Origin: Candidatus Limnocylindria bacterium
Lineage (GTDB): Bacteria; Chloroflexota; Limnocylindria; QHBO01
Direction of reading: 5' to 3'
Assembly: GCA_050692055.1 (NCBI GenBank)
Contig: JBOGTC010000072.1
Coordinates: 12,978-76,977 of the forward strand
DNA: 64,000 bases
Under the pieces are notes generated by a model. It saw only the letters and a program-made list of their open reading frames with translations, searched no databases and was not told where the DNA came from. Position numbers and translations under genes: made by a program. Shown one piece after another: positions 1-64,000 of this stretch (the first letter of the stretch is position 1; each line of letters begins with the position of its first letter).

Positions 1-586
1 ACAGGGGCGTGTTCATCGACGACGGCAGGATGAGCACAACGTCGATGCCGCTCTCCTCGTGCATCAACTCCAGGCGCAGCGCCTCGCTGAAGCCGGCGAT
101 GCCGTGCTTGCTGGCGACGTACGCCGACTGCAGTGGGACCGCTCGCTCCGAAAGGGCAGACCCGACGTTGACGATCGTCCCGCCACCCTGGCGCTTCATG
201 TGTGGGATCGCCGCTCGGGCGCCGTACATCTGGCCCAGCAGGTTGACCCGCACCAGCCGCTCCATCTCTTCGGGCTGAAGCTGCTCAACGGTGGCGTAGA
301 TGCTGACGGCGGCATTGTTGACCCAGGTGTCGATGCGTCCGAAGCGGTCGATGGCGCGCTGCCCCAGACGCTCGACCTGCTCATGCTCGGCGACATCGGT
401 GATCACCGTCTCGGCCTGGCCACCCAGCCGTTCGACCTGCCGCGCCAGCTCGCTCAGCGCCTCCTCGTTACGAGCGGCAAGGACGAGCGACGCCCCCTTG
501 GTGGCCAGCTGGAGGGCGGTCTCACGCCCGATGCCCTGCGACGCGCCGGTGATCACGACGACCTGTTGGTTGAGCGGCTTAGCCAT
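1..586 (-). CDS. SDR family oxidoreductase (C-terminus cut by window edge)
   Basis: Reverse translation from the ATG at 586 reads MAKPLNQQVVVITGASQGIGRETA...NNAAVSIYA...YVASKHGIAGF. It shows the TGxxxGIG, NNAA and YxxxK motifs of classical SDRs. The frame stays open to position 1. Confidence 0.85.
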   Translation of the reverse strand, partial: MAKPLNQQVVVITGASQGIGRETALQLATKGASLVLAARNEEALSELARQVERLGGQAETVITDVAEHEQVERLGQRAIDRFGRIDTWVNNAAVSIYATVEQLQPEEMERLVRVNLLGQMYGARAAIPHMKRQGGGTIVNVGSALSERAVPLQSAYVASKHGIAGFSEALRLELMHEESGIDVVLILPSSMNTPL

Positions 587-1022
587 CGAGGAGCTCCTTC
601 AGGTTCTGCAGCGATCGTTCCGCCTCGCGCTCGTTTTTGGCTTCCACGACCGCCAGGTCGAGGAGGTCACCCAGGAAGCCGCCCGGTAGGTCGTAGTCGG
701 CCTCGAGCTGCACGCTGCTACCGGCGGCTCGGGGTGTGATGGTCTGGGTCATGACGAGGCGTCCGCCGAGGGCTGCACTGGCCTCGTACGCGAGCCGTCG
801 TCCCGGTTCGAGCTCGGTGACCTGCCACTCGGTGTCGAGCTCCTGGCCCATGACCCTGACCGTCTGGCGGAAGGTGCAGCCCAGCGTGAGGGGCCGGGTC
901 GATGCCTCGCGGGAGTCAACCACGATCGTGGCCCACTCCGGCAGGCGATCCAGGTCGGTGAGCAGCGCAAAGACGGCCTCCGGCGACGCGGCAAGGTCGA
1001 TCTGGCTCCTGACACGGGCCAT
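579..1022 (-). CDS. SRPBCC (polyketide cyclase/START-like) family protein
   Basis: 147-aa ORF. The N-terminus 'SPEAVFALLTDLDRLPEW' is typical of SRPBCC proteins. It overlaps the downstream SDR start by 8 nt. Confidence 0.7.
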   Translation of the reverse strand: MARVRSQIDLAASPEAVFALLTDLDRLPEWATIVVDSREASTRPLTLGCTFRQTVRVMGQELDTEWQVTELEPGRRLAYEASAALGGRLVMTQTITPRAAGSSVQLEADYDLPGGFLGDLLDLAVVEAKNEREAERSLQNLKELLDG

Positions 1023-1032
1023 GAGCGCCTGC

Positions 1033-1566
1033 CTAGGGCCGGCCGGTCATCGGCGGCGCCGCGCTGGCAGGCTCCGAACCGGCGTCCGCCGGTCGGCCCG
1101 ACAGCGAGCTGGGGGCGTTTAGGTTGGCACCGCGGTCCACGCCAACCCCCAACCGGTCAACGAGCTCGCCGCCCAGCCAGCCGGTGACCGCGGCAAGCGC
1201 CAAGCCGCCGAACGAGAGGACGTAAGCCAGCAACCCCGGCTCATAGCCCTCCTGGCCGAGCCTCAGCAACCAGCTCAGGCTGAAAAGGACGACCACCACG
1301 ACGTTGCCGCCACCGTGCAGCAGACCGATGCGCCTGGCGCGCGTATCGCGCGGGATGTGGAACCAGTCCCACGCCCCGAAGACAGCTGCCAGCAGCCCAC
1401 CGATCACGCCGGCGGCGATGTTCCAGAACGCGACGCTGCTGAAGACGCCGTCACCGGTGAGTAGGTAGACGACGTCGAAGGCGACCGCCGCCGACAGCAG
1501 CCCGAGCGGCAGAACGATCAGCATCGGGTGAACTGGATGCCCGAACAGCTTGACCTTGCTCTCCAT
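1033..1566 (-). CDS. DUF2231-type integral membrane protein
   Basis: 177 aa with the 'GHPVHPMLIVLPLGLL' motif and about 4 hydrophobic helices. Confidence 0.65.
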   Translation of the reverse strand: MESKVKLFGHPVHPMLIVLPLGLLSAAVAFDVVYLLTGDGVFSSVAFWNIAAGVIGGLLAAVFGAWDWFHIPRDTRARRIGLLHGGGNVVVVVLFSLSWLLRLGQEGYEPGLLAYVLSFGGLALAAVTGWLGGELVDRLGVGVDRGANLNAPSSLSGRPADAGSEPASAAPPMTGRP

Positions 1567-1629
1567 GGCTATCTCCTCTGTGCGGCGAGCCCCGAGCGCA
1601 CGAGGCTCGAGCAGTCAGCATCCGGACAT

Positions 1630-1815
1630 TCAGGAACCGGGCGTGTACTCCTGGGCGTGCTCGCCGCGATCCTTCGCGACGGTACGATCGACGATGTCGA
1701 GCGTCTCGGCCACCGTTCGCCCGTTCTCGTCGGCCGCGGCCTTGACGTCCTCGTAGGTGATGTTTGCCGAGCCCATCTCAAGGTGGGCATCCATGCAGCC
1801 GCAGGTTAGACACAT
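1630..1815 (-). CDS. small Cys/His-rich protein (starts MCLTCGCMDAH)
   Basis: GGAGG lies 5 nt upstream of the ATG at 1815, so the track start at 1827 (GTG) is less likely. The acidic 61-aa product has a CxxCxC + His cluster at its extreme N-terminus. Codon usage is GC3-rich like its neighbours. Confidence 0.5.
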   Translation of the reverse strand: MCLTCGCMDAHLEMGSANITYEDVKAAADENGRTVAETLDIVDRTVAKDRGEHAQEYTPGS

Positions 1816-1970
1816 GAGGGCCTCCACGTAGTCTGGCTTCCACGTCGTACCCGTTAATCCACGACCCGACAGAGAGGGTCGCGCCGACGCGTTCTATCAG
1901 AAGCCGTTGACTGCACGAGAGGTGCCAAGAACGCGCCGCCCGCCGCCGTTACTGAGCGATCCGGCAGTGG

Positions 1971-2687
1971 CTAAGCGCCAGCTGGAGCGTCGTTCCGCAA
2001 TGGCAGCGTGACGATGCCGCAGCAGCGGTCGGGCTGCTCGTCGCGACCGATGCGCAGCAGATCCGCGCCAACACCCTGGGTGATGCCGGTGATGACCGCC
2101 TGCGCCACGCCACAAACGAGCGGCGTGTACAGCCGTGACAGCGGATCGAACGGACAGTTGCGCAGTCGCACCTCGGCGGGGGACGCCCGATAGGGCTCGA
2201 ATCCGAGGCTCTCCAGCACTGCCTCAACGCACTCGAGCAGTCGGGCCGGTGCGGGATGTCCTCGGATGCGCTTGCGGGCGCGCCGCCCCAGCGATCTCCC
2301 GTATTCGCGGGCCGGCTCGATATCGGGCGAGATCTGGCCGCCCGAGGCGGAGGACGCCGCGAGCAAGCGAGCCAGCAGCTCGTGGTTGCGGTGCGGCAGG
2401 CTCATGGCGAATTGGTTTCGGGAGCGCCGATACAGCTTCGAGGTCCGACCCGCGCCCGGGCCGCTCCGCCCCGATAGACGGCGGTACTCGGCCTTGAGGA
2501 GGCCGAGCTCGACGAGCTTGTCGAGATGAAAGGCCGCCAGCGCACGGCTGATGCTGACCGCTTCGGCCGCTTCGTCCCGGCTCACTGCACGGGGTTGGCG
2601 TTCCACGTACTGGTACAGCCGTCGTCGGTTCGGCTCTCGGAGGGCGGCCATCGCCTCGAGTTCAGGTGGGACCCGTGGCATCTCCAT
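1971..2687 (-). CDS. winged-helix (ArsR/MarR-like) transcriptional regulator
   Basis: 'RRRLYQYVERQPRAVSRDEAAEAVSISRALAAFHLDKLVELGLL' is a typical wHTH. It sits divergent to the 2858 gene. Confidence 0.7.
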   Translation of the reverse strand: MEMPRVPPELEAMAALREPNRRRLYQYVERQPRAVSRDEAAEAVSISRALAAFHLDKLVELGLLKAEYRRLSGRSGPGAGRTSKLYRRSRNQFAMSLPHRNHELLARLLAASSASGGQISPDIEPAREYGRSLGRRARKRIRGHPAPARLLECVEAVLESLGFEPYRASPAEVRLRNCPFDPLSRLYTPLVCGVAQAVITGITQGVGADLLRIGRDEQPDRCCGIVTLPLRNDAPAGA

Positions 2688-2857
2688 GGACCCATGGTAA
2701 GGGGACGGGGAAGTTCGCCGAAGCTCCGCGATTCTCGTTGACCTCCGTCGTCGCCGGCTCTAAGGTTAGTGATCATTGGTGTTAGTGCTGTACCGCCCGA
2801 GACGGCACAGGCGGGAGGAACCGAGATGACTCATATGGACCGCGATGCAGGTCTTCC

Positions 2858-3406
2858 GTGCTCGGCTCGGCAACCGGGCGACCGATGAGTCGTGTCTCGG
2901 CGCCGGCCGTGCGGGGGACCCTCCTCGGGGCCCTCGTGCGGTTGTGGAACCCGCTCATGCGACGCCTGATCGACTCTCCGGTTCACTGGCCGCTGAGCCG
3001 CTGGTTCGCGGTCCTCGCTTGGACCGGTCGCAAGACCGGCCGCCGTTACTCGACACCCGTTTCCTATGTGCGCGAGGGCAGGACGGCGTATGTGACCACG
3101 GGGGATCGCTGGTGGCGGAACCTCACCGGTGGAGCACCCGTGGCGATGCGCATCGCCGGCCGCTGGCAGGAAGGAACTGCGGCCCCGCTGACGGATCCTG
3201 CCGAGTGCCGCACCGAGCACGAGCGGTTGTTCCGCGAACACTCCTGGTTTCGCCGGCTGGCCGGTATCCCAAATGGTGTGGAAGGCGGTCCAGACCCCGC
3301 TGCGGTGGACCGGGCAGTGACGGCGGGGCGTGTCCTGGTCCGCATCGAGCTCGATCGGGTGATCACGGATCCCGCGGCGACCGGGCCGCCCGCGCGAGGG
3401 CACTGA
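2858..3406 (+). CDS. DUF385 / deazaflavin(F420)-dependent nitroreductase family protein
   Basis: 'GRKTGRRYSTPVSYVREGRTAYVTTGDRWWRNL' matches the DUF385 split-barrel family. The start is uncertain (GTG 2858 or ATG 2885). Confidence 0.7.
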   Translation: MLGSATGRPMSRVSAPAVRGTLLGALVRLWNPLMRRLIDSPVHWPLSRWFAVLAWTGRKTGRRYSTPVSYVREGRTAYVTTGDRWWRNLTGGAPVAMRIAGRWQEGTAAPLTDPAECRTEHERLFREHSWFRRLAGIPNGVEGGPDPAAVDRAVTAGRVLVRIELDRVITDPAATGPPARGH

Positions 3407-3512
3407 CTCGGTCCGGTCTTTCTTTCTACGCCGGCTCCCGAGCTGCCCGCTCCCACTCGTCGCGGCCCGCGATCGGGATTCGGATCAGGCGCTCAAGACG
3501 GAGTGTGGTAAA

Positions 3513-3538
3513 GCGGGTCCGAACCCGGTCGGGCCCGC
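3513..3538. terminator. 10-bp GC-rich hairpin between convergent genes
   Basis: GCGGGTCCGA / loop ACCCGG / TCGGGCCCGC (one G-U pair). No U-tract, so it is only a possible bidirectional terminator. Confidence 0.3.
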
Positions 3539-3614
3539 CACCAAGCGCTTGGTTGCCAAGCGAGCGAGGTCGTCCCCCCGGGCGCGCCCAGCCCGCGTTG
3601 GGTGAGGCACGAAG

Positions 3615-4277
3615 CTACCGCTCCGCACCGGGCTCGATGAGCCCGCTTTCGTAGGCGACGACCACCGCCTGGGCGCGATCGCGCAGCGCCAGCTTGGAGA
3701 AGACGCGCCCGACGTGCGTCTTCACCGTGCTCTCGCCCAGGACGAGGCGCTCGGCGATCTCGGCGTTGCTCAGGCCACGGGCGACGAGCTCGAGGATCTG
3801 CCGTTCCCGATCGGTCAGGTCGGCAAGGGCGTCGGCGGTCGCGTCGGGCCCGGGGCGCTGGAGGTGACGCTCCACGAGCCGGCGCGTCACGGCCGGCGCC
3901 AACAGCGTCTCGCCAGCGGCGACGGTGCGGATGGCGGCCAGGAGCTGATAGCGTGGCGCGTCCTTCAGCAGGAAGCCGCTGGCCCCGGCCCGCAGCGCCT
4001 CGTAGACGTAGGCGTCCACGTCGTAGGTGGTCAGCACCAGGATCCGGGCGCCGGTCTCCGGTCCGCGGGCCAGCTCGCGGGTGGCCTCGACGCCGTCGAG
4101 GTCCGGCATCCGCACGTCCATGACGATGACGTCGGGGCGCAGCTGGCGCGCGAGGCGCACCGCCTCGCGACCGGTGGCCGCCTCGCCAACCACCTCGAGC
4201 TCCGGGTCGGCGCCGATGATCGCCGCCAGCCCGTCGCGCACCAGCGGCTGGTCGTCGGCCACCAGCACGCGGATCAT
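3615..4277 (-). CDS. NarL/LuxR-family response regulator
   Basis: REC domain ('IRVLVADDQPLVRDG', 'VIVMDVRMPDLDG') plus a LuxR HTH ('LSNAEIAERLVLGESTVKTHV'). There is an ATGA overlap with the kinase. Confidence 0.9.
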   Translation of the reverse strand: MIRVLVADDQPLVRDGLAAIIGADPELEVVGEAATGREAVRLARQLRPDVIVMDVRMPDLDGVEATRELARGPETGARILVLTTYDVDAYVYEALRAGASGFLLKDAPRYQLLAAIRTVAAGETLLAPAVTRRLVERHLQRPGPDATADALADLTDRERQILELVARGLSNAEIAERLVLGESTVKTHVGRVFSKLALRDRAQAVVVAYESGLIEPGAER

Positions 4278-5470
4278 GGCCGCTCCTCGGGCACCGGCAG
4301 CTGCGCCCGCACGACGAAGCCGCCGTCCGGACTCAGCTCGGCGGTCAGCGCGCCGCCGAACATCGCCGCGCGCTCGCGCATGCCGACCAGGCCGTGGCCG
4401 CCGCCGTCGATCGCGGTGCCCGGTCCGGCTCCGCGTCCGTCGTCGCGTACCTCGACCGTGAGTCGCTTCGCCTCACGCCGCACGAGCACGCTGGTTCGCG
4501 TGGCGGAGGCGTGGCGAAGCACGTTGGTCAGCGCCTCCTGCACGATGCGGTAGGCCGAGAGCTCAAGGCTCGGGGGCAGCCGGCCCGGACCCGCGTCGAC
4601 CGTGAGGTCGACCTCGATGCCCGCGGTCCGCAGTTGGTCCGTCAGCCGAGGCAGGTCGGCGAGGCCGGGAACGGGTCCGGACTCCTCATCAGACGCCTCG
4701 CTGGTGCGCAGCACCGCCAGCACGCGGCGGAGCTCGTCGAGTGCCTGGCGGCCCGACGCGCCGATGGACGACAGGCGCCCGCGCAGGCGCGCCTGGTCCG
4801 GTGCAAGCTCGGCCTCAGCCGCCCCCGCCTGGAGCACCATCGTGGTCACGGCGTGGGCCACCACGTCGTGCAGCTCCCTGGCGATCCGCGCCCGCTCTTG
4901 GGCCGCGGCCAGGCGGCCTCGCTCGTCGCGCTCTCGGGCCAGCCGCTCGGCTTCGCGCGCCAGCCGCTCGGCTCGGTCCCCACGAGACCGCGCCAAGCGC
5001 CCGGTGCCCCATGCCGCGCCGAGGTAGATGAAGGGTATGACGACGCCCTCGGTGGTCAGCGGCGGCATCGTCAGGCCGACGGCGATCACCGCACCCAGCG
5101 CGCCGGCCAGGGCTGCCAGCCCGGTCCAGGTGCGCGCATGGGCCCCCGCCGAGAAGGCGGCGATGAGGAGCGCCAGGAAGCCGTCGAAGCCCGGGCCCGG
5201 CGGCACGAGCAGCGCCTGGAGCAGGGCGGCGGCGGCCACCGCCACCAACACCGCCTCGGCGAACCTGCGCCGGGCGAGGAGCGGCAGCGCCAGCGCCAGG
5301 CTGAGCACCCAGCGCAACGGACTGGTACCGATGACCCCCGGCTCCTGCACCGCAAGCCCCAGCATGCCGATGAGCAGCACCACGCCGACCAGCACGACGT
5401 CGAAGATCACCGGGTCGAGGCGAGCGATCCGTCGCCCAAGGTCGAGCATGCCGCTCAGGCTACCCCTCAC
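4274..5470 (-). CDS. membrane sensor histidine kinase (HisKA_3 type)
   Basis: N-terminal TM helices, H-box 'ARELHDVVAH', and ATPase motifs 'DDGRG' and 'GHGLVGMRERA'. Confidence 0.9.
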   Translation of the reverse strand: MRGSLSGMLDLGRRIARLDPVIFDVVLVGVVLLIGMLGLAVQEPGVIGTSPLRWVLSLALALPLLARRRFAEAVLVAVAAAALLQALLVPPGPGFDGFLALLIAAFSAGAHARTWTGLAALAGALGAVIAVGLTMPPLTTEGVVIPFIYLGAAWGTGRLARSRGDRAERLAREAERLARERDERGRLAAAQERARIARELHDVVAHAVTTMVLQAGAAEAELAPDQARLRGRLSSIGASGRQALDELRRVLAVLRTSEASDEESGPVPGLADLPRLTDQLRTAGIEVDLTVDAGPGRLPPSLELSAYRIVQEALTNVLRHASATRTSVLVRREAKRLTVEVRDDGRGAGPGTAIDGGGHGLVGMRERAAMFGGALTAELSPDGGFVVRAQLPVPEERP

Positions 5471-5606
5471 GCACCACTGCGGGGTCCACCTGGCGGCTTA
5501 CCCCGGCCCCTCCTGTGGGCCGATGCGGATCACTCTCCGGGCGGTCGTCACACCTCAACGCCGGGGCCGAGGATCCAGCCCTAACTAGCAGAGGGAGACG
5601 CAGACC

Positions 5607-6191
5607 ATGAATCCTCTCTATCGCGTAGCGCGCCCCATCGCCGTGCTGGCCGCGCTGGCTGCCGTAGCGGGCATCGGACTCGGCATCGCCATCGAGGCCA
5701 CGGCCACCGACGAAGCCGCGATGGCCTCACCGCTGGCGGTCGCCGCCATGTGCGCCTCGCTGGCCGGGCTCGTGGGTCTGGTCATTGCCCTGGCGGGCCT
5801 GGCCGCCGCGCCCAACTCCCCGCGCGGGTCACTCGGCACGGCCGCCCTGGTCCTGGGGCTGTGCGGCGCCACCCTCACTGCCGGCTCGGCCTGGGGCGGG
5901 CTGGTCCTCGCCCCCTGGTTCGCGACCCAGCTGCCCGCTGGCATCACGCCGCCGGAGACGGTCCTCATCGCCTCCGCGCTGTCGTATGCGCTGCTCGGCG
6001 TGGGTGCCGTGCTGCTGGCGGTCAGCCTGCGCCGTGAGCGCCTGGCTCCGGGCTGGCTGGTCGCCCTTCTGATCGTGGCTGGCATCCTGTGCGTGCCGCC
6101 GCTGCTGCCCGCACGTTACACGCTCGTGGTGGTCGCGGTGGCGGCTCTGCTGGTGAGACGCGCGCCCCACGATCAGATCGCGGTCGCCTGA
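5607..6191 (+). CDS. hypothetical integral membrane protein
   Basis: 194 aa, Ala/Leu/Gly-rich with about 6 hydrophobic segments. GGGAG RBS upstream. No family recognised. Confidence 0.5.
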   Translation: MNPLYRVARPIAVLAALAAVAGIGLGIAIEATATDEAAMASPLAVAAMCASLAGLVGLVIALAGLAAAPNSPRGSLGTAALVLGLCGATLTAGSAWGGLVLAPWFATQLPAGITPPETVLIASALSYALLGVGAVLLAVSLRRERLAPGWLVALLIVAGILCVPPLLPARYTLVVVAVAALLVRRAPHDQIAVA

Positions 6192-6505
6192 ATGGCGCGA
6201 GCCGCGGCGCCCAGGAGGAGCTGTTGCGCCCGGTTGTCGTGACGGGTGCGGCCGACGACTTGTGCGTCCGTGCCGAGCCGCCTTCTCTGTTCACGTGGGC
6301 ACGTCGTATCAATGCGCGGCGTGTGCAATTTATCGGGTCTGACCGCGCCTGGAGGCACGACCGAAGGGCCTTCTCAGCGGATCAACGTGCACCAGCGGCG
6401 CATTGATGCAGGCTGCTGGGCCTCTTGGGCTGTCAGCGCTCGGATAAGTTGCAGGAGGCGAGCAATACGTAGCGATGGCGCCGCGCTGCCCGGTGATGGC
6501 GCCGC

Positions 6506-7534
6506 TCACCCCGCCGTCAGGCGGCGGTAGACCTCCTCGTAGCGGTGGACCATCACGTCGGGCGAGAATCGCTCGAGCGCGTGCCGTCGGATCGCCCCGC
6601 GGTCGAGCCCGGCGACGCGCTGCACAGCGAGGTTCGCCTCCGTCAGGTCGTCGATCAGGAAGCCGGTCTCGCCGTGGCTCACCGTCTCGGGCAACGCCCC
6701 GGCCCGTCGGCCGATGACCGGCGTGCCGGTCGCCATCGACTCGATCGCCACCAGCCCGAACGGCTCCGGCCAGGCGCCGAGCATGAGTGTCGCCAGCGCG
6801 CCGGCGAACAGCGCGTCGCGCTGGTTCGGATCCAGCTCGCCGACGAACTCGACGACGCCGTCGTCGACCGCTGGCTGCACGACCTCGGCGAACATCTGGC
6901 GCTCGACGTCCTCGTGGACTTTCCCGGCGATCTTCAGCGGCATGCCCGACTCACGCGCGAGCTCGATCGCCTCGGCGACGCCCTTCTCGTAGGTCAGGCG
7001 GCCGACCAGCAGGAGATAGTCGCCGGGCTTCTGCCCGAACAGCGTCTCGCCGGTGACGATCCCGTGGTGGATCGTCGCCACCCAGTTCGCATCGGGCGCC
7101 CATCGCCGCTGGCTCTTGCTGATCGAGACGAGCGGGACGTCGCCGAATCCCTCGAGCAGCTGCGGCGTCCCCTCGGTGTCGAGGCGGTTGTGCACGGTGG
7201 TCACGACCGGCCTGCCGCAGTGCCGGGCCAGGACGAAGCCACCGCCGTCGAGGTGCGAGTGGATGACGTCGAACCGGTCGATCTCGCGCCAGACCGCCGT
7301 GACCACGAGCGGCACCAGCTGCCGCCCATCTCCCTCGTAGCCGGTGGCCCATAGGGACTGCGGCACGACGGGAACCAGCCTGCAGTCGACATCGGAGTCG
7401 CCCGACGCGAAGAGCGTCACCTCGTGCCCACGCTCGTGCAGGCGCTGCGCCAGCGTGGCGACGATCCGCTCCGTCCCGGCGTAGGCCGTTGGGGGGATGG
7501 GGCTCACGAGCGGCGCCAGCAGGGCGATCCGCAT
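6506..7534 (-). CDS. glycosyltransferase family 4 (GT-B)
   Basis: 'MRIALLAPLVSPIPP' is a typical GT4 start. The C-terminal 'EPFGLVAIESMATGTPVIG' is the EX7E region. The track start at 7564 is probably a 10-codon over-extension. Confidence 0.85.
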   Translation of the reverse strand: MRIALLAPLVSPIPPTAYAGTERIVATLAQRLHERGHEVTLFASGDSDVDCRLVPVVPQSLWATGYEGDGRQLVPLVVTAVWREIDRFDVIHSHLDGGGFVLARHCGRPVVTTVHNRLDTEGTPQLLEGFGDVPLVSISKSQRRWAPDANWVATIHHGIVTGETLFGQKPGDYLLLVGRLTYEKGVAEAIELARESGMPLKIAGKVHEDVERQMFAEVVQPAVDDGVVEFVGELDPNQRDALFAGALATLMLGAWPEPFGLVAIESMATGTPVIGRRAGALPETVSHGETGFLIDDLTEANLAVQRVAGLDRGAIRRHALERFSPDVMVHRYEEVYRRLTAG

Positions 7535-7655
7535 CGGTTCGGATGATCTCACGCAGCCCGCCATAGCAATCGCAAGGCCACCGGAGGAGGACCGATGCCG
7601 TGGCGCGGCGGGTCAGCCGCTGGTCACGCTATCCCGGCTCTGGTCTCATGCAGCC

Positions 7656-8909
7656 ATGCACCTCCGCCACCGCCTCCGCTGGCTGAGCCCGGACGGCTAC
7701 CGCCTGCTGGCCGCCCGAATCCTGCGCACCTTCGGGTATGGCTACCTGGCCGTCGTCCTGGCGCTCTACCTGCGCGAGCTGGGGATCGGGGAGCTCGTCA
7801 TCGGCGTCATCCTGGCCGCCGCCATTGCCGGGTCGGCGGTGATGACCGTCGCGTGGTCCCTGCTCGCCGACCGCGTCGGACGGCGCCGCACCGTGATGAC
7901 CATGGCCGGCCTCATGGTCGTCGGCGGCCTGCTCTTCGCCGTCACCGACGCTCCGCTCGTCCTGCTGGTCGCGGCCTTCACCGGCACGATCAGCGCCACC
8001 AGCTCGGAGGTCGGTCCGTTCAACACCGTCGACCAGGCGGTCCTGCCGCAGACCACGAGCGATGCGCATCGCACCTGGGCCTTCAGCGTCTACGGCTTCG
8101 TCGGCAACCTCAGCCAGGCGTTCGGCGCGCTCTTCACCGCCAGCGTCGGGTTCTTCGCGTCGCTCGGTCTCGACGGCGCCGACGCCTATCGGCCGCTCTT
8201 CGTGCTCTACGCGGTCATCGGCCTGGCCAACCTCGTGCTCTTCGCCGGGCTCAGCGACCGTGTCGAGCTGGCGCGCATTGATGGTCAGCGGCGGTTCGTG
8301 GGGATCCATCGGTCAGGACCGATGGTGATGCGCCTGGCGCTCCTCTTCGGCCTGGATGCCTTCGCCGGCGGGTTCGTCGTACATGCGCTCGTCGCCTACT
8401 GGTTCAGCCTGCGCTGGGGACTGTCGCCCGAAGCGCTCGGCGTCGTCTTCTTCTGGGTCGGGGCCCTGTCGGGCATCTCGCTGCTGGCGGCCGGCTGGCT
8501 GGCGCGCCGGATCGGCCTGCTCAACACCATGGTCTTCACCCACCTGCCGTCGAACGTGCTGCTCATGCTGGTGCCCCTCGCTCCGACGGCCTGGCTCGCG
8601 GTCGCGCTGTTCCTGGCGCGGATGAGCATCAGCCAGATGGACGTGCCGACCCGCCAGTCGTACACGATGGCGGTGGTCGAGCCGGACGAGCGCACGGCGA
8701 CCGCCGGCATCACGAACGTGGCGCGCGCGGCCGCCAGCGCGATCTCGCCGGTGCTCGCCGGCTACGCCTTCAGTGTCGCCGCCCTCGGCATCCCGTTCTT
8801 CCTGGCGGGCGGCCTCAAGGTCGCCTACGACCTCCTGGTCTGGGCGCAGTTCCGAACGGTTCGGCCGCCCGAGGAGCGCAACCGGCACGAACCGATGAGC
8901 GGGACCTGA
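7656..8909 (+). CDS. MFS transporter
   Basis: About 12 TM segments. The ATG at 7656 precedes 'RLLAARILRTFGYGYL', and 'DRVGRRR' is the MFS loop 2-3 motif. The upstream part of the track ORF overlaps the divergent GT4. Confidence 0.8.
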   Translation: MHLRHRLRWLSPDGYRLLAARILRTFGYGYLAVVLALYLRELGIGELVIGVILAAAIAGSAVMTVAWSLLADRVGRRRTVMTMAGLMVVGGLLFAVTDAPLVLLVAAFTGTISATSSEVGPFNTVDQAVLPQTTSDAHRTWAFSVYGFVGNLSQAFGALFTASVGFFASLGLDGADAYRPLFVLYAVIGLANLVLFAGLSDRVELARIDGQRRFVGIHRSGPMVMRLALLFGLDAFAGGFVVHALVAYWFSLRWGLSPEALGVVFFWVGALSGISLLAAGWLARRIGLLNTMVFTHLPSNVLLMLVPLAPTAWLAVALFLARMSISQMDVPTRQSYTMAVVEPDERTATAGITNVARAAASAISPVLAGYAFSVAALGIPFFLAGGLKVAYDLLVWAQFRTVRPPEERNRHEPMSGT

Positions 8910-8947
8910 GGTGTCCGCAACGTCACGAACGGGTCCCCAGGGCTACC

Positions 8948-9916
8948 ATGCGGCTGATGCCAGATCGTGCAGTGATCACGGTGACGGGACCGATGCCGGC
9001 CGCCGCGCTCGGCGCCGTCAACTCCCATGATCACCTCTTCCTGAGCACGCCCGCCCTTCCGGGACAGGAGTTCGACGACCTCGAGCGATCCAGCGCCGAG
9101 GTGCGCGAGGCGAGGAGCGGAGGGCTGGGAGCGATCGTCGAGATGACGCCCATCGGCTGCGGCCGGCGACCCGACCTCATGCGGGCGCTGTCCGAGGCCA
9201 CCGGCGTCCCGGTCATCGCCGCCACCGGATACCACCGCGACGCCCACTACCCGAGCGGGCACTGGGTGTGCGACGCGTCGGTCGAGACGCTGGCCGAACG
9301 CATCCTGGCCGACCTGACCGAAGGCATGCATCCGGCGGACTGGACCGATCCATCGGTCGCGCTCGATGCGGCTCGGGCCGGCGCGATCAAGGCCGGCGCC
9401 TCCTACCAGCGGGTCACGCCGTCTGAGCGGCGGCGGCTGCAGGCGGCCGCGACCGGCAGCCGGCGAACCGGTGTCGCGATCCTGGCGCACACCGAGGTGG
9501 GCACCTGCGGGCACGAGATCGTGGACCTGCTCGAGGCCGATGGCGTGGGCGCGGACCGGATCATCCTGGCCCACCTCGACCGCAACCCCGACCTCGAGCT
9601 GCACGCCGAGATCGCGGCGCGGGGCGTGACCCTCGAGTACGACACCATCGGCCGCATCAAGTACCGGCCCGACAGCGATCTGCTGGACCTGATCGAGTCG
9701 ATGGTGGCCGCGGGCCATGCCGAGCACATCCTGCTCGGCTGCGACCTCGGCCGCCGCGACTACCTTCGCGCCTACGGAGGCGGTCCCGGAATGCGGTACC
9801 TGATGGAGACGTTCGTGCCGCGCCTGCGTCGGCGCATCGGTGACGGGCCCACCGAGTCGATGCTGGTCGCGAACCCGGCGCGAGCATTCGCCGTGCGCCC
9901 ACCGGAGGCGGCGTGA
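8948..9916 (+). CDS. phosphotriesterase-homology (PTE/Php, amidohydrolase) protein
   Basis: 'GAVNSHDHLFL' is the HxH metal motif. The 322-aa TIM-barrel PTE family length fits. Confidence 0.8.
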   Translation: MRLMPDRAVITVTGPMPAAALGAVNSHDHLFLSTPALPGQEFDDLERSSAEVREARSGGLGAIVEMTPIGCGRRPDLMRALSEATGVPVIAATGYHRDAHYPSGHWVCDASVETLAERILADLTEGMHPADWTDPSVALDAARAGAIKAGASYQRVTPSERRRLQAAATGSRRTGVAILAHTEVGTCGHEIVDLLEADGVGADRIILAHLDRNPDLELHAEIAARGVTLEYDTIGRIKYRPDSDLLDLIESMVAAGHAEHILLGCDLGRRDYLRAYGGGPGMRYLMETFVPRLRRRIGDGPTESMLVANPARAFAVRPPEAA

Positions 9917-11211
9917 CGGACCGATACGACGTCATCGTGGTGGGCTCGGGCTCCGCAGGGTCGGCCGCGGCGATCAGCGCCGCCCGCATCGGTGCCCGAA
10001 CGCTGCTGGTGGATCGGCTCGCCTTCATGGGCGGGACCTCGACCGCAGTGCTCGACACCTTCTACGCCTTCTACACCCCGGGGGCGGCTCCGCGGCGCGT
10101 GGTCGGCGGCCTGGGCTGGGAGGTCGTGCAGCGGCTGACGGACGAGGGCGTGGCCTTCGAGCGCCCGAACACGTACGGTGCCGGGACCGGCGTGACCTAC
10201 GACCAGGAGGCGCTCAAGGTGCTCTGGGAGCGCCTGGCCGAGGATGCCGGGGTGGAGCTCCTGCTCCACACCTGGGCCACCGGCGTGGGCGCCACGGATG
10301 GACGGACCGACGCGATCCGCATCTGGAACAAGGGCGGCGAGCGGACGATCCGCGCGCAGGTGATCGTCGACGCGTCCGGCGACGCCGATGTGTGCGCCCT
10401 GGCCGGCGTCCCGTACGAGAACGCGCGCGACACCGGCAGGGTGCAGTCGCTGTCGACGCTCTTCAAGCTCGCCAACGTCGATCTCGAGCGCGCCTCCGCC
10501 GTGCCGAAGGCCGAGCTCTGGCAACGGATGCGCGAAGCAGCCGCATCCGGTGCCTACAACCTGCCGCGGGTGGAGGGCTCCTGGCACCGGACGCCGTACG
10601 CGGGCGTGGTCCTCGTCCACATGACGCGCATCCCGAACGTCGACGCCACGGACCCCGAGGAGCTGACCCGGGCGGAGATCACCGGGCGGCGCCAGGTGCG
10701 CGAGTACGCCCGCTTCCTGCGCGACTGCGTGCCCGGCTTCGAGCAGGCCGTCATCGTCGCCACCAGCCCGGCGATCGGGGTGCGCGAGAGCCGACGCGTG
10801 CACGGCGACTACCGCCTGACCCGCGACGACGTCCTCGGCGGACGGCGCTTCGACGACGAGATTGCGCTGTGCGGCGCGCCCATCGAGGACCACCATGCCG
10901 GCGGCAACACCGAGTGGCAGTACGTGGGCGAGTCCGGCGTGTACGGCGTCCCATACCGCACCCTGCTGCCCAGCGGCGTCGAGTCGCTGCTCGTGGCAGG
11001 GCGCTGCTTCTCTTCGACGCACGACGCGCACGCCTCCGCCCGGTCGATGGCGACCTGCATGGCCATGGGCCAGGCGGCCGGCACGGCCGCCGCGCTCGCC
11101 GTGCAGGGCGGCAAGACGCCTCGGCAGGTCGATGCCGAGACCCTGCGGGCCCAGCTGCGGCGCGGTGGTGCGCTGCTGGAGCCCGTCGACACGGAGGCCG
11201 TTCGGCCGTGA
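9913..11211 (+). CDS. FAD-dependent oxidoreductase (FAD_oxidored type)
   Basis: 'YDVIVVGSGSAGSAAA' is a GxGxxG dinucleotide fold. A GTGA overlap with the PTE gene implies coupling. Confidence 0.8.
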   Translation: MTDRYDVIVVGSGSAGSAAAISAARIGARTLLVDRLAFMGGTSTAVLDTFYAFYTPGAAPRRVVGGLGWEVVQRLTDEGVAFERPNTYGAGTGVTYDQEALKVLWERLAEDAGVELLLHTWATGVGATDGRTDAIRIWNKGGERTIRAQVIVDASGDADVCALAGVPYENARDTGRVQSLSTLFKLANVDLERASAVPKAELWQRMREAAASGAYNLPRVEGSWHRTPYAGVVLVHMTRIPNVDATDPEELTRAEITGRRQVREYARFLRDCVPGFEQAVIVATSPAIGVRESRRVHGDYRLTRDDVLGGRRFDDEIALCGAPIEDHHAGGNTEWQYVGESGVYGVPYRTLLPSGVESLLVAGRCFSSTHDAHASARSMATCMAMGQAAGTAAALAVQGGKTPRQVDAETLRAQLRRGGALLEPVDTEAVRP

Positions 11212-11218
11212 GCGAGCC

Positions 11219-11944
11219 TCAGTCCGGCTCTTCAACGTCGAACCACACCTCGAGCGCGTAGCGGTCGGCGGGGTAGCGCGATTCGGTCGCCTCCAGGGCC
11301 CGGCCGTGAGCCTCGAGGATCACGCGGCGCTCGACGAGCAGCGGGGCGCCGCGCGGCGTCTCGAGCAGGCGGGCGTCATCGTGCGTCGCCGCCTCGGCCG
11401 TGATCGTCGCCGTGCCCCGGCGCAGCAGGTGGCCAGCGGTGGCGAGGGCCGCGTGCAGCGATCCGCGCTGCAGGTCGGCGCCCATGACGGTGGCCGAGAC
11501 GCGGCCGTCGAGCACGGCGGTCTCGAGGGCGATCGCCTCGCCATCGGCGCAGCGCAGGCGCTGCAGGAACACGATGGGCGCACCTTCGCGAAGACGCAGC
11601 CTGGCGGCCTCGTCGCGCCTGGCTGGGCGGATCTCGCGGCCGATGACCCGCGAGCTCGGCACCCGACCGCGCCGCTCCATCTCGCGCGAGAAGGACATCA
11701 GGTGGTTCGCACGTCGATGGGCCGGCGGCTCGGCCACGAAGCTTCCGCGGCCCGGCTCGCGACGAACGAGCCCTTCCTCGGCGAGCCGCTGCATCGCGTT
11801 GCGCGCGGTCATGCGGCTGACGCCAAACTCCGCGCACAGCTCGCTGTCGGAGGGAAGCGGAGCGCCGGGCTGCAGCAGGGCGATCCGCGCGCGGAGCGCC
11901 TGCTCGATGGTCCGGTAGCGCGGCACGTGAAGCTCAACGCTCAC
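11219..11944 (-). CDS. GntR/HutC-family transcriptional regulator (UTRA effector domain)
   Basis: 'LPSDSELCAEFGVSRMTARNAMQRLAEEGLV' is the HTH. The GTG at 11944 forms a GTGA overlap with the ROK kinase stop. Confidence 0.85.
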   Translation of the reverse strand: MSVELHVPRYRTIEQALRARIALLQPGAPLPSDSELCAEFGVSRMTARNAMQRLAEEGLVRREPGRGSFVAEPPAHRRANHLMSFSREMERRGRVPSSRVIGREIRPARRDEAARLRLREGAPIVFLQRLRCADGEAIALETAVLDGRVSATVMGADLQRGSLHAALATAGHLLRRGTATITAEAATHDDARLLETPRGAPLLVERRVILEAHGRALEATESRYPADRYALEVWFDVEEPD

Positions 11945-12873
11945 GTCGCACTTCCGCCGGGACCGGCTCGCTCGGCACCGTGGACCGCGGCGCCGATCGC
12001 CCCCGCCCACGTCCCGAGCTCCGCCGTCACGATCTCGACCTGCTCGAGGTCCGTGGTACGCACGCGGTCGCGCACCTCGTGGGCGATCGGCCCCAGCAGC
12101 AGATCCCCGGCAGCGGCCACTCCGCCGCCGATCACGACCCGATCGGGGGTCAGCACCACGATCAGGTTCGCGATGCCGATGCCGAGGTAGCGACCGATCT
12201 CGGCCAGCCCGGCCAGCGCCCGCTCGTCCCCGGCGCGGGCCGCGGTGACGGCCTCCTCGGCGGTCGCCGTTCCACAGGCCGCGGCAATCCGGCTCGCCCT
12301 AGCGAACGCCTCCAGGCAGCCCCGGCTGCCGCAGCCGCAGGCCGGACCTTCAGGGTCGATCGTCTGGTGGCCCACCTCGCCGGCCGTCCCATCGTGGCCC
12401 TGGTGGACGCGACCATCGACCGCCACGAATCCGCCGACTCCGGTGCCGAGGACGAGGCCGACCATCGACGCCACGCCACGGCCCGCTCCGAGCCGCAGCT
12501 CGGCAAGGCCGAAGGCCCGGGCGTCGTTGATCAGGAAGGCCGGCACGTTCAGCCGCGCCGCGAGCGGCTGGGCGACGGACCTCCCCACCCACTCTCCCGG
12601 GACGTTGGGCAGGAAGCGTGTCGCACCGGTCTCGGCGTCGTAGAGGCCGGGGACGCCGAGGCCGATGGAGATCACGCCTGGCCAGGCCGAGATCACGGTG
12701 CGGCCGACCTCGCCGAGACGTCCGACCACGGCCTCCGGGCCCTCCGCGGCGTGTGTCGGGGTCTGGCCGCTGTCGAGCGTTCGCCAATCATCGCCCGCGT
12801 GCTCGACCACGGCCCACTTGATGTTCGTGGCGCCAAGGTCGAGCCCCAGGTGGCGAGAGGCATCCTCGCTCAT
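11941..12873 (-). CDS. ROK-family sugar kinase
   Basis: 'LGLDLGATNIKWAVV' is the ATP-binding N-terminus and 'CGCGSRGCLEAF' the ROK zinc motif. There is no HTH domain. Confidence 0.85.
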   Translation of the reverse strand: MSEDASRHLGLDLGATNIKWAVVEHAGDDWRTLDSGQTPTHAAEGPEAVVGRLGEVGRTVISAWPGVISIGLGVPGLYDAETGATRFLPNVPGEWVGRSVAQPLAARLNVPAFLINDARAFGLAELRLGAGRGVASMVGLVLGTGVGGFVAVDGRVHQGHDGTAGEVGHQTIDPEGPACGCGSRGCLEAFARASRIAAACGTATAEEAVTAARAGDERALAGLAEIGRYLGIGIANLIVVLTPDRVVIGGGVAAAGDLLLGPIAHEVRDRVRTTDLEQVEIVTAELGTWAGAIGAAVHGAERAGPGGSAT

Positions 12874-12880
12874 CTCGCGG

Positions 12881-13867
12881 TCACGCCTCCTCGGTGATCC
12901 GGGTGTAGGCCGCCGCGACCGCCAGGATGATGGCGCCGAACAGGACCTGGCGCACCGCCTGCGGTGCCTGCATCACGTTCAGCAGGGTGACGAGGACGGT
13001 CAGGATCACCGCGCCGACGATGCTGCCGGCGTACCCGCCGCGGCCACCGAAGATCGAGGTGCCGCCGATGACGGCCGCCGCCACCGACGGCAGGAGGTAC
13101 GGGTCGACCAGGCGCCCGGTGGCGCTGCCGATGACGCCGGCATAGATGAGCCCGGCCAGCCCGGCCAGCACGCCGGAGATCAGGTAGAGCACGACGAGCA
13201 CGCCGCCCACCCGGACCCCGGCCAGCCGTGCGGCCAGCTCGTTGTCACCGACCGCGTACAGCAGGCGACCATAACCGGAGCGGTGCAGCGCGACGAGGAT
13301 CACGGCGGCCAGCGGGATGAAGACGAGGAGGTTGTTGGGCAGGAGGCCCAGCAGCGTCTGCCCCCCGAGGAACGAGATCTCGGGCGGCACGCGCGTGCCG
13401 CCCGCGATGTTCGCGCGGGCGTAGACGTTGACGAGGCCGGCGACGATCAGGCTCGTGCTGATGGTCATGATCAGCGGGTGGACCCGGAATATCCCCACGC
13501 CGATGCCGTTGACCAGGCCGACTGCCGCCGCGGGAATGAGGGCCACGATCACCGCGCCGAACCAGCCGTATTCGCTGACGTTCGTCGCCATCACGTACGA
13601 GGCCATCGACGCGACGACCGCGACCGACAGGTCGATGCCCCCGGTCAGCATCGTCATCGTCTGGCACGCCGCCAGGATCGCCAGCGGGACCGCGAAGCGG
13701 ACCGTGCTCGAGGCCCAGCTGGCGCTCACGATGCCGGGCTGGACGATCTCGAGCAGGAGCACCAGGCCGGCGAGCAGCAGGAGGAGCGGGAGGATCGGTC
13801 GATCGCGCAGCCAGCCGCGCGCGGTGCCCAGCGACCGACGGCCCGCCGTGGCGGCCTGGAGGCTCAT
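12881..13867 (-). CDS. sugar ABC transporter permease (ribose/xylose type)
   Basis: 'LTGGIDLSVAVV' motif and a polytopic profile. The true ATG at 13867 forms an ATGA overlap with the upstream permease. The 707-aa track ORF is a read-through artefact. Confidence 0.85.
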   Translation of the reverse strand: MSLQAATAGRRSLGTARGWLRDRPILPLLLLLAGLVLLLEIVQPGIVSASWASSTVRFAVPLAILAACQTMTMLTGGIDLSVAVVASMASYVMATNVSEYGWFGAVIVALIPAAAVGLVNGIGVGIFRVHPLIMTISTSLIVAGLVNVYARANIAGGTRVPPEISFLGGQTLLGLLPNNLLVFIPLAAVILVALHRSGYGRLLYAVGDNELAARLAGVRVGGVLVVLYLISGVLAGLAGLIYAGVIGSATGRLVDPYLLPSVAAAVIGGTSIFGGRGGYAGSIVGAVILTVLVTLLNVMQAPQAVRQVLFGAIILAVAAAYTRITEEA

Positions 13868-14865
13868 GCCGTTCTCCTGCGCAGGGTGAGGTACGCGCCC
13901 ACCATCACCACTGCCACCATGATCACGCCCTGGATGACCTGCGAGTAGGCCGGCTCGACCCCCAGGAACGTGAGATCGGCCCGGATGAGGCCGAGGATGT
14001 AGATGCCCACGATCGGTCCCAGCAGGCCGCCGCGACCGCCCGCCAGGCTCACGCCGCCGAGGACGATGGCCGCCACGCTCAGCAGGAGGTAGGGGCCGGG
14101 AATGGGCGTGCCGATGCCCGTGCTGGCGGTGAGGGCCAGGCCGCCGAGCGCGGCGAAGAATCCGGTGAGGGCATAGGCCGCGATCTTCGTGCGAGCAACG
14201 CCCACGCCGCTGCGGAAGGCGGCAAGCTGGTTGCTGCCGATGGCGTAGATCGACAGCCCCAGGCGCGAGCGGCGCAGCGGGATCCAGATGATCCCGACGA
14301 TGAGGAGCAGCGCGACGAGGGCTCGCGGGACGATCTCGGGGCCGATGTGCCCGGTGATGAGCTCGCGCAGCCACGGCGCCGATCCACCGCCGGGCGTCCC
14401 GAGCACCAGCAGCGCGACGCCGGCCCACACGAACAGCATGGCCAGCGTCACGACGATGTCGGGCACGCGGCTCACGACGACGAGCGTGCCGTTGATGGTG
14501 CCGATGACGACGCCGAGCAGCAGGACGAGCAGGACGATCAGCACCGACGCCTCGGGGCTGGCGTTCAGCAGCAGGACCGCGGCGGTGACGTTCGTGAGGG
14601 CCATCACCGAGCCGATCGACAGGTCGATGCCGCCGGAGATGACCGCGATCGCCTGCCCGGCGGCGGCGAAGGCGACCGGCAGCGACGCGATGGCGAGGGC
14701 GCTCAGCTCGTAGGTCGGCCGCACGAGCTTCGTGGCGACCAGGAGCACCAGGAAGATGGCGATCAACCCGACGGTCCATGCGTCGCCACGCACGGCACGG
14801 GCGATCAAGCCCCGCGCTGCCGCACGGTCGACGCGCCGTCCGCGGGCGGGCGCGGCTTCGGTCAC
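13864..14865 (-). CDS. sugar ABC transporter permease (ribose/xylose type)
   Basis: 'ISGGIDLSIGSV' motif, 333 aa, polytopic. Confidence 0.85.
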   Translation of the reverse strand: MTEAAPARGRRVDRAAARGLIARAVRGDAWTVGLIAIFLVLLVATKLVRPTYELSALAIASLPVAFAAAGQAIAVISGGIDLSIGSVMALTNVTAAVLLLNASPEASVLIVLLVLLLGVVIGTINGTLVVVSRVPDIVVTLAMLFVWAGVALLVLGTPGGGSAPWLRELITGHIGPEIVPRALVALLLIVGIIWIPLRRSRLGLSIYAIGSNQLAAFRSGVGVARTKIAAYALTGFFAALGGLALTASTGIGTPIPGPYLLLSVAAIVLGGVSLAGGRGGLLGPIVGIYILGLIRADLTFLGVEPAYSQVIQGVIMVAVVMVGAYLTLRRRTA

Positions 14866-16403
14866 GCCACGCCACCGGGGCGGGCCGCCGTGGCGGACGC
14901 TTCCCGACCCGCAGCGCCGACCGCTGGAAGGCCGTGCGCGGCGCGGAGAAGCGTCGGCTCGTCGGCGACGGATGCCGGCAGCTCGTCCACCACGCGCCCG
15001 CCATAGATCACCAGCGTGCGATCACAGGCCCGCTGGATCTCGCCGAGCTCCGAGGTGAGGAGCAGGACCGCTGCGCCGGCCGCGGCGAGCTCCCGCACCA
15101 GCTGGTAGATCTCCTGCTTCGTGCGGATGTCGATGCCGCGGGTCGGGTCGTAGAAGAGGAAGGTGCGCACGCCGCCGGCGAGCCAGCGCGCGATCGTCAC
15201 CTTCTGCTGGTTGCCACCGGAAAGGCGCCGGACCTCCGACTGCGCCCGCGTCTCGATCTGGAGGCGCCTGATCGCGCCGCCGACCCGCCGGTTCTCCGCA
15301 GCCCCGTTGATGAGCCCCCAGTCTCGAAGGCCGGCGACCCGCGGCAGACCGATGTTCTCGCGCACCGAGCGCTGCATGAGGAGGGCGGCCGATCGATCGG
15401 CCGGCACCAGCACCACGCCGGCGCGAATCGCATCGGCCGGGTGCCGAAAGTGCACTGTCGATCCATCCACAACGATCTCGCCCGAGCTCGGGCGGACCTG
15501 GCCGGAGAGCACGTCGAAGAGCTCATCCTGGCCCTGGCCTTCGAGGGCGACCAGCCCGAGCACCTCGCCGGCATGGAGATCGAACGAGACGTCGCTCAAG
15601 TTGTTGGCCGCCGTGAGGTTCCGTGCCGAGAGGCGTGGCGTCGCGTCCCTCGCGATCGGGGGTCCGCTCGGAGCCGCCGTCGGCGTGAGGGCCAGGTCGC
15701 CGTCCTCGGCCGCCGGGCCGAGCATCAGCCCCACGATCTCGTCCTCGGCGCCGGGCGCTACCTCGACGACGCCGACCGTCCTTCCATCGCGCAGGACCGT
15801 CGCGCGGTCGCATAGCCCGGCGACCTCGAGCATTCGATGAGAGATGAAGATCACGGACCGATCGGTCCCGCGCTGGCGCGACACGACCTCGAGCACGCGC
15901 GCGGTGAGGTCCGCCGGGAGCGCGGCGGTGATCTCGTCGAGGAGGAGGACGTCAGGCTCGATGGCGAGCGCGCGCGCGAGATCGATGACGCGCAGTGTCG
16001 CCAGGGGGAGATGGCGGGCCAGTGCCTTCAGATCGAGCCTCGAGATCCCGAGATCGGCCATCTGCGAAACGAACGGATCGAGTGGGGTCTCGGTCAGGGT
16101 GAGGTTCTCGAGAACGGTGAGGTCCGGCACGATGGCCGGCTCCTGGTAGACGGAGACCATGCCCGTACGGCGCGCCTCCGCGGGCGAATGAACGATCCGG
16201 GGCTGGCCCCGCAGCAGGATCGTTCCTGCGTCCGGCCTGACGGCCCCGGTGAGCACCTTGACGAGCGTGCTCTTGCCAGCCCCGTTCGCGCCCATGAGGG
16301 CGTGGATCTCGCCGGGGCGAATCGCCAAGGACGCGTCGCGCAGCGCCGCCACGGCGCCGTAGTGCTTCACGACGCCGCTCACGTCGAGCAGGAGCTCGGT
16401 CAT
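14862..16403 (-). CDS. sugar ABC transporter ATP-binding protein (duplicated cassette, RbsA/MglA-like)
   Basis: Walker A 'GANGAGKST', signature 'LSGGNQQK', and two fused ABC halves (513 aa). Confidence 0.9.
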   Translation of the reverse strand: MTELLLDVSGVVKHYGAVAALRDASLAIRPGEIHALMGANGAGKSTLVKVLTGAVRPDAGTILLRGQPRIVHSPAEARRTGMVSVYQEPAIVPDLTVLENLTLTETPLDPFVSQMADLGISRLDLKALARHLPLATLRVIDLARALAIEPDVLLLDEITAALPADLTARVLEVVSRQRGTDRSVIFISHRMLEVAGLCDRATVLRDGRTVGVVEVAPGAEDEIVGLMLGPAAEDGDLALTPTAAPSGPPIARDATPRLSARNLTAANNLSDVSFDLHAGEVLGLVALEGQGQDELFDVLSGQVRPSSGEIVVDGSTVHFRHPADAIRAGVVLVPADRSAALLMQRSVRENIGLPRVAGLRDWGLINGAAENRRVGGAIRRLQIETRAQSEVRRLSGGNQQKVTIARWLAGGVRTFLFYDPTRGIDIRTKQEIYQLVRELAAAGAAVLLLTSELGEIQRACDRTLVIYGGRVVDELPASVADEPTLLRAAHGLPAVGAAGREASATAARPGGVA

Positions 16404-16429
16404 GGGCCAGGCTACCTGATGGCTGTGGT

Positions 16430-16455
16430 GGGGTGCCGGCTAGCGCCGGCACCCC
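16430..16455 (-). terminator. perfect 11-bp GC hairpin between the SBP and ATPase genes (intra-operon attenuator/stabiliser)
   Basis: GGGGTGCCGGC / TAGC / GCCGGCACCCC. It lies 22 nt downstream of the SBP stop and 27 nt upstream of the ATPase start. Confidence 0.5.
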
Positions 16456-16476
16456 TTGCTCGCGATGGACCGTACG

Positions 16477-17526
16477 TTACGGGCCCTCGCAGGCGAGGAT
16501 CTGCTCCTTCGTGTACGTGGTCCAGTCGGGAATGCTGATGCCGAGCGGCCAGGTCGCATCGATATCCGGATCGTTGGCCTCGCCGAGCTGCGCCATCCCA
16601 TCGTCGTTGTTGTTGGCCCACAGCTGCGGCTCCATCAGCACCGCGGTCTCCTCGGGAGCCTCGCCGCCCAGGATCTGAATGGCCAGCGTGACGCCGGCAC
16701 CGCCGACCGAGGCGGGATTGGTGACGGCCGCGCCGACCAGCCCGTCGACCTCCAGCAGCTGCTGGACGAAGCCGGCGTTGTCGGCGCCGACGATGGGCAC
16801 CAGGTCCGCGTCGGCGGCGACCAGGGCGTCGACGATGACGTTGTCGATGCCGGAGGTCCAGATCCCGTCAAACGCAGTCCCGGTGGCCAGGAAGTCGTTG
16901 ATCTGCTGGGTGCCGGTGGCCTGGTCCCAGCCGGTGTGGACCTCGTGCACCACGTTGATCCCGGGGTTCTCGTCCAGGGCACGCTGGAACCCGACGTCGC
17001 GGTCATCATCCGCCGGATGACCGGCGAAGCCGCGCATGTAGACCACGTCGCCCTCGCCGCCGAGCGTCTCGAACAGCCACGAGGCGCCGAGGTAGGCGTA
17101 CTCCTCCTGGTCGTTGCTGATCAGGTAGGCGGACGGCTCGGTCACGGCCTGGTCGACCGAGATGACCGGGATGCCCGCTGCATCGGCCTCGGCCAGGGCG
17201 GCGTTCACCGCATCCGGGCTGACCGGGTTGACGATGATGGCGTCCACTTCGGCGGCGATCAGGTTCCGCAAGTCCTCGAGCTGGCCGGCGGCGTCGGTGT
17301 CGCGATGGTTCACCGTCAGCTCCGCGACCTCACCTGACACGAGCGACTGAGCACGGATCGAGCAGATCATCTCCTCGCGCCAGCCGTTGTTGGTCAGCGT
17401 GTTGGAGACACCGATGTGGTAGTCGCCGTCGCCGTCGCCGTCCCCTTGCTGCGCGGTGCAGCCGGCGATGACGAACACCGCGGCAAGACCCGCGGCCAGC
17501 GTCCGGCTCCGCTTGAATACGTTCAT
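16477..17526 (-). CDS. sugar ABC transporter substrate-binding lipoprotein (RbsB-like, PBP type I)
   Basis: The ATG at 17526 is preceded by GGAGAAGGAG. The signal peptide has the lipobox 'VIAGC'. The track N-terminal extension was rejected. Confidence 0.85.
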   Translation of the reverse strand: MNVFKRSRTLAAGLAAVFVIAGCTAQQGDGDGDGDYHIGVSNTLTNNGWREEMICSIRAQSLVSGEVAELTVNHRDTDAAGQLEDLRNLIAAEVDAIIVNPVSPDAVNAALAEADAAGIPVISVDQAVTEPSAYLISNDQEEYAYLGASWLFETLGGEGDVVYMRGFAGHPADDDRDVGFQRALDENPGINVVHEVHTGWDQATGTQQINDFLATGTAFDGIWTSGIDNVIVDALVAADADLVPIVGADNAGFVQQLLEVDGLVGAAVTNPASVGGAGVTLAIQILGGEAPEETAVLMEPQLWANNNDDGMAQLGEANDPDIDATWPLGISIPDWTTYTKEQILACEGP

Positions 17527-17620
17527 TCCGTTGAGCTCCTTCTCTCCGATGCGCCGGCTCCACTCGGGGACGCCGGTCCACTCCGCTTGAATGAGACGCT
17601 CCGTCTCGGTCGTAGCTTCG

Positions 17621-18397
17621 TCATTCACCTCCTGCTGGCTGGTCGATCGCGCGGGCGATGCGCCGGGCATGCTCTCGATAGGCCTGGTCGAACAGCGTCC
17701 GGGATCGCGTCTCGCCCACGACTGACGCGCGGCTGATGACCGGGAGCATCGCGTCCCGATCCACGAGAAGCTCGGCGACCCGAACCTTCAGGGAGTTCAC
17801 GATGGCGACCGCCGCCAGGGTCGAGCCCGGCCCCACCGGCGTGTCGAGCCCCTCGACGGCGCACAGCGCATCCGCGTGCGGCGTGCACAGGTCGATCACG
17901 AGGTCTGCATCGTCGAGCAGGCGGCCTCCCACCAGCGCGGACGGCTCGTCTGCCATCGACTGCGCGACCGAGGTCACTGCGATCACACGCAGCCCTCGCC
18001 GGCGCGCGCCTCGCGCCAGCTCGACGGGCACGGCCGACAGGCCGCTGGCCGAGAAGACGATCATCACGTCGCGCGGCCCGAAGCTGAAGTTCGAGAGGAT
18101 CACCTCGGCCAGCCCCGGCGTGCGCTCGATGAACATCGCCTGGCGCTGGCCGTTCGCTCCGACCACCTGGGTGTGAAACGTCATCGACAGCTCGACGATC
18201 GGGTTGAACCCCGGGTACGAGCCGTAGCGCGGGAACATCTCCTCTACCGGGATGCGAGAGTGGCCCGTGCCGAACAGGTGGACGAGCCCTCCGGCGCTGA
18301 TGGCGTCGGCGCACCATTCGCTGGCCCGCTCCACCGCCTCGGCCTGCGTCGTGGCGAGGCGCTCGAGCAGCGTCGCGGCCTCCTCGAGCCAGGACAT
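17621..18397 (-). CDS. SIS-domain protein (UPF0309-like phosphosugar-binding/isomerase)
   Basis: 'GGLVHLFGTGHSRIPVEE...MIVFSASGLSAVPVE' is the SIS fold. Its ATG overlaps the deoC stop (TGATG). Confidence 0.75.
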   Translation of the reverse strand: MSWLEEAATLLERLATTQAEAVERASEWCADAISAGGLVHLFGTGHSRIPVEEMFPRYGSYPGFNPIVELSMTFHTQVVGANGQRQAMFIERTPGLAEVILSNFSFGPRDVMIVFSASGLSAVPVELARGARRRGLRVIAVTSVAQSMADEPSALVGGRLLDDADLVIDLCTPHADALCAVEGLDTPVGPGSTLAAVAIVNSLKVRVAELLVDRDAMLPVISRASVVGETRSRTLFDQAYREHARRIARAIDQPAGGE

Positions 18398-19149
18398 CAG
18401 TACTCGGCCTCGCCCGGCGCGGGCGCGGTGGCGTCGGAAGATCCGCCCGCCTTGCGGGCCCGGAAATCGTCCAGGATCGGCTTCGTCTGGGTCGCACCGA
18501 TGCGCGTCGCGCCGAGCGCCATCACCGCCAGCAGATCGTCGAGCGTGCGAACCCCGTGCGCCGCCTTGACCTGGACGTGCGAGGCAACGGAGCGGCGCAT
18601 CAGCGCGAGATCCTCGTGGGTCGCGCCGCTCGGCGCGTAGCCGGTCGAGGTCTTCACGAAATCGGCTCCGGCGGACTCGGCCAGGCGGCAGCCGCGCACC
18701 TTCTCGGCATCGGTCAGGTAGGCGTTCTCGAGGATGACCTTGACGATCGCGCCTGCCTCGTGGGCCACCTCGACGACCGCCGCGATCTCGCCGCGAACGT
18801 CCTCGTCGCGGCCGGAGCGCAGGGCGCCGATGTTGATCACCATGTCGAGCTCGGTGGCGCCCTGGTCGAGCGCCGTGCGGGCCTCGAAGACCTTCGTCGC
18901 GGTCGTCGAGCTGCCGTGCGGGAAGCCGACGACAGTTCCCACCGCGACGTCCGTGCCGTCGAGGATCGCCCTGGCGCGGACGACGTCCGCCGGACGAACG
19001 CAGACCGATGCGACGTCGTACTCGGCGGCGAGCCGGCAGCCTTCCTCGATGAAGGCGTCGTCGAGCTCCGGCTTCAGCAGGGAGTGGTCGATCGTCTTGG
19101 CCAGGTCGCGCTCGGTGACGTCGTCGATGGAAAGGCTCATGGCGCTCAC
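18397..19149 (-). CDS. deoC: deoxyribose-phosphate aldolase family (DeoC)
   Basis: 'IDHSLLKP', 'VCVRP', 'DMVINIG', 'KVILE' and 'FVKTSTGY' (Schiff-base Lys context) are all present. Confidence 0.85.
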   Translation of the reverse strand: MSAMSLSIDDVTERDLAKTIDHSLLKPELDDAFIEEGCRLAAEYDVASVCVRPADVVRARAILDGTDVAVGTVVGFPHGSSTTATKVFEARTALDQGATELDMVINIGALRSGRDEDVRGEIAAVVEVAHEAGAIVKVILENAYLTDAEKVRGCRLAESAGADFVKTSTGYAPSGATHEDLALMRRSVASHVQVKAAHGVRTLDDLLAVMALGATRIGATQTKPILDDFRARKAGGSSDATAPAPGEAEY

Positions 19150-20060
19150 TTGATATACGGGCGCAGAACGTCGCGGGCGATGAGGAAGCCGCGCTTGACG
19201 AGCTCGTCGGTGGCCTCGAAGTCGCGATCCTCGTGCTCGATGGCGACGTCGCCGTCGTACCCCGCTCGGTACAGGGCCGAGAAGATCCGGCCCCAGTCGG
19301 CATCCCCGAGGCCGGGTAAACGCGGGATCTGCCAGCCGATGCCCGACGAGAGCGTGCCTCGCTCGTAGAGGCCGTCACGGTCGATCATGACGTCCTTCGC
19401 CTGCACGTGGAGGATGTGCGGTCCGAACTCGCGGATGAACCGCTCCTGGTCGATCATCAGCCATACGAGGTGAGACGGGTCGTAGTTCAACCCGACCGTG
19501 TCGCCCCACTCGGCGATGATCCGGCGCCAGATGTGGGGCGACCAGGCGATGTTGTGGCCGCCCGGCCACTCATCGTCGCTGAAGATCATGGGGCAGTTCT
19601 CGATCGTGACCTTCACGCCGTTGTCCTGCGCGTGACTCACGATCTCAGGCCACACCTCGAGGGCGATCTCCCAGTTCTGGTCCTGGGTCTTCGTGGCGTC
19701 GCCGCCCATGAAGGTGTTGGCGAAGGGCACGCCCATGCGGCCGGCGGCGGTGATGACCTGCTTGAGGTGCGCGATCATCTGCTCGCGCTGCGCGGGATCC
19801 GGATGCAGCGGATTCGGATAGTAGCCGAGCCCGGAGATCGACAGGCCCTTGGCGGCGAGCTCGTCCACGATCTCCCGGCCGCGAGCCTCCGACAGATCCG
19901 TGACATCGATGTGCGAGGTCCCGGCGTAGCGGCGGGTCGGCCCCTTCGACGTCGGCCAGCAGGCGATCTCGAGGCTGTCGAAGCCGCTGTCAGCCGCCCA
20001 GTCCGCGACGTCGGTGAGCGTGGCGTCCGGAAACGGGGCGGTAAGCAGCCCGAGCCTCAT
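19146..20060 (-). CDS. sugar phosphate isomerase/epimerase (xylose-isomerase-like TIM barrel)
   Basis: 304 aa with the AP_endonuc_2-type pattern ('VAIEHEDRDF', 'LHVQAKD'). ATGA-type overlaps on both sides. Confidence 0.75.
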   Translation of the reverse strand: MRLGLLTAPFPDATLTDVADWAADSGFDSLEIACWPTSKGPTRRYAGTSHIDVTDLSEARGREIVDELAAKGLSISGLGYYPNPLHPDPAQREQMIAHLKQVITAAGRMGVPFANTFMGGDATKTQDQNWEIALEVWPEIVSHAQDNGVKVTIENCPMIFSDDEWPGGHNIAWSPHIWRRIIAEWGDTVGLNYDPSHLVWLMIDQERFIREFGPHILHVQAKDVMIDRDGLYERGTLSSGIGWQIPRLPGLGDADWGRIFSALYRAGYDGDVAIEHEDRDFEATDELVKRGFLIARDVLRPYIK

Positions 20061-21253
20061 GGCCTGTTCTCCGCTGCGATCGCGTGGCTCAGCTCGGCAC
20101 GCCTGACCTCGGTCCAGCGGCCGGCGCGCGCGCTGTCGGCGACGGCGTCGCCGACCAGCATCTCGTCGTGGCCATCAGCGAAGGTCGGATAGGCCGGACA
20201 GTCGGCGGGCCGGCCCGCGCCCACGTCCGCGTACACCGCGCGGAAGAGCGAGCGGAACGTGTCGGCGAATCCCTCCACGTGGCCAGCGGGAAGCGCCGAT
20301 GCCGCCTGCCCGGCCCCTCCCATGAGCGCGGGATTACGGATCAGGATCTCGTTCGCGCGGTCCCGATGCCCGATCCACAGCTGGTCGGGTTGCTCCGAGT
20401 CCCAGGCGGCGGCTGCCGTCGAGCCGTCGATCTCGTATTGCAGCGAGTTCTTGCGGCCCGGGCTGAGCTGGCTGATGGCGACGCTTCCCCGCGCGCCGTT
20501 CTCGAAGCGGAGCAGGATGGTGGCGATGTCCTCGGTCTGGATCTCGCGCTCGACCGTCTCCGCCGCGCGCTCGGTCGAGAAGGTCTCGACCGGGCCCGAT
20601 GGCTGGCGACGCACGGGGATGAAGGTGGCGAGGTCGGCCATCACGCTCACGATGCGCTGGCCACTGATGAAGCCGATGAGATCGAGCCAGTGCGAGCCGA
20701 TGTCGCCGACGGCGCGCAGCGCGCCGCCGCGGTCGGGCTCCAGCCGCCAGTTCCAGTCGGTCTCGAGCAGCAGCCAGTCCTGGAAGTAGCGGCCGGTGAC
20801 GAGCCGAACGTCGCCGAGCGCGGCGTCGCCCACCAGCTCATGCAGGTGCTGGTTGAGCGGATAGAACCGGATGTTGAAGTTCACGGCATTGACGCGACCG
20901 CTCTCCGCCGCAAGGCGCACGAGCTCGGCGGATTCGATCGACGTCATGGCCAGCGGCTTCTCGCAGACCACGTGACGCCCGGCGGCGAGGATCTCGCGCA
21001 CCTGCGCGTGGTGGACATGGTTTGGGGAGGTGACGTGCACGATCTCGACGCGCTCGTCGGCGAGCAGGTCGGCAAGGCTGGCGTAGGCCCGTGGGATGCC
21101 GAGCTGCTCGGCACGCACCGCCGCGCGCTCGGGCGTGGAGCCCAGCAACCCATGGATCTGGACGCCCAGCCTGCGCAGCGCCTCGATGTGGACCGTCCCG
21201 ATGAAGCCGCTGCCGATCACCGCGGCGCCGATCTCGTTCGGGCGCTCAGGCAT
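20057..21253 (-). CDS. Gfo/Idh/MocA-family oxidoreductase
   Basis: Rossmann motif 'IGAAVIGSGFIGTVH' plus 'VVCEKPLA'. It is the first gene of the minus-strand operon. Confidence 0.85.
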   Translation of the reverse strand: MPERPNEIGAAVIGSGFIGTVHIEALRRLGVQIHGLLGSTPERAAVRAEQLGIPRAYASLADLLADERVEIVHVTSPNHVHHAQVREILAAGRHVVCEKPLAMTSIESAELVRLAAESGRVNAVNFNIRFYPLNQHLHELVGDAALGDVRLVTGRYFQDWLLLETDWNWRLEPDRGGALRAVGDIGSHWLDLIGFISGQRIVSVMADLATFIPVRRQPSGPVETFSTERAAETVEREIQTEDIATILLRFENGARGSVAISQLSPGRKNSLQYEIDGSTAAAAWDSEQPDQLWIGHRDRANEILIRNPALMGGAGQAASALPAGHVEGFADTFRSLFRAVYADVGAGRPADCPAYPTFADGHDEMLVGDAVADSARAGRWTEVRRAELSHAIAAENRP

Positions 21254-21385
21254 CTAGATGACTAGACTTTTGCGGCATCGTGAACGGGGGAAGGCGGCCC
21301 GGAATTGCACCATCTGATCGTACTTTGGCCTGTCAATGGCAAAAGCCCGTCCTCCCTGGATGAGGGAGGGCTATGATCGGCTCGG

Positions 21386-22642
21386 ATGAACTCGATACGC
21401 CCTGATTCGCAGCGACCCGAGTCTCGATCCGAGGAAGCTCTCGAGGCGCTGGTATCGGTCCTGGACGAGATTCGGTACGCGCGCTCGCGGTCCCGCGCGG
21501 AGCTCGTGGCGCGGACCGGGCTGAGCCGCGGCATCGTGGCCCAGCGGGTCAGCGAGCTGATGGACCTTGGCCTCGTCGTGGAGGGCGAGTTCGGACCGAG
21601 CACGGGTGGCAGGCCGCCGCGCCAGATCACCTTCCGCGCCGACGCGGGCCACGTCCTCGTCGCCGACCTGGGCGCGACGAGCATCGACGTGGCGGTGACC
21701 GACCTCGAGGGACGCATCCTGGGCCATCGCGACGAGCCGGCGGACATCGCCCAGGGGCCGGAACGATGCCTGCAGCGCGTGGAGGAGCTCTTTGAGCAGC
21801 TGACCTCGGCCACGCGCGACCTCCCCGGGCGGCTGTGGGGCGTGGGCATCGGCGTGCCCGGCCCGGTCGAGTTCCGCAGCGGACGCCCGGTGTCTCCGCC
21901 GATCATGCCCGGCTGGGACGGCTACCCCGTCCGCGAGCGGTTCGCGACCCGCTACGGCGCGCCGGTCTGGGTCGACAACGACGTCAACGTGCTCGCCCTC
22001 GGGGAGTGGCGATCCGGCATCGCCGCAGGCCACGACAACGTGGTGGTCGTCAAGATTGGCACCGGAATCGGAGCCGGCATCATCTCCAACGGGCGCATCC
22101 ACCGCGGGGCGCAGGGCAGCGCCGGCGACGTCGGACACATCCAGGTGGTGGACGACGCCTCGGTCGTCTGCCGCTGCGGAAACGTGGGATGCCTGGAGGC
22201 GCTCGCCGGGGGCGGCGCCCTCGCTCGCAGCGGTGAGGCGGCGGCCGTCGACGGTCGCAGCCCACGCCTGCGTGGGGCGCTGGATCAGCACGGGCACGTG
22301 ACCGCCGAGGACGTCGCGCGAGCTGCATCGTTCGGAGACCCGGTGGCGGTTGGCCTGCTGCAGGCGGCGGGCCGGCGCGTGGGCCTCATGCTGGCCAGCG
22401 TCGTGAACTTCTTCAACCCGTCGCTGGTGGTGGTGGGCGGCGGGGTGGCGCAGAGCGGCGATCAGCTGCTCGCCTCGATCCGCGAGACCGTCTATCGGCG
22501 CTCGCTGCCGCTGGCGACCCGTGAGCTCGTGATCCAGCGGTCCTCGCTCGGCGGCCTGGCCGGCGTCATCGGCGCATCGTCGATGGTCGTCGAGCAGCTC
22601 TTCTCGCGCGACGCCATCGACCTCCTCGTCAACGGGAGCTGA
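21386..22642 (+). CDS. ROK-family transcriptional regulator
   Basis: N-terminal wHTH ('SRAELVARTGLSRGIVAQRVSELMDLGLV') plus a ROK sugar-kinase-like domain with 'CRCGNVGCLEA'. It is divergent to the operon. Confidence 0.85.
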   Translation: MNSIRPDSQRPESRSEEALEALVSVLDEIRYARSRSRAELVARTGLSRGIVAQRVSELMDLGLVVEGEFGPSTGGRPPRQITFRADAGHVLVADLGATSIDVAVTDLEGRILGHRDEPADIAQGPERCLQRVEELFEQLTSATRDLPGRLWGVGIGVPGPVEFRSGRPVSPPIMPGWDGYPVRERFATRYGAPVWVDNDVNVLALGEWRSGIAAGHDNVVVVKIGTGIGAGIISNGRIHRGAQGSAGDVGHIQVVDDASVVCRCGNVGCLEALAGGGALARSGEAAAVDGRSPRLRGALDQHGHVTAEDVARAASFGDPVAVGLLQAAGRRVGLMLASVVNFFNPSLVVVGGGVAQSGDQLLASIRETVYRRSLPLATRELVIQRSSLGGLAGVIGASSMVVEQLFSRDAIDLLVNGS

Positions 22643-22672
22643 GCGGGGCGGACAAGACGTGAAGCCGGAACG

Positions 22673-23875
22673 TCACGTGCCCGCGGTGACGAGGTCGATG
22701 AAGTCGCCGGTCTTGGCGTCCTTGAGGATCAGCTTCTGACGACCATCCGGCAGGAGCTCGCGCTTGATCACGACCTTGCCGTCATGCATCTCCGGCTGGC
22801 TGCCGATCCGGGGCGTGGTGCCGCCGCGCCATTCGAACAGCTCGACCGGCTCCCAGGCTCGGCTCTTGGCCGATCGATAGCAGGCGTCCATGACGGCGTT
22901 CACCACGTAGCCGTCGTACAGCGTCTCGCGAGGCGCGCGACCGGTGTCGATGGCGTCGAACATGTCGGTGAACATGTCCACGTAGCCGAGCTCGCTCACC
23001 TCGTCGCCGACGGGGAAGAGCCAGCCGGCGCTCGTCTCGGCCTTCTCGGCCACGTAGCCGCCGCTGCCGCCGGTGGTGAACATCTCGAAGCCGGTGCGCA
23101 GGAAGTGGTTGAGCCAGATGGTGCCGTGCGTCCCCGCCACCTCGTCGCGCAGGTCCATGCCGCCGCGGAAGGTCCACGACACCTCGAACTGGCCCATGGC
23201 GCCCGACTCGAACCGGATCAGCGCGATGGCGTTGTCCTCGTCGTCGATGGGATGGACCAGCGTGTCGGTGTGGCACATGACCTCGATCGGCCGGTTGCCC
23301 TTGCCCACGAAGCTGCGGATGATCTCGATGCAGTGACAGCCCAGGTCCACGATGGCCCCGCCGCCGGTCAGGCGCCCGTCCCAGAACCAGGCCGAGTGCG
23401 GGCCGGGATGCGTCTCTCGCGAGCGCACCCAGGTCACGTCGCCGAGCGCGCCCGCCTCGACCGAGCTGAGCGCCTTGAGCGTCTTGGGCGTGTAGCACAG
23501 GTCCTCCAGGTAGCCGCCGAAGACGCCTGCACGCTCGACGGTCTCGAGGATCCGCCGCGCCTCCTCGGCGTTCCGCCCCAGCGGCTTCGTGCACAGGACG
23601 GCCTTGCCGGCGGCTGCCACGGCGGTGACCGCCTCCTCGTGCAGGTAATTTGGCAGGCCGACCACCACGACATCGGTCTCCGGGTGGCGCACGGCCGCCT
23701 CGAGATCGGTCGTGTGCTCGGGGATCGCCCAGCGCTCGCTGAAGGCCCGGCCGCGCTCGTCCGTCCGCGAGTACACGATGCGAACCCGGTCGCGGCCGCG
23801 TTGACCGTGCAGGGTCATCGTGTAGAAGTCGCCGATCAGGCCGGTTCCCAGCATCGTGATCGAGTGGGCGCCCAT
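22673..23875 (-). CDS. Gfo/Idh/MocA-family oxidoreductase
   Basis: The ATG at 23875 gives '[18 protein letters not shown]' (Rossmann fold). The 'LCTKPLG' motif is present. Confidence 0.8.
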
Positions 23876-24140
23876 CGCTCCAGAGTCCTCCGAGTGGTGC
23901 GGGTGGCTCGATTCTAGTCCCGACCCGCCGACGACCATCCGCCGTCGGGATCATCGTCATCCTCTGGCTCGTCGGCGCGCTGTAGGCTCCGACCGGCCGG
24001 TCAACCGCGTCATGCGAAGCCGGGCCCTGCGGGGCCGGTTTCTCGCGTTCCCGGAAGCGGCGCGAGCGGCCCGCGGTGGTATCCTTCTTGCCCTGTCAGA
24101 CGGGCACAGGACCCACACAGACGAGAGGGATGCAACGCCC

Positions 24141-24449
24141 ATGTTCAGCCGCGTACGGATCGCGATTCGCTTCTTCTTCGTTGGGCTCGCGGTCGGCGTG
24201 CTCCTGGCTCCGCGAAGCGGGCAGGAGACGCGGCGCCTGGTGCGCGAACGGGCGGATCGGCTGCTCAACGACGTTCTCGACGCCGCAACGCTGGGCACCT
24301 ACGAGTCCGGCGCAGCCGCCGCGGACGAGATCGAGGAAGGGACCGATGCCGAGGTGCGACCACGACGCTCCACGCGCAGCCGAAGCGGCAACGGCCGGTC
24401 GTCATCGCGCGGCACGCGCGCGACGAGCGCCACCACCGCGCAGGGCTAG
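24141..24449 (+). CDS. YtxH-domain protein
   Basis: RBS GAGAGGGA, then 'FFFVGLAVGVLLAPRSGQETRRLVRERADRL', the YtxH signature. The C-terminus is a Ser/Arg-rich tail. Confidence 0.7.
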   Translation: MFSRVRIAIRFFFVGLAVGVLLAPRSGQETRRLVRERADRLLNDVLDAATLGTYESGAAAADEIEEGTDAEVRPRRSTRSRSGNGRSSSRGTRATSATTAQG

Positions 24450-24465
24450 GCGGCGGTTGGACCCT

Positions 24466-24499
24466 GAGACCGGCCCGAGCGGCCGGTCTCGTTGTTGTT
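24466..24499 (+). terminator. intrinsic terminator after the YtxH gene
   Basis: Perfect 10-bp stem GAGACCGGCC / CGAGC / GGCCGGTCTC, followed by GTTGTTGTTC. Confidence 0.7.
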
Positions 24500-24603
24500 C
24501 GAGGTAACGAGTGCGTTGGCGCCATTTCCGCCCGCGCCGCCGCCGGAGCCCCGATGACGCCGGCTCCGGCACCGCGGATCCCCAGTCGCGAGCGCGCTCG
24601 CGC

Positions 24604-25233
24604 ATGGTCGCCGAGCAGCTCGAGGCGCGTGGCCTCCGCGATCCGGAGCTCATCCGTGCGTTCACTGCGGTTCCGCGCCACCTCTTCGTCACCAGCGACG
24701 ATCCCTACGGCGATCATGCCCTGCCGGTTGGCTCCGGGCAGACGATCTCGCAGCCGTACGTGGTGGCGGCGATGACCCTGGCGGCGCGCCCGCCGGAGGG
24801 ATGGCGCCAGCGCCCGAGGGTGCTGGAGATCGGCACCGGGAGCGGCTACCAGGCGGCGATCCTGGCCGAGCTGGGGGCCGATGTCACGAGCATCGAGCGG
24901 CATCCGGAGCTGGCGGCCGAGGCCGCAGGGCGCCTGACGGCGGCCGGATACGGGCCGGAACGGGTGCGCGTCGTGACGGGCGACGGGACGCAGGGCTGGC
25001 CGCCGGGCGCGCCGTATCGGTCCGTGCTGGTCACCGCGGCCGGTCCATCGGTCCCGCAGCCATTGCTGGCGCAGCTCGATCTCGAGGACGGCCGGCTGGT
25101 GATGCCGGTGGGGTCGCGCGAGCACCAGATGCTGACCCTGGTCGTGCGTCACGGGAGCGAGCTCGAGAGCCGCGAGCTGGATCCGGTGGTGTTCGTGCCG
25201 CTCATCGGCGAGTACGGCTTCAACGCGGATTGA
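24604..25233 (+). CDS. pcm: protein-L-isoaspartate O-methyltransferase
   Basis: 'VPRHLFV', 'GQTISQPYVVA' and 'VLEIGTGSGYQAAILAEL' motifs. ATG 24604 is preferred because GTG 24511 lies 12 nt after the terminator and would add an Arg-rich extension. Confidence 0.85.
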   Translation: MVAEQLEARGLRDPELIRAFTAVPRHLFVTSDDPYGDHALPVGSGQTISQPYVVAAMTLAARPPEGWRQRPRVLEIGTGSGYQAAILAELGADVTSIERHPELAAEAAGRLTAAGYGPERVRVVTGDGTQGWPPGAPYRSVLVTAAGPSVPQPLLAQLDLEDGRLVMPVGSREHQMLTLVVRHGSELESRELDPVVFVPLIGEYGFNAD

Positions 25234-25304
25234 GCAAGGGGATGGTGGGGCTGGCACGCCGTGTGCACCGCGAGTCGGAGTCCGAGCTCAGAGGTGAGGA
25301 ACCC

Positions 25305-25835
25305 ATGACCCACGACGATCGCAGGCGCGACACGGTCGACCGCGATGACACGCTCGACCGCGATGACACGCGCGTCGTCGAGCGCGAGACGTACGTGGAG
25401 CGCGAACGGCCGGTCGAGCCGGCGGGGTCATATGCAACGGCCCCTGCCCAGCAGCCGGCAGGCAGCCAGGTCAACGTCAATGCCGCCGATCGCGGCCGTG
25501 GCGGGTACGTCGAAACCGCCCCGGGGCCGCTTTACTGGGTGCGGCGCATCCTGTCGCTGCTGTTCGGCATCCTGTTCGCGCTGCTGGCGATCCGCATCGT
25601 GCTTCTGCTGCTCGCCGCCAACCAGACGAACGCAATCGTGGACTTCGTCTACGGCATCACCGAGCCGTTCGTGGCCCCGTTCCGCGGCATCTTCAGCATC
25701 GACGTGGTGTCGCCCGGCGGCAACAACGCGCTGGACGTTGCTGCCGTGGTGGCACTCATCGGCTGGTTGCTGATCTACCTGCTGATCATGGCCATCTTGC
25801 GCCTCGGTGATCGCGACCGGGTGGCCTATACCTGA
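25305..25835 (+). CDS. YggT-family membrane protein with acidic/Arg-rich N-terminal region
   Basis: RBS GAGGTGAGGA. The C-terminal half, 'NAIVDFVYGITEPFVAPFRGIF' flanked by TM helices, is YggT-like. Confidence 0.65.
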   Translation: MTHDDRRRDTVDRDDTLDRDDTRVVERETYVERERPVEPAGSYATAPAQQPAGSQVNVNAADRGRGGYVETAPGPLYWVRRILSLLFGILFALLAIRIVLLLLAANQTNAIVDFVYGITEPFVAPFRGIFSIDVVSPGGNNALDVAAVVALIGWLLIYLLIMAILRLGDRDRVAYT

Positions 25836-25872
25836 CCGGCGCCGTCCCAGCGATTCAATAGACGGACCGATG

Positions 25873-25916
25873 CGGGGGCGCCCTCCCCCCAGGGCGCGCC
25901 CGTCATTTCTGTCTTC
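25873..25916 (+). terminator. probable intrinsic terminator after yggT
   Basis: Stem GGGGGCGCCCT / CCCCCC / AGGGCGCGCCC (one mismatch), followed by the T-rich CATTTCTGTCTTC. Confidence 0.5.
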
Positions 25917-26069
25917 ATGCCTCAGCCGTACTTGCAGCCACGGCACGTAAGTGCAAAGCAGGCCATGACTCGGGGTCGGTTCTTGCCGCCGCGGCATGGA
26001 TCGATCAAGAAGAGGGCGATTCGGCGCCTAACTTCGTCGTTACGTGCCGCCATGGCAAGTTCCGACGTG

Positions 26070-26105
26070 GTGCGCGTCGTGCGCGTCGTGCGCGTCGTGC
26101 GCGTC
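26070..26105. repeat. 4 exact tandem copies of the 9-mer GTGCGCGTC (partial copies on both sides)
   Basis: Read directly from the sequence. The array ends 5-8 nt from the stop of the minus-strand GT4 gene. Confidence 0.9.
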
Positions 26106-26113
26106 GTGACCTC

Positions 26114-27427
26114 CTAGACCGGCGGCAGCTCGAGGGATGCCCGACCGCGAGGGCGTGGTGAGGGCCGCACGGGCAGGGCGGCGTCGCCGGGCGGCGACGA
26201 GCGGACGCGGGCCAGGACGCCGGCGCGCGTGAGCTCCTCGTCGTAGACGACCTCGATGCGTCGCACCTGGGCGTCGATGCTGAAGCGCTCGGCCACGGTC
26301 CCATACCCCGCCTCGCCGAGGCGAACACGCAGCTCGGGGTTCGCGAGGAGCGTGGCGAGGGCGCGAGCCAGTGCGGCGGCATCGCCCGGCGGGACGAGCA
26401 GACCGTCCACGCCGTCGGTGATGACCTCCGGGATGCCGCCCACCGCGGATGCGACGACGGGGCGGCGCCGGGCCATGGCCTCGAGGATCGAGATGCCCTG
26501 GGCCTCGCGCAGCGAAGGCAGGACGGCGACTGTCAGGTCGGCGGTCAGGGCGCTGATGTCGTCGCGCCGGCCGGTGAAGACGATTCGGTCGCTGGCGGCC
26601 GGAGGCAGAGCCCGAACCTGGGCGCGCAGCGCATCGGCCTGGGAGCCTTCGCCGACGATGGCCAGCCAGGCATCTGGCGCGGACCGCAGGACCGATGGAA
26701 AGGCCTCCACCAGGAACCGATGCCCCTTCTCCGGCTCGAGCCGGGCGACCACCCCCACCAGCGGAGCGTCGCAGGGGATCGCGTACTCGTCGCGCATCGA
26801 GCAGGGCGGGGCCGGGCTGGCGAAGCGAGAGAGGTCGACGCCGTTGGGGATGACCGCGAACCGGCCGCCCTCGCGGCCCTCGGCGCGCACCTTGGCCGCG
26901 ATCGCCTCCGAGGGCACGATCAGCCGATCCATGTGCGGCGTCAGGCGCGCCAGCAGCGCGATGTCATCGGCCGATCGGACGCGCGAGGAGTGGACGGTGG
27001 CCGCGATCACCGGCGTCCCGGCCGCGATGGCGGCCCGCGTGCCGATCACCTCGGCGCGGTGCATGTGGGCGTGGACGAGGTCGATCTCGTGGTGACGCAG
27101 GTAGGCGGCCAGCTCTCGGACGGCGGCCTCGTCATCGGCCTTGGTGATGACGTCGACCTCGATGCCGAGCCGATGCAGGCGGGAAACAGCGCTGCCGGAG
27201 CTCAGGGAGAGGGCGCGGACCTCGTACCGGGAACGGTCGAGGCGCAGCAGGAGGCCGGAGTAGCTCTCCTGGGCACCACCGCTGCCCCCTGTCGCAAGCA
27301 GCTGCAGGATGCGCGGGCGGGGATGGCTCCTGGACCGATGGATCCGCCGATGGCGCAGGTACGGCGCGCCGCCGATGGCAGCCTCGTGTTCGGGCGCGGG
27401 ACGACGGCGCCTGCGGGTGGGAGTCAC
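26114..27427 (-). CDS. glycosyltransferase family 4 (GT-B) with Arg-rich N-terminal extension
   Basis: 'RILQLLATGGSGGAQ' is a GT4 N-terminus and 'EAQGISILEAMARRRPVVAS' the EX7E region. The only available start is the GTG at 27427. Confidence 0.8.
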   Translation of the reverse strand: MTPTRRRRRPAPEHEAAIGGAPYLRHRRIHRSRSHPRPRILQLLATGGSGGAQESYSGLLLRLDRSRYEVRALSLSSGSAVSRLHRLGIEVDVITKADDEAAVRELAAYLRHHEIDLVHAHMHRAEVIGTRAAIAAGTPVIAATVHSSRVRSADDIALLARLTPHMDRLIVPSEAIAAKVRAEGREGGRFAVIPNGVDLSRFASPAPPCSMRDEYAIPCDAPLVGVVARLEPEKGHRFLVEAFPSVLRSAPDAWLAIVGEGSQADALRAQVRALPPAASDRIVFTGRRDDISALTADLTVAVLPSLREAQGISILEAMARRRPVVASAVGGIPEVITDGVDGLLVPPGDAAALARALATLLANPELRVRLGEAGYGTVAERFSIDAQVRRIEVVYDEELTRAGVLARVRSSPPGDAALPVRPSPRPRGRASLELPPV

Positions 27428-27478
27428 CCACCGATGCTAGGTCCGGGCGCTCTGTTCGTCAAAGCGCCTCGCGGCGGA

Positions 27479-27790
27479 TCAGCCGGCGAGGATCAGCAGG
27501 CTGAGCGTGTTGGCGGTGAAGCCCAAGAGGCCGAAGCTGGTAGCCGCGGCGGAGCCCCACATGAGGAGGCGCGGGAAGCGCGTGGCGGTCGCCACGAGCA
27601 GGGCCAGGGTGATCAGGATCACGGCGCCCTTGGCCAGCAGGACGCCGTCGAGGCCCGCCCAGCGGTACAACCCACCGGCGATGCCGTTGCTCTCGATGCC
27701 GATGCCGTGCAGGCCGACTCCCAACGTGAACGTTGCGGCATCGGCGAGCTGGGCGAGGACGAGAGCCAGAAGTACCAGTCGCGTGCCCAT
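27479..27790 (-). CDS. small integral membrane protein
   Basis: 103 aa from the ATG at 27790, with 3-4 hydrophobic helices. The upstream part of the track ORF is not protein-like. No family assigned. Confidence 0.45.
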   Translation of the reverse strand: MGTRLVLLALVLAQLADAATFTLGVGLHGIGIESNGIAGGLYRWAGLDGVLLAKGAVILITLALLVATATRFPRLLMWGSAAATSFGLLGFTANTLSLLILAG

Positions 27791-28001
27791 GACCAAAGGA
27801 CTATGCACCATCCCGGCCAGCAGCCGGCCGGGTTCTCCGCCGAATGCGGTGCCGTGCGCCATTACCCGTTGCGCGTGCGCACCTGGGTAGAAGCGTGCCG
27901 CCGTCGGTCCGGTCGGGGCATGGGCCGGTCGGGGGATGTTGCATGCGCCCGGTCGCGCCGACACTGCGCGCGTTCGATCCCCAGCACAGAGGTGCGGACT
28001 C

Positions 28002-28160
28002 ATGGAGCAGCTCATCGTCATCTTCCTGCTCTTCTTCACGGCACTGGCCGCGGGTTGGTTCTATCTGCAGCGTGCCAAGCAGCGCGAGCCCCAGCAGACG
28101 GACGCGGCAGCCGCCGCGGAGAGCGACGGCCCAACCTCATCGGATCCGTCGGCCTCCTGA
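28002..28160 (+). CDS. small single-pass membrane protein
   Basis: RBS AGAGGTG, then the ATG at 28002 gives 'MEQLIVIFLLFFTALAAGWFYL', a TM helix. Its stop directly abuts the TTG start of the next gene. Confidence 0.4.
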   Translation: MEQLIVIFLLFFTALAAGWFYLQRAKQREPQQTDAAAAAESDGPTSSDPSAS

Positions 28161-29747
28161 TTGGTCACGGATCTCGCGCAGCGGCAGTCGGTTCCGCCGT
28201 CCGCCAACGCTGAGATCGCGACCAGCGCGCGGATCCCGTGGCATCCGCCGCTGATCGCGGTCGCCTTCGTCCTTCAAAACTACATCGAGAGCGGCGTCCA
28301 CGTCGCGGCCATCGGGCGTGCGTTGATCGTCGCGGTCCTCCTCGCCGTGGCCCTTCAGGCCCTCGGCTGGCTGGTCAGCCGCAGCCGCCACTTCGGCTCG
28401 ATGGCGGCCTCGAGCATCCTGGTGCTCGGAATCGCCTGGGTGCCACTGGTGGTCATGGGTCAGGCGATCGTCGGCCTTCCCGCATGGCAGGCGGCGATCC
28501 TGATCGCACCTCTCATGCTGCTCGTCCTCGCCGTCGCGCGGCTCGCGTTCGTCCATCGGGGTCGCATCTGGCGCCTGACCAGAGTCATGAACATCCTCAG
28601 CGCTGCGCTCCTGGCGGTGGTCATGGTGCAGCTCGCCACATCGCCGACCGCCGGCCAGGGCCTGCGTGAGCTCGTAGGTCCCTCGACGGTGAGCGCGATG
28701 TCAGCGGTTCCGGCGGGGACCGATCGGCGTCCGCCCGACATCTATGTCCTCCTGCTGGACGGGCACCCACGCGCCGACTCGCTGCTGGAGCAGCTCGGTA
28801 CCGACGTGCAGCCGTTCCTCGATCAGCTTGCGGCGCGTCGGTTCACGATCAGCGATCGTGGCGTGACGAACTATGGGTGGACGTCCGCATCGCTCTCGTC
28901 GATGCTCCACATGCAGTACCTGCATGAGCTGCCCGACGTCGTCCTCGATCCGGATGATCCCGTGCAGATGCGGCGCAGCATGGCGGAGAGCCCGGGCCCT
29001 GCGCATTTGAGGAGCGCGGGCTACGAGATCACCGCGGTCGGTCCGCCGTACGAGCACGTTGCCCTGCGATCAGCCGATCGCTTCGTGGACGCCGGGTACC
29101 TCAACAGCTTCGAATGCCACCTCATTCGTCGCACGATGATCGGCAGCATCGCCTGGCACGTATCACCCGGCTTCCTGGGTGACACTCGGCGGGAGGCCAT
29201 CACTCGCTCTATGAGCACGCTCGAGGACATCGCGCGCGAGCCGTCCTCTCGCCCCAGGTTCGTCCTCGTCCACCTCCCGACCCCGCACCTGCCGCTCCTG
29301 TGGGATGCAGAAGGGAACCCTGTCGATGATCCCGCAGGGTCGGACTGCGCGCCGCAGTTCGCCACCGGGCTGTCAGCCGATGAGGTCCAGCCAGCCTACC
29401 TGGCACAGCTGCAGCACGTCCAGGGCCTCGTCCTCGAGAGCATCGACGCGGTCCTCGCGGCGTCGGACGACCCACCTGTACTGCTCGTCCTCTCCGATCA
29501 CGGCGGCAAGCTCGGCGCCGCCGCAATCGATCCTGCGTCGCCGGAAGGCTGGCGCGACCGATTTGGCATCCTCTTCGCCGCTCACACGCCGGGGACGTCG
29601 ACGATGTTCCCGGACGAGGTCAGCCTCGTGAACGTACTGCCATCCATCCTCAACGAGTACCTCGAGGCAGATCTTCCGATTCGCCCGAGCCGGACGTTCG
29701 GCACGACCGACGGCGACCTGGGCGAGGTGCCGATGCTCGGCCACTGA
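28161..29747 (+). CDS. membrane-anchored alkaline-phosphatase-superfamily (LtaS/EptA/sulfatase-like) transferase
   Basis: There are 5-6 N-terminal TM helices followed by 'PDIYVLLLDGHPRAD'. Also present are 'NYGWTSASLSSML' (a Thr nucleophile context like EptA/LtaS), 'VHLPTPHLP' and 'LVLSDHGG'. The TTG start is uncertain. Confidence 0.65.
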   Translation: MVTDLAQRQSVPPSANAEIATSARIPWHPPLIAVAFVLQNYIESGVHVAAIGRALIVAVLLAVALQALGWLVSRSRHFGSMAASSILVLGIAWVPLVVMGQAIVGLPAWQAAILIAPLMLLVLAVARLAFVHRGRIWRLTRVMNILSAALLAVVMVQLATSPTAGQGLRELVGPSTVSAMSAVPAGTDRRPPDIYVLLLDGHPRADSLLEQLGTDVQPFLDQLAARRFTISDRGVTNYGWTSASLSSMLHMQYLHELPDVVLDPDDPVQMRRSMAESPGPAHLRSAGYEITAVGPPYEHVALRSADRFVDAGYLNSFECHLIRRTMIGSIAWHVSPGFLGDTRREAITRSMSTLEDIAREPSSRPRFVLVHLPTPHLPLLWDAEGNPVDDPAGSDCAPQFATGLSADEVQPAYLAQLQHVQGLVLESIDAVLAASDDPPVLLVLSDHGGKLGAAAIDPASPEGWRDRFGILFAAHTPGTSTMFPDEVSLVNVLPSILNEYLEADLPIRPSRTFGTTDGDLGEVPMLGH

Positions 29748-29773
29748 GACCTCGCCCATAGCCCAATGGGACC

Positions 29774-31813
29774 ATGGCTCGGCGACCCTGCGACGCTAAC
29801 CTTCGGCCGGTGAGCACCCGCCTGCGACTCGTCCTCCTCAGCTTCCTCATGCTCTTCGTCGAGCTGGCCCTGATCCGCTGGACCGGCTCGAACGTCGTCT
29901 ACCTGTCGTACTTCTCCAACTTCGTGCTGCTCGGCAGCTTCCTGGGCATTGGCATTGGATTCCTGCGTGCCCGAGCCCGAGTCGACCTGTTCCCGTATGC
30001 GCCGATCGCGCTGGCCTTCCTGGTCGGCTTCACGCTGGCCTTCAACGTCGAGATCGACCGCAGCGGCAGCGAGCTGATCTATTTCGGGTCTTTCCGCGAG
30101 ACCGGGCTGCCGATCTGGGCGATGCTGCCGGTGATCTTCGTGGCCGTCGCCACCGTGATGGCGATGCTGGCCGAGGGCGTCGCGCGGACCTTCGTCGAGT
30201 TCGAGCCGCTGGAGGCGTATCGGCTCGATATCGCCGGCAGCCTGCTGGGCATCCTGGGCTTCACCGCCCTGTCCTTCGCATCTGCGCCGCCGGTCGTCTG
30301 GGGCGTGGTGGCAGGCGCGCTGCTGCTCCTTCTCGTGCGCCGGGGCTGGCTGGTCCTGCGCGTGGTCGCCGTCGTGGGTCTCGCCATCATGCTCGGACGC
30401 GAGTCGATTCAGCACGACTCCTTGTGGTCGCCCTACTACAAGATCCGCGTCGCCGAGTACCAGGACGAGCACCACGTCTCGGTCAATGGGATTCCGCACC
30501 AGGCGATCGTGAGCGTAGATCGCAGGCGCGAGCTGGAGCCGGTGTACTTCGTCCCGTACGAGCGCAGCAGCCGCGACGAGCCGGGGAACGTGCTCATCGT
30601 TGGAGCCGGCACGGGCGGCGATGTCGCAATCGCGCTCGAAGAGGGAGCCACGCGGATCGACGCGGTGGAGATCGACCCGCAGCTGCAGCGACTGGGAGAG
30701 GAGCTGAATGCGGATCGGCCCTACGACGATGCGCGGGTCGAGGTGGTGATCGACGACGGCCGCGCTCATCTCGAGCGGACCGCGCAGGTCTACGACACGA
30801 TCCTGTTCGCCCTCCCGGACTCGCTGACGCTCGTCTCGGGCCAGTCGTCCCTCAGGCTCGAGAGCTACCTGTTCACCGAGCAGGCCATCGCGGCCGCGCG
30901 TGATCGCCTCGCCCCGGATGGCATCTTCGCCATGTACAACTACTACCGCGAGCAGTGGCTGATCGACCGGCTCGCGGCGACGCTGAATACGGTCTATGGG
31001 CACGCGCCGTGCGTTGACGAGGTCGGAGGTGGCGGCCTTGCGGCGCTCACCATCGGCCGCAGCGTCGGGGGTATCGACTGTCCCGCGCCCTGGGTTCCGA
31101 GCAACGCCGCGCCGGCACCGGTCACCGACGACTATCCATTCCTGTACCTGCGCGAGCCCACGATCCCGGCCTTCTACCTCGTCAGCATCGGCCTCATCCT
31201 GCTGGCCTCGCTGGCCATGATCCGCGTGGCCGGCGGGCGATTCACCCAGATGCACGGTTACCTCGACCTGTTTCTCATGGGTGCAGCGTTCCTGCTGCTG
31301 GAGACCAAGAGCGTGGTCCAGTTCGCGCTGCTGTTCGGCACCACCTGGTTCGTCAACGCGCTCGTGTTCGCCGGCGTGCTGGCATCGGTCCTGGCCGCGA
31401 TCGAGGTCACTCGCCGGGTGCCCCTCCCGCGCCCCGCGATCCTCTATGGCCTGCTCGTGGCGGCGGTGCTCGTCGGCTGGCTCGTCCCCGCCCACGCGCT
31501 CCTGCCGCTCCCGTTCTGGCTGCGCTTCGTGGCGGCCGTGGCTGTGTGGTTCACGCCCATCTTCGTGGCGAATCTCATCTTCGCCCAGCGCTTCCGCGAC
31601 GTGGAGGACTCGACCTCGGCGTTCGGTGCCAATCTGCTGGGCGCCATGATCGGAGGCCTCATCGAGTACGCGGCGCTGATGACGGGTTACCAGGCGCTGG
31701 CGCTCGTGGTGGCCGTCCTGTACGTCGGCGCGCTCGTCGCCACACCGGGCACGCGGCGGGTACTGGGCCTGTCGGCCGACGTGATCCGCAGTCCCGACCG
31801 GCTGGGCGCCTGA
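29774..31813 (+). CDS. polytopic membrane protein with central spermidine-synthase-like (SpeE/aminopropyl- or methyltransferase fold) domain
   Basis: A TM-rich N-terminus is followed by 'VLIVGAGTGGDVAIALEEGATRIDAVEIDPQL...DTILFALPD', a class I Rossmann/SpeE-like domain, then further C-terminal TM helices. Confidence 0.7.
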   Translation: MARRPCDANLRPVSTRLRLVLLSFLMLFVELALIRWTGSNVVYLSYFSNFVLLGSFLGIGIGFLRARARVDLFPYAPIALAFLVGFTLAFNVEIDRSGSELIYFGSFRETGLPIWAMLPVIFVAVATVMAMLAEGVARTFVEFEPLEAYRLDIAGSLLGILGFTALSFASAPPVVWGVVAGALLLLLVRRGWLVLRVVAVVGLAIMLGRESIQHDSLWSPYYKIRVAEYQDEHHVSVNGIPHQAIVSVDRRRELEPVYFVPYERSSRDEPGNVLIVGAGTGGDVAIALEEGATRIDAVEIDPQLQRLGEELNADRPYDDARVEVVIDDGRAHLERTAQVYDTILFALPDSLTLVSGQSSLRLESYLFTEQAIAAARDRLAPDGIFAMYNYYREQWLIDRLAATLNTVYGHAPCVDEVGGGGLAALTIGRSVGGIDCPAPWVPSNAAPAPVTDDYPFLYLREPTIPAFYLVSIGLILLASLAMIRVAGGRFTQMHGYLDLFLMGAAFLLLETKSVVQFALLFGTTWFVNALVFAGVLASVLAAIEVTRRVPLPRPAILYGLLVAAVLVGWLVPAHALLPLPFWLRFVAAVAVWFTPIFVANLIFAQRFRDVEDSTSAFGANLLGAMIGGLIEYAALMTGYQALALVVAVLYVGALVATPGTRRVLGLSADVIRSPDRLGA

Positions 31814-31822
31814 ACCGCCGAG

Positions 31823-32671
31823 CTACCGCTCCACCGGGGGCCGCTGCGGCGCGCGGGCGTCCCTGACGGGATGCAACCCGGCCACCAGCAGCGTGATCTC
31901 GTACACGAACAGCCGGGGCAACGCCAGGATGGCGGCCGTGGCTGCCGACAGGGCGGTGTACCGGGGGGCGAACAGGGCCATCGCGACCGTGGCGATCGCG
32001 GCTGAGGCGGCGACCAACACCCAGCCCCACGTGGGAAGCGTCCGCGCCAGCCCCGGATCGAGGGTGATCGGGTCGATCTCGAAGAGCACGATGGGTGCCC
32101 ACAGCACGATCGCGGCGACGACGGCATAGGCGAGCTGTGACCAGCGGCGCTCGGCGATGAAGACCGCGGCCAGGGCGATGGGCACCACCTTCAGGGAAGC
32201 GGCGATGCCGACCACCAGTCCGCCCCATCGTGTGGGCATGCCCCACACGAGCATCGCCAGCATCGGCCCCTGGATGTTTCCGCCGGACGAGATGCCAAAG
32301 AGGATCGCGGCCAGGAAGACCAGCAGCAGCCGAGCCTCCAGCCTCCGCTCACGGGCCAGCGGCACCAGCGCCAGGGCGGATCCCCCGAGGAGAAACACGG
32401 ACCACAGCACGTTGCGCGCGAGGTCCGGTAGGTACGTAAGCGGCGCGAAGGCGAACGCGAACCACGGCGCGTATCGATAGGCGGTGTTCGGGTCGATCGG
32501 CCCGCCGTAGAGCTGATCTCCCGATCGCAGCCGCAGCGCCGCCGCCTCGTACACCTGCATGTCGTGGAGGTGCCAGTCGATGATCCCGAAGATGACGGCG
32601 CTGATGGCGAGACCCACGAGGACTGCTGTCACGACCAGCCGTGACAGCCTTCTCGCCAGGCGAATCGACAT
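31823..32671 (-). CDS. DUF2029 / GT87-like polytopic glycosyltransferase (paralog a)
   Basis: The true ATG is at 32671. Motifs 'HDMQVYEAAALRLRSGDQLYGG', 'YRYAPWFAFAFAPL' and 'SLKVVPIAL' match the PimE-type family. Confidence 0.75.
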   Translation of the reverse strand: MSIRLARRLSRLVVTAVLVGLAISAVIFGIIDWHLHDMQVYEAAALRLRSGDQLYGGPIDPNTAYRYAPWFAFAFAPLTYLPDLARNVLWSVFLLGGSALALVPLARERRLEARLLLVFLAAILFGISSGGNIQGPMLAMLVWGMPTRWGGLVVGIAASLKVVPIALAAVFIAERRWSQLAYAVVAAIVLWAPIVLFEIDPITLDPGLARTLPTWGWVLVAASAAIATVAMALFAPRYTALSAATAAILALPRLFVYEITLLVAGLHPVRDARAPQRPPVER

Positions 32672-32775
32672 CAGCACGGGCGAGAGTGTATTCGGTCGTC
32701 CGCTGAACGAATGGCCTACTGCCGCCTCGGGACAGGCGTGTAGGGTTACTAACCGATGCGGCACGGTGACATCGG

Positions 32776-33606
32776 ATGCGCGTGATCGGTCAGAGGCCCG
32801 CGATCCCCCGGATCTCGCGGGTGGTGCTGCTTGGCGCCCTCGTGGCCGCGGCACTTGCCGTGCCCAACGCGATACTGGTCGGCCGCTCGCTCGAGGTGGT
32901 GCTCGCGGGTCTACCGGCCGTCGACTGGCACCATTTCGTGGAGGCGTCGCGCCGCGTGACCGATGGCGGCCTCTACGACATCTCAGCCAACTATGGATAC
33001 CGCTACTCGCCCGTGCTCGCGTACGGGTTCGCGCTGCTCGTCCCGCTCGGTGACCTCGGCTGGCGCCTGCTGCACGTCGTCGCTGCCCTGGCGCTCCCGA
33101 ACTGGCCGATGCGCATCGTCGCCCTCGCGTCATGGCCGTTCTGGTTCGACGTGGAGGCCGGCAACCTGATGATCTTCGTGCTCCTGGCAGCCGCCTGGGC
33201 GTTGCAGGGAAATCGTTTCGCCACCGTAGCGTTCCTGGCGCTGACCATCGCCATCCCGCGTCCACTGATGCTGCCGATCGCCGTCTGGCTCCTGTGGAAG
33301 CGGCCCGAGTATCGCGTGCCAGCCCTGGCGATCTTCTCGGTCCACGCCGTCGCCGTGTTGGCGACCGGGTGGGGGCCGGAGTGGGTGGCCACGCTCCAGC
33401 ACTCCGGAAATGAGATCCTGTCGCCCAACAACCTGGGCCCGAGCCGCATCGTCGGCATGGCCTGGCTGATCATCGCCCTTCCCCTCGCCGCTTTCCTGAC
33501 GTGGCGCGGACGAATCGGCTTCGCCAGCCTTCTCGCGAGCCCGTACTGGCTCCCGTACTACGGCCTGATGCCTATCGTCGAGCTCGGCCGCCGGGAACGC
33601 CGCTGA
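32776..33606 (+). CDS. DUF2029 / GT87-like polytopic membrane protein (paralog b, divergent)
   Basis: 'YGYRYSPVLAYGFALL', 'GNLMIFVLLAAAWAL' and polytopic topology. It is more divergent than paralogs a and c. Confidence 0.6.
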   Translation: MRVIGQRPAIPRISRVVLLGALVAAALAVPNAILVGRSLEVVLAGLPAVDWHHFVEASRRVTDGGLYDISANYGYRYSPVLAYGFALLVPLGDLGWRLLHVVAALALPNWPMRIVALASWPFWFDVEAGNLMIFVLLAAAWALQGNRFATVAFLALTIAIPRPLMLPIAVWLLWKRPEYRVPALAIFSVHAVAVLATGWGPEWVATLQHSGNEILSPNNLGPSRIVGMAWLIIALPLAAFLTWRGRIGFASLLASPYWLPYYGLMPIVELGRRERR

Positions 33607-33629
33607 CCGATGCGCATGGCGGACCGCCG

Positions 33630-35105
33630 ATGAGCTCAGGCTCGTCACATCCGGGGGCCGGCGCAGCGCTCGAGGCGACCCCGCCTCCGACCGTCGGCCT
33701 GCGTCGGCTCGCCGGCGACTCCGCGCTCTATGGCATCGCGGCGGCGGCGGCCAAGGCGCTCGCCCTGCTGAGCGTTCCGTACCTGAGCCGGGCGCTGACA
33801 CCGGAGGGATACGGCATCGCCGATCTCGCCACCGGGCTTGCGGCCCTGCTGACTCTCGTCGCCAGCTTCGCGGGCGACGTCCCGACGGCGCGCGATCGCG
33901 GCCGGACGACGGACTCGTCGGTGCGCGACCGGCTCATGTCCTCGTACGTGTGGACAACTGCGGCGGTCAGCGTGGCGGCCGCCGGACTCCTGCTGCCCAT
34001 GGCGCCGCTCATCACCGGCGCGCTGTGGCGCGCGCCGGACCAGCTGCTTCTCGCGGCGTTGACGCTGATCCTCGTACCGCTGAGCGCCACCCAGGCCGCC
34101 CTCGCCAGCATCCAGCGGCTTGAGGCTCGCGCGCGATCGTTCGCGGTGCTCGCCATGATCGATCTGCTCGCCCAACTGGGCCTCGCCGTGCTGCTCGTGG
34201 CGCTCGGATTCGGCGCGGTCGGCGTCGTCGCCGGATTCTGCATCGGCAGCGCCATCGGGCTCCTGGCCGCGTTCGCTGCGGGGCGGCGGCAGATGTCATA
34301 CCTGCCAAGCGCACGGATCGGCGTACGCCTCGTCGCCGCCGGATTGCCGTTCCTGCCCGCGATCATCCTCTTCGTCCTCGCCGACTACGCCAGCCGCTAC
34401 GTGCTCGTGGCCTCCATCGGAGCCGATGCGGTCGGGGCGTTCGGCGTAGCGCTGCGGGTGGCCAGCGTGATCACGCTGGTTGCAACGGCCTTTGCGACGG
34501 CCTGGGGTCCGCTGGCGCTTGGCATGCGCCCCGGAACGGGCACGGCGCGCCTCTTTGCCCGCGTGCTGTGGGCCTACTCCGGCGCTACCTGCGCGGTGGC
34601 GCTGGTGGTGGCTGCCATCGCGCCGGAACTCGTGCGAATCGTGGCCGGAAGCGCGTTCGCGGGCGCGGCCGTCATCGTGCCGGGCATGGTGGTGGCTTCC
34701 GCGCTCGCCGGAGGACAGTATGCCCTCCTCGTCGCCGCCGGCGTGGCCGACCGCGATCGCTCGGTCACCCTGTCATCCTTCGCCGGTGCCGGTGCCCAGG
34801 TCCTGCTGACTGTCATCCTCGTCCCGTCCATCGGCCTGGGAGGAGCAGGCATCGGCGCCATGGCTGGCCGGATGGTCGCCCTGGCTGCCCTTGCCCCGGC
34901 CGTGCGGGTCGGCTTCGCGTTGAGCTGGCACTGGCTGGCCGCCACCTGGATCGTGACCTGCGGGGCGGCCGTGGTGATCCAGGCGCTGAACCATGCCGGT
35001 TCTGACACGCTGGCGTGGCGACTGGTCATCGCCGTCGGCGCCGTTGGCGGATTGGGCATCGCAGTCAGCCGGCAGCAATGGCGGGATCGTCGGCGCCGGG
35101 CATGA
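33630..35105 (+). CDS. wzx: MOP-superfamily polysaccharide flippase (Wzx-like)
   Basis: The ATG is at 33630. 'GDSALYGIAAAAAKALALLSVPYLSRALTPEGYG' is a typical polysaccharide-biosynthesis-protein N-terminus. About 12-14 TM helices. Confidence 0.75.
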   Translation: MSSGSSHPGAGAALEATPPPTVGLRRLAGDSALYGIAAAAAKALALLSVPYLSRALTPEGYGIADLATGLAALLTLVASFAGDVPTARDRGRTTDSSVRDRLMSSYVWTTAAVSVAAAGLLLPMAPLITGALWRAPDQLLLAALTLILVPLSATQAALASIQRLEARARSFAVLAMIDLLAQLGLAVLLVALGFGAVGVVAGFCIGSAIGLLAAFAAGRRQMSYLPSARIGVRLVAAGLPFLPAIILFVLADYASRYVLVASIGADAVGAFGVALRVASVITLVATAFATAWGPLALGMRPGTGTARLFARVLWAYSGATCAVALVVAAIAPELVRIVAGSAFAGAAVIVPGMVVASALAGGQYALLVAAGVADRDRSVTLSSFAGAGAQVLLTVILVPSIGLGGAGIGAMAGRMVALAALAPAVRVGFALSWHWLAATWIVTCGAAVVIQALNHAGSDTLAWRLVIAVGAVGGLGIAVSRQQWRDRRRRA

Positions 35106-36322
35106 GGTTCCTGATCGTCACCCAGTACTACCCGCCGGAGCCCGGCGCGGCCCAGGTTCGGCTGGCCGCACTCGCTCGCGAGCTTCGCGCCGGCGGCCAC
35201 GACGTCGAGGTCGTTACCGCGGTGGCGAACTATCCCCACGGCCGGATTTCGCCGGCGTATGCGGGACGCGCGCAATGCGTCGAACGGATCGACGGGATCC
35301 GCGTCCGGCGCCTCTGGCTGCATGCGGCGACCGGCGCGGGTGCGTCGCGCCTGGCCAGCTATCTGTCCTTCTCCGCCACCGCCCTCGCTGGCGCTCTGCT
35401 GGGCAGGCGACCCGACGTCGTCTTCGTGGAGTCTCCCCCGCTCTTCCTGGGCGTGACCGGCTGGTTGCTCGCGCGCCGCTGGCGGACACGGCTCGTGTTC
35501 AACGTTTCGGATCTGTGGCCGGACTCGGTGCGCGACCTGGGCCTGATGAGCTCAGCGGCACTGCTCGGAGCGGCAGAGGCCCTCGAGCGGTGGGTCTACG
35601 CGCGGTCGGCGGTGGTCTCCGTGGCAACCAAGGGGATCGGGGACGCGATCGTCCAGAAGGGGGTACCGGCCGACCGAGTGGTCCTGCTGCCGAACGGGGT
35701 CGATACCGATCTGTTCCGACAGGCCGATGCCGACCCCGCGATCGCTGCACGGTACGGACTGCCGGACGATGGCCGGCTCGTCCTGTTCACCGGCAACCAT
35801 GGGTTCGCGCAGGGATTGGACGTCGCGGTCCAAGCCGCTGCCCTGCTGGCCGACGATGGAGTCACGCTGGGTCTTGTGGGAGCAGGCTCGGATCGGGCTC
35901 GCATCGAACGCCTGGTCCGATCCGTCGCGCCTCGGAACGTCAAGCTGATCCCGCCGGTGGAGGCGCATCTGATCCCGTCCCTCTATGGGCTCGCGGCTGC
36001 CGGCCTCGTCACGCTGCGGTCTTCGTCCATCCTGGATGGCGCGCGTCCTGCCAAGACCCTTGCCGTGATGGCCTGCGGGCGCCCGGTCCTTTATTCGGGG
36101 TCGGGCGAAGGCGCCGAGCTGGTGCGTTCTGCTGACGCGGGGATCGTGACGCCGCCAGAAGACGCGCCGGCGCTGGCGGCGGCGATACGCCGCGTGGTGA
36201 ATGACCGCCCCCTCGCCGATCGCCTGGGCTCCAACGGACGCCGATACGTCGAGGCGCACTGCGCGTGGAGCACGATCACCCAGCGATGGCTGGCTGATCT
36301 GGAGGTCGCGCTCGGGCGTTGA
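35102..36322 (+). CDS. glycosyltransferase family 4 (WbuB/WcaI-like)
   Basis: 'MRFLIVTQYYPPEPGAAQVRLAALARELRAGGHDVEVVT' and an ATGA overlap with wzx. Confidence 0.8.
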   Translation: MRFLIVTQYYPPEPGAAQVRLAALARELRAGGHDVEVVTAVANYPHGRISPAYAGRAQCVERIDGIRVRRLWLHAATGAGASRLASYLSFSATALAGALLGRRPDVVFVESPPLFLGVTGWLLARRWRTRLVFNVSDLWPDSVRDLGLMSSAALLGAAEALERWVYARSAVVSVATKGIGDAIVQKGVPADRVVLLPNGVDTDLFRQADADPAIAARYGLPDDGRLVLFTGNHGFAQGLDVAVQAAALLADDGVTLGLVGAGSDRARIERLVRSVAPRNVKLIPPVEAHLIPSLYGLAAAGLVTLRSSSILDGARPAKTLAVMACGRPVLYSGSGEGAELVRSADAGIVTPPEDAPALAAAIRRVVNDRPLADRLGSNGRRYVEAHCAWSTITQRWLADLEVALGR

Positions 36323-36440
36323 CCGAAGGCTGTACAGGACCGGAGTACCGTTGACCGGCCGCAACGACGCTCCTAGCCTGCCACCGATCCTGGAGTAGAG
36401 GTGCGACCTGTCCGAGCCGATCCCTTTCCACCGCCCCGCC

Positions 36441-37577
36441 ATGGGTGACCGCGAGATCGCCGCCGCCGTCGAGGTGCTGCGCTCCGGCTGGCTCACGACG
36501 GGCAAGCGCGCCCACGCGTTCGAGGCCGCCTTCGCTGAGCGACTCGGGGTGCGCCACGCGTTGGCGGTGAGCTCAGCCACCGCGGCCCTGCACCTCGCCC
36601 TGGACGCGATCGGAGTCGCCGCCGGGGACGAGGTGATCGTGCCCACCTATACGTTCACCGCGTGTGGCGAGGTATGCGCCTACCTGGGGGCTCGCCCGAT
36701 CCTGGCGGACGTGGGGGACGACTACCTGCTCAGCGCAGACGAGGTGGACAGGGTCGGGACCGATCGGACCAGAGCCGTGATGCCGGTTCATCTCGGCGGC
36801 CTGGCCGTAGACCCCGAACCCATACGGCAGGCGCTGCGCGGCCACCCGGCCGCGATCATCGAGGACGCCGCCCACGCGCTGCCGGCGAGCGTCGGCGGCA
36901 CGCCGGCCGGCCGGCTGGGAACCGCTGCCGCCTTCAGCTTCTACGCCACGAAGACGATCACCACCGGTGGCGAGGGCGGGATGCTCGTGACCGATGACGA
37001 CGGCATCGCCGGCCGTGCTGCGCGCATGCGACTCCACGGGATCGACGCCGACGCCTGGAACCGATACGGCGCCGGAGGGAGCTGGTTCTACGAAGTTGCG
37101 GAGGCCGGCTACAAGTACAACCTCACGGACCTCGCGGCCGCGATCGGTCATGCGCAGCTCGAGCGCGTCGAGGAGCTGGCATCGGCGCGCGAGGCCATCG
37201 CCGCCCGCTACGACGCCGCGTTCGGCGCGAGCGAGCTCGTCGAGCTGCCGCCCCGCCGCGAGGGTGACCGGCATGCGTGGCACCTGTACGTCATCCGCCT
37301 GCAGCTCGATGCCCTCGCCATTGACCGAGCGGAGGCGATCCGCCTGCTGGCGGCGGCCGGCATCGGCGCCTCCGTGCACTTCATTCCCCTGCACCTGCAT
37401 CCGTACTACCAGCGCGTGCTCGGGTATCGGCCGGGCGACTTCCCGGTGGCGGAACGGCTGTACGAACGCTCGATCTCGGTGCCGATCTGGCCAGGAATGA
37501 CCGAGGAGCAGGTGAACCGGGTCGCAACCACCGTCCTCGAAGTTTGTGACGGTGCGCGCCGTCCCGTCGAGGTCTGA
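36441..37577 (+). CDS. DegT/DnrJ/EryC1/StrS-family sugar aminotransferase (PglE-like)
   Basis: 'DREIAAAVEVLRSGWLTTG', 'FSFYATKTITTGGEGGM' (PLP Lys context). The conserved 'IPFHRP' lies upstream of the first ATG, so the real start may be non-canonical. Confidence 0.85.
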   Translation: MGDREIAAAVEVLRSGWLTTGKRAHAFEAAFAERLGVRHALAVSSATAALHLALDAIGVAAGDEVIVPTYTFTACGEVCAYLGARPILADVGDDYLLSADEVDRVGTDRTRAVMPVHLGGLAVDPEPIRQALRGHPAAIIEDAAHALPASVGGTPAGRLGTAAAFSFYATKTITTGGEGGMLVTDDDGIAGRAARMRLHGIDADAWNRYGAGGSWFYEVAEAGYKYNLTDLAAAIGHAQLERVEELASAREAIAARYDAAFGASELVELPPRREGDRHAWHLYVIRLQLDALAIDRAEAIRLLAAAGIGASVHFIPLHLHPYYQRVLGYRPGDFPVAERLYERSISVPIWPGMTEEQVNRVATTVLEVCDGARRPVEV

Positions 37578-37584
37578 TGTAGCC

Positions 37585-40095
37585 ATGCGTCCGTGGCAGC
37601 TGGCCATCAAGCGGCTCATCGATGTCGGGCTCGGGGCCGCGGCGACGCTCATCCTCCTGCCCGTGGGGATAGTGATTGCCCTGGCGATCGCGGTCGATTC
37701 CTCCGGCGGCCCAATCTACGGCGCGCGCCGCGTCGGCCGCCACGGCCGCGAGTTCACGATGTGGAAGTTTCGCACCATGGCGCGCGGCGCCGACCGCGCG
37801 GGCCCTGGTGTCACCGGCGCATGGGACTGGCGCGTGACCCGCGTCGGGGCCGTGCTTCGACGGACAAAGCTCGACGAGCTTCCCCAGCTGTTCAACGTTC
37901 TTGTCGGCGACATGAGCCTCGTCGGCCCCCGGCCGGAGTCGCCGAAGTACGTCGCGCGATGGACCGAGGCGGAGCGTGGCGTGCTCGGCGTTCGGCCCGG
38001 CGTCACCGGGCCGACGCAGGTCGCATACGTCGACGAAGAGGAGCGGCTGGTGGGCGACCCCGACGAGGTGTACGAGCGCGAGCTGATGCACGCCAAGCTG
38101 GCGATGGATCTTGCCTACGTGCGAAACATCTCACTGCGCGGTGACCTGGTCCTCGTGTGGCGCACGATCGCCGGCATCTTGAGTTCCACGCGCCGCCGGA
38201 CGAATCGGCCGCGACGCCGTTATACCCTCGCCGAGCGGCTGGGGAGCATCCGCCTGCCGGCGCTTCTCCTCGACGCGGCATTGGCCGCCATGGCGGCTGC
38301 CCTAGCGGTCGGGCTGCGCATCGATCGGAACAACCTCCTCGCCGCCGCGGCCGAGTACTGGGTCTTCGTACCGCTCGCGGCCTTCGTGCGGCCTGCCGGA
38401 TTCGCGGTCGCCGGCGCATATCTGCGCGTGTGGCGGTACCCCACGGTGAGCGACGCCGCCCTGATCGTGAGCTCGTTGACGGCCGGATCCCTGGTCATGA
38501 CGCTGGCGATCTTCGTGGTCATGCAGCCGTGGAGCTTCCCGGGCACGGTCGGCTTCCCCCGCAGCGCGATCATCATCGAGCTCCTGCTCTCGGTGCTCAT
38601 GCTGGGCGGCATCCGGCTCGGCGCGCGCATTCGACAGGAGGGCGTCGAGGCCGCTGACGCTGCACTGGTCAACGGACCGCCGCGCCCGGTGCTCATCTAC
38701 GGAGCAGGCGAGGCAGGCGCCCTGCTGGCGCGTGAGATGCGTCGCAGCCGGCTGCTGCGACTCGAGCCCGTCGCGTTTCTCGACGATGACCCCACCAATC
38801 ACGGCAAGCGCATCTACGGCGTTGAGGTGCTGGGAGGCCTGAGTGACCTGCCGGCGGTCACGCTGGAGCGCGAAGTCAGCGAGGTGATCGTCGCGCTGCC
38901 GCGCATCAGCGGCGCGCGCCTGCGCCGGGTAGTGACCCTGAGCGAGGCTGCAGGCATTCCGATCCGCACGCTGCCCGGCGTCGACGAGCTGCTGGACGAG
39001 ACGGTCACGGTGAACAAGGTGCGCCCTGTCCGTGTCGAGGACCTGCTCCGCCGTGAGGCGAATGACATCCCGGAGGAGCCAATGGCACAGCTGGTGCGCG
39101 GCCGCCGGGTCGTCGTCACCGGAGCGGGCGGCAGCATCGGCTCCGAGCTGTGCCGCCAGGTCGCCGCGTTGGGCGCAGCGCGCGTCATCCTGTTCGAGCG
39201 CGCGGAGACGCCGCTCTTCTACATCGACGAGGAGCTGCGCCGCCGCTTCCCGGCCGTCGAGGTGGCCGCCGTGCTCGGCGACGTCACCGACGAGCGGACG
39301 GTCCTGCGCGCTTTCGAACGCGAACGACCGGACGTGGTGCTTCACGCGGCCGCGCACAAGCACGTCCCGCTGTCCGAGGGGAACGTGGCGGCTGCCGTGC
39401 TCGCCAACGTCGGCGGGACGCGCATCGTCGCGGAGGCAGCCGCCAGGACCGGATGCGGTTCGTTCATCTTCATCAGCACCGACAAGGCGGTGGATCCCTC
39501 CTCGATCATGGGTGCGACGAAGCGTCTCGCAGAGCTCGTGGTGCAGGAGGTCGGCTGCGCGGCGTCGGGACGGTTCATCACCGTCCGCTTCGGCAACGTC
39601 CTCGGCTCGCAGGGCAGCGTCCTGGAGCTCTTTCGGCAGCAGATCGCGGATGGCGGGCCGGTGACGGTGACGCATCCCGACATGACCCGCTACTTCATGA
39701 CGATTCCCGAGGCAGTACGGCTCATTCTTTACGCCGGGGCGGCCGGACAGCCGGGCCATGTCCACGTATTGAACATGGGACGGCCGTTGCGCATCGTGGA
39801 CATGGCGCGCGACCTGATCCGCCTCTCCATTCCATCGGGCGAGAAGGACATCCAGATCGTCTTCACCGGCCTGCGTCCCGGCGAGAAGCTGGAGGAGACG
39901 CTGTTCGGTGCGGGAGAGGACGCGATCGCCACCGAGTCACCCTGGCTCCTGGTGGCGCGCCAGACGCAGCCCACGGACCGATACGGCTCTTCCGCCAGCC
40001 AGGCTGCCCGCGAGATGGAGGAGCTGGCCCGACAGGGCGCCGACGAAGCGCTGAGGCGGCAGCTCGTCGGCGAGGGCGTTCCCTCGACTGCATGA
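37585..40095 (+). CDS. fusion: PglC-like monotopic phosphoglycosyl transferase + membrane-anchored PglF/WbpM/CapD-like NDP-sugar 4,6-dehydratase
   Basis: The N-terminal ~200 aa carry 'KRLIDV', 'KFRTM' and 'KLDELPQLFNVLVGDMSLVGPRP'. Four TM helices follow, then a CoA-binding-like Rossmann 'VLIYGAGEAG'. The SDR domain carries 'VVVTGAGGSIGSEL' and 'STDKAVDPSSIMGATK'. Confidence 0.85.
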   Translation: MRPWQLAIKRLIDVGLGAAATLILLPVGIVIALAIAVDSSGGPIYGARRVGRHGREFTMWKFRTMARGADRAGPGVTGAWDWRVTRVGAVLRRTKLDELPQLFNVLVGDMSLVGPRPESPKYVARWTEAERGVLGVRPGVTGPTQVAYVDEEERLVGDPDEVYERELMHAKLAMDLAYVRNISLRGDLVLVWRTIAGILSSTRRRTNRPRRRYTLAERLGSIRLPALLLDAALAAMAAALAVGLRIDRNNLLAAAAEYWVFVPLAAFVRPAGFAVAGAYLRVWRYPTVSDAALIVSSLTAGSLVMTLAIFVVMQPWSFPGTVGFPRSAIIIELLLSVLMLGGIRLGARIRQEGVEAADAALVNGPPRPVLIYGAGEAGALLAREMRRSRLLRLEPVAFLDDDPTNHGKRIYGVEVLGGLSDLPAVTLEREVSEVIVALPRISGARLRRVVTLSEAAGIPIRTLPGVDELLDETVTVNKVRPVRVEDLLRREANDIPEEPMAQLVRGRRVVVTGAGGSIGSELCRQVAALGAARVILFERAETPLFYIDEELRRRFPAVEVAAVLGDVTDERTVLRAFERERPDVVLHAAAHKHVPLSEGNVAAAVLANVGGTRIVAEAAARTGCGSFIFISTDKAVDPSSIMGATKRLAELVVQEVGCAASGRFITVRFGNVLGSQGSVLELFRQQIADGGPVTVTHPDMTRYFMTIPEAVRLILYAGAAGQPGHVHVLNMGRPLRIVDMARDLIRLSIPSGEKDIQIVFTGLRPGEKLEETLFGAGEDAIATESPWLLVARQTQPTDRYGSSASQAAREMEELARQGADEALRRQLVGEGVPSTA

Positions 40096-42308
40096 CATCC
40101 GCACCGGGAGCCTGGACGGGGCAACGGCGGACGCTTGCGCTCGGCTTGCAGGCGTGGACGTTCGCGTTCGTGGCGCTCTTCGGTGGGACGGTGACCGCCC
40201 AGCACGCCACGCTGCGTGCAATCGTGATCGTCGGCGTGTTCGTGCCGCTGGTCGCGTGGGCCGTGCTCCGGCTGCGCGGACCGCGCGACGGCATCGACAT
40301 GGCGATCCTCGTTGGCCTGGCCGCGCACGCCGCAGTCGCGCTGGCCAGCCTCGACGCTCAGGGCAGCCTGGAGGCGTTGGGCGCCGCGATCGGATTCGCC
40401 CTCCTCTTCTGGTTCATGCGGCAGGTGGGGGCCTCGCCGCATAACCGGCGGCTCGTCGCCATCTCCGCGTGTGGGGCCATCACGTTCTGGCTGGTGCTGA
40501 CCGCGTTCGCATGGATCATCGAGAAGGTGGCATGGGTGACGGCCACCGGGACGATGCCCGAGCTCGAGTCGCGTCAGGCGTTCGTATGGGGGTCACCGAA
40601 CACCCACCCGATGCTCGTGCTCCTCGCCGTGCCGTTCGTGCTCTGGCTGCCGCAGGGCCTCCCGCGGAGGATCATGGCCGGGCTGCTGATGGCCGCAGCG
40701 GTCATCGTGGTGCCGCTCAGCATGGGCCGTGCCGGCTGGCTCGGTCTGGCCGTCGCCGCAATTGCCCTCGAGCCGCTCCACGGGTGGCCGCTCAGCCGGG
40801 CGGCCGCGTCGAGGCTCGGATGGTTGCGGCCCGGGCGCGTGATGGCCACGGCGGCGCTGGTCCTGGTCCTCGGCTGTGCGGCGCTCGTGACGACGATGCC
40901 CGCGGCCGTCATGGCCAACGCTCTGGGCCCTCGAGCGTCAATCTGGGCGCAGAGCGTGGCGCTGTTCGGCGCGGACCCGTTGACCGGCAGCGGACCATCG
41001 ACCTGGTCGTGGGCACGTCTCCAGCACGTTCCCGACTTCGCCGACCGGGTGGGCGTCACGTACGCGCACAACGTGCCCCTGCAGACCCTGGCCGACGGCG
41101 GCTTGATGCTCGGCCTGGCGCTGGCCCTCGTGCTCGGGGCGTGGGGAGCCGCCACGTGGCGTCGCTGCCACGAGCTGGATCGCGCACAGCGCATCGCCGT
41201 CGCCGTGCTGGCGGGATCGGCCGCCGCATCGCTGCTCGACGATTTCAGCTTTCTGCCGGCCGTGACCGCCCTCGTGGTGACCATCGCCGCCTGGGTCGTG
41301 GCGTACCCGACATCGCCCGCTCCGCACCCGAGGATCGGGGCACGCGGGCTGGTCCTCCCGCTGGCCGTCGCCGCGCTGGGCCTGGTCTCGCTGCCCGCCG
41401 CGGCCGGCGTCGCGACCGCTAGGCTCCACTCCGCCGACGCGCGCGCCGCATCGGTCGCCGGGTCGTGGGACGTCGCCCAGCGGCAGTTCGCCGCGGCGGC
41501 CGCGCACTACCCGGCGAATCCGTCGTACCGGCTCGGTCACGGGCTGGCCCTGTACCACCTCGATCGTGTCGAGGAGTCCCGGGAGGCATACGAGCTGGCC
41601 CGATCGCTCAATGTCGGGGATCCGAGGCCATGGGGGGCGCTGGCAGCACTGTCAGCCGATGCCGCCACCCGCGAGGCGCTCCTGGAAGCGGCCGCCCGGC
41701 GCTCGAACGACGCGCAGTACGCATATCGCCTGGCCAAGAATCTGGCGGCAGACGGCAGCGCATCCGACGCCGCCTGGTACCTGGCGATCGCCGCTGTCCT
41801 GGAGCCGAGGATCCATGGCGTAGTAGGCGATCCGAGCGATCTCGTCCGTGACCGCCTGCCCGCCGCCGTTCGGCTCACCGGAGCGGCCGCGCGCGGCGAT
41901 CCGGCCGAGGCGATCTGGAACGCCGACCTCGCGGCTGGCGCGATTCCGGTTGGAGGTCCGCCTTCGTGGCACGCCGTGGCTGCCGGCAACAGGGGGGCGC
42001 TTGATGACGCGGAGCGCTGGCTGGACGCCGCTCGCGCGCAGGATCCACATGCGGCCCGCACGTGGGAGGCGGTTGCCGCGATCGCCCGGCTTCGTTGTGA
42101 CGTGGCGGCCGAGCAGCGTGCGCTGTCGGCCATCGACAAGACGCGGGACCGCGACCCGCTTGAGCCGGCAGGGTCCGTGCGCGTGACCCGCAATGGCATC
42201 TACGGCGAGCCGGAGCTGGGCGACTACCAACCGCTCGCCGAGACGGCGTTTCCCGACCTGGAGCGCTGGCCGCTCGGTCTCGTCGACCTGCCCGCGTGCG
42301 ACGGCTAG
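40092..42308 (+). CDS. O-antigen ligase/polymerase-like (Wzy_C) polytopic protein with C-terminal TPR-like domain
   Basis: There is an ATGA overlap with the upstream gene. Motifs 'GRAGWLGLAVA' and 'YAHNVPLQTLADGGLMLGLAL' mark the Wzy_C loop. The C-terminal ~330 aa are helical repeats ('YRLGHGLALYHLDRVEESREAYELA'). Confidence 0.7.
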   Translation: MTSAPGAWTGQRRTLALGLQAWTFAFVALFGGTVTAQHATLRAIVIVGVFVPLVAWAVLRLRGPRDGIDMAILVGLAAHAAVALASLDAQGSLEALGAAIGFALLFWFMRQVGASPHNRRLVAISACGAITFWLVLTAFAWIIEKVAWVTATGTMPELESRQAFVWGSPNTHPMLVLLAVPFVLWLPQGLPRRIMAGLLMAAAVIVVPLSMGRAGWLGLAVAAIALEPLHGWPLSRAAASRLGWLRPGRVMATAALVLVLGCAALVTTMPAAVMANALGPRASIWAQSVALFGADPLTGSGPSTWSWARLQHVPDFADRVGVTYAHNVPLQTLADGGLMLGLALALVLGAWGAATWRRCHELDRAQRIAVAVLAGSAAASLLDDFSFLPAVTALVVTIAAWVVAYPTSPAPHPRIGARGLVLPLAVAALGLVSLPAAAGVATARLHSADARAASVAGSWDVAQRQFAAAAAHYPANPSYRLGHGLALYHLDRVEESREAYELARSLNVGDPRPWGALAALSADAATREALLEAAARRSNDAQYAYRLAKNLAADGSASDAAWYLAIAAVLEPRIHGVVGDPSDLVRDRLPAAVRLTGAAARGDPAEAIWNADLAAGAIPVGGPPSWHAVAAGNRGALDDAERWLDAARAQDPHAARTWEAVAAIARLRCDVAAEQRALSAIDKTRDRDPLEPAGSVRVTRNGIYGEPELGDYQPLAETAFPDLERWPLGLVDLPACDG

Positions 42309-43042
42309 GAGGCCGGAGGACGGTGGAGGCGACCTGCGAGATGAGAGCGAAGCGGGCGCAGTACGGCCAGGGTCGGGTAGAGCATGGGCGTCGCTCGGCC
42401 CAGCCGTCGCGCAAGCGCCGGGATCAAGCCCACGGCGCGCAGCTCCCCCACCCAGCCCGGGAAGAGCCGCGCGATGCGGTGCCTCGACAGTCCATGCACG
42501 GCGGGATTCATCGGGTTGGCGTATCGCACGTCGTACCAGACCAGCCAGCCGTCCGGTCGCAGGACGCGCGCGATCTCAGCCGCCACGGCCTGCTCCAGCT
42601 CGTCGCTCGGCAGCGAGCTGAACAGCGTGCTCGCCACGGCGACGTCGAAGGAGGCATCCCCGAACGGGAGATCGTCTGCCGAAGTGGCGAGAAACCGGGC
42701 GTTCAACGCGCGCGCTCTCGCCCGTTCAACGCGTTCCTCAAGGAGGTCCACGCCGGTCCATTCGAGCTGCAACCCTCCGCCCAGGGCGAGCTCGGCGGTC
42801 CGGCCGTCGCCGCAGCCGAGGTCGATCACCCGCGCACCTGCATCGGCGACGGAGGCCGCCAGGTCCGCGAGGAGCCGCGAGCGGTGATCCGATGCCAGCC
42901 GCGCGTACCCAGGGTTAGCAGCGCTCCACAGCGCGTCTCGCCCCACGGACGCATAGCCGGCGTAGGTCGCCCGCACGTGATCGAGGATCCCCGCACGCCG
43001 CTGGGATTCGAGCCAGTCCCGGCGTTGGTCTCTCCGTACCAT
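42305..43042 (-). CDS. class I SAM-dependent methyltransferase
   Basis: 'VIDLGCGDGRTA' is motif I, with 'VLRPDGWLVWYD' also present. It overlaps the ligase-like gene tail-to-tail by 4 nt. Confidence 0.8.
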   Translation of the reverse strand: MVRRDQRRDWLESQRRAGILDHVRATYAGYASVGRDALWSAANPGYARLASDHRSRLLADLAASVADAGARVIDLGCGDGRTAELALGGGLQLEWTGVDLLEERVERARARALNARFLATSADDLPFGDASFDVAVASTLFSSLPSDELEQAVAAEIARVLRPDGWLVWYDVRYANPMNPAVHGLSRHRIARLFPGWVGELRAVGLIPALARRLGRATPMLYPTLAVLRPLRSHLAGRLHRPPAS

Positions 43043-43086
43043 CTACCCATCGATTCTGCCCCAAGGGCGGCTGGTACGGTACGGCG

Positions 43087-43446
43087 GTGACCACATCGGC
43101 GCTCGGCCACACCGAGACTGGCTGGAGGCCGCGCAGCATCATCGCGGCCGCGTTCGTCGTGTCCTTTCTGGTCGTGCAACTCACGGTCCCCATCCTGGCG
43201 TTGACCGGCCCCAGGCCAGCGCGCTTCGGCTGGCACATGTACACCACCCTCACCCCAGTGCCAGACGCGTGGATCGAGGATGCGACCGGTGAGCTGGATC
43301 GGGTCGCGGTCGATCAGCTCCTTCTGCGGCGACGATCCGAGGCCGACCTGTCGGACGTGCTCGTCCGCGAGCTGTGCCGCAGACCCGGAGCGGCGGCCGT
43401 GATCACCGAGCGCGCGGACGAGCGGATTCGGACGGTCTGTCGATGA
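43087..43446 (+). CDS. small single-pass membrane protein coupled to the HTTM gene
   Basis: 119 aa with one TM ('IIAAAFVVSFLVVQLTVPILAL') and then 'RFGWHMYT'. There are two Cys in the tail. An ATGA overlap links it to the next gene. Confidence 0.55.
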   Translation: MTTSALGHTETGWRPRSIIAAAFVVSFLVVQLTVPILALTGPRPARFGWHMYTTLTPVPDAWIEDATGELDRVAVDQLLLRRRSEADLSDVLVRELCRRPGAAAVITERADERIRTVCR

Positions 43447-44651
43447 ATCGGCTCAAGGACGTGGTCGAGCGGACCGTCAGCTCCCGGGCCGCGGGACTGG
43501 CGCGCATGGCGGTCGGGCTGGCGGCGGCGGTCAAGGCGGTGGAGCTCGCACCCGTTCTCACCCGCTTCGCGGAACCGGGGCCGCTTCGGATTCCGTACGC
43601 CGAGGGCCTGCCGACGGTGGCCGATCTCCCGGCAGCCGCCGTCACCCTGGTCTGGCTGCTCGCGGCACTCGCCTTCGCGGCCGGGGCGACGACCGCAGTG
43701 ACGGGCACCGTTCTCGTCGTGGTGCTGGCGGCAGTGCTGGCGAGCGACCAGCAGCTGTACAGCAATCATCTCTATCTGCTCACGCTGCTCGTCGCCCTGC
43801 TGACGCTCGCGCGAGCAGGCGCCGCGCTCTCGGTGGATGCGCGTCGAGGAGGCGGCCGCGATCGGATCGCGGACTGGCCGCTGCAACTGGTGCGCGCCCA
43901 GGTGAGCATCGTCTACCTGTTCGCGGCCCTGGCGAAGGTGACGGGCGTGTACCTGTCGGGGAGCGTGGTGGCCGTCACGTTGCGGCGCGACGGCCCCCTG
44001 GCCATCCCGGCCGAATGGCGCGTCTTCGAGCTGATGGCCGCCGCCGCCATGCTCGCCATCCTCGTGGAGCTGTGGCTGTCGATCGCGCTGTGGCGTCCGC
44101 GCTGGCGGCCCGCCGCGTTCGCGACGGGCTTCCTCATGCACGTCGGGATCGCGGTCTGGTTCGCTCCCACCATCCAGCTCGTGATCTTCTCGCTCATCAT
44201 CCTGGCCCCGTACGTCCTCTTCCTTGATGCGCAACCGGCCAGTCGAGTCGCGGTCTGGGACGACTCCTGCGGCTTCTGCCGCGGAACGATCGGCTGGGCA
44301 CGAAGATTGGACTGGCTGCATGCCATCCGCTTCGTTCCCGGATCGGACACGGCTGCGGTCAGGGCCCTCGGCATCAGCCAGGAGGAGGCCGATCGCGCGC
44401 TCCAGCTGCGCTTCGGTGGTGTGAACGTCTCTGGGTTCCGGGCCGTTTCGGCAATGCTCGAGGTGCTGCCGGTCTCGTTCCTGTGGGCGCCCTTGCTGAG
44501 GCTGCCACCGGTCCGAGCGGTGGGCGACGCTGCCTATCGCCGGGTGGCGCAGCGACGCATGTGCAGCGTCATGGCGGGCCTCCAACCGGCTCTTGCTGCG
44601 GCGGCGAATGTCGCCGACCGTGGCGTGGCTTCCGAGCCGCCGACCGGGTGA
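43443..44651 (+). CDS. fusion: HTTM (vitamin-K-dependent gamma-carboxylase-like) membrane domain + DCC-family thiol-disulfide oxidoreductase domain
   Basis: 'SNHLYLLTLLVALLTLARAGAALSVD' parallels the GGCX/HTTM core '[26 protein letters not shown]'. The C-terminal 'VWDDSCGFCRG' is the DxxCxxC DCC (DUF393) motif. Confidence 0.75.
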   Translation: MNRLKDVVERTVSSRAAGLARMAVGLAAAVKAVELAPVLTRFAEPGPLRIPYAEGLPTVADLPAAAVTLVWLLAALAFAAGATTAVTGTVLVVVLAAVLASDQQLYSNHLYLLTLLVALLTLARAGAALSVDARRGGGRDRIADWPLQLVRAQVSIVYLFAALAKVTGVYLSGSVVAVTLRRDGPLAIPAEWRVFELMAAAAMLAILVELWLSIALWRPRWRPAAFATGFLMHVGIAVWFAPTIQLVIFSLIILAPYVLFLDAQPASRVAVWDDSCGFCRGTIGWARRLDWLHAIRFVPGSDTAAVRALGISQEEADRALQLRFGGVNVSGFRAVSAMLEVLPVSFLWAPLLRLPPVRAVGDAAYRRVAQRRMCSVMAGLQPALAAAANVADRGVASEPPTG

Positions 44652-44696
44652 CGATGAGCCTAGTGCCCTCAGGCACCAGATCTGTACGGTTGCGCC

Positions 44697-45572
44697 ATGT
44701 CTGAGCAGGTCCGTACGCTGAGTCGCCCGACCGACGCCGCTCGCATGCCCGGCTATACGTCGCTGGCGAGGGCATTGGTCGGCCTGCTGATCATCGGCCC
44801 GGTGCTGGCCTGGAGCGTCCAGGCGCTCGTGAGTGGCTGGAACTTCGTGGACCTCCATGTCTACCTGGGGGCGGCCGAGAACCTCGTACGTCACGGCAAC
44901 CCCTACCTCGCCAGTGACGCGACGACCGATCTGCTGCACTATCACTACGCGCCGTGGTTCGCCCTCCTGTTCGTGCCATTGCTGTCGCTTCCGCTCGTTT
45001 TCACCGAATGGATCTGGGCCGCGGCGCTCCTCGCGGCGATGGTGCCGGCGCTGATGGTCTTTCGCGGTGATGGCATGGCTGCCGCACCGCTCGCAGTCCT
45101 CATGGGCGCGCTGCTCCTGGGCCAGGCGATGGGCGGCAACGTGCAGGGCGTGCTTCTTGCGCTCCTGATCTGGCGCCTCGACAGGGTGGATGGGCCAGTC
45201 TGGGTCGGCCTCGCCGCCAGCTTGAAGGCGATCCCGATCCTGCTCGTCCTCTATTACGCCGGCCGCCGGCAGTGGCGAAGGGCGATGATCGCGGGGGTGG
45301 TGACCGCAATCCTCGTGGGGCCCATGCCCCTGTTCGACATCCCGCCCGACAATCTCTGGCCAGGGGTCACCGGCCTCTATGCCATCTCCCCCGTCCTGTG
45401 GGTCGCCTCGGCGATCATCGCTGCAGGCTGCGCGCTGCGGCTCGCCGGGGGCCGATACGGCCGGCTGGCGGCCGCGGTCGCCATCGTCGCCGCCCTGCCG
45501 CGCCTCTACCCATTCGACATCAGCTGGCTGCTGCTTGGCGTCCCTCCCTCACGCAGGGACGACTCGGCATGA
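44697..45572 (+). CDS. DUF2029 / GT87-like polytopic glycosyltransferase (paralog c)
   Basis: 'VDLHVYLGAAENLVRHGNPYL', 'YHYAPWFALLFVPL' and 'SLKAIPILL'. Confidence 0.75.
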   Translation: MSEQVRTLSRPTDAARMPGYTSLARALVGLLIIGPVLAWSVQALVSGWNFVDLHVYLGAAENLVRHGNPYLASDATTDLLHYHYAPWFALLFVPLLSLPLVFTEWIWAAALLAAMVPALMVFRGDGMAAAPLAVLMGALLLGQAMGGNVQGVLLALLIWRLDRVDGPVWVGLAASLKAIPILLVLYYAGRRQWRRAMIAGVVTAILVGPMPLFDIPPDNLWPGVTGLYAISPVLWVASAIIAAGCALRLAGGRYGRLAAAVAIVAALPRLYPFDISWLLLGVPPSRRDDSA

Positions 45573-46459
45573 CCCTGCTCGATCGCGTCCGCTCACGGCG
45601 CTTCCTGCACGACGCGCTGGCCGTGGCGGGGATCATCGTCGTCGTGTTCGTGTGGTGGCTGATCGGCTTCAACGACTACCAGCACGATGCGCGCGCCTAC
45701 TGGACCGTCGAGCTGTCCGACCCGTACGCCGCGGCCGAGGTCGGCGGCAAGGATGCCTACCTGTACTCCCCCCTCTTCGCCCAGCTGACGTCGCCCCTGA
45801 CGCTCCTGCCGTGGGAGGTCTTCCGCCCGCTCTGGGCGGCGGTCAACCTCGGCGCCCTGGTCTGGCTGGCGGGACCGATCATCGGCGCGCTGCTGCTGGT
45901 CGTCCCCGGATCACCGCTGATCGACGAGGTCGGCACCGGCAACATCCACCTGCTCATCGCGGCCGCCATCGTCGCCGGCTTCCGCTACCCGCCTGCCTGG
46001 GGATTCAACCTGCTGACCAAGGTGACGCTGGGCATCGGCCTCCTGTACTTCGTCGGGGCACGCCAGTGGCGGCATCTCGCGCTCGCGATCGGCCTCACCG
46101 CAGCCATCAGCCTGGTCTCGTTCGCCGTGGCCCCCGGCCTGTGGCTTGCCTGGATCGAGGTGCTCATCACGAACAGCGGTGCGCGGATCCCCGACGACAT
46201 CGCGGTGATCCCTGGCTCGCTGGCGCTGCGAACGGCCATCGCCGGGATCATCGCCATCGGCGGCGGCATCCTCGGCTGGCGCTGGACGGCCGCGGTCGCG
46301 GCCACGCTGGCGCTGCCGGTCCCGTGGTCCTCGGGTCTGAGCGTCCTCGTCGCCGCCATCGCGCTCTGGCGCTTTGACATGCTGCGCGAGCCACGCCGGC
46401 CATTCCGCACCCACCTTCGACCCAGCACACCAGGGCAACGCGAGGCCCAGACGGCGTGA
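45569..46459 (+). CDS. DUF2029 / GT87-like polytopic membrane protein (paralog d, divergent)
   Basis: An ATGA overlap marks the true start at 45569. 'AYLYSPLFAQLTSPL' and 'GNIHLLIAAAIVAG' are present, and the protein is polytopic. Confidence 0.6.
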   Translation: MTLLDRVRSRRFLHDALAVAGIIVVVFVWWLIGFNDYQHDARAYWTVELSDPYAAAEVGGKDAYLYSPLFAQLTSPLTLLPWEVFRPLWAAVNLGALVWLAGPIIGALLLVVPGSPLIDEVGTGNIHLLIAAAIVAGFRYPPAWGFNLLTKVTLGIGLLYFVGARQWRHLALAIGLTAAISLVSFAVAPGLWLAWIEVLITNSGARIPDDIAVIPGSLALRTAIAGIIAIGGGILGWRWTAAVAATLALPVPWSSGLSVLVAAIALWRFDMLREPRRPFRTHLRPSTPGQREAQTA

Positions 46460-47976
46460 CGGCGCTGCGTATCCCGGCCAGCTGGATCGCGGTGGCCGCC
46501 TTCTTCTTCCTGGTGGCGCTCCCGCGGCCGGCCATCCCGCTCATCGACGGTGACGTGTGGTGGCACATCCGGGCCGGGCGGGAGATGCTGTCCAGCGGAT
46601 CGGTGCCCAGGGTCGACTCCTGGAGCATCGTCGGCGCCGGCATGCCGTGGACCAGCCAGGACTGGCTCAGCAACGTGGCGCTGGCGCTCGGGTACGGCGC
46701 CGGGGAGATCGGGCCCACGCTCCTGTCCATTGGCTGGGCGCTGCTGGTGGTGGCCGCGCTGGCGCTGCTGTGGTCGGCAATCGGCTTCCGGGTCCGCGCC
46801 GTGGGTTGGCTCGGCCGAATCCTGCTGCTCGCGGCAGGCCTCGTCGTCTCCGGCCCGACCCTCGGGGTCAGGGTTCAGGTCGTGGACCTGACACTGGCGG
46901 CGGCGGCCATGGCCGTCCTGTGGCATTACCAGGCACGCCGCAACGCCCGATGGCTGGTCGCCCTGCCGGTGCTGGCAGTGGCCTGGGCCAACCTGCACGC
47001 GGGTTGGCCGCTGCTCTTCCTGCTCGGCGGTGCGCTCGTGGTGGGCGAGGGGGCCGACCGGCTCGTCCGGCGGCGCCTCGGGCCGGCGCCGCTCAGCTGG
47101 CGCGAGCTCGGATGGCTGTGTGCCGCCCTGGTCGTGGCCCTGGCCGCGATCAGCGTCAATCCCAACGGGCCGGCGCTGTACCTCTATCCACTCGAGACGT
47201 CGGGCATCTCGGCACACCGCGCCTACCTCGCCGAGTGGCAGGCGCCGAACGTGGGCACGTTCGTGGGCCAGGTCTACCTCGGGTTCCTGGCGCTCGTTGT
47301 GCTCCCCACCCTATGGATCAGTCGCCGCCGGATGCGCGCCGCCGATCTGCTGATCCTGCTGGGAGTCGTGGTCATGGGAGCGGCCGCCGCCCGCTTCCTT
47401 CTGATCGCTGGGCCGATCGGCGCAGCCGTCGCCGCCCTCTACCTGGCGCCGGCGCTGGCTGGTTCGCGGCCTGGCCGGCGCATGGGACCGACCCTCGCGC
47501 GCCTTGCCGTGCCTCGGCCCGATCCGCGCTACTCGGCGCTCAACGCGACCCTCATCGGGCTGGTCGCCGCCGCCGGTGTCACCCTCGCCGTGGCCCGGGT
47601 CTCTCCCAGCGTTCAGGCCGAGTCCATCGCCGGGCACATGCCGGTCGACGCCGTCGAATGGATCCGCGCCAACGATCCGGGCAGCCGCCCCTTCAACGTC
47701 TACGCCTGGGGCGGCTACCTGGGCCACATGCGGCCGACACACCCGGTCTTCATCGACGGGAGGTCCGACATCTACGGCGACGAGCCGATCCGCCGCTACG
47801 CCGCTACGATCAACCTCGAGACCGATCCGCAGGCCGTCCTCGACCGGCACGAGATCGATCACGTGCTCTTCCAGCCCGACCAGCCGCTTGCGGAGTGGCT
47901 CGACGCCAGCGAAGCGTGGCGACAGGCCTACGCAGATGACGTCGCGGTGGTCTGGGTCCGGTCAGGGGCCGATTGA
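46456..47976 (+). CDS. uncharacterised ~500-aa polytopic membrane protein, putative GT-C (paralog X1)
   Basis: GTGA coupling to the upstream gene. 'DGDVWWHIRAGREMLSSGSVPRVDSWS' follows TM1, then about 10+ TM helices. The soluble C-terminal domain carries 'AWGGYLGHM...FIDGRSDIYGD'. Confidence 0.55.
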   Translation: MTALRIPASWIAVAAFFFLVALPRPAIPLIDGDVWWHIRAGREMLSSGSVPRVDSWSIVGAGMPWTSQDWLSNVALALGYGAGEIGPTLLSIGWALLVVAALALLWSAIGFRVRAVGWLGRILLLAAGLVVSGPTLGVRVQVVDLTLAAAAMAVLWHYQARRNARWLVALPVLAVAWANLHAGWPLLFLLGGALVVGEGADRLVRRRLGPAPLSWRELGWLCAALVVALAAISVNPNGPALYLYPLETSGISAHRAYLAEWQAPNVGTFVGQVYLGFLALVVLPTLWISRRRMRAADLLILLGVVVMGAAAARFLLIAGPIGAAVAALYLAPALAGSRPGRRMGPTLARLAVPRPDPRYSALNATLIGLVAAAGVTLAVARVSPSVQAESIAGHMPVDAVEWIRANDPGSRPFNVYAWGGYLGHMRPTHPVFIDGRSDIYGDEPIRRYAATINLETDPQAVLDRHEIDHVLFQPDQPLAEWLDASEAWRQAYADDVAVVWVRSGAD

Positions 47977-49446
47977 GGCGGAGGCCTCCCGCGGGCAGCT
48001 CTCGCGCAGCAGGAGGACGGAGATCTCGTCGCGGTGCGCCTCGCACCAGCCTGCCTCCTGCGCGGCACCCCGCACGAGCGGGGCCGACGGCGGCAGGAGG
48101 ATCGCCTCAACCCCGTAGCGTTCCGTGAGCTCGGCCCACCCGTCGTCCGCGGCGCGGATGGTGGAGTAGTCCTGGAGGATCGCATCGCCATACATGTCGC
48201 TGCGGCCGTCGACGAAGACGCGCCCGCCATCCTCGTAATGGCGGTAGATGGCGTACCCGCCCCAGTCGTAGTCGGCCAGTACGCGGGCGTCGGGCAACAC
48301 GCGCTCGAGGGCGCCGGCGCCCTCCACCGGAAAGCCGCGGCGCAGCGCCGCATCGGCGCTCACCGCGCCCGGAATGATGACGAGGACGGCGGCGACCAGG
48401 ATCGCGGTGACGCCGGTCTCCAGCACCCGGCGGCCCGCATCGGTCCGGGGCCTCTCTGGCCGGTCCCACCGGAGCAGGCGATCGTCCAGGCCGAGCGCCA
48501 GCGTCGGCAGGGCGAACAGGGCGGCAAGCGGCGCGTTGCGCGTCGCGACCAGGGCCATTACGATCCCCACCAGCGACAGCGTGGTGAGCCAGCCGGGAGT
48601 CGCACGCCCGCCGTTCAACGCCAGCCCCGCGATCAGCAGGAGCAGGCCCCAGTGCCGTGGGTCGTGGAAGTCGGGCGACTGCCACTCCTGGATGTTCCGG
48701 ATGCCCCAGTCGCTTCCGTCCAGGTAGCGGAGCGGGTAGACGAGCCCCTCGATCCCGGCGGGCGTCAACGCCGAAGCGGCGAAGGCGGCCGCGACCATGC
48801 CGATCACCGTCCAGCGGCGCGGCGCCATGACCGTCCGGCCAAGAAGCGAGAAGAGCGCGTAGAGGCCGAGCACGCCGAGGCCAACGACGTAGAGGCCGTG
48901 GACGTTCGCCCACAGCGCGAAGAGCGGCACCACCAGCCAGGGTCTGAGCCGATGCTCCGATCGGAGGCGCATGAGCAGGCCGATGAGCAGCGCGACCAGC
49001 AGCCACGAGATGGCCTGCGGCCGCACGGTGGCGAACGGCGCGAAGACGTAGGCCGCCAACGCCAGCAGCGCGGCGATCGACGCGACACGCACGCCCTCGG
49101 CGCGCAGGGCCAGGCCAACCACCAGCGGCGCTGCGCCGATGATGACGCCGAACACGACCCCCGCCGGGACGGCACCACCGCTCGACACGAGCAGGTGGAT
49201 GAACAGCTGGCCGAGCCATTCGTGGAGGACCCATGGCTGTCCGGCCCAGGTGAAGGAGAAGGGATCCGTGGACGGCACGCTTCCCGATTCGGCGATCAGC
49301 CGGCCGGTGGTCACGTGCCAGAAGTAGTCCGCGTCGACAAGCCCGCGAGCCACCACCAGCGCCACGAAGAAAGCGACGTAGACCGCGGCCACCAGCGCGA
49401 ACGGGCTGGGCAGCCAGCGCGGGGCGGCTCGGCTCGGCTGGGTCAT
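47962..49446 (-). CDS. uncharacterised ~500-aa polytopic membrane protein, putative GT-C (paralog X2)
   Basis: It has the same architecture and motifs as X1: 'DADYFWHVTTGRLIAESGSVPSTDPFS' and 'DWGGYAIY...FVDGRSDMYGD'. It is convergent with X1, with a 15-nt overlap. Confidence 0.55.
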   Translation of the reverse strand: MTQPSRAAPRWLPSPFALVAAVYVAFFVALVVARGLVDADYFWHVTTGRLIAESGSVPSTDPFSFTWAGQPWVLHEWLGQLFIHLLVSSGGAVPAGVVFGVIIGAAPLVVGLALRAEGVRVASIAALLALAAYVFAPFATVRPQAISWLLVALLIGLLMRLRSEHRLRPWLVVPLFALWANVHGLYVVGLGVLGLYALFSLLGRTVMAPRRWTVIGMVAAAFAASALTPAGIEGLVYPLRYLDGSDWGIRNIQEWQSPDFHDPRHWGLLLLIAGLALNGGRATPGWLTTLSLVGIVMALVATRNAPLAALFALPTLALGLDDRLLRWDRPERPRTDAGRRVLETGVTAILVAAVLVIIPGAVSADAALRRGFPVEGAGALERVLPDARVLADYDWGGYAIYRHYEDGGRVFVDGRSDMYGDAILQDYSTIRAADDGWAELTERYGVEAILLPPSAPLVRGAAQEAGWCEAHRDEISVLLLRESCPREASASIGP

Positions 49447-49535
49447 CGGCTCAGCAGTCTACGCGGCGGCCGTGGCCGCCCGGAGGTCCCGAAAGTACCA
49501 CCGCCACCCCGTGGGGGCTGGCTAGTATCCGCGCC

Positions 49536-51188
49536 ATGGCCCAGCCCGGACCGATGCCGGTGACGGCGGCACGCACGTCCATAGTCGACCTCGTGGCACT
49601 CACCGTCCTCGCCCTGCTGGCCCGCACCACGGCGGCCCTCCTCGTGCCGGGACCGCCGCACGTCGATGCCGCCTACTACACCCTGGTCGCCGAGCGGCTG
49701 GCCGACGGCCACGGCTTCAGCGTCCCGGTGCTGTGGAGCTTCCTCGAGGTCGGCGGCGGGCTGCCTGCCGATCCGAGCCTGCCGGTGCCGAGCAACGGCC
49801 ACTGGCGACCGCTCGCCTCGATCCTGGCCGCCGGTCCCATGGCGCTGCTCGACGGCGGCTGGCGCGCCGGGCAGCTCATCATGGTGCTGCTCTCCACGCT
49901 CCTCGTCCCGGCGACGTACCTCATCGGCTGGCAGCTGTGGCGCTCGCGCCGCGTGGCCCTGCTCGGCGCACTCCTCGCCGTCCTCGCCGGCCCGCTGCTG
50001 GTCATGTACCCGCTGGTCGAGACCTTCGCTGTGTTCGGCGTCGCCGGCGCGACCGCCCTGTACGCCAGCGTCCGCGCCGTGGATGCCCTCCATCCGGGCC
50101 GGTGGCTGGTCCTGGCCGGCGCGGCGGCGGGTCTGGCGAGCCTGGCCCGCATCGACGGCGTGCTGCTGACCGTCGCGCCGGCCACGGCCTGGCTGGTCAG
50201 CCGCCCGTTCGGCATCGGCCCCTTCGGCTCACCCGCCCGGGCGCTCGCCTGGGGCTCGGCGAGCGCAGTCGCCTTCCTCGTCGTGCTGGGTCCCTGGCTC
50301 GTCCGCGACCTGCTGGTCTTCGGCACGCCGTTCCCGTCCGCCGGCGGGCACACCCTCTGGATCCGCGAGTACAACGAGCAGTTCTCCATCGCGAGCGACC
50401 CGACGCCGGCGACCTACCTGGCCTGGGGACCGCTGAGCATCCTCGCCTCGAAGCTCAGCGCCGCGGTCCAGGTGGTCGGGAGCACGCTGGCGGTGATGGG
50501 CGGCATCTTCGGCATCCTCTTCCTCGCCGGCCTGTGGCTGCATCGCCGCGACCGGCGGCTGGCGCCGTTCATCATCTACGTCGTCGTCCTGTTCGCCGCC
50601 ATGGCGCTCATCTTTACCGTGCACGCGCCGCGGGGCGCCTTCGTCCACTCCGCTCCCGCCTGGCTGCCGTTCGCCTTCCCCATGGCGATCGCCTCGCTGC
50701 CCGCCGTGGCCGGCGCGGCGGGTCGCGCCTGGCGGCTGCTCCGGCGGCCGGCATCCCATCGGCTGATCGAGATGGCGGGGCTGGTGGGCGCCCTCGTCCT
50801 GTCGCTCGCGGGGGGCGCGGGGCTCCTCCTCGGCTGGTCGATGACCCAGGATCGGTACGAAGCGGCCGCGAGGTTCCTCTCGTCCGAGGCCGATGCCGCC
50901 GCGGTCGTGATGAGCGCGGATCCGGCTCGGCTCAACCTGCTCACCGCCAACCCCGGCGTGCCCGCGCCGTTCGATCCGTACCCGGTCATCGAGAAGGTCG
51001 TCGAGGCGTACGACGTCGACTGGCTGGTGGTGGTGCTGCCGCCAGGCGAGTCACGCGATCCACTCGGCCTGTGGGAAGGGGCGAACGCGACCGACATCGA
51101 GGGCAACCACCCGGATTGGCTGCCCGCCGAGGCCGCCTTCGAGGCGGATGGCGTCCGCGTCTTCGATGTCGCCGGGCCGGGCGGCTAG
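49536..51188 (+). CDS. GT39/GT83-like (PMT_2, ArnT-type) polytopic glycosyltransferase
   Basis: 'PHVDAAYYTLVAERLADGHGFS' after TM1, many TM helices, and a C-terminal soluble domain. Confidence 0.65.
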   Translation: MAQPGPMPVTAARTSIVDLVALTVLALLARTTAALLVPGPPHVDAAYYTLVAERLADGHGFSVPVLWSFLEVGGGLPADPSLPVPSNGHWRPLASILAAGPMALLDGGWRAGQLIMVLLSTLLVPATYLIGWQLWRSRRVALLGALLAVLAGPLLVMYPLVETFAVFGVAGATALYASVRAVDALHPGRWLVLAGAAAGLASLARIDGVLLTVAPATAWLVSRPFGIGPFGSPARALAWGSASAVAFLVVLGPWLVRDLLVFGTPFPSAGGHTLWIREYNEQFSIASDPTPATYLAWGPLSILASKLSAAVQVVGSTLAVMGGIFGILFLAGLWLHRRDRRLAPFIIYVVVLFAAMALIFTVHAPRGAFVHSAPAWLPFAFPMAIASLPAVAGAAGRAWRLLRRPASHRLIEMAGLVGALVLSLAGGAGLLLGWSMTQDRYEAAARFLSSEADAAAVVMSADPARLNLLTANPGVPAPFDPYPVIEKVVEAYDVDWLVVVLPPGESRDPLGLWEGANATDIEGNHPDWLPAEAAFEADGVRVFDVAGPGG

Positions 51189-51297
51189 TACTTCCGGCGC
51201 GAAAGTACTGTTGTCCCGACGCACACCGGGCGGACAGCATTCTCGTGGAGTCCGGTACTAGGCCGGTCCCGGTACCTATGCACACAGGGGAAGCTTC

Positions 51298-52308
51298 GTG
51301 CCGACAGATCCGGCGGCGGGAACCACGCAGGTCAGCTTCGAACGACTTCAGGCGCAGGCGACGGAGAGCATCCGTCGTGATGCGCGCCGCGTCCACGAGC
51401 TGGCCGAGCGGTTCCGCGGGCAGTATCGCCGCCGCCTCGAGGAGTGGATGCAGGTCCGCGCCCGGATGGATCGCCGGGGCACGGCCCTGCGCCCGGTCGG
51501 CACCGATGCGCTCCGCACGGAGTACGAACAGCTCGGCCGCGAGCTGGCCAGCCTGCAGGCGCGGCTCAAGCGCCTCGAGGTGGCGGCGCGGCAGCTCGAC
51601 GTCCTGTGCACCTACCTCGACCGGGCCGACGCGCCCGGCGACGAGCCGATCCTGGCCGTCGACGACTCACCGGCATCCATCAGCCTGCGCATCATCCAGG
51701 CTCAGGAGGGCGAGCGCCAGCGGTTGGCCGAGGAGGTCCACGACGGACCGGCGCAGGTGCTGACGAACGCGATCTTCCAGGTCGAGTACCTCGACCGCAT
51801 GCTGGCCGGGCCCGCCCGCGCCGAGCACGCAGAGCTGGCCTTCCTGCGCGACATGCTCCGGGAAGGCCTGGACGAGGTCCGTTCCTTCATCTCTGACCTG
51901 CGGCCTCCGGTCGTGGAGTTCGGCCTGGCCGCGGCGATCGCCGAGCACGGCGAGCAGCTGCAGGCCCGGCACGGAATCGCGGTGTCGGTCGAGGTCGAGG
52001 GGATCGACGAGCGCCTGACGCCGCCCGCCAAGGCATCGGTGCTTCGGGTGGTGCAGGAGGCGCTGCGCAACGTGCGCAAGCATTCGGCCGCCAGCGAGGT
52101 GGCCATCGGCCTGGAGGAGAGCACGCTGGTCGTCGGCGACAACGGGCGCGGCTTCGACGTCATGCGCCTGGCGTCGGGGGCGAGCCGCAACTTCGGATTG
52201 CAGTTCATGCGGGAGCGGGCCGAGCTCATGGGCGGACAGCTCCAGATCGAATCGAGACAGGGCGAGGGGACACGGATCCTGCTTCGCCTCCCCGAGCCGC
52301 AGCAGTAG
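51298..52308 (+). CDS. cytoplasmic DegS-like sensor histidine kinase (HisKA_3)
   Basis: No TM segments and a coiled-coil N-terminus. H-box 'EEVHDGPAQVL', plus 'DNGRGF' and 'FGLQFMRERA'. The start is a GTG after AGGGGAAG. Confidence 0.85.
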   Translation: MPTDPAAGTTQVSFERLQAQATESIRRDARRVHELAERFRGQYRRRLEEWMQVRARMDRRGTALRPVGTDALRTEYEQLGRELASLQARLKRLEVAARQLDVLCTYLDRADAPGDEPILAVDDSPASISLRIIQAQEGERQRLAEEVHDGPAQVLTNAIFQVEYLDRMLAGPARAEHAELAFLRDMLREGLDEVRSFISDLRPPVVEFGLAAAIAEHGEQLQARHGIAVSVEVEGIDERLTPPAKASVLRVVQEALRNVRKHSAASEVAIGLEESTLVVGDNGRGFDVMRLASGASRNFGLQFMRERAELMGGQLQIESRQGEGTRILLRLPEPQQ

Positions 52309-52324
52309 GAGGAGATCGGACATC

Positions 52325-53095
52325 ATGAAGGCCAACGGAACGACGACCAAGGAGAAGACCGTGGATCAGGTCGAGGAGGGACAGGATCGCCGCCGGGGTG
52401 ACAGGCGCGCCGGCGCCAAGACACGCATCGTCATCGTCGACGGGCACACCCTGTTCCGGCGAGGCGTCCGCAACATCCTGGAGCTCGAAGGCGACATGGA
52501 GGTCGTCGGCGAGGCCGGGAGCGGTCGCGAGGCACTCGCCACGGTGGAGCAGCTGACGCCCGACGTGGTTCTGATGGACCTGGGCCTGCCGGCGCCGAAT
52601 GGCATCGAGACCACGCAGCGCCTGAAGCGCGAGCTGCCGCACACCGGCGTCATCGTGCTCGCCAGCAACGACGACGAGGACCAGCTGTTCGACGCCATCA
52701 AGGCCGGCGCAGCGGCGTACGTCCTCAAGGACATCGATCCAACCGACCTGATCGCCATCATCCGGCGCGTGCGGTCAGGCGAGTACCTCATCAACGACAA
52801 GGTCTTCGCCAAGCCGGCGGTCGCCAGTCGCGTGCTCAAGGAGTTCCGCGAGCTCGCCGTCTACGGCTCCGAGGCGCAGCCCATCTTCGCGCCGCTCTCG
52901 CCGCGCGAGGTCGAGATCCTCGACAACATCGCGCAGGGCATGACCAACAAGCAGGTCGCCTACGCCCTGAGCATCAGCGAGCAGACGGTGAAGAACCACA
53001 TGAGCTCAATCCTGCGCAAGCTTTCGGTCAACGACCGCACGCAGGCCGTGGTCTACGCCATGCGCCAGGGCTGGATCAAGATTCCCGAGGACTGA
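52325..53095 (+). CDS. NarL/LuxR-family response regulator (DegU-like)
   Basis: REC ('VVLMDLGLPAPNG') plus a LuxR HTH ('MTNKQVAYALSISEQTVKNHM'). Confidence 0.9.
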   Translation: MKANGTTTKEKTVDQVEEGQDRRRGDRRAGAKTRIVIVDGHTLFRRGVRNILELEGDMEVVGEAGSGREALATVEQLTPDVVLMDLGLPAPNGIETTQRLKRELPHTGVIVLASNDDEDQLFDAIKAGAAAYVLKDIDPTDLIAIIRRVRSGEYLINDKVFAKPAVASRVLKEFRELAVYGSEAQPIFAPLSPREVEILDNIAQGMTNKQVAYALSISEQTVKNHMSSILRKLSVNDRTQAVVYAMRQGWIKIPED

Positions 53096-53278
53096 GGACC
53101 GATGGCGCCGCTGCCGCGGCGCCGCAAGTCCCTCTCGAAGCGGTACGGGAGTGCCATATCCGCCGCGATGGCCCGCAATCTAGCGTTCCGCCCACGTCGT
53201 CACGGGTATCCGGGGCGACCTTCATCCCGAGGGGGTCGGCGCCTCCACGCCGGCCCCCGGGTCTCCTCCTCCGGTGCA

Positions 53279-53306
53279 GGGAGCCGTGCCAAATGGCACG
53301 GCTCCC
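53279..53306 (+). terminator. perfect 12-bp hairpin (possible terminator of the kinase/regulator operon or flp-leader structure)
   Basis: GGGAGCCGTGCC / AAAT / GGCACGGCTCCC followed by TCGTCTGTC. It lies 184 nt after the regulator stop and 154 nt before the flp start. Confidence 0.45.
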
Positions 53307-53372
53307 TCGTCTGTCGGCCGGACGTTGACAAGCTGAACCTGCTGCGCGCAAGGTACGGCCGCCTTCCGCACG

Positions 53373-53420
53373 GCGTAGGACCATCCGGCCATTTGCATCG
53401 GTCAGGGCGCGTCCTACGCT
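53373..53420 (+). promoter_or_regulatory. putative flp promoter (-35 TTGCAT 53393-53398, -10 TACGCT 53415-53420) bracketed by a 9-bp inverted repeat
   Basis: GCGTAGGAC (53373-53381) and GTCCTACGC (53411-53419) are perfect complements. The spacer between the hexamers is 16 nt. The -10 fits the TANNNT pattern used in high-GC Gram-positives. Confidence 0.35.
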
Positions 53421-53459
53421 GCCGGCGCAAGTCCTCAAGAAAGGAGGTCCCACGTCCAC

Positions 53460-53645
53460 ATGCTTCAGTTCATCAGCACTCTTCTGGCTCGTTTCCGGCG
53501 CGAGGATGAGGAAGGGCAGACGCTCGTCGAGTACGGTCTGCTGCTCGCCCTCATCGCGATCATCGTGATCGTGGCTCTGCTCTTCCTGGGCCCGATCGTC
53601 AGCGAGCTCTTCCAGAACGTCGGCACGACTCTCGAAGACGTGTAG
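53460..53645 (+). CDS. flp: Flp-family type IVb pilin
   Basis: AAGGAGG RBS. The 61-aa product carries the 'EEGQTLVEYGLLLALIAIIVIVAL' Flp motif (G/xTxVEY plus a hydrophobic helix). Confidence 0.9.
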   Translation: MLQFISTLLARFRREDEEGQTLVEYGLLLALIAIIVIVALLFLGPIVSELFQNVGTTLEDV

Positions 53646-53666
53646 GCGATTCGGATCTAGAGCCAA

Positions 53667-53703
53667 CCCCCGTGGCCAGCCGGCCACGGGGGTTTCTTTT
53701 GTT
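53667..53703 (+). terminator. strong intrinsic terminator immediately after flp
   Basis: 11-bp stem CCCCCGTGGCC / AGCC / GGCCACGGGGG followed by TTTCTTTTGTT. Confidence 0.85.
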
Positions 53704-53887
53704 CATGGAGCTGGCTATTGCGGAGCACGGATCCAATCGCCCCGCCGCTGGCAGTACCACCCCAGGGATAGCCCACAAGTCCAGTCGTGAGGCGCGGCGA
53801 GGCTGCGTAGGATGTTGCCCGCAGTCACAACGCTGCGCTCATTCGACCTCATTGGTTCCATTGATCCGAGCTCAAAGGGGAACGTCC

Positions 53888-54814
53888 GTGAAGCGCTCCA
53901 ATCGCCTGGTGATTCTGGTTGGCGTCCTGCTCGCCATCCTCGCCTTTGTGGGGATCATCATCTTCCTCAACCAGCAGGCGCCAGAGCCCGTCGAAGAGGC
54001 CGAGATCACCGAGACGGTGCTCGTCGCCACCGGGGACATCGCCATCGGCGACGAGCTGACGCCGGACCGGGTCGAGGAGCTGGAGGTGCCGCCGGATGCC
54101 GTCATCGGCACGCCGCTGCGGGATCCCTCGCAGGCCGGTGGACGGCCCGCGCTGTTCGCCGTGCCGGCAGGCAGCCAGGTCTCGCTCGAGACGATCGGGC
54201 TCGGCGTCACCGGGCCGGAGAACATCGCCGCGCAGCTGCAGCCAGGGGAGAAGGCGGTCAGCGTCCGCCTCGACCCGCAGACGGGCATGAACTTCCTCGT
54301 CCAGCCGGGCGACAGCGTCGACATCGTGATCTCGAGCGAAGTGGCGGTCCTGCAGCCGACTGAGGACTCGCTGGCCAATCCCGACCAGCCGCCGCGCTTC
54401 GAGCAGATCGAGGGGCTTGCCGGGGCGCGGACCGTGAAGACGGTGCTCCAGGACAAGCGGGTGCTCTACGTGAGCGCCACCAGCGTCACCCAGCCCCCAC
54501 CGGCTGTCGAAGAAGACGAAGAGGATCCGGCCGAGGCGCCGGCAGAGGCGGAGGCCGAGCTGCTGAGCATCATTCTCGTCTTCGCCGGCACCGACCAGGA
54601 TGCCGAGATCGTGAAGTACATCCAGCGCGACAACTTCGAGCTGTCGAGCGAGGCCACGGAGATCCCGGGCTCGATCTCGGTTGTCATTCGAAGCGCGGAC
54701 GACGAGGCCATCGAGGAGACGACCGGCATCACCATCGACCAGCTGGTCGAGCAGTACGGGCTTCGCGTGCCCGGCATCGTGGAGCAGCTGAACGAGGAGG
54801 CGCCCGGCCCCTGA
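53888..54814 (+). CDS. cpaB: Flp pilus assembly protein CpaB/RcpC
   Basis: The GTG at 53888 follows AAAGGGGA. The N-terminal TM is 'RLVILVGVLLAILAFVGIIIF'. A SAF-like 'ATGDIAIGDELT' and an RcpC-like 'GEKAVSVRLD...VQPGDSVDIV' follow. Confidence 0.8.
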   Translation: MKRSNRLVILVGVLLAILAFVGIIIFLNQQAPEPVEEAEITETVLVATGDIAIGDELTPDRVEELEVPPDAVIGTPLRDPSQAGGRPALFAVPAGSQVSLETIGLGVTGPENIAAQLQPGEKAVSVRLDPQTGMNFLVQPGDSVDIVISSEVAVLQPTEDSLANPDQPPRFEQIEGLAGARTVKTVLQDKRVLYVSATSVTQPPPAVEEDEEDPAEAPAEAEAELLSIILVFAGTDQDAEIVKYIQRDNFELSSEATEIPGSISVVIRSADDEAIEETTGITIDQLVEQYGLRVPGIVEQLNEEAPGP

Positions 54815-54861
54815 GGGGTCGGCCAGGAGCAGCGTAGTCAGGCGTAGAGGGTGACGCAGCA

Positions 54862-56088
54862 GTGATCAAGGTTCTCATCGTCGACGACATCCCGGAGACG
54901 CGCGACCACCTGTCGCGCCTCCTCGGGATGGAGCGCGAGATCGACGTGGCGGGCACGGCCAGCTCCGGCGAGGAGGCCATCCAGCTCTCCATGGATCTGC
55001 GTCCCGACGTCATCGTCATGGACATCAACATGCCCGGCCTCGACGGCATCGCCGCCAGCGAGATCATTGCGCAGCGCCTGCCGACGAGCCCGATCATCAT
55101 GATGAGCGTCCACGGCGAAGCGGAGCACATGAAGCGCGCGATGCTGGCCGGTGCCCGGGAGTTCCTCGTCAAACCGTTCAGCGCGGACGAGTTCAGCACG
55201 TCGATCAAGCGGGTCTATGAGCGCGAGCTCGTCCGGCGCGAGCAGCTGCGGGCCGTCGTCGCCCCACCGAGTGTCGAGCAGGCGCCGGTGGGCGATGCCG
55301 GTGACCACCAGGTGGTCGCCGTGTTCTCGCCCAAGGGCGGCTCGGGCTGCACGACCATCGCCACCAACCTGGCGCTGGCGCTGGCGCGCGAGACAGGGCA
55401 GCGCGTCTCCCTGGTCGACGCCAACCTCCAGTTCGGCGATGTGGGCGTCCTGCTCAACCTGAATCCGAAAAACCGCTCGGTCATCGACGCTGTCGAGGGC
55501 GGCGAGCCGGATGCGGACATCATCGAGTCGGTCGTGATCGATCACTCGACCGGCATCCGCGTCATGCTCGCCCCACCGAGCCCGGAGTCGGCTGACCTCG
55601 TCACGCCGGCCTACCTGCGCAAGATCGTCGACCAGCTCAGGACGACCCATGACTGGGTCGTGGTCGACGTTCCGTCCGGCCTCAACGATCACTCCCTGGG
55701 CGTACTCGACACAGCCGATCAGATCCTGATCGTCGCCGCGCTCGAGATAACGACTATCAAGAACGTCCGCCTCTTCCTGGAGGTCGCAGATCAGCTCGAG
55801 TACGAGCGGTCCAAGCTGCGGCTGGTCATCAACCGGTCGGATGCCTCCCAGGGCATCCGCATCGGCGACGTCGAGGCGTCGATTCGACGGCCGATCGACG
55901 GCACGATCGTTTCCGATGGGCGATTGGCCGTGCTCGCAGTCAATCGCGGCGTCCCGTTCGTCGTATCACATCCGGACTCACCGCTGTCGCGCGATCTCGT
56001 CGCGCTCGCCCGAACCCTGGCCGGCTCGCCGGCCAGCACCACCACCACCGAGAAGCCCGCCAAGCGCGGACTCTTCGCACGCCGCTGA
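54862..56088 (+). CDS. tadZ: TadZ/CpaE-type ParA/MinD-like ATPase with N-terminal receiver domain
   Basis: REC ('KVLIVDDIPETR', 'VIVMDINMPGLDG', 'FLVKPF') plus a deviant Walker A region 'VFSPKGGSGCTTIATNLA'. Confidence 0.85.
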   Translation: MIKVLIVDDIPETRDHLSRLLGMEREIDVAGTASSGEEAIQLSMDLRPDVIVMDINMPGLDGIAASEIIAQRLPTSPIIMMSVHGEAEHMKRAMLAGAREFLVKPFSADEFSTSIKRVYERELVRREQLRAVVAPPSVEQAPVGDAGDHQVVAVFSPKGGSGCTTIATNLALALARETGQRVSLVDANLQFGDVGVLLNLNPKNRSVIDAVEGGEPDADIIESVVIDHSTGIRVMLAPPSPESADLVTPAYLRKIVDQLRTTHDWVVVDVPSGLNDHSLGVLDTADQILIVAALEITTIKNVRLFLEVADQLEYERSKLRLVINRSDASQGIRIGDVEASIRRPIDGTIVSDGRLAVLAVNRGVPFVVSHPDSPLSRDLVALARTLAGSPASTTTTEKPAKRGLFARR

Positions 56089-56103
56089 TGGAGACCTGAG
56101 CTG

Positions 56104-57552
56104 ATGTCATTGCTGAAGCGCATCGAGCGGGCTCGGCCCGCCGCCGAGGGCGAGGGGCCGGCCGTGCCCGCGACCATCGAGAGCACCCCGCCGGCCACTC
56201 CGCAGACGCCGGTGCCTGCGGGAGGTACGCCGAAGCCCCCTGCTGCGGCCCCGTCCGGGCCGAGCCGTCCCTTCCTGGGCGCGCTTCCCGCGCGCGAATC
56301 GTTCCGGGAGGCGAAGTTCCGCGTCCAGAACCGGCTGATCAACGACCTGGATCCGAAGCTCGACCTAACGAACCAGGTCGAGGTGCGGCGCCAGATCGAG
56401 GAGCTCTTCGGCAGGATCGCCGACGAGGAGGGCCTGGCCCTGACGCGCGCCGAGCGCGTGAGGATGCTCGAGCAGATCACGGACGAGATCCTGGGGCTCG
56501 GCCCGCTGGAGCCGCTGCTGCGCGACGAGACCCTCACCGAGGTGATGGTCAACGGGCCGCAGCAGGTCTACATCGAGCGCGATGGGCGTCTCGAGCTCAC
56601 GAACGTCACGTTCCAGAACGACGAGCACGTCCACAAGATCATCCAGCGCATCATCGCCCCCATCGGCCGCCGGGTGGACGAGTCGAGCCCCATGGTCGAC
56701 GCCCGCCTGGCGGACGGCTCCCGCGTGAACGCCATCATCCCGCCGTTGTCGCTGGTGGGCCCGGTGATCACGATCCGGAAGTTCTCGGCCACGCCGTTCA
56801 CGGTCGACGACCTGATCCGCTTCGGTACCGCCACCCCGGAGATGTTCGAGTTCCTCGAGGCCTGCGTGCAGGCCCGGCTCAACATCTTCGTCTCCGGCGG
56901 CACGGGCTCGGGAAAGACGACGATGCTCAACATCCTGTCCTCGTTCATTCCCGATGACGAGCGGATCGTGACCATCGAGGATGCCGCCGAGCTCCAGCTG
57001 CGCCAGGAGCACGTCGTGACGCTCGAGGCGCGACCCGCGAACATCGAGGGCAAGGGCGCCATCCCCATCCGCGAGCTCGTGCGCAACTCACTGCGCATGC
57101 GCCCCGACCGCATCGTGGTCGGCGAATGCCGCTCGGCGGAGGCGCTCGACATGCTGCAGGCCATGAACACGGGGCACGACGGCAGCATGAGCACCGGCCA
57201 CGCCAACGCGCCGCGCGACATGCTGTCGCGGCTCGAGACGATGGTGCTCATGGCCGGCATGGACCTGCCCCTGCGCGCCATTCGGGAGCAGGTCTCATCG
57301 GCCGTCGATCTCATCGTTCACCAGAATCGCCTCAAGGATGGCACGCGCCGTATCACGAACATCACCGAGGTGCAGGGGATGGAGGGCGACGTGATCGTCA
57401 TGCAGGACATCTTCGTCTTCGAGCAGACGGGCGTGGAGGAGGGCAAGATCCTGGGGCGTCTGAAGCCCACCGGCATCCGACCGCACTTCGTCGAGAAGTT
57501 CGAGGCCGCCGGCATCCACCTGCCGCCGAACATCTTCGGCTCGCCGTTCTGA
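56104..57552 (+). CDS. tadA: CpaF/TadA secretion ATPase
   Basis: 'FVSGGTGSGKTT' is the Walker A motif, with 'VTIEDAAEL' and 'GHDGSMSTGHAN' also present. The N-terminus is a Pro/Ala-rich linker. Confidence 0.9.
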   Translation: MSLLKRIERARPAAEGEGPAVPATIESTPPATPQTPVPAGGTPKPPAAAPSGPSRPFLGALPARESFREAKFRVQNRLINDLDPKLDLTNQVEVRRQIEELFGRIADEEGLALTRAERVRMLEQITDEILGLGPLEPLLRDETLTEVMVNGPQQVYIERDGRLELTNVTFQNDEHVHKIIQRIIAPIGRRVDESSPMVDARLADGSRVNAIIPPLSLVGPVITIRKFSATPFTVDDLIRFGTATPEMFEFLEACVQARLNIFVSGGTGSGKTTMLNILSSFIPDDERIVTIEDAAELQLRQEHVVTLEARPANIEGKGAIPIRELVRNSLRMRPDRIVVGECRSAEALDMLQAMNTGHDGSMSTGHANAPRDMLSRLETMVLMAGMDLPLRAIREQVSSAVDLIVHQNRLKDGTRRITNITEVQGMEGDVIVMQDIFVFEQTGVEEGKILGRLKPTGIRPHFVEKFEAAGIHLPPNIFGSPF

Positions 57553-57553
57553 G

Positions 57554-58546
57554 ATGACCATGCTGCCGTTCGTCATTGCGGGCATCGCCGCCCTCGCGGT
57601 CCTTCTGATCGCCGTCGGGGTGTCGATGAGCGCCGGCTCCGGCACGGTCGCGTCCCGCCTGGAGCGTTACGCATCCGCGGGCGGGCTGGAGACGACGACC
57701 GATGACGCCGGACGAGAGTCCGTCGTGGTGGCCGGCATCTCCAGGGTCATCGAGCGACAGGACATGGCGACGCGGCTGAGCATCGACCTCGCGCGCGCGG
57801 ACCTCAAGCTCAAGCCGGCGGAGTTCGTCACCGCCTGGATCGCATCGCCCTTCGTCTTCGCCGGTGCCGCGTTCGCGCTGAGCGTGGTGTTCGAAGGCCT
57901 GCGCAACCCGGTCGCCCTCGCGGTCGCCTTCGGCATCGGCGCCTATGCGCCACGCTTCTACCTGAAGTACCGGCAGGGCAAGCGCCTCAAGGCTTTCGGG
58001 GCACAGCTGCCGGACACGATCACCCTGCTGGCGAACTCGCTGCGGGCCGGCTCGTCCTTCCTGCAGGGCATCGAGCTCGTCACGCGGGAGGCGCGTCCGC
58101 CCATCAGCGAGGAGTTCGACCGCGTGGTGCGGGACATGCAGCTGGGACTTGCCCTGCAGCCGGCGCTGAACAACCTGGTCCGGCGGGTCGCATCGGAGGA
58201 CCTGGAGCTGATGGTGACCGCCATCCAGATCCAGAGCCAGGTGGGCGGCAACCTGGCGACCGTGCTGGACTCCATCGCGTTCACGATCCGCGAGCGCATC
58301 CGCATCAAGGGCGAGATCCAGACGCTCACCGCCATGCAGCGCTACAGCGGCTACGTGATCACGCTGCTGCCGGTGGGACTCGGCGGGATCCTGTTCGTGA
58401 TCAGCCCTGCTTATATGACGCCCATGATCCAGCGGCCACCCGAGATGTTCGGGCTGCCGATGGGCATCGTCTTCTTCCTCGTCGGTGGTATCAGCATGGC
58501 CATGGGCTACGTCCTGATCCGCCGCATCGTCGATATCAAGGTCTGA
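57554..58546 (+). CDS. tadB: TadB (type II secretion system F-family) membrane protein
   Basis: T2SSF pattern 'QLPDTITLLANSLRAGSSFLQGIE' with terminal TM helices. Confidence 0.85.
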   Translation: MTMLPFVIAGIAALAVLLIAVGVSMSAGSGTVASRLERYASAGGLETTTDDAGRESVVVAGISRVIERQDMATRLSIDLARADLKLKPAEFVTAWIASPFVFAGAAFALSVVFEGLRNPVALAVAFGIGAYAPRFYLKYRQGKRLKAFGAQLPDTITLLANSLRAGSSFLQGIELVTREARPPISEEFDRVVRDMQLGLALQPALNNLVRRVASEDLELMVTAIQIQSQVGGNLATVLDSIAFTIRERIRIKGEIQTLTAMQRYSGYVITLLPVGLGGILFVISPAYMTPMIQRPPEMFGLPMGIVFFLVGGISMAMGYVLIRRIVDIKV

Positions 58547-58550
58547 ACCG

Positions 58551-59480
58551 ATGACGCCAGAGATTCTCATCGCAGTCCTCGCCGCAATCGCGGTGCTGCT
58601 CATCACGTTCGGAGTGGCCGCGCGACCCGCGCAGGACGCGGTTCAGGCTCGCCTCTCGCAGCTCGTCGTCCAACCGCAATCGCTGGAGGAGATGGAGCTC
58701 AGCCAGCCGTTCTACGAGCGGGTGCTTCGGCCCACCATCCAGCGCCTGTCGCGCTTCGGGCAACGGGGAGGCGGCGACCGCGGCGGCGTGATCGGCCGCA
58801 TCGACGCCAAGCTCGAGAAGGCGGGCTATCCTGGCGGCCTGCGGGGCGCCGACTGGATGGGGGTCAAGCTCCTCGTCCTCATCGTCTGCGCCGTGCTCGG
58901 CTTCGGACTGGGGCTGCTGATTGGCGGCGGCGCGTTTCCCGGGTCGCTGCTCTTCCCCCTGGTCGGCGGCGCCATCGGCTACGTTGCTCCGGAGTTCTGG
59001 CTGGGCAAAAAGATCAGGGCGCGGGCCGAGCAGCTGGTCATCCAGCTTCCGGACGCGCTCGACCTGCTGACGATCTCCGTGGAAGCGGGCCTGGGCTTCG
59101 ACGCCGCGCTCGCCAAGGTGGTCGAGAAGATGGAGGGCCCGCTGGTGGACGAGTTCCGCCAGGCGCTGGCCGAGGTGCGCATGGGCCGGCCGCGGCGGGA
59201 GGCCCTGCGCGACGTCGCGCAGCGCGCGGACGCCCAGCCCATCAGCAACTTCATCGGCGCCATCGTGCAGGCCGAGCAGCTCGGCGTGCCCATCGCCAAG
59301 GTGCTCCAGATCCAGTCCAACCAGCTGCGGATCGAGCGACGTCAGCGAGCCGAGGAGGCAGCGGCCAAGGCGCCGGTGAAGATGCTCTTCCCCATGGTCG
59401 GCTGCATCTTCCCCACGATCTTCATCGTCATCCTGGGCCCGGCCATCGTCACCATCATGGGCGGCGGGGTCGGCATCTAG
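58551..59480 (+). CDS. tadC: TadC (type II secretion system F-family) membrane protein
   Basis: 'QLPDALDLLTISVEAGLGFDAAL' is the T2SSF pattern. It directly follows tadB. Confidence 0.85.
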   Translation: MTPEILIAVLAAIAVLLITFGVAARPAQDAVQARLSQLVVQPQSLEEMELSQPFYERVLRPTIQRLSRFGQRGGGDRGGVIGRIDAKLEKAGYPGGLRGADWMGVKLLVLIVCAVLGFGLGLLIGGGAFPGSLLFPLVGGAIGYVAPEFWLGKKIRARAEQLVIQLPDALDLLTISVEAGLGFDAALAKVVEKMEGPLVDEFRQALAEVRMGRPRREALRDVAQRADAQPISNFIGAIVQAEQLGVPIAKVLQIQSNQLRIERRQRAEEAAAKAPVKMLFPMVGCIFPTIFIVILGPAIVTIMGGGVGI

Positions 59481-59483
59481 CTC

Positions 59484-60206
59484 ATGCTGCCGCAGGTGCG
59501 GCCGTCCATCCTGCTGGTCGACGACGACGCGACGCTGCTGTCCGTCGTCGCTCGCCGCCTAAGCCGGGAGGGCTTCGAGGTCCGTACGGCGCCATCGGGC
59601 GAGAGCGCGCTCTCATCGCTCGAGCGCGGTTGGCCGTCCATGCTGGTGGTCGACCTCATGATGCCGCGCATGGACGGCTTCGAGCTGTGCCGCCGCGTGA
59701 AGCGCATCGCGGACCTGCCGATCATCGTCCTGTCCGCGGTCGGCGAGGCCACATCCAAGGTACGCGCGCTCGAGGAGTACGCGGAGGACTACGTCACCAA
59801 GCCGTTCGAGCCTGACGAGCTGGTGGCTCGCGTCAACCGCGTGCTGCGGCGCGCCGGGTCCGGGCGTTCGTCCCTGTCGCTGGATGACGGCGACCTCGAG
59901 ATCGACCTCGCCACGCGACAGGTCATCACGCGGGCGGGGACCCAGAGCCTGACGCCCATCGAGACGCGCTTCCTGCAGGTGCTCGCAGGGGCTCTGGACC
60001 GCACGGTGCCCACCGAGACGCTCCTGGACCGGGTCTGGTCGGATGCGGATGGCGCCGACCCCTCCTACGTCTGGGTCACCGTCCGCCGCCTGCGACGAAA
60101 GCTCGAGCTCGATCCCGATGAGCCCCGATACCTGCTGACCGATCGCGGCGTCGGCTACCGGTTGGCGTCGATCCGAACGGCCACGGCCGGCGCACAGCCA
60201 GGCTAG
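59484..60206 (+). CDS. OmpR/PhoB-family response regulator
   Basis: REC ('ILLVDDDATLL', 'MLVVDLMMPRMDG', 'YVTKPF') plus a winged helix ('YVWVTVRRLRRKLE', 'LLTDRGVGYRL'). Confidence 0.9.
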   Translation: MLPQVRPSILLVDDDATLLSVVARRLSREGFEVRTAPSGESALSSLERGWPSMLVVDLMMPRMDGFELCRRVKRIADLPIIVLSAVGEATSKVRALEEYAEDYVTKPFEPDELVARVNRVLRRAGSGRSSLSLDDGDLEIDLATRQVITRAGTQSLTPIETRFLQVLAGALDRTVPTETLLDRVWSDADGADPSYVWVTVRRLRRKLELDPDEPRYLLTDRGVGYRLASIRTATAGAQPG

Positions 60207-60210
60207 CCCA

Positions 60211-61767
60211 GTGGACCGGCTCGGCCTGTCGCTTCGCCTGTTCGCCGTTCTGCTGCTGGCGACCTTCCCGCCGTTGCTCGTGCTTGCCGCCGTCGGGACC
60301 CTTGGCGACGGGCAGATCGGGAATCTCGGCAGGGCAACCAGCCTGATGGTGATGTTCCTGTCATCGCTCCTGTGGCTCATGGTGGTGGCAGTGGTCGCGT
60401 CGCGGCTGTTCGGCCGCGACATCCTCGCCCTCGTCCAGCTCGCCGAGCGCGGCCGCACGCCGGCTCAGGATGCCAGCACCACCGAGACGGCGCGATTGGG
60501 TGCGGCTCACCGGCGAGTCGCCGGGCTGCTCGACGAGCGCGACAGGCAGATGCGGGAGCTGGCGTCGCAGACCGCCTCAGCACCGATCACCCAGGATGCG
60601 ATGACCGTGAGCCGCCACGTGATTCAGGCTGCGCGCCACGTCACCGGCGATGCGACGTGGACACTGGCCATCCTGGAGAGCTCCGACGATCGGCTTTCCA
60701 CGGGCGTCCATCCGGGCCCGGACACCGAGACCGCGTCGGGCCTGGAGGATCTCCATCGATGGGCGAGCGTGGCCGGCGACGAGCGCGCGGGGTCCGTGCG
60801 CCATGTCACCGGCCCCTGGGGCGCGTTCGTCGTCGCCCACGTCTCTGCGGTGCAGGGCTTCCATGCCATTCTGCTCGCTCCCTGGGAGGGTCGTGCCGAG
60901 CCGAGCCCAGCCGAGCTGAGCGTGATCAGCCTGCTGGCGCAGCATGGCGCGACCGCCCTCGAGCACGCGCTCCTCTACGCCCGCGTTCGCGACCAGGCGG
61001 ATGAGCTCAACCGTCTCGCCGCGCTGCAGAGCGACTTCCTGCGCGGGGTGACCCACGATCTGCAGTCGCCGTTGACCTCGATCGCCGCCCTCGCCTCCGG
61101 CCTGCGCGCCGATCTGGTCGACATCCCGTCGACGGCGGCAGCTGATCTGGACGTCATTGGATTTCAGGCGGAGCGCCTGCGCAGGATGGTAACGCAGCTG
61201 CTGACGATGTCCGGCCTGGAGGCACGCGCGATTCAGCCGAGAAGCGACGTCTTCCGCGCTGAGCCGCTCGTCAGACGGGTGTGGACGTCGATGAGGGCCG
61301 AGGATCGCGAGCTCGAGCTGTCGGTCACCGGCCCGGACCGGCTCGTGGTGGGCGATTCGGATCGCCTTGAGCAGGCGCTGTGGGCATTGCTCGATAACGC
61401 CGTGAAGTACAGCCCGGATGGCGACCCGGTCAGCGTGCTGCTCACCTGTCGCGCTGGCGGAGGCGAGGATCGTCGAAGCCCCGGTGGGCAGGTCGAAGCC
61501 ATCGCGATCACCGATCACGGCATCGGCATGGATGCCGAGACGCAGGCCCTGGCATTCGAGCAGTTCTACAGATCCGAAGACGCGAGGCGCCTCGTGCCCG
61601 ACGGCAGCGGCATCGGCCTCTATACCGCCGCGGGCCTGATCCGGCTCATGGGCGGCCAGCTCGCCGTGACATCGGCACCCGGGCGCGGCACGACCGTGAC
61701 GATCACGCTGCCGGCCGAGCTCGTCAACGAGCAGGCGACGCCGAGCTCAGCTGCGGTCACGGCCTGA
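60211..61767 (+). CDS. membrane sensor histidine kinase (HisKA/HATPase_c)
   Basis: Two N-terminal TM helices and a GAF-like middle region. H-box 'GVTHDLQSPLTSI', plus 'DHGIGM' and 'GSGIGLY'. Confidence 0.9.
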   Translation: MDRLGLSLRLFAVLLLATFPPLLVLAAVGTLGDGQIGNLGRATSLMVMFLSSLLWLMVVAVVASRLFGRDILALVQLAERGRTPAQDASTTETARLGAAHRRVAGLLDERDRQMRELASQTASAPITQDAMTVSRHVIQAARHVTGDATWTLAILESSDDRLSTGVHPGPDTETASGLEDLHRWASVAGDERAGSVRHVTGPWGAFVVAHVSAVQGFHAILLAPWEGRAEPSPAELSVISLLAQHGATALEHALLYARVRDQADELNRLAALQSDFLRGVTHDLQSPLTSIAALASGLRADLVDIPSTAAADLDVIGFQAERLRRMVTQLLTMSGLEARAIQPRSDVFRAEPLVRRVWTSMRAEDRELELSVTGPDRLVVGDSDRLEQALWALLDNAVKYSPDGDPVSVLLTCRAGGGEDRRSPGGQVEAIAITDHGIGMDAETQALAFEQFYRSEDARRLVPDGSGIGLYTAAGLIRLMGGQLAVTSAPGRGTTVTITLPAELVNEQATPSSAAVTA

Positions 61768-61791
61768 CCAAAGTACCGCTGCGGTCCCAGG

Positions 61792-61827
61792 CAATCGACC
61801 CTAGCGTGCAAGGTCGATTGCAAGGTC
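61792..61827 (+). promoter_or_regulatory. 9-bp inverted repeat plus direct repeat TGCAAGGTC x2 upstream of tadE
   Basis: CAATCGACC (61792-61800) pairs with GGTCGATTG (61812-61820). TGCAAGGTC occurs at 61807-61815 and again at 61819-61827, a 12-bp register. Confidence 0.35.
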
Positions 61828-61849
61828 CCTTCAATAGGATGGCTTCGCT

Positions 61850-62287
61850 ATGAACCGAGTTATCTCTCCCAACGCCATGGAGCAGCGCCGCAGCCGCCGC
61901 CGTCGCGGCCAGGCCCTGGTGGAGCTCGCGATCCTGCTCCCCGTGCTGCTGTTGCTGCTGGTCCTCGCCATCGACTTCGGTCGCGTCTTCTTCACCTACA
62001 TCGGCGTTGGCAACGCGGCTCGCGAGGGCGCCGCCTACGCCGCCATGAACCCGGGTGATGATGTCGGAACGCGGACGCAGGCCGAGGCCGAGATCGGCGA
62101 TCCGGTCATTACCGTCGAGCCGACCTGTGACCCGAGCTGCACGAGCAGCACGGGAATGGACGCGAGCGGTCACCACACCGTCACCGTCACCGTCACCACG
62201 ACGTTCGACTTCCTGACACCGCTCATGAACGGCTTGTCGGGCGGTGGCCTCCAGATCAGCCAGTCGGCAACGGCGGTGATCCCATGA
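61850..62287 (+). CDS. tadE: TadE-like pseudopilin
   Basis: 'RRGQALVELAILLPVLLLLLVLAIDFGRVFF' is the TadE N-terminal motif. Confidence 0.85.
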   Translation: MNRVISPNAMEQRRSRRRRGQALVELAILLPVLLLLLVLAIDFGRVFFTYIGVGNAAREGAAYAAMNPGDDVGTRTQAEAEIGDPVITVEPTCDPSCTSSTGMDASGHHTVTVTVTTTFDFLTPLMNGLSGGGLQISQSATAVIP

Positions 62288-62787
62288 CCTTCCGATTCCG
62301 TAGGCGCCATGCGTCCGCTCGCGGCCAGGCCATGGTCGAGTTCGCACTGAGCGTATCGGTATTCGTCATCATCCTTGTCGGCCTGTTCGACCTCGGGCGC
62401 GGCGTCTGGAACTACAACGCGCTGTCGCAGGCAGCTCGAGAGGGAGCTCGCCTCGCCTCCGTCCAGGCGAACTGGATCGGCCAGACCGGAGGCGACTGCA
62501 CGGTTCCCAATTGTCCTGCCACGCCCGCTGCCTTCGAGGCCAACGTCCTCGCCGCATTGAACGAGCACGTCGCCGGGGTCGGGACCATCTCGTCGGCCCA
62601 GGTCGAGGTGCACTGCTCAAGCGCGCCTCCGCCAGACAACAGCAGCTGGAGCGGAAACAACTGCTCATCCAACAACACATCGGGCGGCGGCCGCGTCGTC
62701 ACCGTTCGCGTCGAGTTCACCTTCACGCCGCTCATCGCGATCGGCAGCGTCGACATGTCATCTCAGACCTCGATGGTCATCAATTGA
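62284..62787 (+). CDS. TadE/TadF-like pseudopilin
   Basis: 'ARGQAMVEFALSVSVFVIILVGLFDLGRGVW' and an ATGA overlap with the previous gene. Confidence 0.85.
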   Translation: MTFRFRRRHASARGQAMVEFALSVSVFVIILVGLFDLGRGVWNYNALSQAAREGARLASVQANWIGQTGGDCTVPNCPATPAAFEANVLAALNEHVAGVGTISSAQVEVHCSSAPPPDNSSWSGNNCSSNNTSGGGRVVTVRVEFTFTPLIAIGSVDMSSQTSMVIN

Positions 62788-62798
62788 GGAGTCATCCA

Positions 62799-63974
62799 AT
62801 GTTTGGTTTGTTTCGTTCGCGAGGCCGATCCCCCCGGGGCCAGATGATGGTCATCGTCGCGGGGGGGATGGTCGTCATCGTCGCCATGGTCGGCCTCGTC
62901 ATCGACAGTGGCTACGCGTGGTCGCAGCGGCGCTCGGTCCAGAATGCCGCCGACATGGCGTCGATGGCCGGGGCACGGGTCGTCGGCCTCCATACGCAGA
63001 GCGGGTCTGCTGCCGGCCCTGCCGACAGTGACGTCCAGGGAGCGGTCGAGGATGTGCTCGCAGAGAACGGCAGGAGCACCACGCCGTGCAGCGTATCGGT
63101 GACCGAAGACTGCTACACGGCGCGTTACGTTGACGAGGCCGGGGTCGTGATTCCGGGCGCTCTGGTCGGCGGCGGCAGCCTGCCCTCGGCTGCACGAGGC
63201 GTCCAGGTGGAGCCGACCTCGCAGGTCGACACCTTCTTCATGGGGGTCCTCGGGTTCTCGGAGGTGACGACGTCGGCTCCCGCGACGGCACGAGTCAGCG
63301 GTGCAGCCAATGTCGGCGGCCCCGGGGACAACCTGCTGCCGATCGCCGTCGTCCTCGATGACGAGCTGTGGAATGATCACTTCTGCGCACCTGACCAGGC
63401 CGCATCGGAGTGCACGGAGCTGCACCTGGATACCGAGGTGGAGCCCGGCTCTGGTCACAACGGCTTGCCAGGTCAGTTCGGCTGGCTGAGCTGGGACGGT
63501 AGCAACAGCGTTCCTCCGTTGAGGGACTGGATCGGACCGCCGGCCAACAGCCCTGTGTACGAGGTCCCGCACAACGACTACATCGAGATCGAAGGGGTGC
63601 CGGGCAGCAAGGAAACCCTCAGGGACAACATTCGGGATTGGGCGGCACTGGAAACGACGGTAATCATCCCGATCGTATCGCCGGGCCCACCGGATGCCGG
63701 TGAGGACTGCAACTCACAGCCTGACCGATGCTATCCCGGCACGAATACTCCCTATCCTGAGTCCGGGGGAGGAACTGGTTCCAACGCCTGGTACAACATC
63801 ATCGGCTTCGCCGGGTTCGAAATCACCGGCTGTGCCAGTGGCGGCGGTCCTAATGGATGCGTCCGGAACATCTACGGCGTCTTCCGCCAGGTGCTCTTCA
63901 ACGGGCCGACGGGTTCGACCAGTGGCAGCGCCAGCAGCCCTTGGCAGATCTTGGCTACCCAGTTGGTGGACTGA
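62799..63974 (+). CDS. tadG: TadG-like pilus-associated protein (Tad N-terminal domain)
   Basis: RBS TGAGGAG precedes the ATG at 62799. 'PRGQMMVIVAGGMVVIVAMVGLVIDSGYAWSQRRSVQNAADMASMAGA' is the TadG-type N-terminus. The longer track ORF start was rejected. Confidence 0.75.
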   Translation: MFGLFRSRGRSPRGQMMVIVAGGMVVIVAMVGLVIDSGYAWSQRRSVQNAADMASMAGARVVGLHTQSGSAAGPADSDVQGAVEDVLAENGRSTTPCSVSVTEDCYTARYVDEAGVVIPGALVGGGSLPSAARGVQVEPTSQVDTFFMGVLGFSEVTTSAPATARVSGAANVGGPGDNLLPIAVVLDDELWNDHFCAPDQAASECTELHLDTEVEPGSGHNGLPGQFGWLSWDGSNSVPPLRDWIGPPANSPVYEVPHNDYIEIEGVPGSKETLRDNIRDWAALETTVIIPIVSPGPPDAGEDCNSQPDRCYPGTNTPYPESGGGTGSNAWYNIIGFAGFEITGCASGGGPNGCVRNIYGVFRQVLFNGPTGSTSGSASSPWQILATQLVD

Positions 63975-64000
63975 GCGGGTTCCCCCAGGTCATCCACCAC

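Follow-up and report, generated by a model that had tools for sequence, protein, structure and literature searches.

A conserved Limnocylindria gene cluster for a cell-surface sugar structure combines priming and flipping genes with seven GT-C-type genes

GT-C enzymes are already known to elaborate Wzx-exported glycans in the periplasm, as exemplified by the Gtr systems, the YfhO systems, and GT136 (PMC11127046). The three-component systems (GtrA/B/C; CsbB/GtcA/YfhO; Citrobacter youngae GT136) each comprise a GT2 polyprenyl-P-sugar synthase, a flippase, and a GT-C transferase acting on a glycan that is either Wzx-exported or part of the wall (PMC11127046; PMC8035078). For another GT-C enzyme, PimE, catalytic roles have been assigned to residues D58, Y62, and K195 (PMC12041525). 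Here, we analyzed a 64 kb stretch of DNA (the window) from an uncultured Chloroflexota, Candidatus Limnocylindria, focusing on the region 26114–51188. An earlier sequence-only reading of this region (the original prediction) had proposed a hybrid logic of O-antigen type and mycobacterial LM/LAM type; since periplasmic GT-C elaboration is already known, this logic varies a known principle and is not a new one.

Gene calling by GC3 frame plot and Pfam scans yielded 18 genes across the region (G1–G18), nearly all with glycan-assembly signatures, and TM helices were predicted in 14 of the 18 proteins. These results supported the gene inventory of the original prediction and its statement that almost every ORF encodes a membrane or glycan-assembly protein. 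The region is not, however, built "mostly" from GT-C enzymes, as had been claimed: seven of the 18 genes are of GT-C type, namely three PimE-like mini-GT87 genes, one divergent relative (G6), G16 and G17, and a GT39/PMT-like gene (G18). Three proteins (G3, G18, and G6) do not reach the Pfam cut-offs. Nor is it an "island", since GC content is flat over the region and not foreign; the locus is conserved vertically across the class, and it appears to be chromosomal and vertically inherited. Start-stop overlaps had been listed at five positions. Neighboring genes do overlap at 35102, 40092, 45569, and 46456, but not at the ATGA at 43443, because the upstream gene, G12, lies on the opposite strand 400 bp away. 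Overall, the region contains at least seven separate transcription units and four strand switches.

The flippase gene G7 (33630–35105, plus strand) encodes a polytopic Wzx-type protein (Pfam Polysacc_synt, 46 bits; Polysacc_synt_3, 31.5 bits), and its stop codon overlaps the ATG (ATGA) of G8 (35102–36322, plus strand), a cytoplasmic GT4 enzyme (Glyco_trans_4_4, 98 bits; Glycos_transf_1, 64 bits). G1 (26114–27427, minus strand) is likewise a cytoplasmic GT4 glycosyltransferase, with no TM helices (Glycos_transf_1, 137 bits; Glyco_transf_4, 55.6 bits). G9 (36441–37577, plus strand) is a C4-type DegT-family sugar aminotransferase (DegT, 368.7 bits) that is nearer ArnB than PglE: among solved structures, ArnB (E 1e-75) and perosamine synthase were its best matches, while the PglE-like structure 1o61 matched at E 8e-24. 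G10 (37546–40095, plus strand) is a fusion of a small phosphoglycosyl transferase (PGT) with a PglC/WbaP catalytic domain, four TM helices, and a PglF-type UDP-HexNAc 4,6-dehydratase, as judged from Pfam matches to Bac_transf (181.6 bits, aa 22–212), CoA_binding_3, and Polysacc_synt_2 (336.9 bits, aa 522–800). Among PDB entries, the dehydratase domain matched Campylobacter jejuni WlaL/PglF (5bju, E 1.5e-72), and the PGT domain matched WbaP and PglC (E about 1e-21). The fusion is kept in relatives at 70–72% identity. An unfused counterpart occurs in a distant relative (L004/L005), accompanied by a PglD-like acetyltransferase and a small PglC-like PGT, and these unfused priming genes adjoin homologs of the Wzy_C/TPR, GT87, and G16/G17 genes.

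The ATG of G11 (40092–42308, plus strand) overlaps the G10 stop codon. G11 encodes a WaaL-fold Wzy_C membrane protein (Wzy_C, 39.3 bits, plus TPR) with a C-terminal TPR superhelix of about 250–300 aa, which, by helix counting in the predicted model (pLDDT 88.9), is probably extracytoplasmic. A Foldseek search with this model retrieved WaaL (7tpg_B, E 2.4e-4, TMt 0.52) for the membrane domain and OGT/SPY-type TPRs for the TPR part; no Wzy polymerase was among the Foldseek matches to the membrane domain, and the Pfam scan detected no PglL_A domain. Two residues of the large loop, R281 and H326, are invariant. The Wzy_C domain alone cannot separate a ligase, an O-oligosaccharyltransferase, and a polymerase. 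On the present evidence, G11 looks like a ligase rather than a proven polymerase, and a function as ligase or O-oligosaccharyltransferase is at least as likely as polymerization. The "Wzx/Wzy-type" label given in the original prediction is not established: the sole Wzy_C protein has a WaaL fold and a TPR tail, and no Wzz was found.

The original prediction had counted four DUF2029/GT87 paralogs. Three of these match Pfam GT87: G5 (31823–32671, minus strand, 282 aa, 42.2 bits), which has the D-x3-Y and K motifs, G14 (44697–45572, plus strand, 291 aa, 42.1 bits), and G15 (45569–46459, plus strand, 296 aa, 61.5 bits). The fourth, G6 (32776–33606, plus strand, 276 aa), is divergent and has no Pfam match, but is related to G5 by BLASTP (E 1e-4 over 136 aa) and has orthologs in relatives at 38–53% identity. 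The predicted likeness to PimE was borne out: the G15 profile matched the PimE structure 9dm5_A (E 1.8e-8), and the catalytic D58, Y62, and K195 of PimE were matched in the profile alignment. G14 also hit the NCBIfam PimE-type model PRK13375 (E 5.6e-14, below cut-off), and the GT87 profile additionally matched PIG-M. Six residues of G15 do not vary in a 29-sequence alignment: D40, Y66, P68, G124, N125, and K151. The C-terminal third of PimE, which bears W319, H321, and H322, is missing from the mini-GT87 proteins.

G16 (46456–47976, plus strand, 506 aa) and its paralog G17 (47962–49446, minus strand, 494 aa), which overlap tail-to-tail, are 29% identical (E 3e-25) and have the motifs D-x-D, WAN-H-G, and DGRSD-YGD in common. 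Neither has a Pfam match even at E 10, and the family has no NCBIfam match. The AlphaFold model of G16 (pLDDT 92.9) adopts a GT-C fold, as had been proposed for these paralogs: the best 27 PDB matches in Foldseek were all GT-C proteins, including STT3, DPY19, ArnT, AglB, PglB, Aft, Emb, ALG9, and Pmt4. D31 and D33, located after TM1, are invariant. A profile search with G16 retrieved 4,415 cluster representatives at E 1e-30; G16 and G17 belong to a large family of putative membrane glycosyltransferases that does not yet have a name. G18 (49536–51188, plus strand, 550 aa) is a GT39/PMT-like GT-C protein that matched Pfam PMT at 18 bits, below the cut-off. Among 28 homologs, 16 match PMT (best E 3.3e-9) and four match PMT_2, and homologs are annotated as GT39 or "phospholipid carrier-dependent glycosyltransferase" in the source records. 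D44 after TM1 is invariant, and the G18 profile retrieved no solved PMT by sequence.

The remaining genes are G2–G4, G12, and G13. G2 (27479–28039, minus strand), whose start may be internal, encodes a small membrane protein with about three TM helices (GC3 of 0.82 in frame) and no Pfam or NCBIfam match. G3 (28161–29747, plus strand) is a membrane-anchored protein of the alkaline-phosphatase/sulfatase superfamily with an LtaS/EptA-like architecture: it has 4–5 N-terminal TM helices and DG..R and SDHG motifs, and matches Pfam Sulfatase just below the cut-off of 25 (23.7 bits, E 3.6e-5), while a homolog in L006 (48% identity) bears PF00884. In the polytopic G4 (29774–31813, plus strand), TM blocks flank a central spermidine-synthase-like (SAM-fold) domain (Spermine_synth, 34.7 bits; NCBIfam speE models far below cut-off); relatives that have G4 carry it among GT87 genes, mostly at 65–67% identity and in one case at 42%. 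G12 (42305–43042, minus strand, favored by the frame plot) is a SAM-dependent methyltransferase gene placed tail-to-tail with G11 (Methyltransf_25, 69.8 bits; Methyltransf_11, 63.8 bits). G13 (43443–44651, plus strand) fuses an HTTM domain (vitamin-K-carboxylase-like membrane domain, 76.7 bits) to a DCC1-like thiol-disulfide oxidoreductase (56.9 bits), and occurs among GT87 genes in four of 32 relatives' loci.

None of the scanned ORFs in the window encodes a GT2, confirming that a polyprenyl-phosphate-hexose synthase is missing from it. The window also lacks a GtrA/MATE-type donor flippase, a PglD-like acetyltransferase, and an LCP ligase. Small GT2 genes do lie within the cluster in three relatives (L045, L046, and L073). 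They adjoin G16-like genes in L045 and L073, and the only PDB match of the 253-aa GT2 in L046 is the Pyrococcus furiosus Dol-P-Man synthase.

We then compared synteny across 32 Limnocylindria-type loci, each 14 kb or longer. The GT-C block, a kinase/regulator pair, and a Tad pilus locus are kept together in 24–29 of the 32; GT87-like genes are present in 29, G18 in 28, and G16 plus G17 in 23. The pair, a HisKA_3 histidine kinase (51298–52308) and a LuxR-type response regulator (52325–53095), both on the plus strand, adjoins the GT-C block in 27 loci, and the regulator is 82–97% identical across relatives. The Tad locus, linked to the GT-C block in 24 loci, is headed by an ORF for a 61-aa Flp prepilin (53460–53645, plus strand; G/xTLVEY Flp motif). 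In 12 loci, the GT-C block has at least one G7–G11 gene no more than 10 kb away, in several different gene orders; in the other 20, no G7–G11 homolog lies within that distance, and the two modules are therefore separable. Beyond the class, PGT, Wzy_C/TPR, G16-like, GT87, and G18-like genes are contiguous in five Aggregatilineales genomes at 25–31% identity. Hence the block is co-conserved in relatives, a point on which the original prediction had staked itself, and the clustering of GT-C genes, of which each locus in the relatives has 2–8 in this neighborhood, is not due to chance. Collectively, the region is a genuine cluster, conserved in evolution, for a cell-surface sugar structure, assembled partly inside but largely outside the membrane.

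How might these enzymes work together? We tentatively favor, with slightly less than even confidence, a two-stage locus in which a lipid-linked oligosaccharide is made inside, extended by GT-C enzymes outside, and transferred by the TPR ligase; the product appears to be a surface glycoconjugate, on a cell that probably lacks LPS. At the cytoplasmic face, G10, through its dehydratase half, and G9 would convert UDP-HexNAc to a UDP-4-amino-4,6-dideoxy-HexNAc-type sugar, which the PGT half of G10 would load onto polyprenyl phosphate. One or two sugars might then be added by G8, and perhaps G1, before flipping by G7. At the outer face, the seven GT-C enzymes (the four mini-GT87/PimE-like proteins, G16/G17, and GT39-like G18), each with a putative Asp base after TM1, would add sugars from polyprenyl-phosphate-monosaccharide donors, presumably supplied by a GT2 whose gene lies elsewhere in the genome. 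That they act on the same lipid-linked unit, and toward one common product, we infer from gene neighborhood. G11 would then move the glycan from the lipid carrier to its final acceptor, possibly a protein or a wall component, and G3 (phospho-substituent transferase-like) and G12 may decorate the product.

The separability of the two modules also fits two or more independent neighboring systems, which we consider possible but unlikely. In that case, G7–G11 would form a pgl-like pathway for a short lipid-linked oligosaccharide ending in ligation or O-glycosylation, and G18, the GT87 copies, and G16/G17 would form a separate Pmt/PimE-like pathway that, as in Actinobacteria, draws directly on polyprenyl-P-sugars to mannosylate secreted proteins or to make a lipomannan-like lipoglycan. 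The left side of the locus does vary, with the GT-C block tied more tightly to the kinase/regulator and Tad genes than to G7–G11; the many transcription units and strand switches are consistent with independence, and GT39 plus GT87 is the enzyme pair of actinobacterial O-mannosylation and PIM/LM synthesis (PMC12041525; PMC12331936). Nevertheless, the contiguity of both gene sets across two classes argues against independence, as does their co-location within Limnocylindria in differing arrangements (L034, L045, and L046 versus L003 and L006). Moreover, relatives that carry the Wzy_C/TPR gene have a G15-type GT87 gene directly 3' of it.

Two further readings differ mainly in the role of G11. 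A classical Wzx/Wzy polymer, with G11 as the polymerase of a long repeat-unit polysaccharide and the GT-C enzymes adding side-chain sugars after polymerization (Gtr-, YfhO-, or GT136-like), seems improbable to us. Wzy_C also occurs in polymerases, which Pfam cannot tell from ligases (PMC4594306), Wzx, PGT, and GT4 genes are at hand, GT-C glycosylation after polymerization is well documented (PMC11127046; PMC8035078), and the G16-like gene adjoins GT2 and Acyl_transf_3 genes in L073 and L045, resembling modification modules. Yet Pfam found neither a Wzz/PCP chain-length regulator nor export/attachment (LCP) genes in the region, the G11 membrane domain best matches WaaL and has a ligase-type Arg/His loop with a TPR arm typical of acceptor recognition, and known side-chain systems use far fewer than seven GT-C enzymes. 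More doubtful still is pilin or protein O-glycosylation, in which G11 would act as a PglL/TfpO-type O-oligosaccharyltransferase that binds protein substrates through its TPR arm, and the GT-C enzymes would extend protein-linked sugars. A possible, though unproven, target is the Flp pilin, whose gene lies 2.3 kb downstream of the region, and Flp_Fap genes occupy the same position in L002, L003, and L006. The adjacency of the GT-C block to the kinase/regulator pair and RcpC/Tad genes (24–27 of 32 loci) is in keeping with this role, as is the match of the G7–G11 enzyme set to that of the Neisseria and Campylobacter pgl systems; O-oligosaccharyltransferase genes often lie near substrate genes (PMC3643930), and Pseudomonas aeruginosa TfpW, a GT-C protein with a periplasmic TPR encoded beside pilA, glycosylates pilin (bioRxiv 10.1101/2020.04.19.049825). 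However, G11 lacks a detectable PglL_A domain, the Aggregatilineales cluster had no annotated Tad genes in the approximately 20 kb inspected around it, and adjacency to Tad may mirror conserved genome order only.

Compared with known systems, the two-stage locus that we favor resembles, in its priming, the bacillosamine (pgl) pathways of Campylobacter and Neisseria with their PglL-type O-oligosaccharyltransferase: both have a PglF-type 4,6-dehydratase, a DegT aminotransferase, a small PglC-type PGT, a GT4, a flippase, and a Wzy_C-family transferase. Here, however, a single polypeptide combines dehydratase and PGT, ArnB is the nearer match for the aminotransferase, the PglD-like acetyltransferase is found in the relative L004 and not in the window, G11 carries a TPR tail and has no PglL_A match, and seven GT-C genes are attached. 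TfpW also pairs a membrane glycosyltransferase and a periplasmic TPR beside a pilin gene, but there the TPR is on a GT-C core and the pilus is type IVa, whereas here it is on a WaaL-fold core near a Tad/Flp pilus. Like the three-component systems, relatives place G16-like genes next to small GT2 genes (L045, L046, and L073; that of L046 is DPMS-like); unlike them, the locus has seven GT-C genes instead of one, the window holds neither a GT2 nor a GtrA/MATE flippase, and G16/G17 fall outside existing Pfam and NCBIfam models.

With the mycobacterial PIM/LM/LAM and arabinogalactan pathways (PimE, MptA-C, Emb, Aft), the locus has in common several GT-C enzymes, among them GT87/PimE-like proteins with the catalytic D-x3-Y and K retained, and, presumably, polyprenyl-P-sugar donors at the outer face (PMC12041525). 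It differs in its PGT/Wzx/WaaL-like priming, its Chloroflexota host, and its GT87-like proteins of about 280–296 aa (PimE, 415–431 aa) without the C-terminal module; PI-anchor enzymes were not identified here, and the donor synthase Ppm1 is not in the window. As in actinobacterial protein O-mannosylation (Pmt GT39 plus Ppm1, with PimE-type extension), GT39/PMT-like G18 is clustered with GT87-like enzymes, although G18 is below the Pfam cut-off and that system shows no such linkage to PGT, Wzx, and WaaL-like genes. The eukaryotic ER N-glycan pathway (cytosolic ALG steps, flipping, lumenal GT-C ALG3/9/12/6/8/10, and OST transfer) follows the logic proposed here of cytoplasmic priming, flipping, GT-C extension from polyprenyl-P-sugars, and en bloc transfer. 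The G16 model matches the STT3 and ALG9 folds, and the GT87 profile matches PIG-M. The transfer enzyme here, however, is WaaL-fold and not STT3, and our order of steps is a putative one.

The 18 genes at 26114–51188 (G1–G18), like the rest of the window, were called by GC content at the third codon position and then translated. Pfam bore out nearly all of the inventory first drawn up from the sequence: two GT4 glycosyltransferases (G1 and G8), a Wzx-type Polysacc_synt protein (G7, 46 bits), a DegT aminotransferase (G9, 369 bits), an 849-aa protein combining Bac_transf (181.6 bits), CoA_binding_3 and Polysacc_synt_2 in a single chain (G10), a Wzy_C domain (39.3 bits) joined to TPR repeats (G11), a SAM methyltransferase on the minus strand (G12), an HTTM-DCC1 protein (G13), three GT87 proteins (G5, G14 and G15; 42–61 bits), and a polytopic protein with a Spermine_synth domain within it (G4). 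The Sulfatase match of G3 (23.7 bits) fell below the cut-off of 25 and a sequence-only search of the PDB with this single sequence returned nothing useful; an SDHG motif is present, and the homolog in the related locus L006 carries PF00884. Transmembrane helices were predicted in 14 of the 18 proteins. Start-stop overlaps at 35102, 40092, 45569 and 46456 are genuine. The ATGA at 43443, originally listed with them, joins no two genes, the upstream G12 being on the opposite strand and 400 bp away. Judging by the strands on which they lie, the genes form seven or more transcription units. We noted that the convergent pairs G11/G12 (4 bp, 42305–42308) and G16/G17 (15 bp, 47962–47976) overlap tail to tail, and terminators would not fit between the members of either pair. 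A plus-strand ORF at 42296–43090 was dropped in favor of the minus-strand methyltransferase G12. The sole ARAGORN tRNA call, tRNA-Ile (GAT) at 35509–35584 (+), lies inside the GT4 gene G8, has no Rfam gathering-score support, and is most likely a false positive; an Rfam search of the window gave no matches.

The GC content of the window is about 70% throughout (0.67–0.73), with no dip across 26–51 kb; the median Limnocylindria genome is 2.39 Mb with 68.9% GC (PMC10608941). A foreign or mobile island was ruled out by this flat profile, by conservation of the locus across the class, and by the lack of any integrase among the genes found. Upstream, 11941–23938 holds a sugar/inositol-type catabolic cluster (two ROK regulators, an ABC sugar transporter, GFO/IDH/MocA oxidoreductases, a xylose-isomerase-like TIM barrel and a DeoC-type aldolase) followed by YtxH-like, PCMT and YGGT genes, and this flank appears unrelated to the glycan locus. 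A third GT4 (6506–7564, minus strand) does not belong to the block; it sits beside an MFS transporter (7497–8909, plus strand), 19 kb upstream of the island. Downstream, a LuxR-type response regulator (52325–53095, plus strand) is 82–97% identical across relatives, whereas the neighboring GT-C proteins reach only about 50–60%; such conservation is unusually strong for a two-component regulator. Between this regulator and RcpC, a 61-aa Flp prepilin (containing EGQTLVEYGLLLALIAIIV; 53460–53645, plus strand) heads a Tad locus (53672–63971) that encodes RcpC, a receiver-domain CpaE/TadZ-like ATPase, TadA, TadB, TadC, two TadE and a TadG-like protein. None of the window's Tad genes was identified as a secretin, consistent with a cell lacking an outer membrane.

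Next, we considered G7–G11, which encode two components of a Wzx/Wzy pathway, an initiating phosphoglycosyl transferase (PGT; Bac_transf in G10) and a flippase (Polysacc_synt in G7). In searches of the PDB, the C-terminal domain of G10 matched Campylobacter jejuni WlaL/PglF (E 1.5e-72), the UDP-GlcNAc 4,6-dehydratase of the bacillosamine pathway, and its N-terminal domain matched WbaP and PglC (about 1e-21). For G9, a sugar 4-aminotransferase, the closest matches were ArnB and perosamine synthase, and it is nearer to ArnB than to PglE. G9 and G10 together therefore hold the pgl-type trio of PglF-type dehydratase, C4 aminotransferase and PglC-type PGT. A PglD-type acetyltransferase (Hexapep, PglD_N) was absent from the window, and one occurs in the distantly related locus L004/L005.

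The nature of G11 bears on how this pathway ends. Wzy_C of Pfam cannot separate Wzy from WaaL (PMC4594306). The structural model of G11 (pLDDT 88.9) matched the O-antigen ligase WaaL, which has a 12-TM fold with a large outer loop, over its membrane part (7tpg_B, E 2.4e-4, TMt 0.52, Foldseek), this being the best match of the domain, and OGT/SPY-type TPR superhelices over residues of about 440–690. R281, R309 and H326 are invariant in a large loop of G11; in WaaL, the roles of the Arg and His residues of the loop are established. With 13 transmembrane helices counted from a cytoplasmic N-terminus, the catalytic loop and the TPR arm of the model would both lie outside the cell. G11 is the only Wzy candidate in the window, no Wzz/GNVR chain-length regulator was found in the proteins scanned across it, Pfam detected no PglL_A domain in G11, and the window encodes no LCP ligase. 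The original assignment of the unit as Wzx/Wzy-type thus stands for its PGT and Wzx but is weakened by the lack of Wzz and by the WaaL-like G11. G7–G11 looks like a pgl-type short-oligosaccharide pathway closed by a ligase-type enzyme, and not like demonstrated Wzy polymerization. Lipid A-core is an unlikely acceptor for G11, since LPS genes are reportedly absent from Chloroflexota.

The remaining glycosyltransferases are largely polytopic. Four GT87 paralogs had been proposed: G5, G14 and G15 scored 42.2, 42.1 and 61.5 bits (cut-off 25), whereas G6 had no Pfam hit, is linked to G5 by BLASTP only (E 1e-4), and has no clear D-x3-Y or K motif. Across 29 sequences from the window and relatives, D40, Y66, P68, G124, N125 and K151 are invariant and Y44 nearly so. 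A GT87 profile reached PimE in the PDB (9dm5_A, E 1.8e-8) and also the GPI mannosyltransferase PIG-M; no other sequence-only PDB search reached PimE, and G15 as a single sequence yielded nothing useful. The profile alignment places D40/Y44 on PimE D58/Y62 and K151 on PimE K195. [quoted passage not shown] These proteins are nevertheless short, with 276–296 aa where the PimE chain has 415; of the 237 positions in the Pfam model, G5 and G14 cover only 1–141, and the PDB alignment ends at PimE residue 221, so that the C-terminal module with W319/H321/H322 is not shared. Judged from these alignments, the mini-GT87 proteins probably use a PimE-like mechanism without the full PimE architecture.

G16 and G17, the two polytopic proteins of ~500 aa, are paralogs (29% identity, E 3e-25) with no Pfam or NCBIfam match even at E 10; G16 is 100% identical to ACRDGV_06340, a "hypothetical protein". 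A sequence-only PDB search with the G16 profile gave nothing useful. The AlphaFold model of G16 (pLDDT 92.9, pTM 0.91) was informative: its best 27 Foldseek matches in the PDB are all GT-C enzymes (STT3, DPY19, ArnT, AglB, PglB, AftA, ALG9, EmbA/B, AftB and Pmt4), with TM-scores up to 0.61. The GT-C fold postulated for the pair is therefore borne out by structure prediction for G16 and by paralogy for G17. In an alignment of 33 family members, G17 included, D31 and D33 are invariant directly after TM1, where a helix of the model begins at residue 32, and a DGRSDxYGD motif is conserved in the small C-terminal domain. Among 1.84 billion sequences, the family profile matched 29,883 cluster representatives at E≤1e-3 and 4415 at E≤1e-30, and the distant members that we sampled are named only "hypothetical protein" or, spuriously, "MFS permease". 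As far as the predicted fold can tell, G16 and G17 belong to a large unannotated GT-C family, and the G16 model with its candidate catalytic residues D31/D33 should be useful for CAZy-type annotation.

For G18, the Pfam PMT score (18 bits) is below the cut-off of 22.7. Sixteen of 28 homologs match PMT at E≤0.01 (best 3.3e-9) and four match PMT_2, and the sources label them GT39 or "phospholipid carrier-dependent glycosyltransferase". D44, after TM1, is invariant in the family; in sequence searches of the PDB, the profile found no solved structure and the single sequence gave nothing useful.

To assess conservation, we collected loci by contig look-ups for G16 and G11 homologs and by a genome scan with a G16 alignment (78 loci), and compared them using tblastn with the window proteins. 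A genome scan with G11 alone had returned nothing. The loci were picked by G16 similarity, and all counts below are conditional on that; they refer to 32 Limnocylindria-type loci of at least 14 kb. GT87-like genes occur in 29 of these loci, G18 in 28, a HisKA_3 kinase/LuxR regulator pair in 27, RcpC/Tad genes in 24, and both G16 and G17 in 23, with two to eight GT-C genes per locus. Any of G7–G11 lies within 10 kb in 12/32, and G11 is present in 8/32. G4 is 65–67% identical in most relatives that carry it and 42% in one. Homologs of G13 and G3 turn up sporadically, placed among GT87 copies. The GT-C and G7–G11 modules are found together in several differing gene orders, for instance DegT, fusion, Wzy_C/TPR, GT87, G17, G16, G18 (L003, L006) or GT87 copies, G4, G16, Wzx, GT4, DegT (L034, L045, L046). 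L004/L005 has an unfused version beside its Wzy_C/TPR, GT87 and G16/G17 genes, with a PglF-like dehydratase, the PglD-like acetyltransferase, DegT, a 218-aa PglC-like PGT, GT4s and Wzx. Moreover, in five genomes of Aggregatilineales (class Anaerolineae, about 52% GC), YfhO-like GT-C, WbaP-like PGT, Wzy_C+TPR, G16-like, GT87, PMT_2, GT87 and G18-like genes form one contiguous run, with products only 25–31% identical to the window proteins. The block is thus co-conserved, as the original prediction required, and well beyond close relatives.

Two further features of the comparison set were noted. Limnocylindria-type loci with 50–67% identity to G16 occur in MAGs labeled Steroidobacteraceae, Zixiibacteriota and Methylomirabilota (L009, L062, L070, L080, L017, L023), which probably reflects mis-binning and not transfer. 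In long-read "MFD" assemblies (L002/L054, L045), gene calls in the locus are broken, with the PGT-dehydratase fusion in three pieces and a GT2 with an out-of-frame tail; these breaks look like frameshift errors, hence such loci give only lower bounds on gene number.

GT-C enzymes of this kind raise the question of donor supply. No GT2 was found in any ORF scanned across the 64 kb, in agreement with the first reading, and no GtrA small flippase was found in the window. Relatives do encode GT2s in their clusters. L046 has a 253-aa enzyme whose sole PDB match is Pyrococcus furiosus Dol-P-Man synthase (E 6.7e-8), and in L045 a GT2 directly follows the G16 homolog and precedes LPG_synthase_TM and Acyl_transf_3. 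An Anaerolineae MAG (L073, 8186–12578) has a compact module of a 248-aa GT2, a SAM methyltransferase, a G16-like GT-C and Acyl_transf_3; L082, too, matches this GT2, though more weakly and only in part, about 3 kb away from a G16-like gene. The L073 module, and the similar order in L045, suggest that the G16 family is often part of a glycan-modification cassette. The GT2 genes beside G16-like genes in L045, L046 and L073 are contextual pointers to a possible polyprenyl-phosphate-linked sugar donor for this family. None of the relatives' GT2s matched the window by tblastn. GT2 genes adjoining Wzx in L007 and L004 were left out of the donor synthases, since with zero or one C-terminal TM helix they look unlike GtrB. 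The presence of GT2s in relatives' clusters makes the absence from the window probably an accident of gene placement, not a paradox. In mycobacteria, likewise, ppm1 is not beside pimE.

Of the readings considered, the one best supported by folds, motifs and synteny has two stages. In the first, the fused G10 together with G9 would make a 4-amino-4,6-dideoxy-HexNAc-type sugar and place it on polyprenyl phosphate, one or two GT4s would extend it, and Wzx would flip the product. In the second, on the outer face, GT-C enzymes would add sugars from polyprenyl-P-monosaccharides, and the WaaL-fold, TPR-armed G11 would move the glycan onto an acceptor, with G3 and G12 possibly decorating the product. 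We infer the sugar identities, the order of steps, the single common product and the acceptor. The main rival holds that two independent systems lie side by side, a pgl-like pathway and a Pmt/PimE-like mannosylation or lipoglycan pathway. The separability of the GT-C and G7–G11 modules in 20/32 loci speaks for this rival; the cross-class contiguity of the set in Aggregatilineales speaks against it. A role in pilin or protein glycosylation is also suggested by the conserved Flp/Tad adjacency, with the prepilin at 53460–53645, and by the TfpW precedent, but no Tad genes were annotated within the ~20 kb inspected around the Aggregatilineales cluster.

A bolder extension of the two-stage pathway seems to us improbable, albeit worth stating: a phylum-level, ER-like assembly line of Chloroflexota, in which a PGT-primed polyprenyl-PP-oligosaccharide would be flipped, extended outside by GT-C enzymes (including the G16/G17 family, with more than 4000 clusters), and passed en bloc to a protein or to the wall by a WaaL-fold enzyme with a TPR arm. 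The resulting glycan would be a main constituent of the outer envelope layers, whose chemistry is undefined.

In a preprint (bioRxiv 10.1101/2025.08.19.671072), Chloroflexota are described as staining Gram-negative and having multilayered envelopes, yet as lacking BAM genes and, citing Sutcliffe, LPS genes, and the composition of the outer layer as still an open question. Conserved across at least two classes, the cluster is a concrete candidate pathway for that layer, coupling up to eight GT-C enzymes with a WaaL-fold ligase in such a phylum. Its interest would rise if it proved to build the undefined outer layers, and the Aggregatilineales version may offer an experimental route in a better-sampled, lower-GC lineage.

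Every enzyme class in the cluster is already known, and GT-C modification of Wzx-exported glycans outside the cell is known from the Gtr, YfhO and GT136 systems (PMC11127046; PMC8035078). A three-component Gtr-like system has a GT2 and a small flippase beside the GT-C gene; the window has neither, whereas L046, L045 and L073 show this arrangement. Our literature searches turned up nothing on the cluster itself, and no work on Wzy_C-TPR fusions or the glycans of Limnocylindria. Compared with these known systems, what is new is the pairing of a TPR-armed WaaL-fold enzyme with five to eight GT-C genes in a phylum that reportedly has no LPS genes, together with the PglC::PglF fusion, the mini-GT87 architecture and the Pfam-less G16/G17 family.

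Follow-up and report, generated by a model that had tools for sequence, protein, structure and literature searches.

The 64,000-nucleotide stretch analysed here (the window), from a Candidatus Limnocylindria bacterium of the Chloroflexota, contains two overlapping forward-strand ORFs, a small one of 119 aa (43087-43446) and a larger one of 402 aa (43443-44651). Both were confirmed by reading of the sequence, and their GC3 values of 0.83 and 0.85, respectively, are of the coding type. The segments SNHLYLLTLLVALLTLARAGAALSVD and VWDDSCGFCRG were found in the 402-aa product, and RFGWHMYT, C97, and C118 in the 119-aa product. The two genes share an ATGA at 43443-43446 (+), in which the ATG start codon of the larger gene (43443-43445) overlaps the TGA stop codon of the smaller one (43444-43446). 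A longer version of the larger gene starting at GTG 43374 was rejected, because the homologues begin at the position of ATG 43443. The ATGA overlap, already pointed out in a preliminary description of this DNA, is an instance of a conserved tight coupling: the stop of the small gene and the start of the HTTM gene overlap by 1 to 13 nt in 46 of 50 related loci. We refer to loci encoding the small protein and an HTTM-DCC fusion as class A, and to those encoding the small protein and an HTTM protein without DCC as class B; a third architecture class comprises single-chain HTTM + VKGC_lumenal proteins. A small-family homologue was present immediately 5' of the HTTM gene in all class A and class B loci in which this region was available. 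The small gene is absent from single-chain loci and, thus, the split and single-chain arrangements are complementary.

Two GT87-like genes identified by Pfam (44697-45572 and 45569-46459; 44697-46459 in all, +) follow directly downstream on the same strand. The terminator scan gave no terminator-like site between the fusion gene and these genes, and promoter and terminator scanning of positions 42800-48200 gave nothing above shuffle expectation. On the other side of the pair lies a divergent class I SAM-dependent methyltransferase gene (42305-43042, -; Pfam). Its proximity had been taken as informative in the preliminary description, but the gene tables of the compared loci L001-L005 list no such gene; lacking conservation beside the pair, it was rejected as a part of the module and serves as context only.

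In the class A loci of Chloroflexota, GT87-like genes were found in 24 of 26 (20 of 22 after removal of duplicate loci), and a same-strand GT87-like gene directly adjoined the pair in 14. Class B comprises about 25 loci of other phyla, with mostly housekeeping neighbors; none of these (0/25) gave a match with the GT87-like subfamily profile, and a weak Pfam GT87 match was restricted to one Roseiflexaceae locus (L031). The suggested placement in a glycan island thus holds for Chloroflexota but not for class B, and is no inherent property of the module. Confined to one phylum, this linkage could partly reflect inherited synteny.

HTTM and DCC1-like domains of the fusion protein

The 402-aa ORF encodes a real, conserved fusion of an HTTM and a DCC1-like domain. 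Pfam assigned residues 14-262 to HTTM (PF05090; 76.7 bits, E 2.9e-21, gathering cutoff 27.7), covering profile positions 6-256 of 259, and residues 271-373 to the DCC1-like family (PF04134; 56.9 bits, E 5.9e-15, gathering cutoff 27.8), in agreement with the domains initially recognized from the sequence, including the DxxCxxC motif of the latter. The HTTM membrane domain (43482-44228, +) contains eight helices and is the equivalent of GGCX TM1-TM8, and the DCC1-like domain (44253-44561, +), with a thioredoxin fold, is predicted to be cytoplasmic. Alignment of 51 homologues showed invariance of D273, C276, F278, and C279 in the motif D273-x-x-C276-x-F-C279 (44259-44279, +), and of C374. Both Pfam domains were present in all of the best 120 database homologues listed, most of them full length (360-400 aa), which rules out a frameshift artefact. 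Pfam detected HTTM and DCC1-like domains only, and no VKOR domain, in the fusion; the VKGC lumenal domain PF22777 matched neither window protein, and the NCBIfam scan of the fusion, SdpB/SdpA models included, returned no family.

Structure and profile comparisons relate the HTTM part to the vitamin K-dependent carboxylases. In a Foldseek search of the PDB with the AF2 model of the fusion (pLDDT 91.9, pTM 0.87), in which the DCC domain follows the eighth helix, the top 15 matches were all human GGCX (E 6e-8 to 8e-6, TMq ~0.5). With phmmer against PDB sequences, residues 68-176 aligned to GGCX 119-229, and hhalign matched the HTTM profile to GGCX 1-351 (Prob 97.7%, E 2e-12), substantiating the parallel drawn earlier between the HTTM core and the H160 segment of human GGCX. 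A stronger match still was obtained between the HTTM profile and bacterial single-chain proteins of the HTTM + VKGC_lumenal type (Prob 99.8%, E 1.5e-29), and these proteins in turn match GGCX 47-519 (Prob 100%, E 3e-54).

In GGCX, N159 and H160 bind the substrate carboxylate, K218 is the base deprotonating vitamin K hydroquinone, and M401 is stacked against vitamin K's naphthoquinone ring (PMC12647623, which describes the roles of M401, N159, H160, K218, D263, and F299). N108-H109 of the fusion (43764-43769, +) correspond to N159-H160 by hhalign, and K165 (43935-43937, +), corresponding to K218 by phmmer and hhalign, is invariant in 86 of 86 aligned HTTM ORFs. E209 and F249 align to D263, with Glu replacing Asp, and to F299; when the HTTM profile is aligned directly to GGCX, hhalign is unreliable past residue 185 and its global mode is not trustworthy, so that equivalences beyond 185 depend on two successive profile alignments, bridged by single-chain bacterial orthologues. 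Altogether, the HTTM part keeps GGCX D153, N159, H160, K218, H287, and F299, with D263 replaced by Glu and W223 by Tyr or Phe, and the catalytic positions, N108-H109 among them, are conserved across all three architecture classes. Y395 of GGCX anchors the Glu carboxylate. In the window pair, the Y395 position is Ala and the N290 position is Ile and, therefore, carboxylase chemistry is not secured. Giant-virus enzymes with Ile at the N290 position were argued to be epoxidases only (PMC13486548).

The small membrane protein and its proposed relation to TM9/LL9

Members of the small-protein family are 100-130 aa long and were found in at least seven phyla, with 705 clusters at 50% identity; the family search also gave an artefact, a 1934-aa repeat protein matched via a short 'DGS..VDV' hairpin. 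The AF2 model of the 119-aa protein (pLDDT 87) indicates a single N-in TM helix (DSSP residues 15-40; 43129-43206, +), followed by a conserved loop and a predicted extracytoplasmic alpha/beta mini-domain of ~65 aa carrying the conserved C97 and C118. The loop motif R43-P-A-R-F-G-W49-H-M51-Y52 (43213-43242, +) is the proposed equivalent of residues 393-402 in LL9, a lumenal loop of GGCX, and the helix that of TM9. Within the family, R43, W49, and M51 are invariant, and P44, R46, F47, and Y52, as well as the two cysteines C97 and C118, are near-invariant. W49 and M51 aligned to GGCX W399 and M401 in the profile comparisons, and the near-invariant helix residues Q31 and P35 fall on Q374 and P378 in the hhalign register. 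As this helix has 26 residues, with Q31 and P35 conserved and aligning to GGCX TM9, a cleavable signal peptide was rejected.

The small-protein profile matched the C-terminal extension of the single-chain proteins in hhalign with Prob 92% and E 6e-7, compared to E 0.18 for the reversed template and a best P of 0.026 in ten column shuffles. Given the full-length single-chain profile, it selected the TM9/LL9 region and no other helix (E 3.5e-5), and it aligned directly to human GGCX 352-537 in the same register (E 0.011). Upon removal of the TM helix from the profile, the match fell to E 0.0016 and Prob 16%. Pfam and NCBIfam scans assigned no family to the small protein (only a chance NCBIfam match, E 0.17) or to 59 of its relatives; among 59 family members, one matched VKGC_lumenal_dom (PF22777; E 0.063) and none matched DUF5819 (PF19136), even at E <= 10. 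The small-protein profile did not reach GGCX directly among PDB sequences, and its sole match there, a Rib-domain surface protein aligned via the short 'DGS..VDV' hairpin, is regarded as spurious. Foldseek with the isolated small-protein model found nothing significant in the PDB (best E 0.3, unrelated). An exhaustive representative search with the family gave no fused forms among the best 150 matches listed.

These profile alignments support, with good confidence, a TM9/LL9-type subunit. Left open in the preliminary description as subunit or substrate, the 119-aa protein is best read as a subunit equivalent to GGCX TM9 + LL9; a role as substrate is disfavored by the alignment and by conservation peaking in the quinone-covering loop. 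The register also lends support to the initial impression that RFGWHMYT recalls the segment following HTTM in carboxylases.

A putative split GGCX-like enzyme and its alternatives

With the catalytic HTTM residues retained and TM9/LL9 residing in the small protein, the gene pair can be read as a minimal quinol enzyme of the GGCX type in split form, devoid of propeptide clamps, an assignment that we favor as probable. From the homology, residue conservation, gene coupling, and distribution observed directly, we infer complex formation, topology, chemistry, and substrate along the following lines. The 402-aa protein would supply the equivalent of TM1-TM8, with K165 as the quinol base and E209 as its acidic partner, N108/H109 binding the carboxylate, and F249 acting as the CO2-stacking Phe. 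The 119-aa protein would contribute TM9 and LL9 in trans, so that W49 and M51 seal the pocket for the quinone on its outer side, and its small extracytoplasmic domain, probably disulfide-bonded, would replace the large propeptide-binding clamps. The complex might use menaquinol and O2 to make, on the outer side of the cytoplasmic membrane, a strong base, which would deprotonate a carbon beside a carboxylate on a substrate other than a propeptide-bearing protein. The pair has slightly better than even prospects of being a quinol-dependent epoxidase or base generator. Carboxylation would be the simplest outcome of the deprotonation, although we consider it unlikely to be the actual reaction. A glycan-linked substrate is a tentative suggestion; in Chloroflexota, where the pair is embedded in same-strand GT87-like arrays, an envelope glycoconjugate, or the lipid that carries it, would therefore be the probable substrate. 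It is tempting to speculate that a menaquinol/O2-dependent split GGCX-type enzyme acts on a non-protein substrate, namely an envelope glycan or lipid-linked sugar acid produced by the neighboring GT87-type machinery of Chloroflexota, which it would carboxylate or whose carbanion beside a carboxylate it would use in another way, epimerisation being one example, with the cytoplasmic DCC providing a built-in, VKOR-independent quinone service. We regard this full scenario as a long shot; if true, it would mean that vitamin K-dependent chemistry is applied to the bacterial cell surface.

The DCC1-like domain is less readily placed. Judging from the 9-TM topology of GGCX, in which TM6/7 are monotopic, its TM8-TM9 linker is cytosolic. 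Following the TM8 equivalent, the DCC domain and its CxxC should therefore be cytoplasmic by homology, on the membrane face opposite the active site, whereas the cysteines of the small protein are predicted to be extracytoplasmic. This predicted location bears on the question of the membrane face, raised in the preliminary description, and makes the direct VKOR analogy awkward. Moreover, DCC is restricted to a Chloroflexota clade and one divergent Actinomycetota locus and is dispensable in most of the family. Hence, the view of the fusion as a GGCX and VKOR analogue in one polypeptide is weakened. The cytoplasmic CxxC would rather be an accessory, most likely connecting the quinone cofactor with the pool of thiols in the cytoplasm, through regeneration or redox gating; that it recycles or reduces the quinone itself we propose with reserve.

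A self-sufficient cycle, in which the fusion combines GGCX- and VKOR-like steps and the small two-Cys protein is substrate or redox partner, would be in line with the conserved fusion of HTTM and CxxC domains, the recurrence of HTTM-DCC fusions in Firmicutes, the two near-invariant cysteines of the small protein, and the confirmed tight translational coupling. However, the small protein aligns with TM9/LL9, is most conserved in the quinone-covering loop rather than around its cysteines, and is conserved to the same degree in the ~25 loci that encode an HTTM protein without DCC. In addition, the thioredoxin fold of DCC is soluble, unlike the membrane CxxC of the VKOR type, and the two sets of cysteines are predicted on opposite faces. 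Consequently, we give this explanation little credence. Nearly as improbable is a thiol:quinone oxidoreductase free of epoxidase or carboxylase chemistry, with HTTM as a quinone-binding module as in the DoxX/MauE or DsbB/VKOR types. It draws on the invariance of the CxxC and a third Cys, on weak matches to MauE (DoxX clan) that class B HTTM proteins give in their C-terminal half (E 3.7e-5 and 0.0019), and on relatives named DoxX/SURF4 + DCC by JGI annotators, but leaves unexplained why the residues of GGCX chemistry (K218, N159/H160, F299, and D263 as Glu) and the LL9-like loop are retained, the former even where DCC is missing.

The embedding of the pair in same-strand GT87-like arrays of Chloroflexota could also point to a non-catalytic membrane partner of GT87-like glycosyltransferases, a scaffold or lipid-carrier handler with GGCX-like residues kept by descent. 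The putative catalytic residues, however, are invariant over lineages of 45-60% identity and across phyla, and class B pairs occur in the absence of a GT87-like profile match, which makes this the least credible of the explanations. The split GGCX-like enzyme would explain the absence, in short HTTM proteins, of TM9 and the conserved lumenal loop (GGCX 374-418), a region considered essential for carboxylation. The small membrane-protein family would putatively supply the TM9/LL9 part lacking so far in a minimal enzyme of two subunits that is widespread, giving both gene families a concrete annotation.

Relation to known systems

The chemistry of GGCX employs vitamin K hydroquinone and O2 to form a base whose strength suffices for the carboxylation of an unactivated carbon. 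To our knowledge, it has been shown for animals and for a single pathway of antibiotic synthesis. Its use by bacteria would be testable, as the DCC-less form occurs in the cultured hosts Nocardioides sp. Root240 and Pseudonocardia spirodelae, and mechanistic work would gain from the pair a system far smaller than human GGCX. Two further leads come with the Chloroflexota version, namely its predicted cytoplasmic CxxC domain and its glycan context with GT87. Human GGCX shares the fold of its membrane core with the fusion (Foldseek E 6e-8), and its TM9/LL9 residues W399 and M401 have conserved equivalents. Nevertheless, GGCX is one polypeptide, whereas the window system comprises two, with the TM9/LL9 piece encoded upstream. 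Clamps A and B and the C-terminal domain of GGCX have no counterpart: with an extracytoplasmic part of only ~65 aa, the window system lacks the clamp A/B propeptide-binding domains. The fusion also differs by its DCC1-like domain after TM8, and the pair by the Ala and Ile replacing Y395 and N290.

Bacterial single-chain VKGC orthologues (HTTM + PF22777, 420-500 aa), compared here via relatives other than MloH, are homologous in HTTM (Prob 99.8%) and TM9/LL9 (Prob 92%). They score ~255-270 bits in HTTM versus 77 bits for the window fusion, and possess a full lumenal domain of ~150 aa but no DCC. MloH from malonomycin biosynthesis, their characterized representative, is cited as an aspartyl carboxylase (PMC12647623; bioRxiv 10.64898/2026.08.19.745780), so that HTTM proteins from bacteria can no longer be said to lack an assigned function.

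Giant-virus truncated VKGC-like epoxidases share the minimal HTTM core with the fusion, including K218, Glu at D263, and Ile at N290 (PMC13486548). They lack residues 374-418, and no small ORF supplying that region was found (PMC13486548), whereas in the window an upstream gene would provide it; desaturases and VKOR are the fusion partners or neighbors of the viral enzymes, in place of the DCC and GT87 of the window pair. VKOR and VKOR-thioredoxin fusions are conceptually alike in joining a quinone-handling membrane protein to a CxxC thioredoxin fold, but the catalytic CxxC of VKOR is located within the membrane, close to its outer or lumenal side, and that of the window protein belongs to a DCC1-like domain that is soluble and predicted to be cytoplasmic.

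A pair of this kind has been described in a 2026 preprint, in which AF3 predicted that DUF5819 and HTTM-DCC1-like proteins of Melghirimyces thermohalophilus together reconstitute a complex resembling GGCX (bioRxiv 10.64898/2026.08.19.745780). The two pairs appear analogous, both placing a single-TM partner beside HTTM + DCC1-like, and in the predicted Melghirimyces complex partner residues touch the vitamin K pocket. The partner families differ: the DUF5819 protein has ~190 aa, and the window family of 100-130 aa is set apart by the lack of PF19136 matches. Hosts and GT87 context differ likewise, the pairs described here belonging to Chloroflexota and other soil phyla.

The gene pair and its three architectures

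In the window, whose G+C content is ~70%, a 119-aa ORF with a GTG start (43087-43446, + strand) lies directly upstream of a 402-aa ORF with an ATG start (43443-44651, + strand), the two overlapping by the tetranucleotide ATGA. Their third-position GC (0.83 and 0.85, respectively) is typical of coding sequence in this window. In the large protein, Pfam profiles recovered HTTM (PF05090; residues 14-262, 76.7 bits) and DCC1-like (PF04134; residues 271-373, 56.9 bits), confirming both domain assignments of the preliminary description, whose quoted peptide motifs were all found in window ORFs. The small protein matched no family in Pfam, and an NCBIfam scan contributed none for the pair.

The fusion is genuine and conserved. 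A search covering 5.8 billion proteins yielded 181 homologues, the best 120 of which all carry both Pfam domains at 47-61% identity, the majority of these 120 being full length (360-400 aa); named sources among the matches listed are Chloroflexota, Limnocylindria, and one Zixibacteria MAG. In an alignment of 51 homologues, D102, Q103, Q104, N108, H109, K165, E209, and H233 are invariant, as are D273, C276, F278, C279, and C374. The AF2 model built with this alignment (pLDDT 91.9, pTM 0.87) consists of eight helices and, C-terminal to them, an alpha/beta domain, and the top 15 Foldseek matches of this model in the PDB were all human GGCX, the vitamin-K-dependent carboxylase (E 6e-8 to 8e-6, ~275 aligned columns, TMq ~0.5).

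A GTDB scan with the fusion alignment, using one genome per species, provided 80 loci, to which the window and the contigs of five fusion homologues (L001-L005) were added, and classes were assigned by local HMM searches of the locus ORFs. Class A (the window, L001-L024, and L036; 22 distinct loci) combines the small gene with HTTM-DCC and is hosted by Chloroflexota-type MAGs, with one labelled Zixibacteria as the sole exception. Class B (L025-L050) pairs the small gene with a ~280-aa HTTM-only protein in hosts including Acidobacteriota, Gemmatimonadota, Planctomycetota, Verrucomicrobiota, Roseiflexaceae, a betaproteobacterium, and Actinomycetota, the last with the cultured Nocardioides sp. 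Root240 and Pseudonocardia spirodelae. Class C (L051-L085) encodes a single chain of 420-500 aa, composed of HTTM and VKGC_lumenal_dom (PF22777), without the small gene. In all class A and B loci retaining the upstream region, the small gene is located directly 5' of the HTTM gene on the same strand, and in 46 of 50 loci the overlap between its stop and the best start of the HTTM gene amounts to 1-13 nt, which bears out the tight coupling proposed from the window. This near-universal overlap and the complementary distribution of the three classes are new.

A few loci deviate. In the MAG locus L024 (4935-6132), the HTTM and DCC parts occupy two overlapping reading frames, for which an assembly indel of one base is the most likely cause, rather than a natural split. 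L052 contains a small-protein homologue broken over two frames (3279-5747 and 4639-4962), the first half being in the frame of the HTTM ORF; a frameshift error is the probable cause and could mimic a fusion. An HTTM protein in an Actinomycetota MAG (L040, 4971-6035) has a degenerate DCC-like tail with the CAHC motif kept and the Asp of DxxCxxC gone (Pfam DCC1-like E 0.0012, below cutoff); it may represent a fusion in decay or an intermediate stage.

The small protein and the GGCX active site

Each of the five homologue contigs carries an ORF of 106-128 aa abutting or overlapping the HTTM-DCC start. An exhaustive profile search placed 705 clusters (50% identity) in the small family at E <= 1e-3 and 499 at E <= 1e-10, and the best 150 of the 705 are standalone proteins of ~100-190 aa, bar one repeat-protein artefact. 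R43, W49, M51, R83, and C97 are invariant in a 59-sequence alignment of this family, with Q31, P35, L39, P44, R46, F47, Y52, G68, and C118 near-invariant. In the AF2 model of the small protein (pLDDT 87), a helix of 26 residues leads through a loop into a small alpha/beta domain. Its first beta-hairpin ('..DG(S/T)..pVD(L/V)..', residues ~59-83, window 43261-43335) attracts spurious profile matches to Rib-domain repeats, namely PDB 6s5y and a 1934-aa protein matched in 21 stretches; automated annotation of the family could be misled by it.

For comparison with human GGCX, residues 1-351 and 352-537 were used, checked to be 100% identical to PDB chain 13ib_A. The small-family profile aligned collinearly with GGCX 352-537 in hhalign (E 0.011) and with the C-terminal extension of class C proteins (Prob 92%, E 6.4e-7), which itself matched GGCX 352-537 (Prob 99%, E 3.6e-18). 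In control comparisons, the reversed template gave E 0.18 and the best of ten column shuffles P 0.026. Compared with the full-length profile of class C (484 columns, nine helices), that of the small family picked the region of the ninth helix and its adjoining lumenal loop (TM9/LL9; E 3.5e-5), and without its TM helix the register was unchanged (E 0.0016). Q31 and P35 thereby correspond to GGCX Q374 and P378 in TM9, F47, W49, and M51 to Y397, W399, and M401 in the loop, and G68 and R83 to G418 and R436, while GGCX Y395 is not conserved, the small protein having Ala at that position. In GGCX structures, LL9 forms a cover over the vitamin K pocket, with M401 stacked on one side of the naphthoquinone ring and F286 on the other; movement of M401 and M402 traps CO2, and the Glu carboxylate is bound by Y395 (PMC12647623). 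Residues 374-418 are held essential for carboxylation (PMC13486548). With this profile register and the role of LL9 in GGCX, the small protein is best read as the TM9 and LL9 piece of a carboxylase-like enzyme, encoded by a separate upstream gene. The likening of one of its motifs to the segment after HTTM in carboxylases was thus well placed, hhalign setting the loop on LL9, and of the two roles suggested for the protein, that of a subunit is the one favoured here.

Residue equivalences for the HTTM domain derive from direct hhalign up to residue 185 and from a class C bridge past it. D102, N108, H109, K165, and H233 of the window protein correspond to GGCX D153, N159, H160, K218, and H287, and Y170, E209, M232 (Leu in most relatives), I236, and F249 to W223, D263, F286, N290, and F299. 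Conservation of these positions holds within classes A and B, and class C retains the GGCX residues themselves. The D263-to-Glu and N290-to-Ile pattern recurs in giant-virus 'epoxidase-only' VKGC homologues (PMC13486548), and carboxylation is therefore one possible reaction of the enzyme.

Topology and alternative readings of the pair

GGCX has nine TM helices, with TM6 and TM7 monotopic and a lumenal domain after TM9 (PMC12647623), which requires TM8 to end at the cytosolic face. In the AF2 model, the DCC domain comes after the eighth helix; together with the basic residues at the N-terminus of the fusion (R3, K5, R10, R15) and in the loop spanning residues 123-144 (five Arg), which obey the positive-inside rule, this predicts a cytoplasmic location for the DCC CxxC. 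R14 and R16 precede the helix of the small protein, which would thus be oriented N-in, C-out, so that C97 and C118 would lie outside and may form a disulfide. We infer that the HTTM active site and the CxxC lie on opposite membrane faces. This argues against direct VKOR-like action at the active site, and hence against the rival model of the preliminary description, in which one polypeptide unites GGCX- and VKOR-like functions and the small protein may be the substrate. It is possible that a quinone or epoxide, once diffused to the inner leaflet, is reduced by the CxxC. The DCC domain is a recurrent accessory and not essential; class B proteins lack it, and a Firmicutes pair combines it with another partner family, DUF5819 (bioRxiv 10.64898/2026.08.19.745780).

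A pure thiol:quinone oxidoreductase would accord with sub-threshold matches of MauE (DoxX/MauE clan) to the C-terminal half of the HTTM proteins in class B loci L025 (E 0.0019) and L048 (E 3.7e-5), a weak similarity that hints at a deep relationship of HTTM with other membrane modules that are associated with quinones and partnered by thiol-redox proteins. Weighed against this reading, the rival model above, and a scaffold role for the pair, a split, minimal GGCX-like quinol enzyme is the best-supported interpretation. Since a ~65-aa domain stands where GGCX has its large propeptide clamps, a propeptide-bearing Gla protein is an unlikely substrate of such an enzyme. Retention of the carboxylate-binding Asn-His and the CO2-stacking Phe favors carbanion chemistry adjoining a carboxylate; with Y395 and N290 lost, an 'epoxidase used for something else' is a possible alternative. 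MloH shows that genuine carboxylases exist among the bacterial homologues of VKGC (PMC12647623). For DUF5819, a family that differs from the small family of the window, both the HTTM-DCC architecture and the concept of a GGCX-like partner with a gene of its own were reported in August 2026 (bioRxiv 10.64898/2026.08.19.745780). New is the recognition of another small-subunit family, unannotated and far more widespread, as the probable counterpart of TM9/LL9. The main interest of the split-enzyme reading is that it makes a broad family testable.

Glycan island and GT87 linkage

An envelope-glycan island spans ~26 to 51 kb of the window. It includes a GT4 gene, genes for a sulfatase-like protein and a spermine-synthase-like large membrane protein (29774-31813, +), a GT87 gene upstream of a Wzx-like gene, a second GT4 gene, and a DegT aminotransferase gene adjoining an 849-aa single ORF (37546-40095, +), in which a PglC-type phosphoglycosyl transferase (Bac_transf) is fused to a PglF-type sugar 4,6-dehydratase (Polysacc_synt_2). 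A Wzy_C and TPR protein is also encoded; a methyltransferase gene just precedes the small and HTTM-DCC genes, and two GT87 genes just follow them. Three large membrane proteins of ~500-550 aa (46456-47976, +; 47962-49446, -; 49536-51188, +) come next, followed by a HisKA_3/GerE two-component system (kinase, then response regulator). The three membrane proteins matched no Pfam family, with one sub-threshold PMT match (18 bits), and could represent GT-C-type enzymes of this pathway that lack annotation. Downstream of the pair, L005 has a similar run, with no-Pfam proteins of 501 and 527 aa preceding HisKA_3 and GerE. Large membrane proteins with a spermine/spermidine-synthase-like domain also occur near the pair in the Chloroflexota loci L003 (10212-12503) and L005 (1104-3137), in both of which an FAD amine-oxidase/DAO-type gene recurs.

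Five successive + strand genes extend from 43087 to 47976 with gaps of <=45 nt, and a terminator scan detected no terminator-like site 3' of the fusion gene. Only 44 bp (43043-43086) separate the start of the divergently oriented methyltransferase gene from the GTG of the small gene. As a scan around this interval found no sigma-70-like promoter, the promoter of the + strand operon is probably located within the methyltransferase gene or belongs to a type other than sigma-70.

A profile built from the GT87-like neighbours of the pair detected GT87-like genes in 24 of 26 class A loci (20 of the 22 distinct loci, the remaining two being contigs of <5 kb), with a copy directly adjacent on the same strand in 14 distinct loci. 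This GT87 linkage of the DCC-bearing clade is new. The same profile had zero matches in class B or class C loci, and the operon-like Pfam neighbours of class B are mostly unrelated (topoisomerase I, PurL/PurQ, CoaE, RecN-like, MsrAB, MacB), except for a weak GT87 and a GT4 in the Roseiflexaceae locus L031 and a GT4 in L041. The anticipated linkage to glycan genes in relatives thus holds for class A and not for class B; the two-gene module is therefore autonomous, and its glycan association is a Chloroflexota feature. In L005, a deposited 464-aa minus-strand call without Pfam match (6239-7693) overlaps a plus-strand ORF whose match to the GT87-like profile is much stronger (E 4e-65 versus E 8e-30); the minus-strand call is probably wrong.
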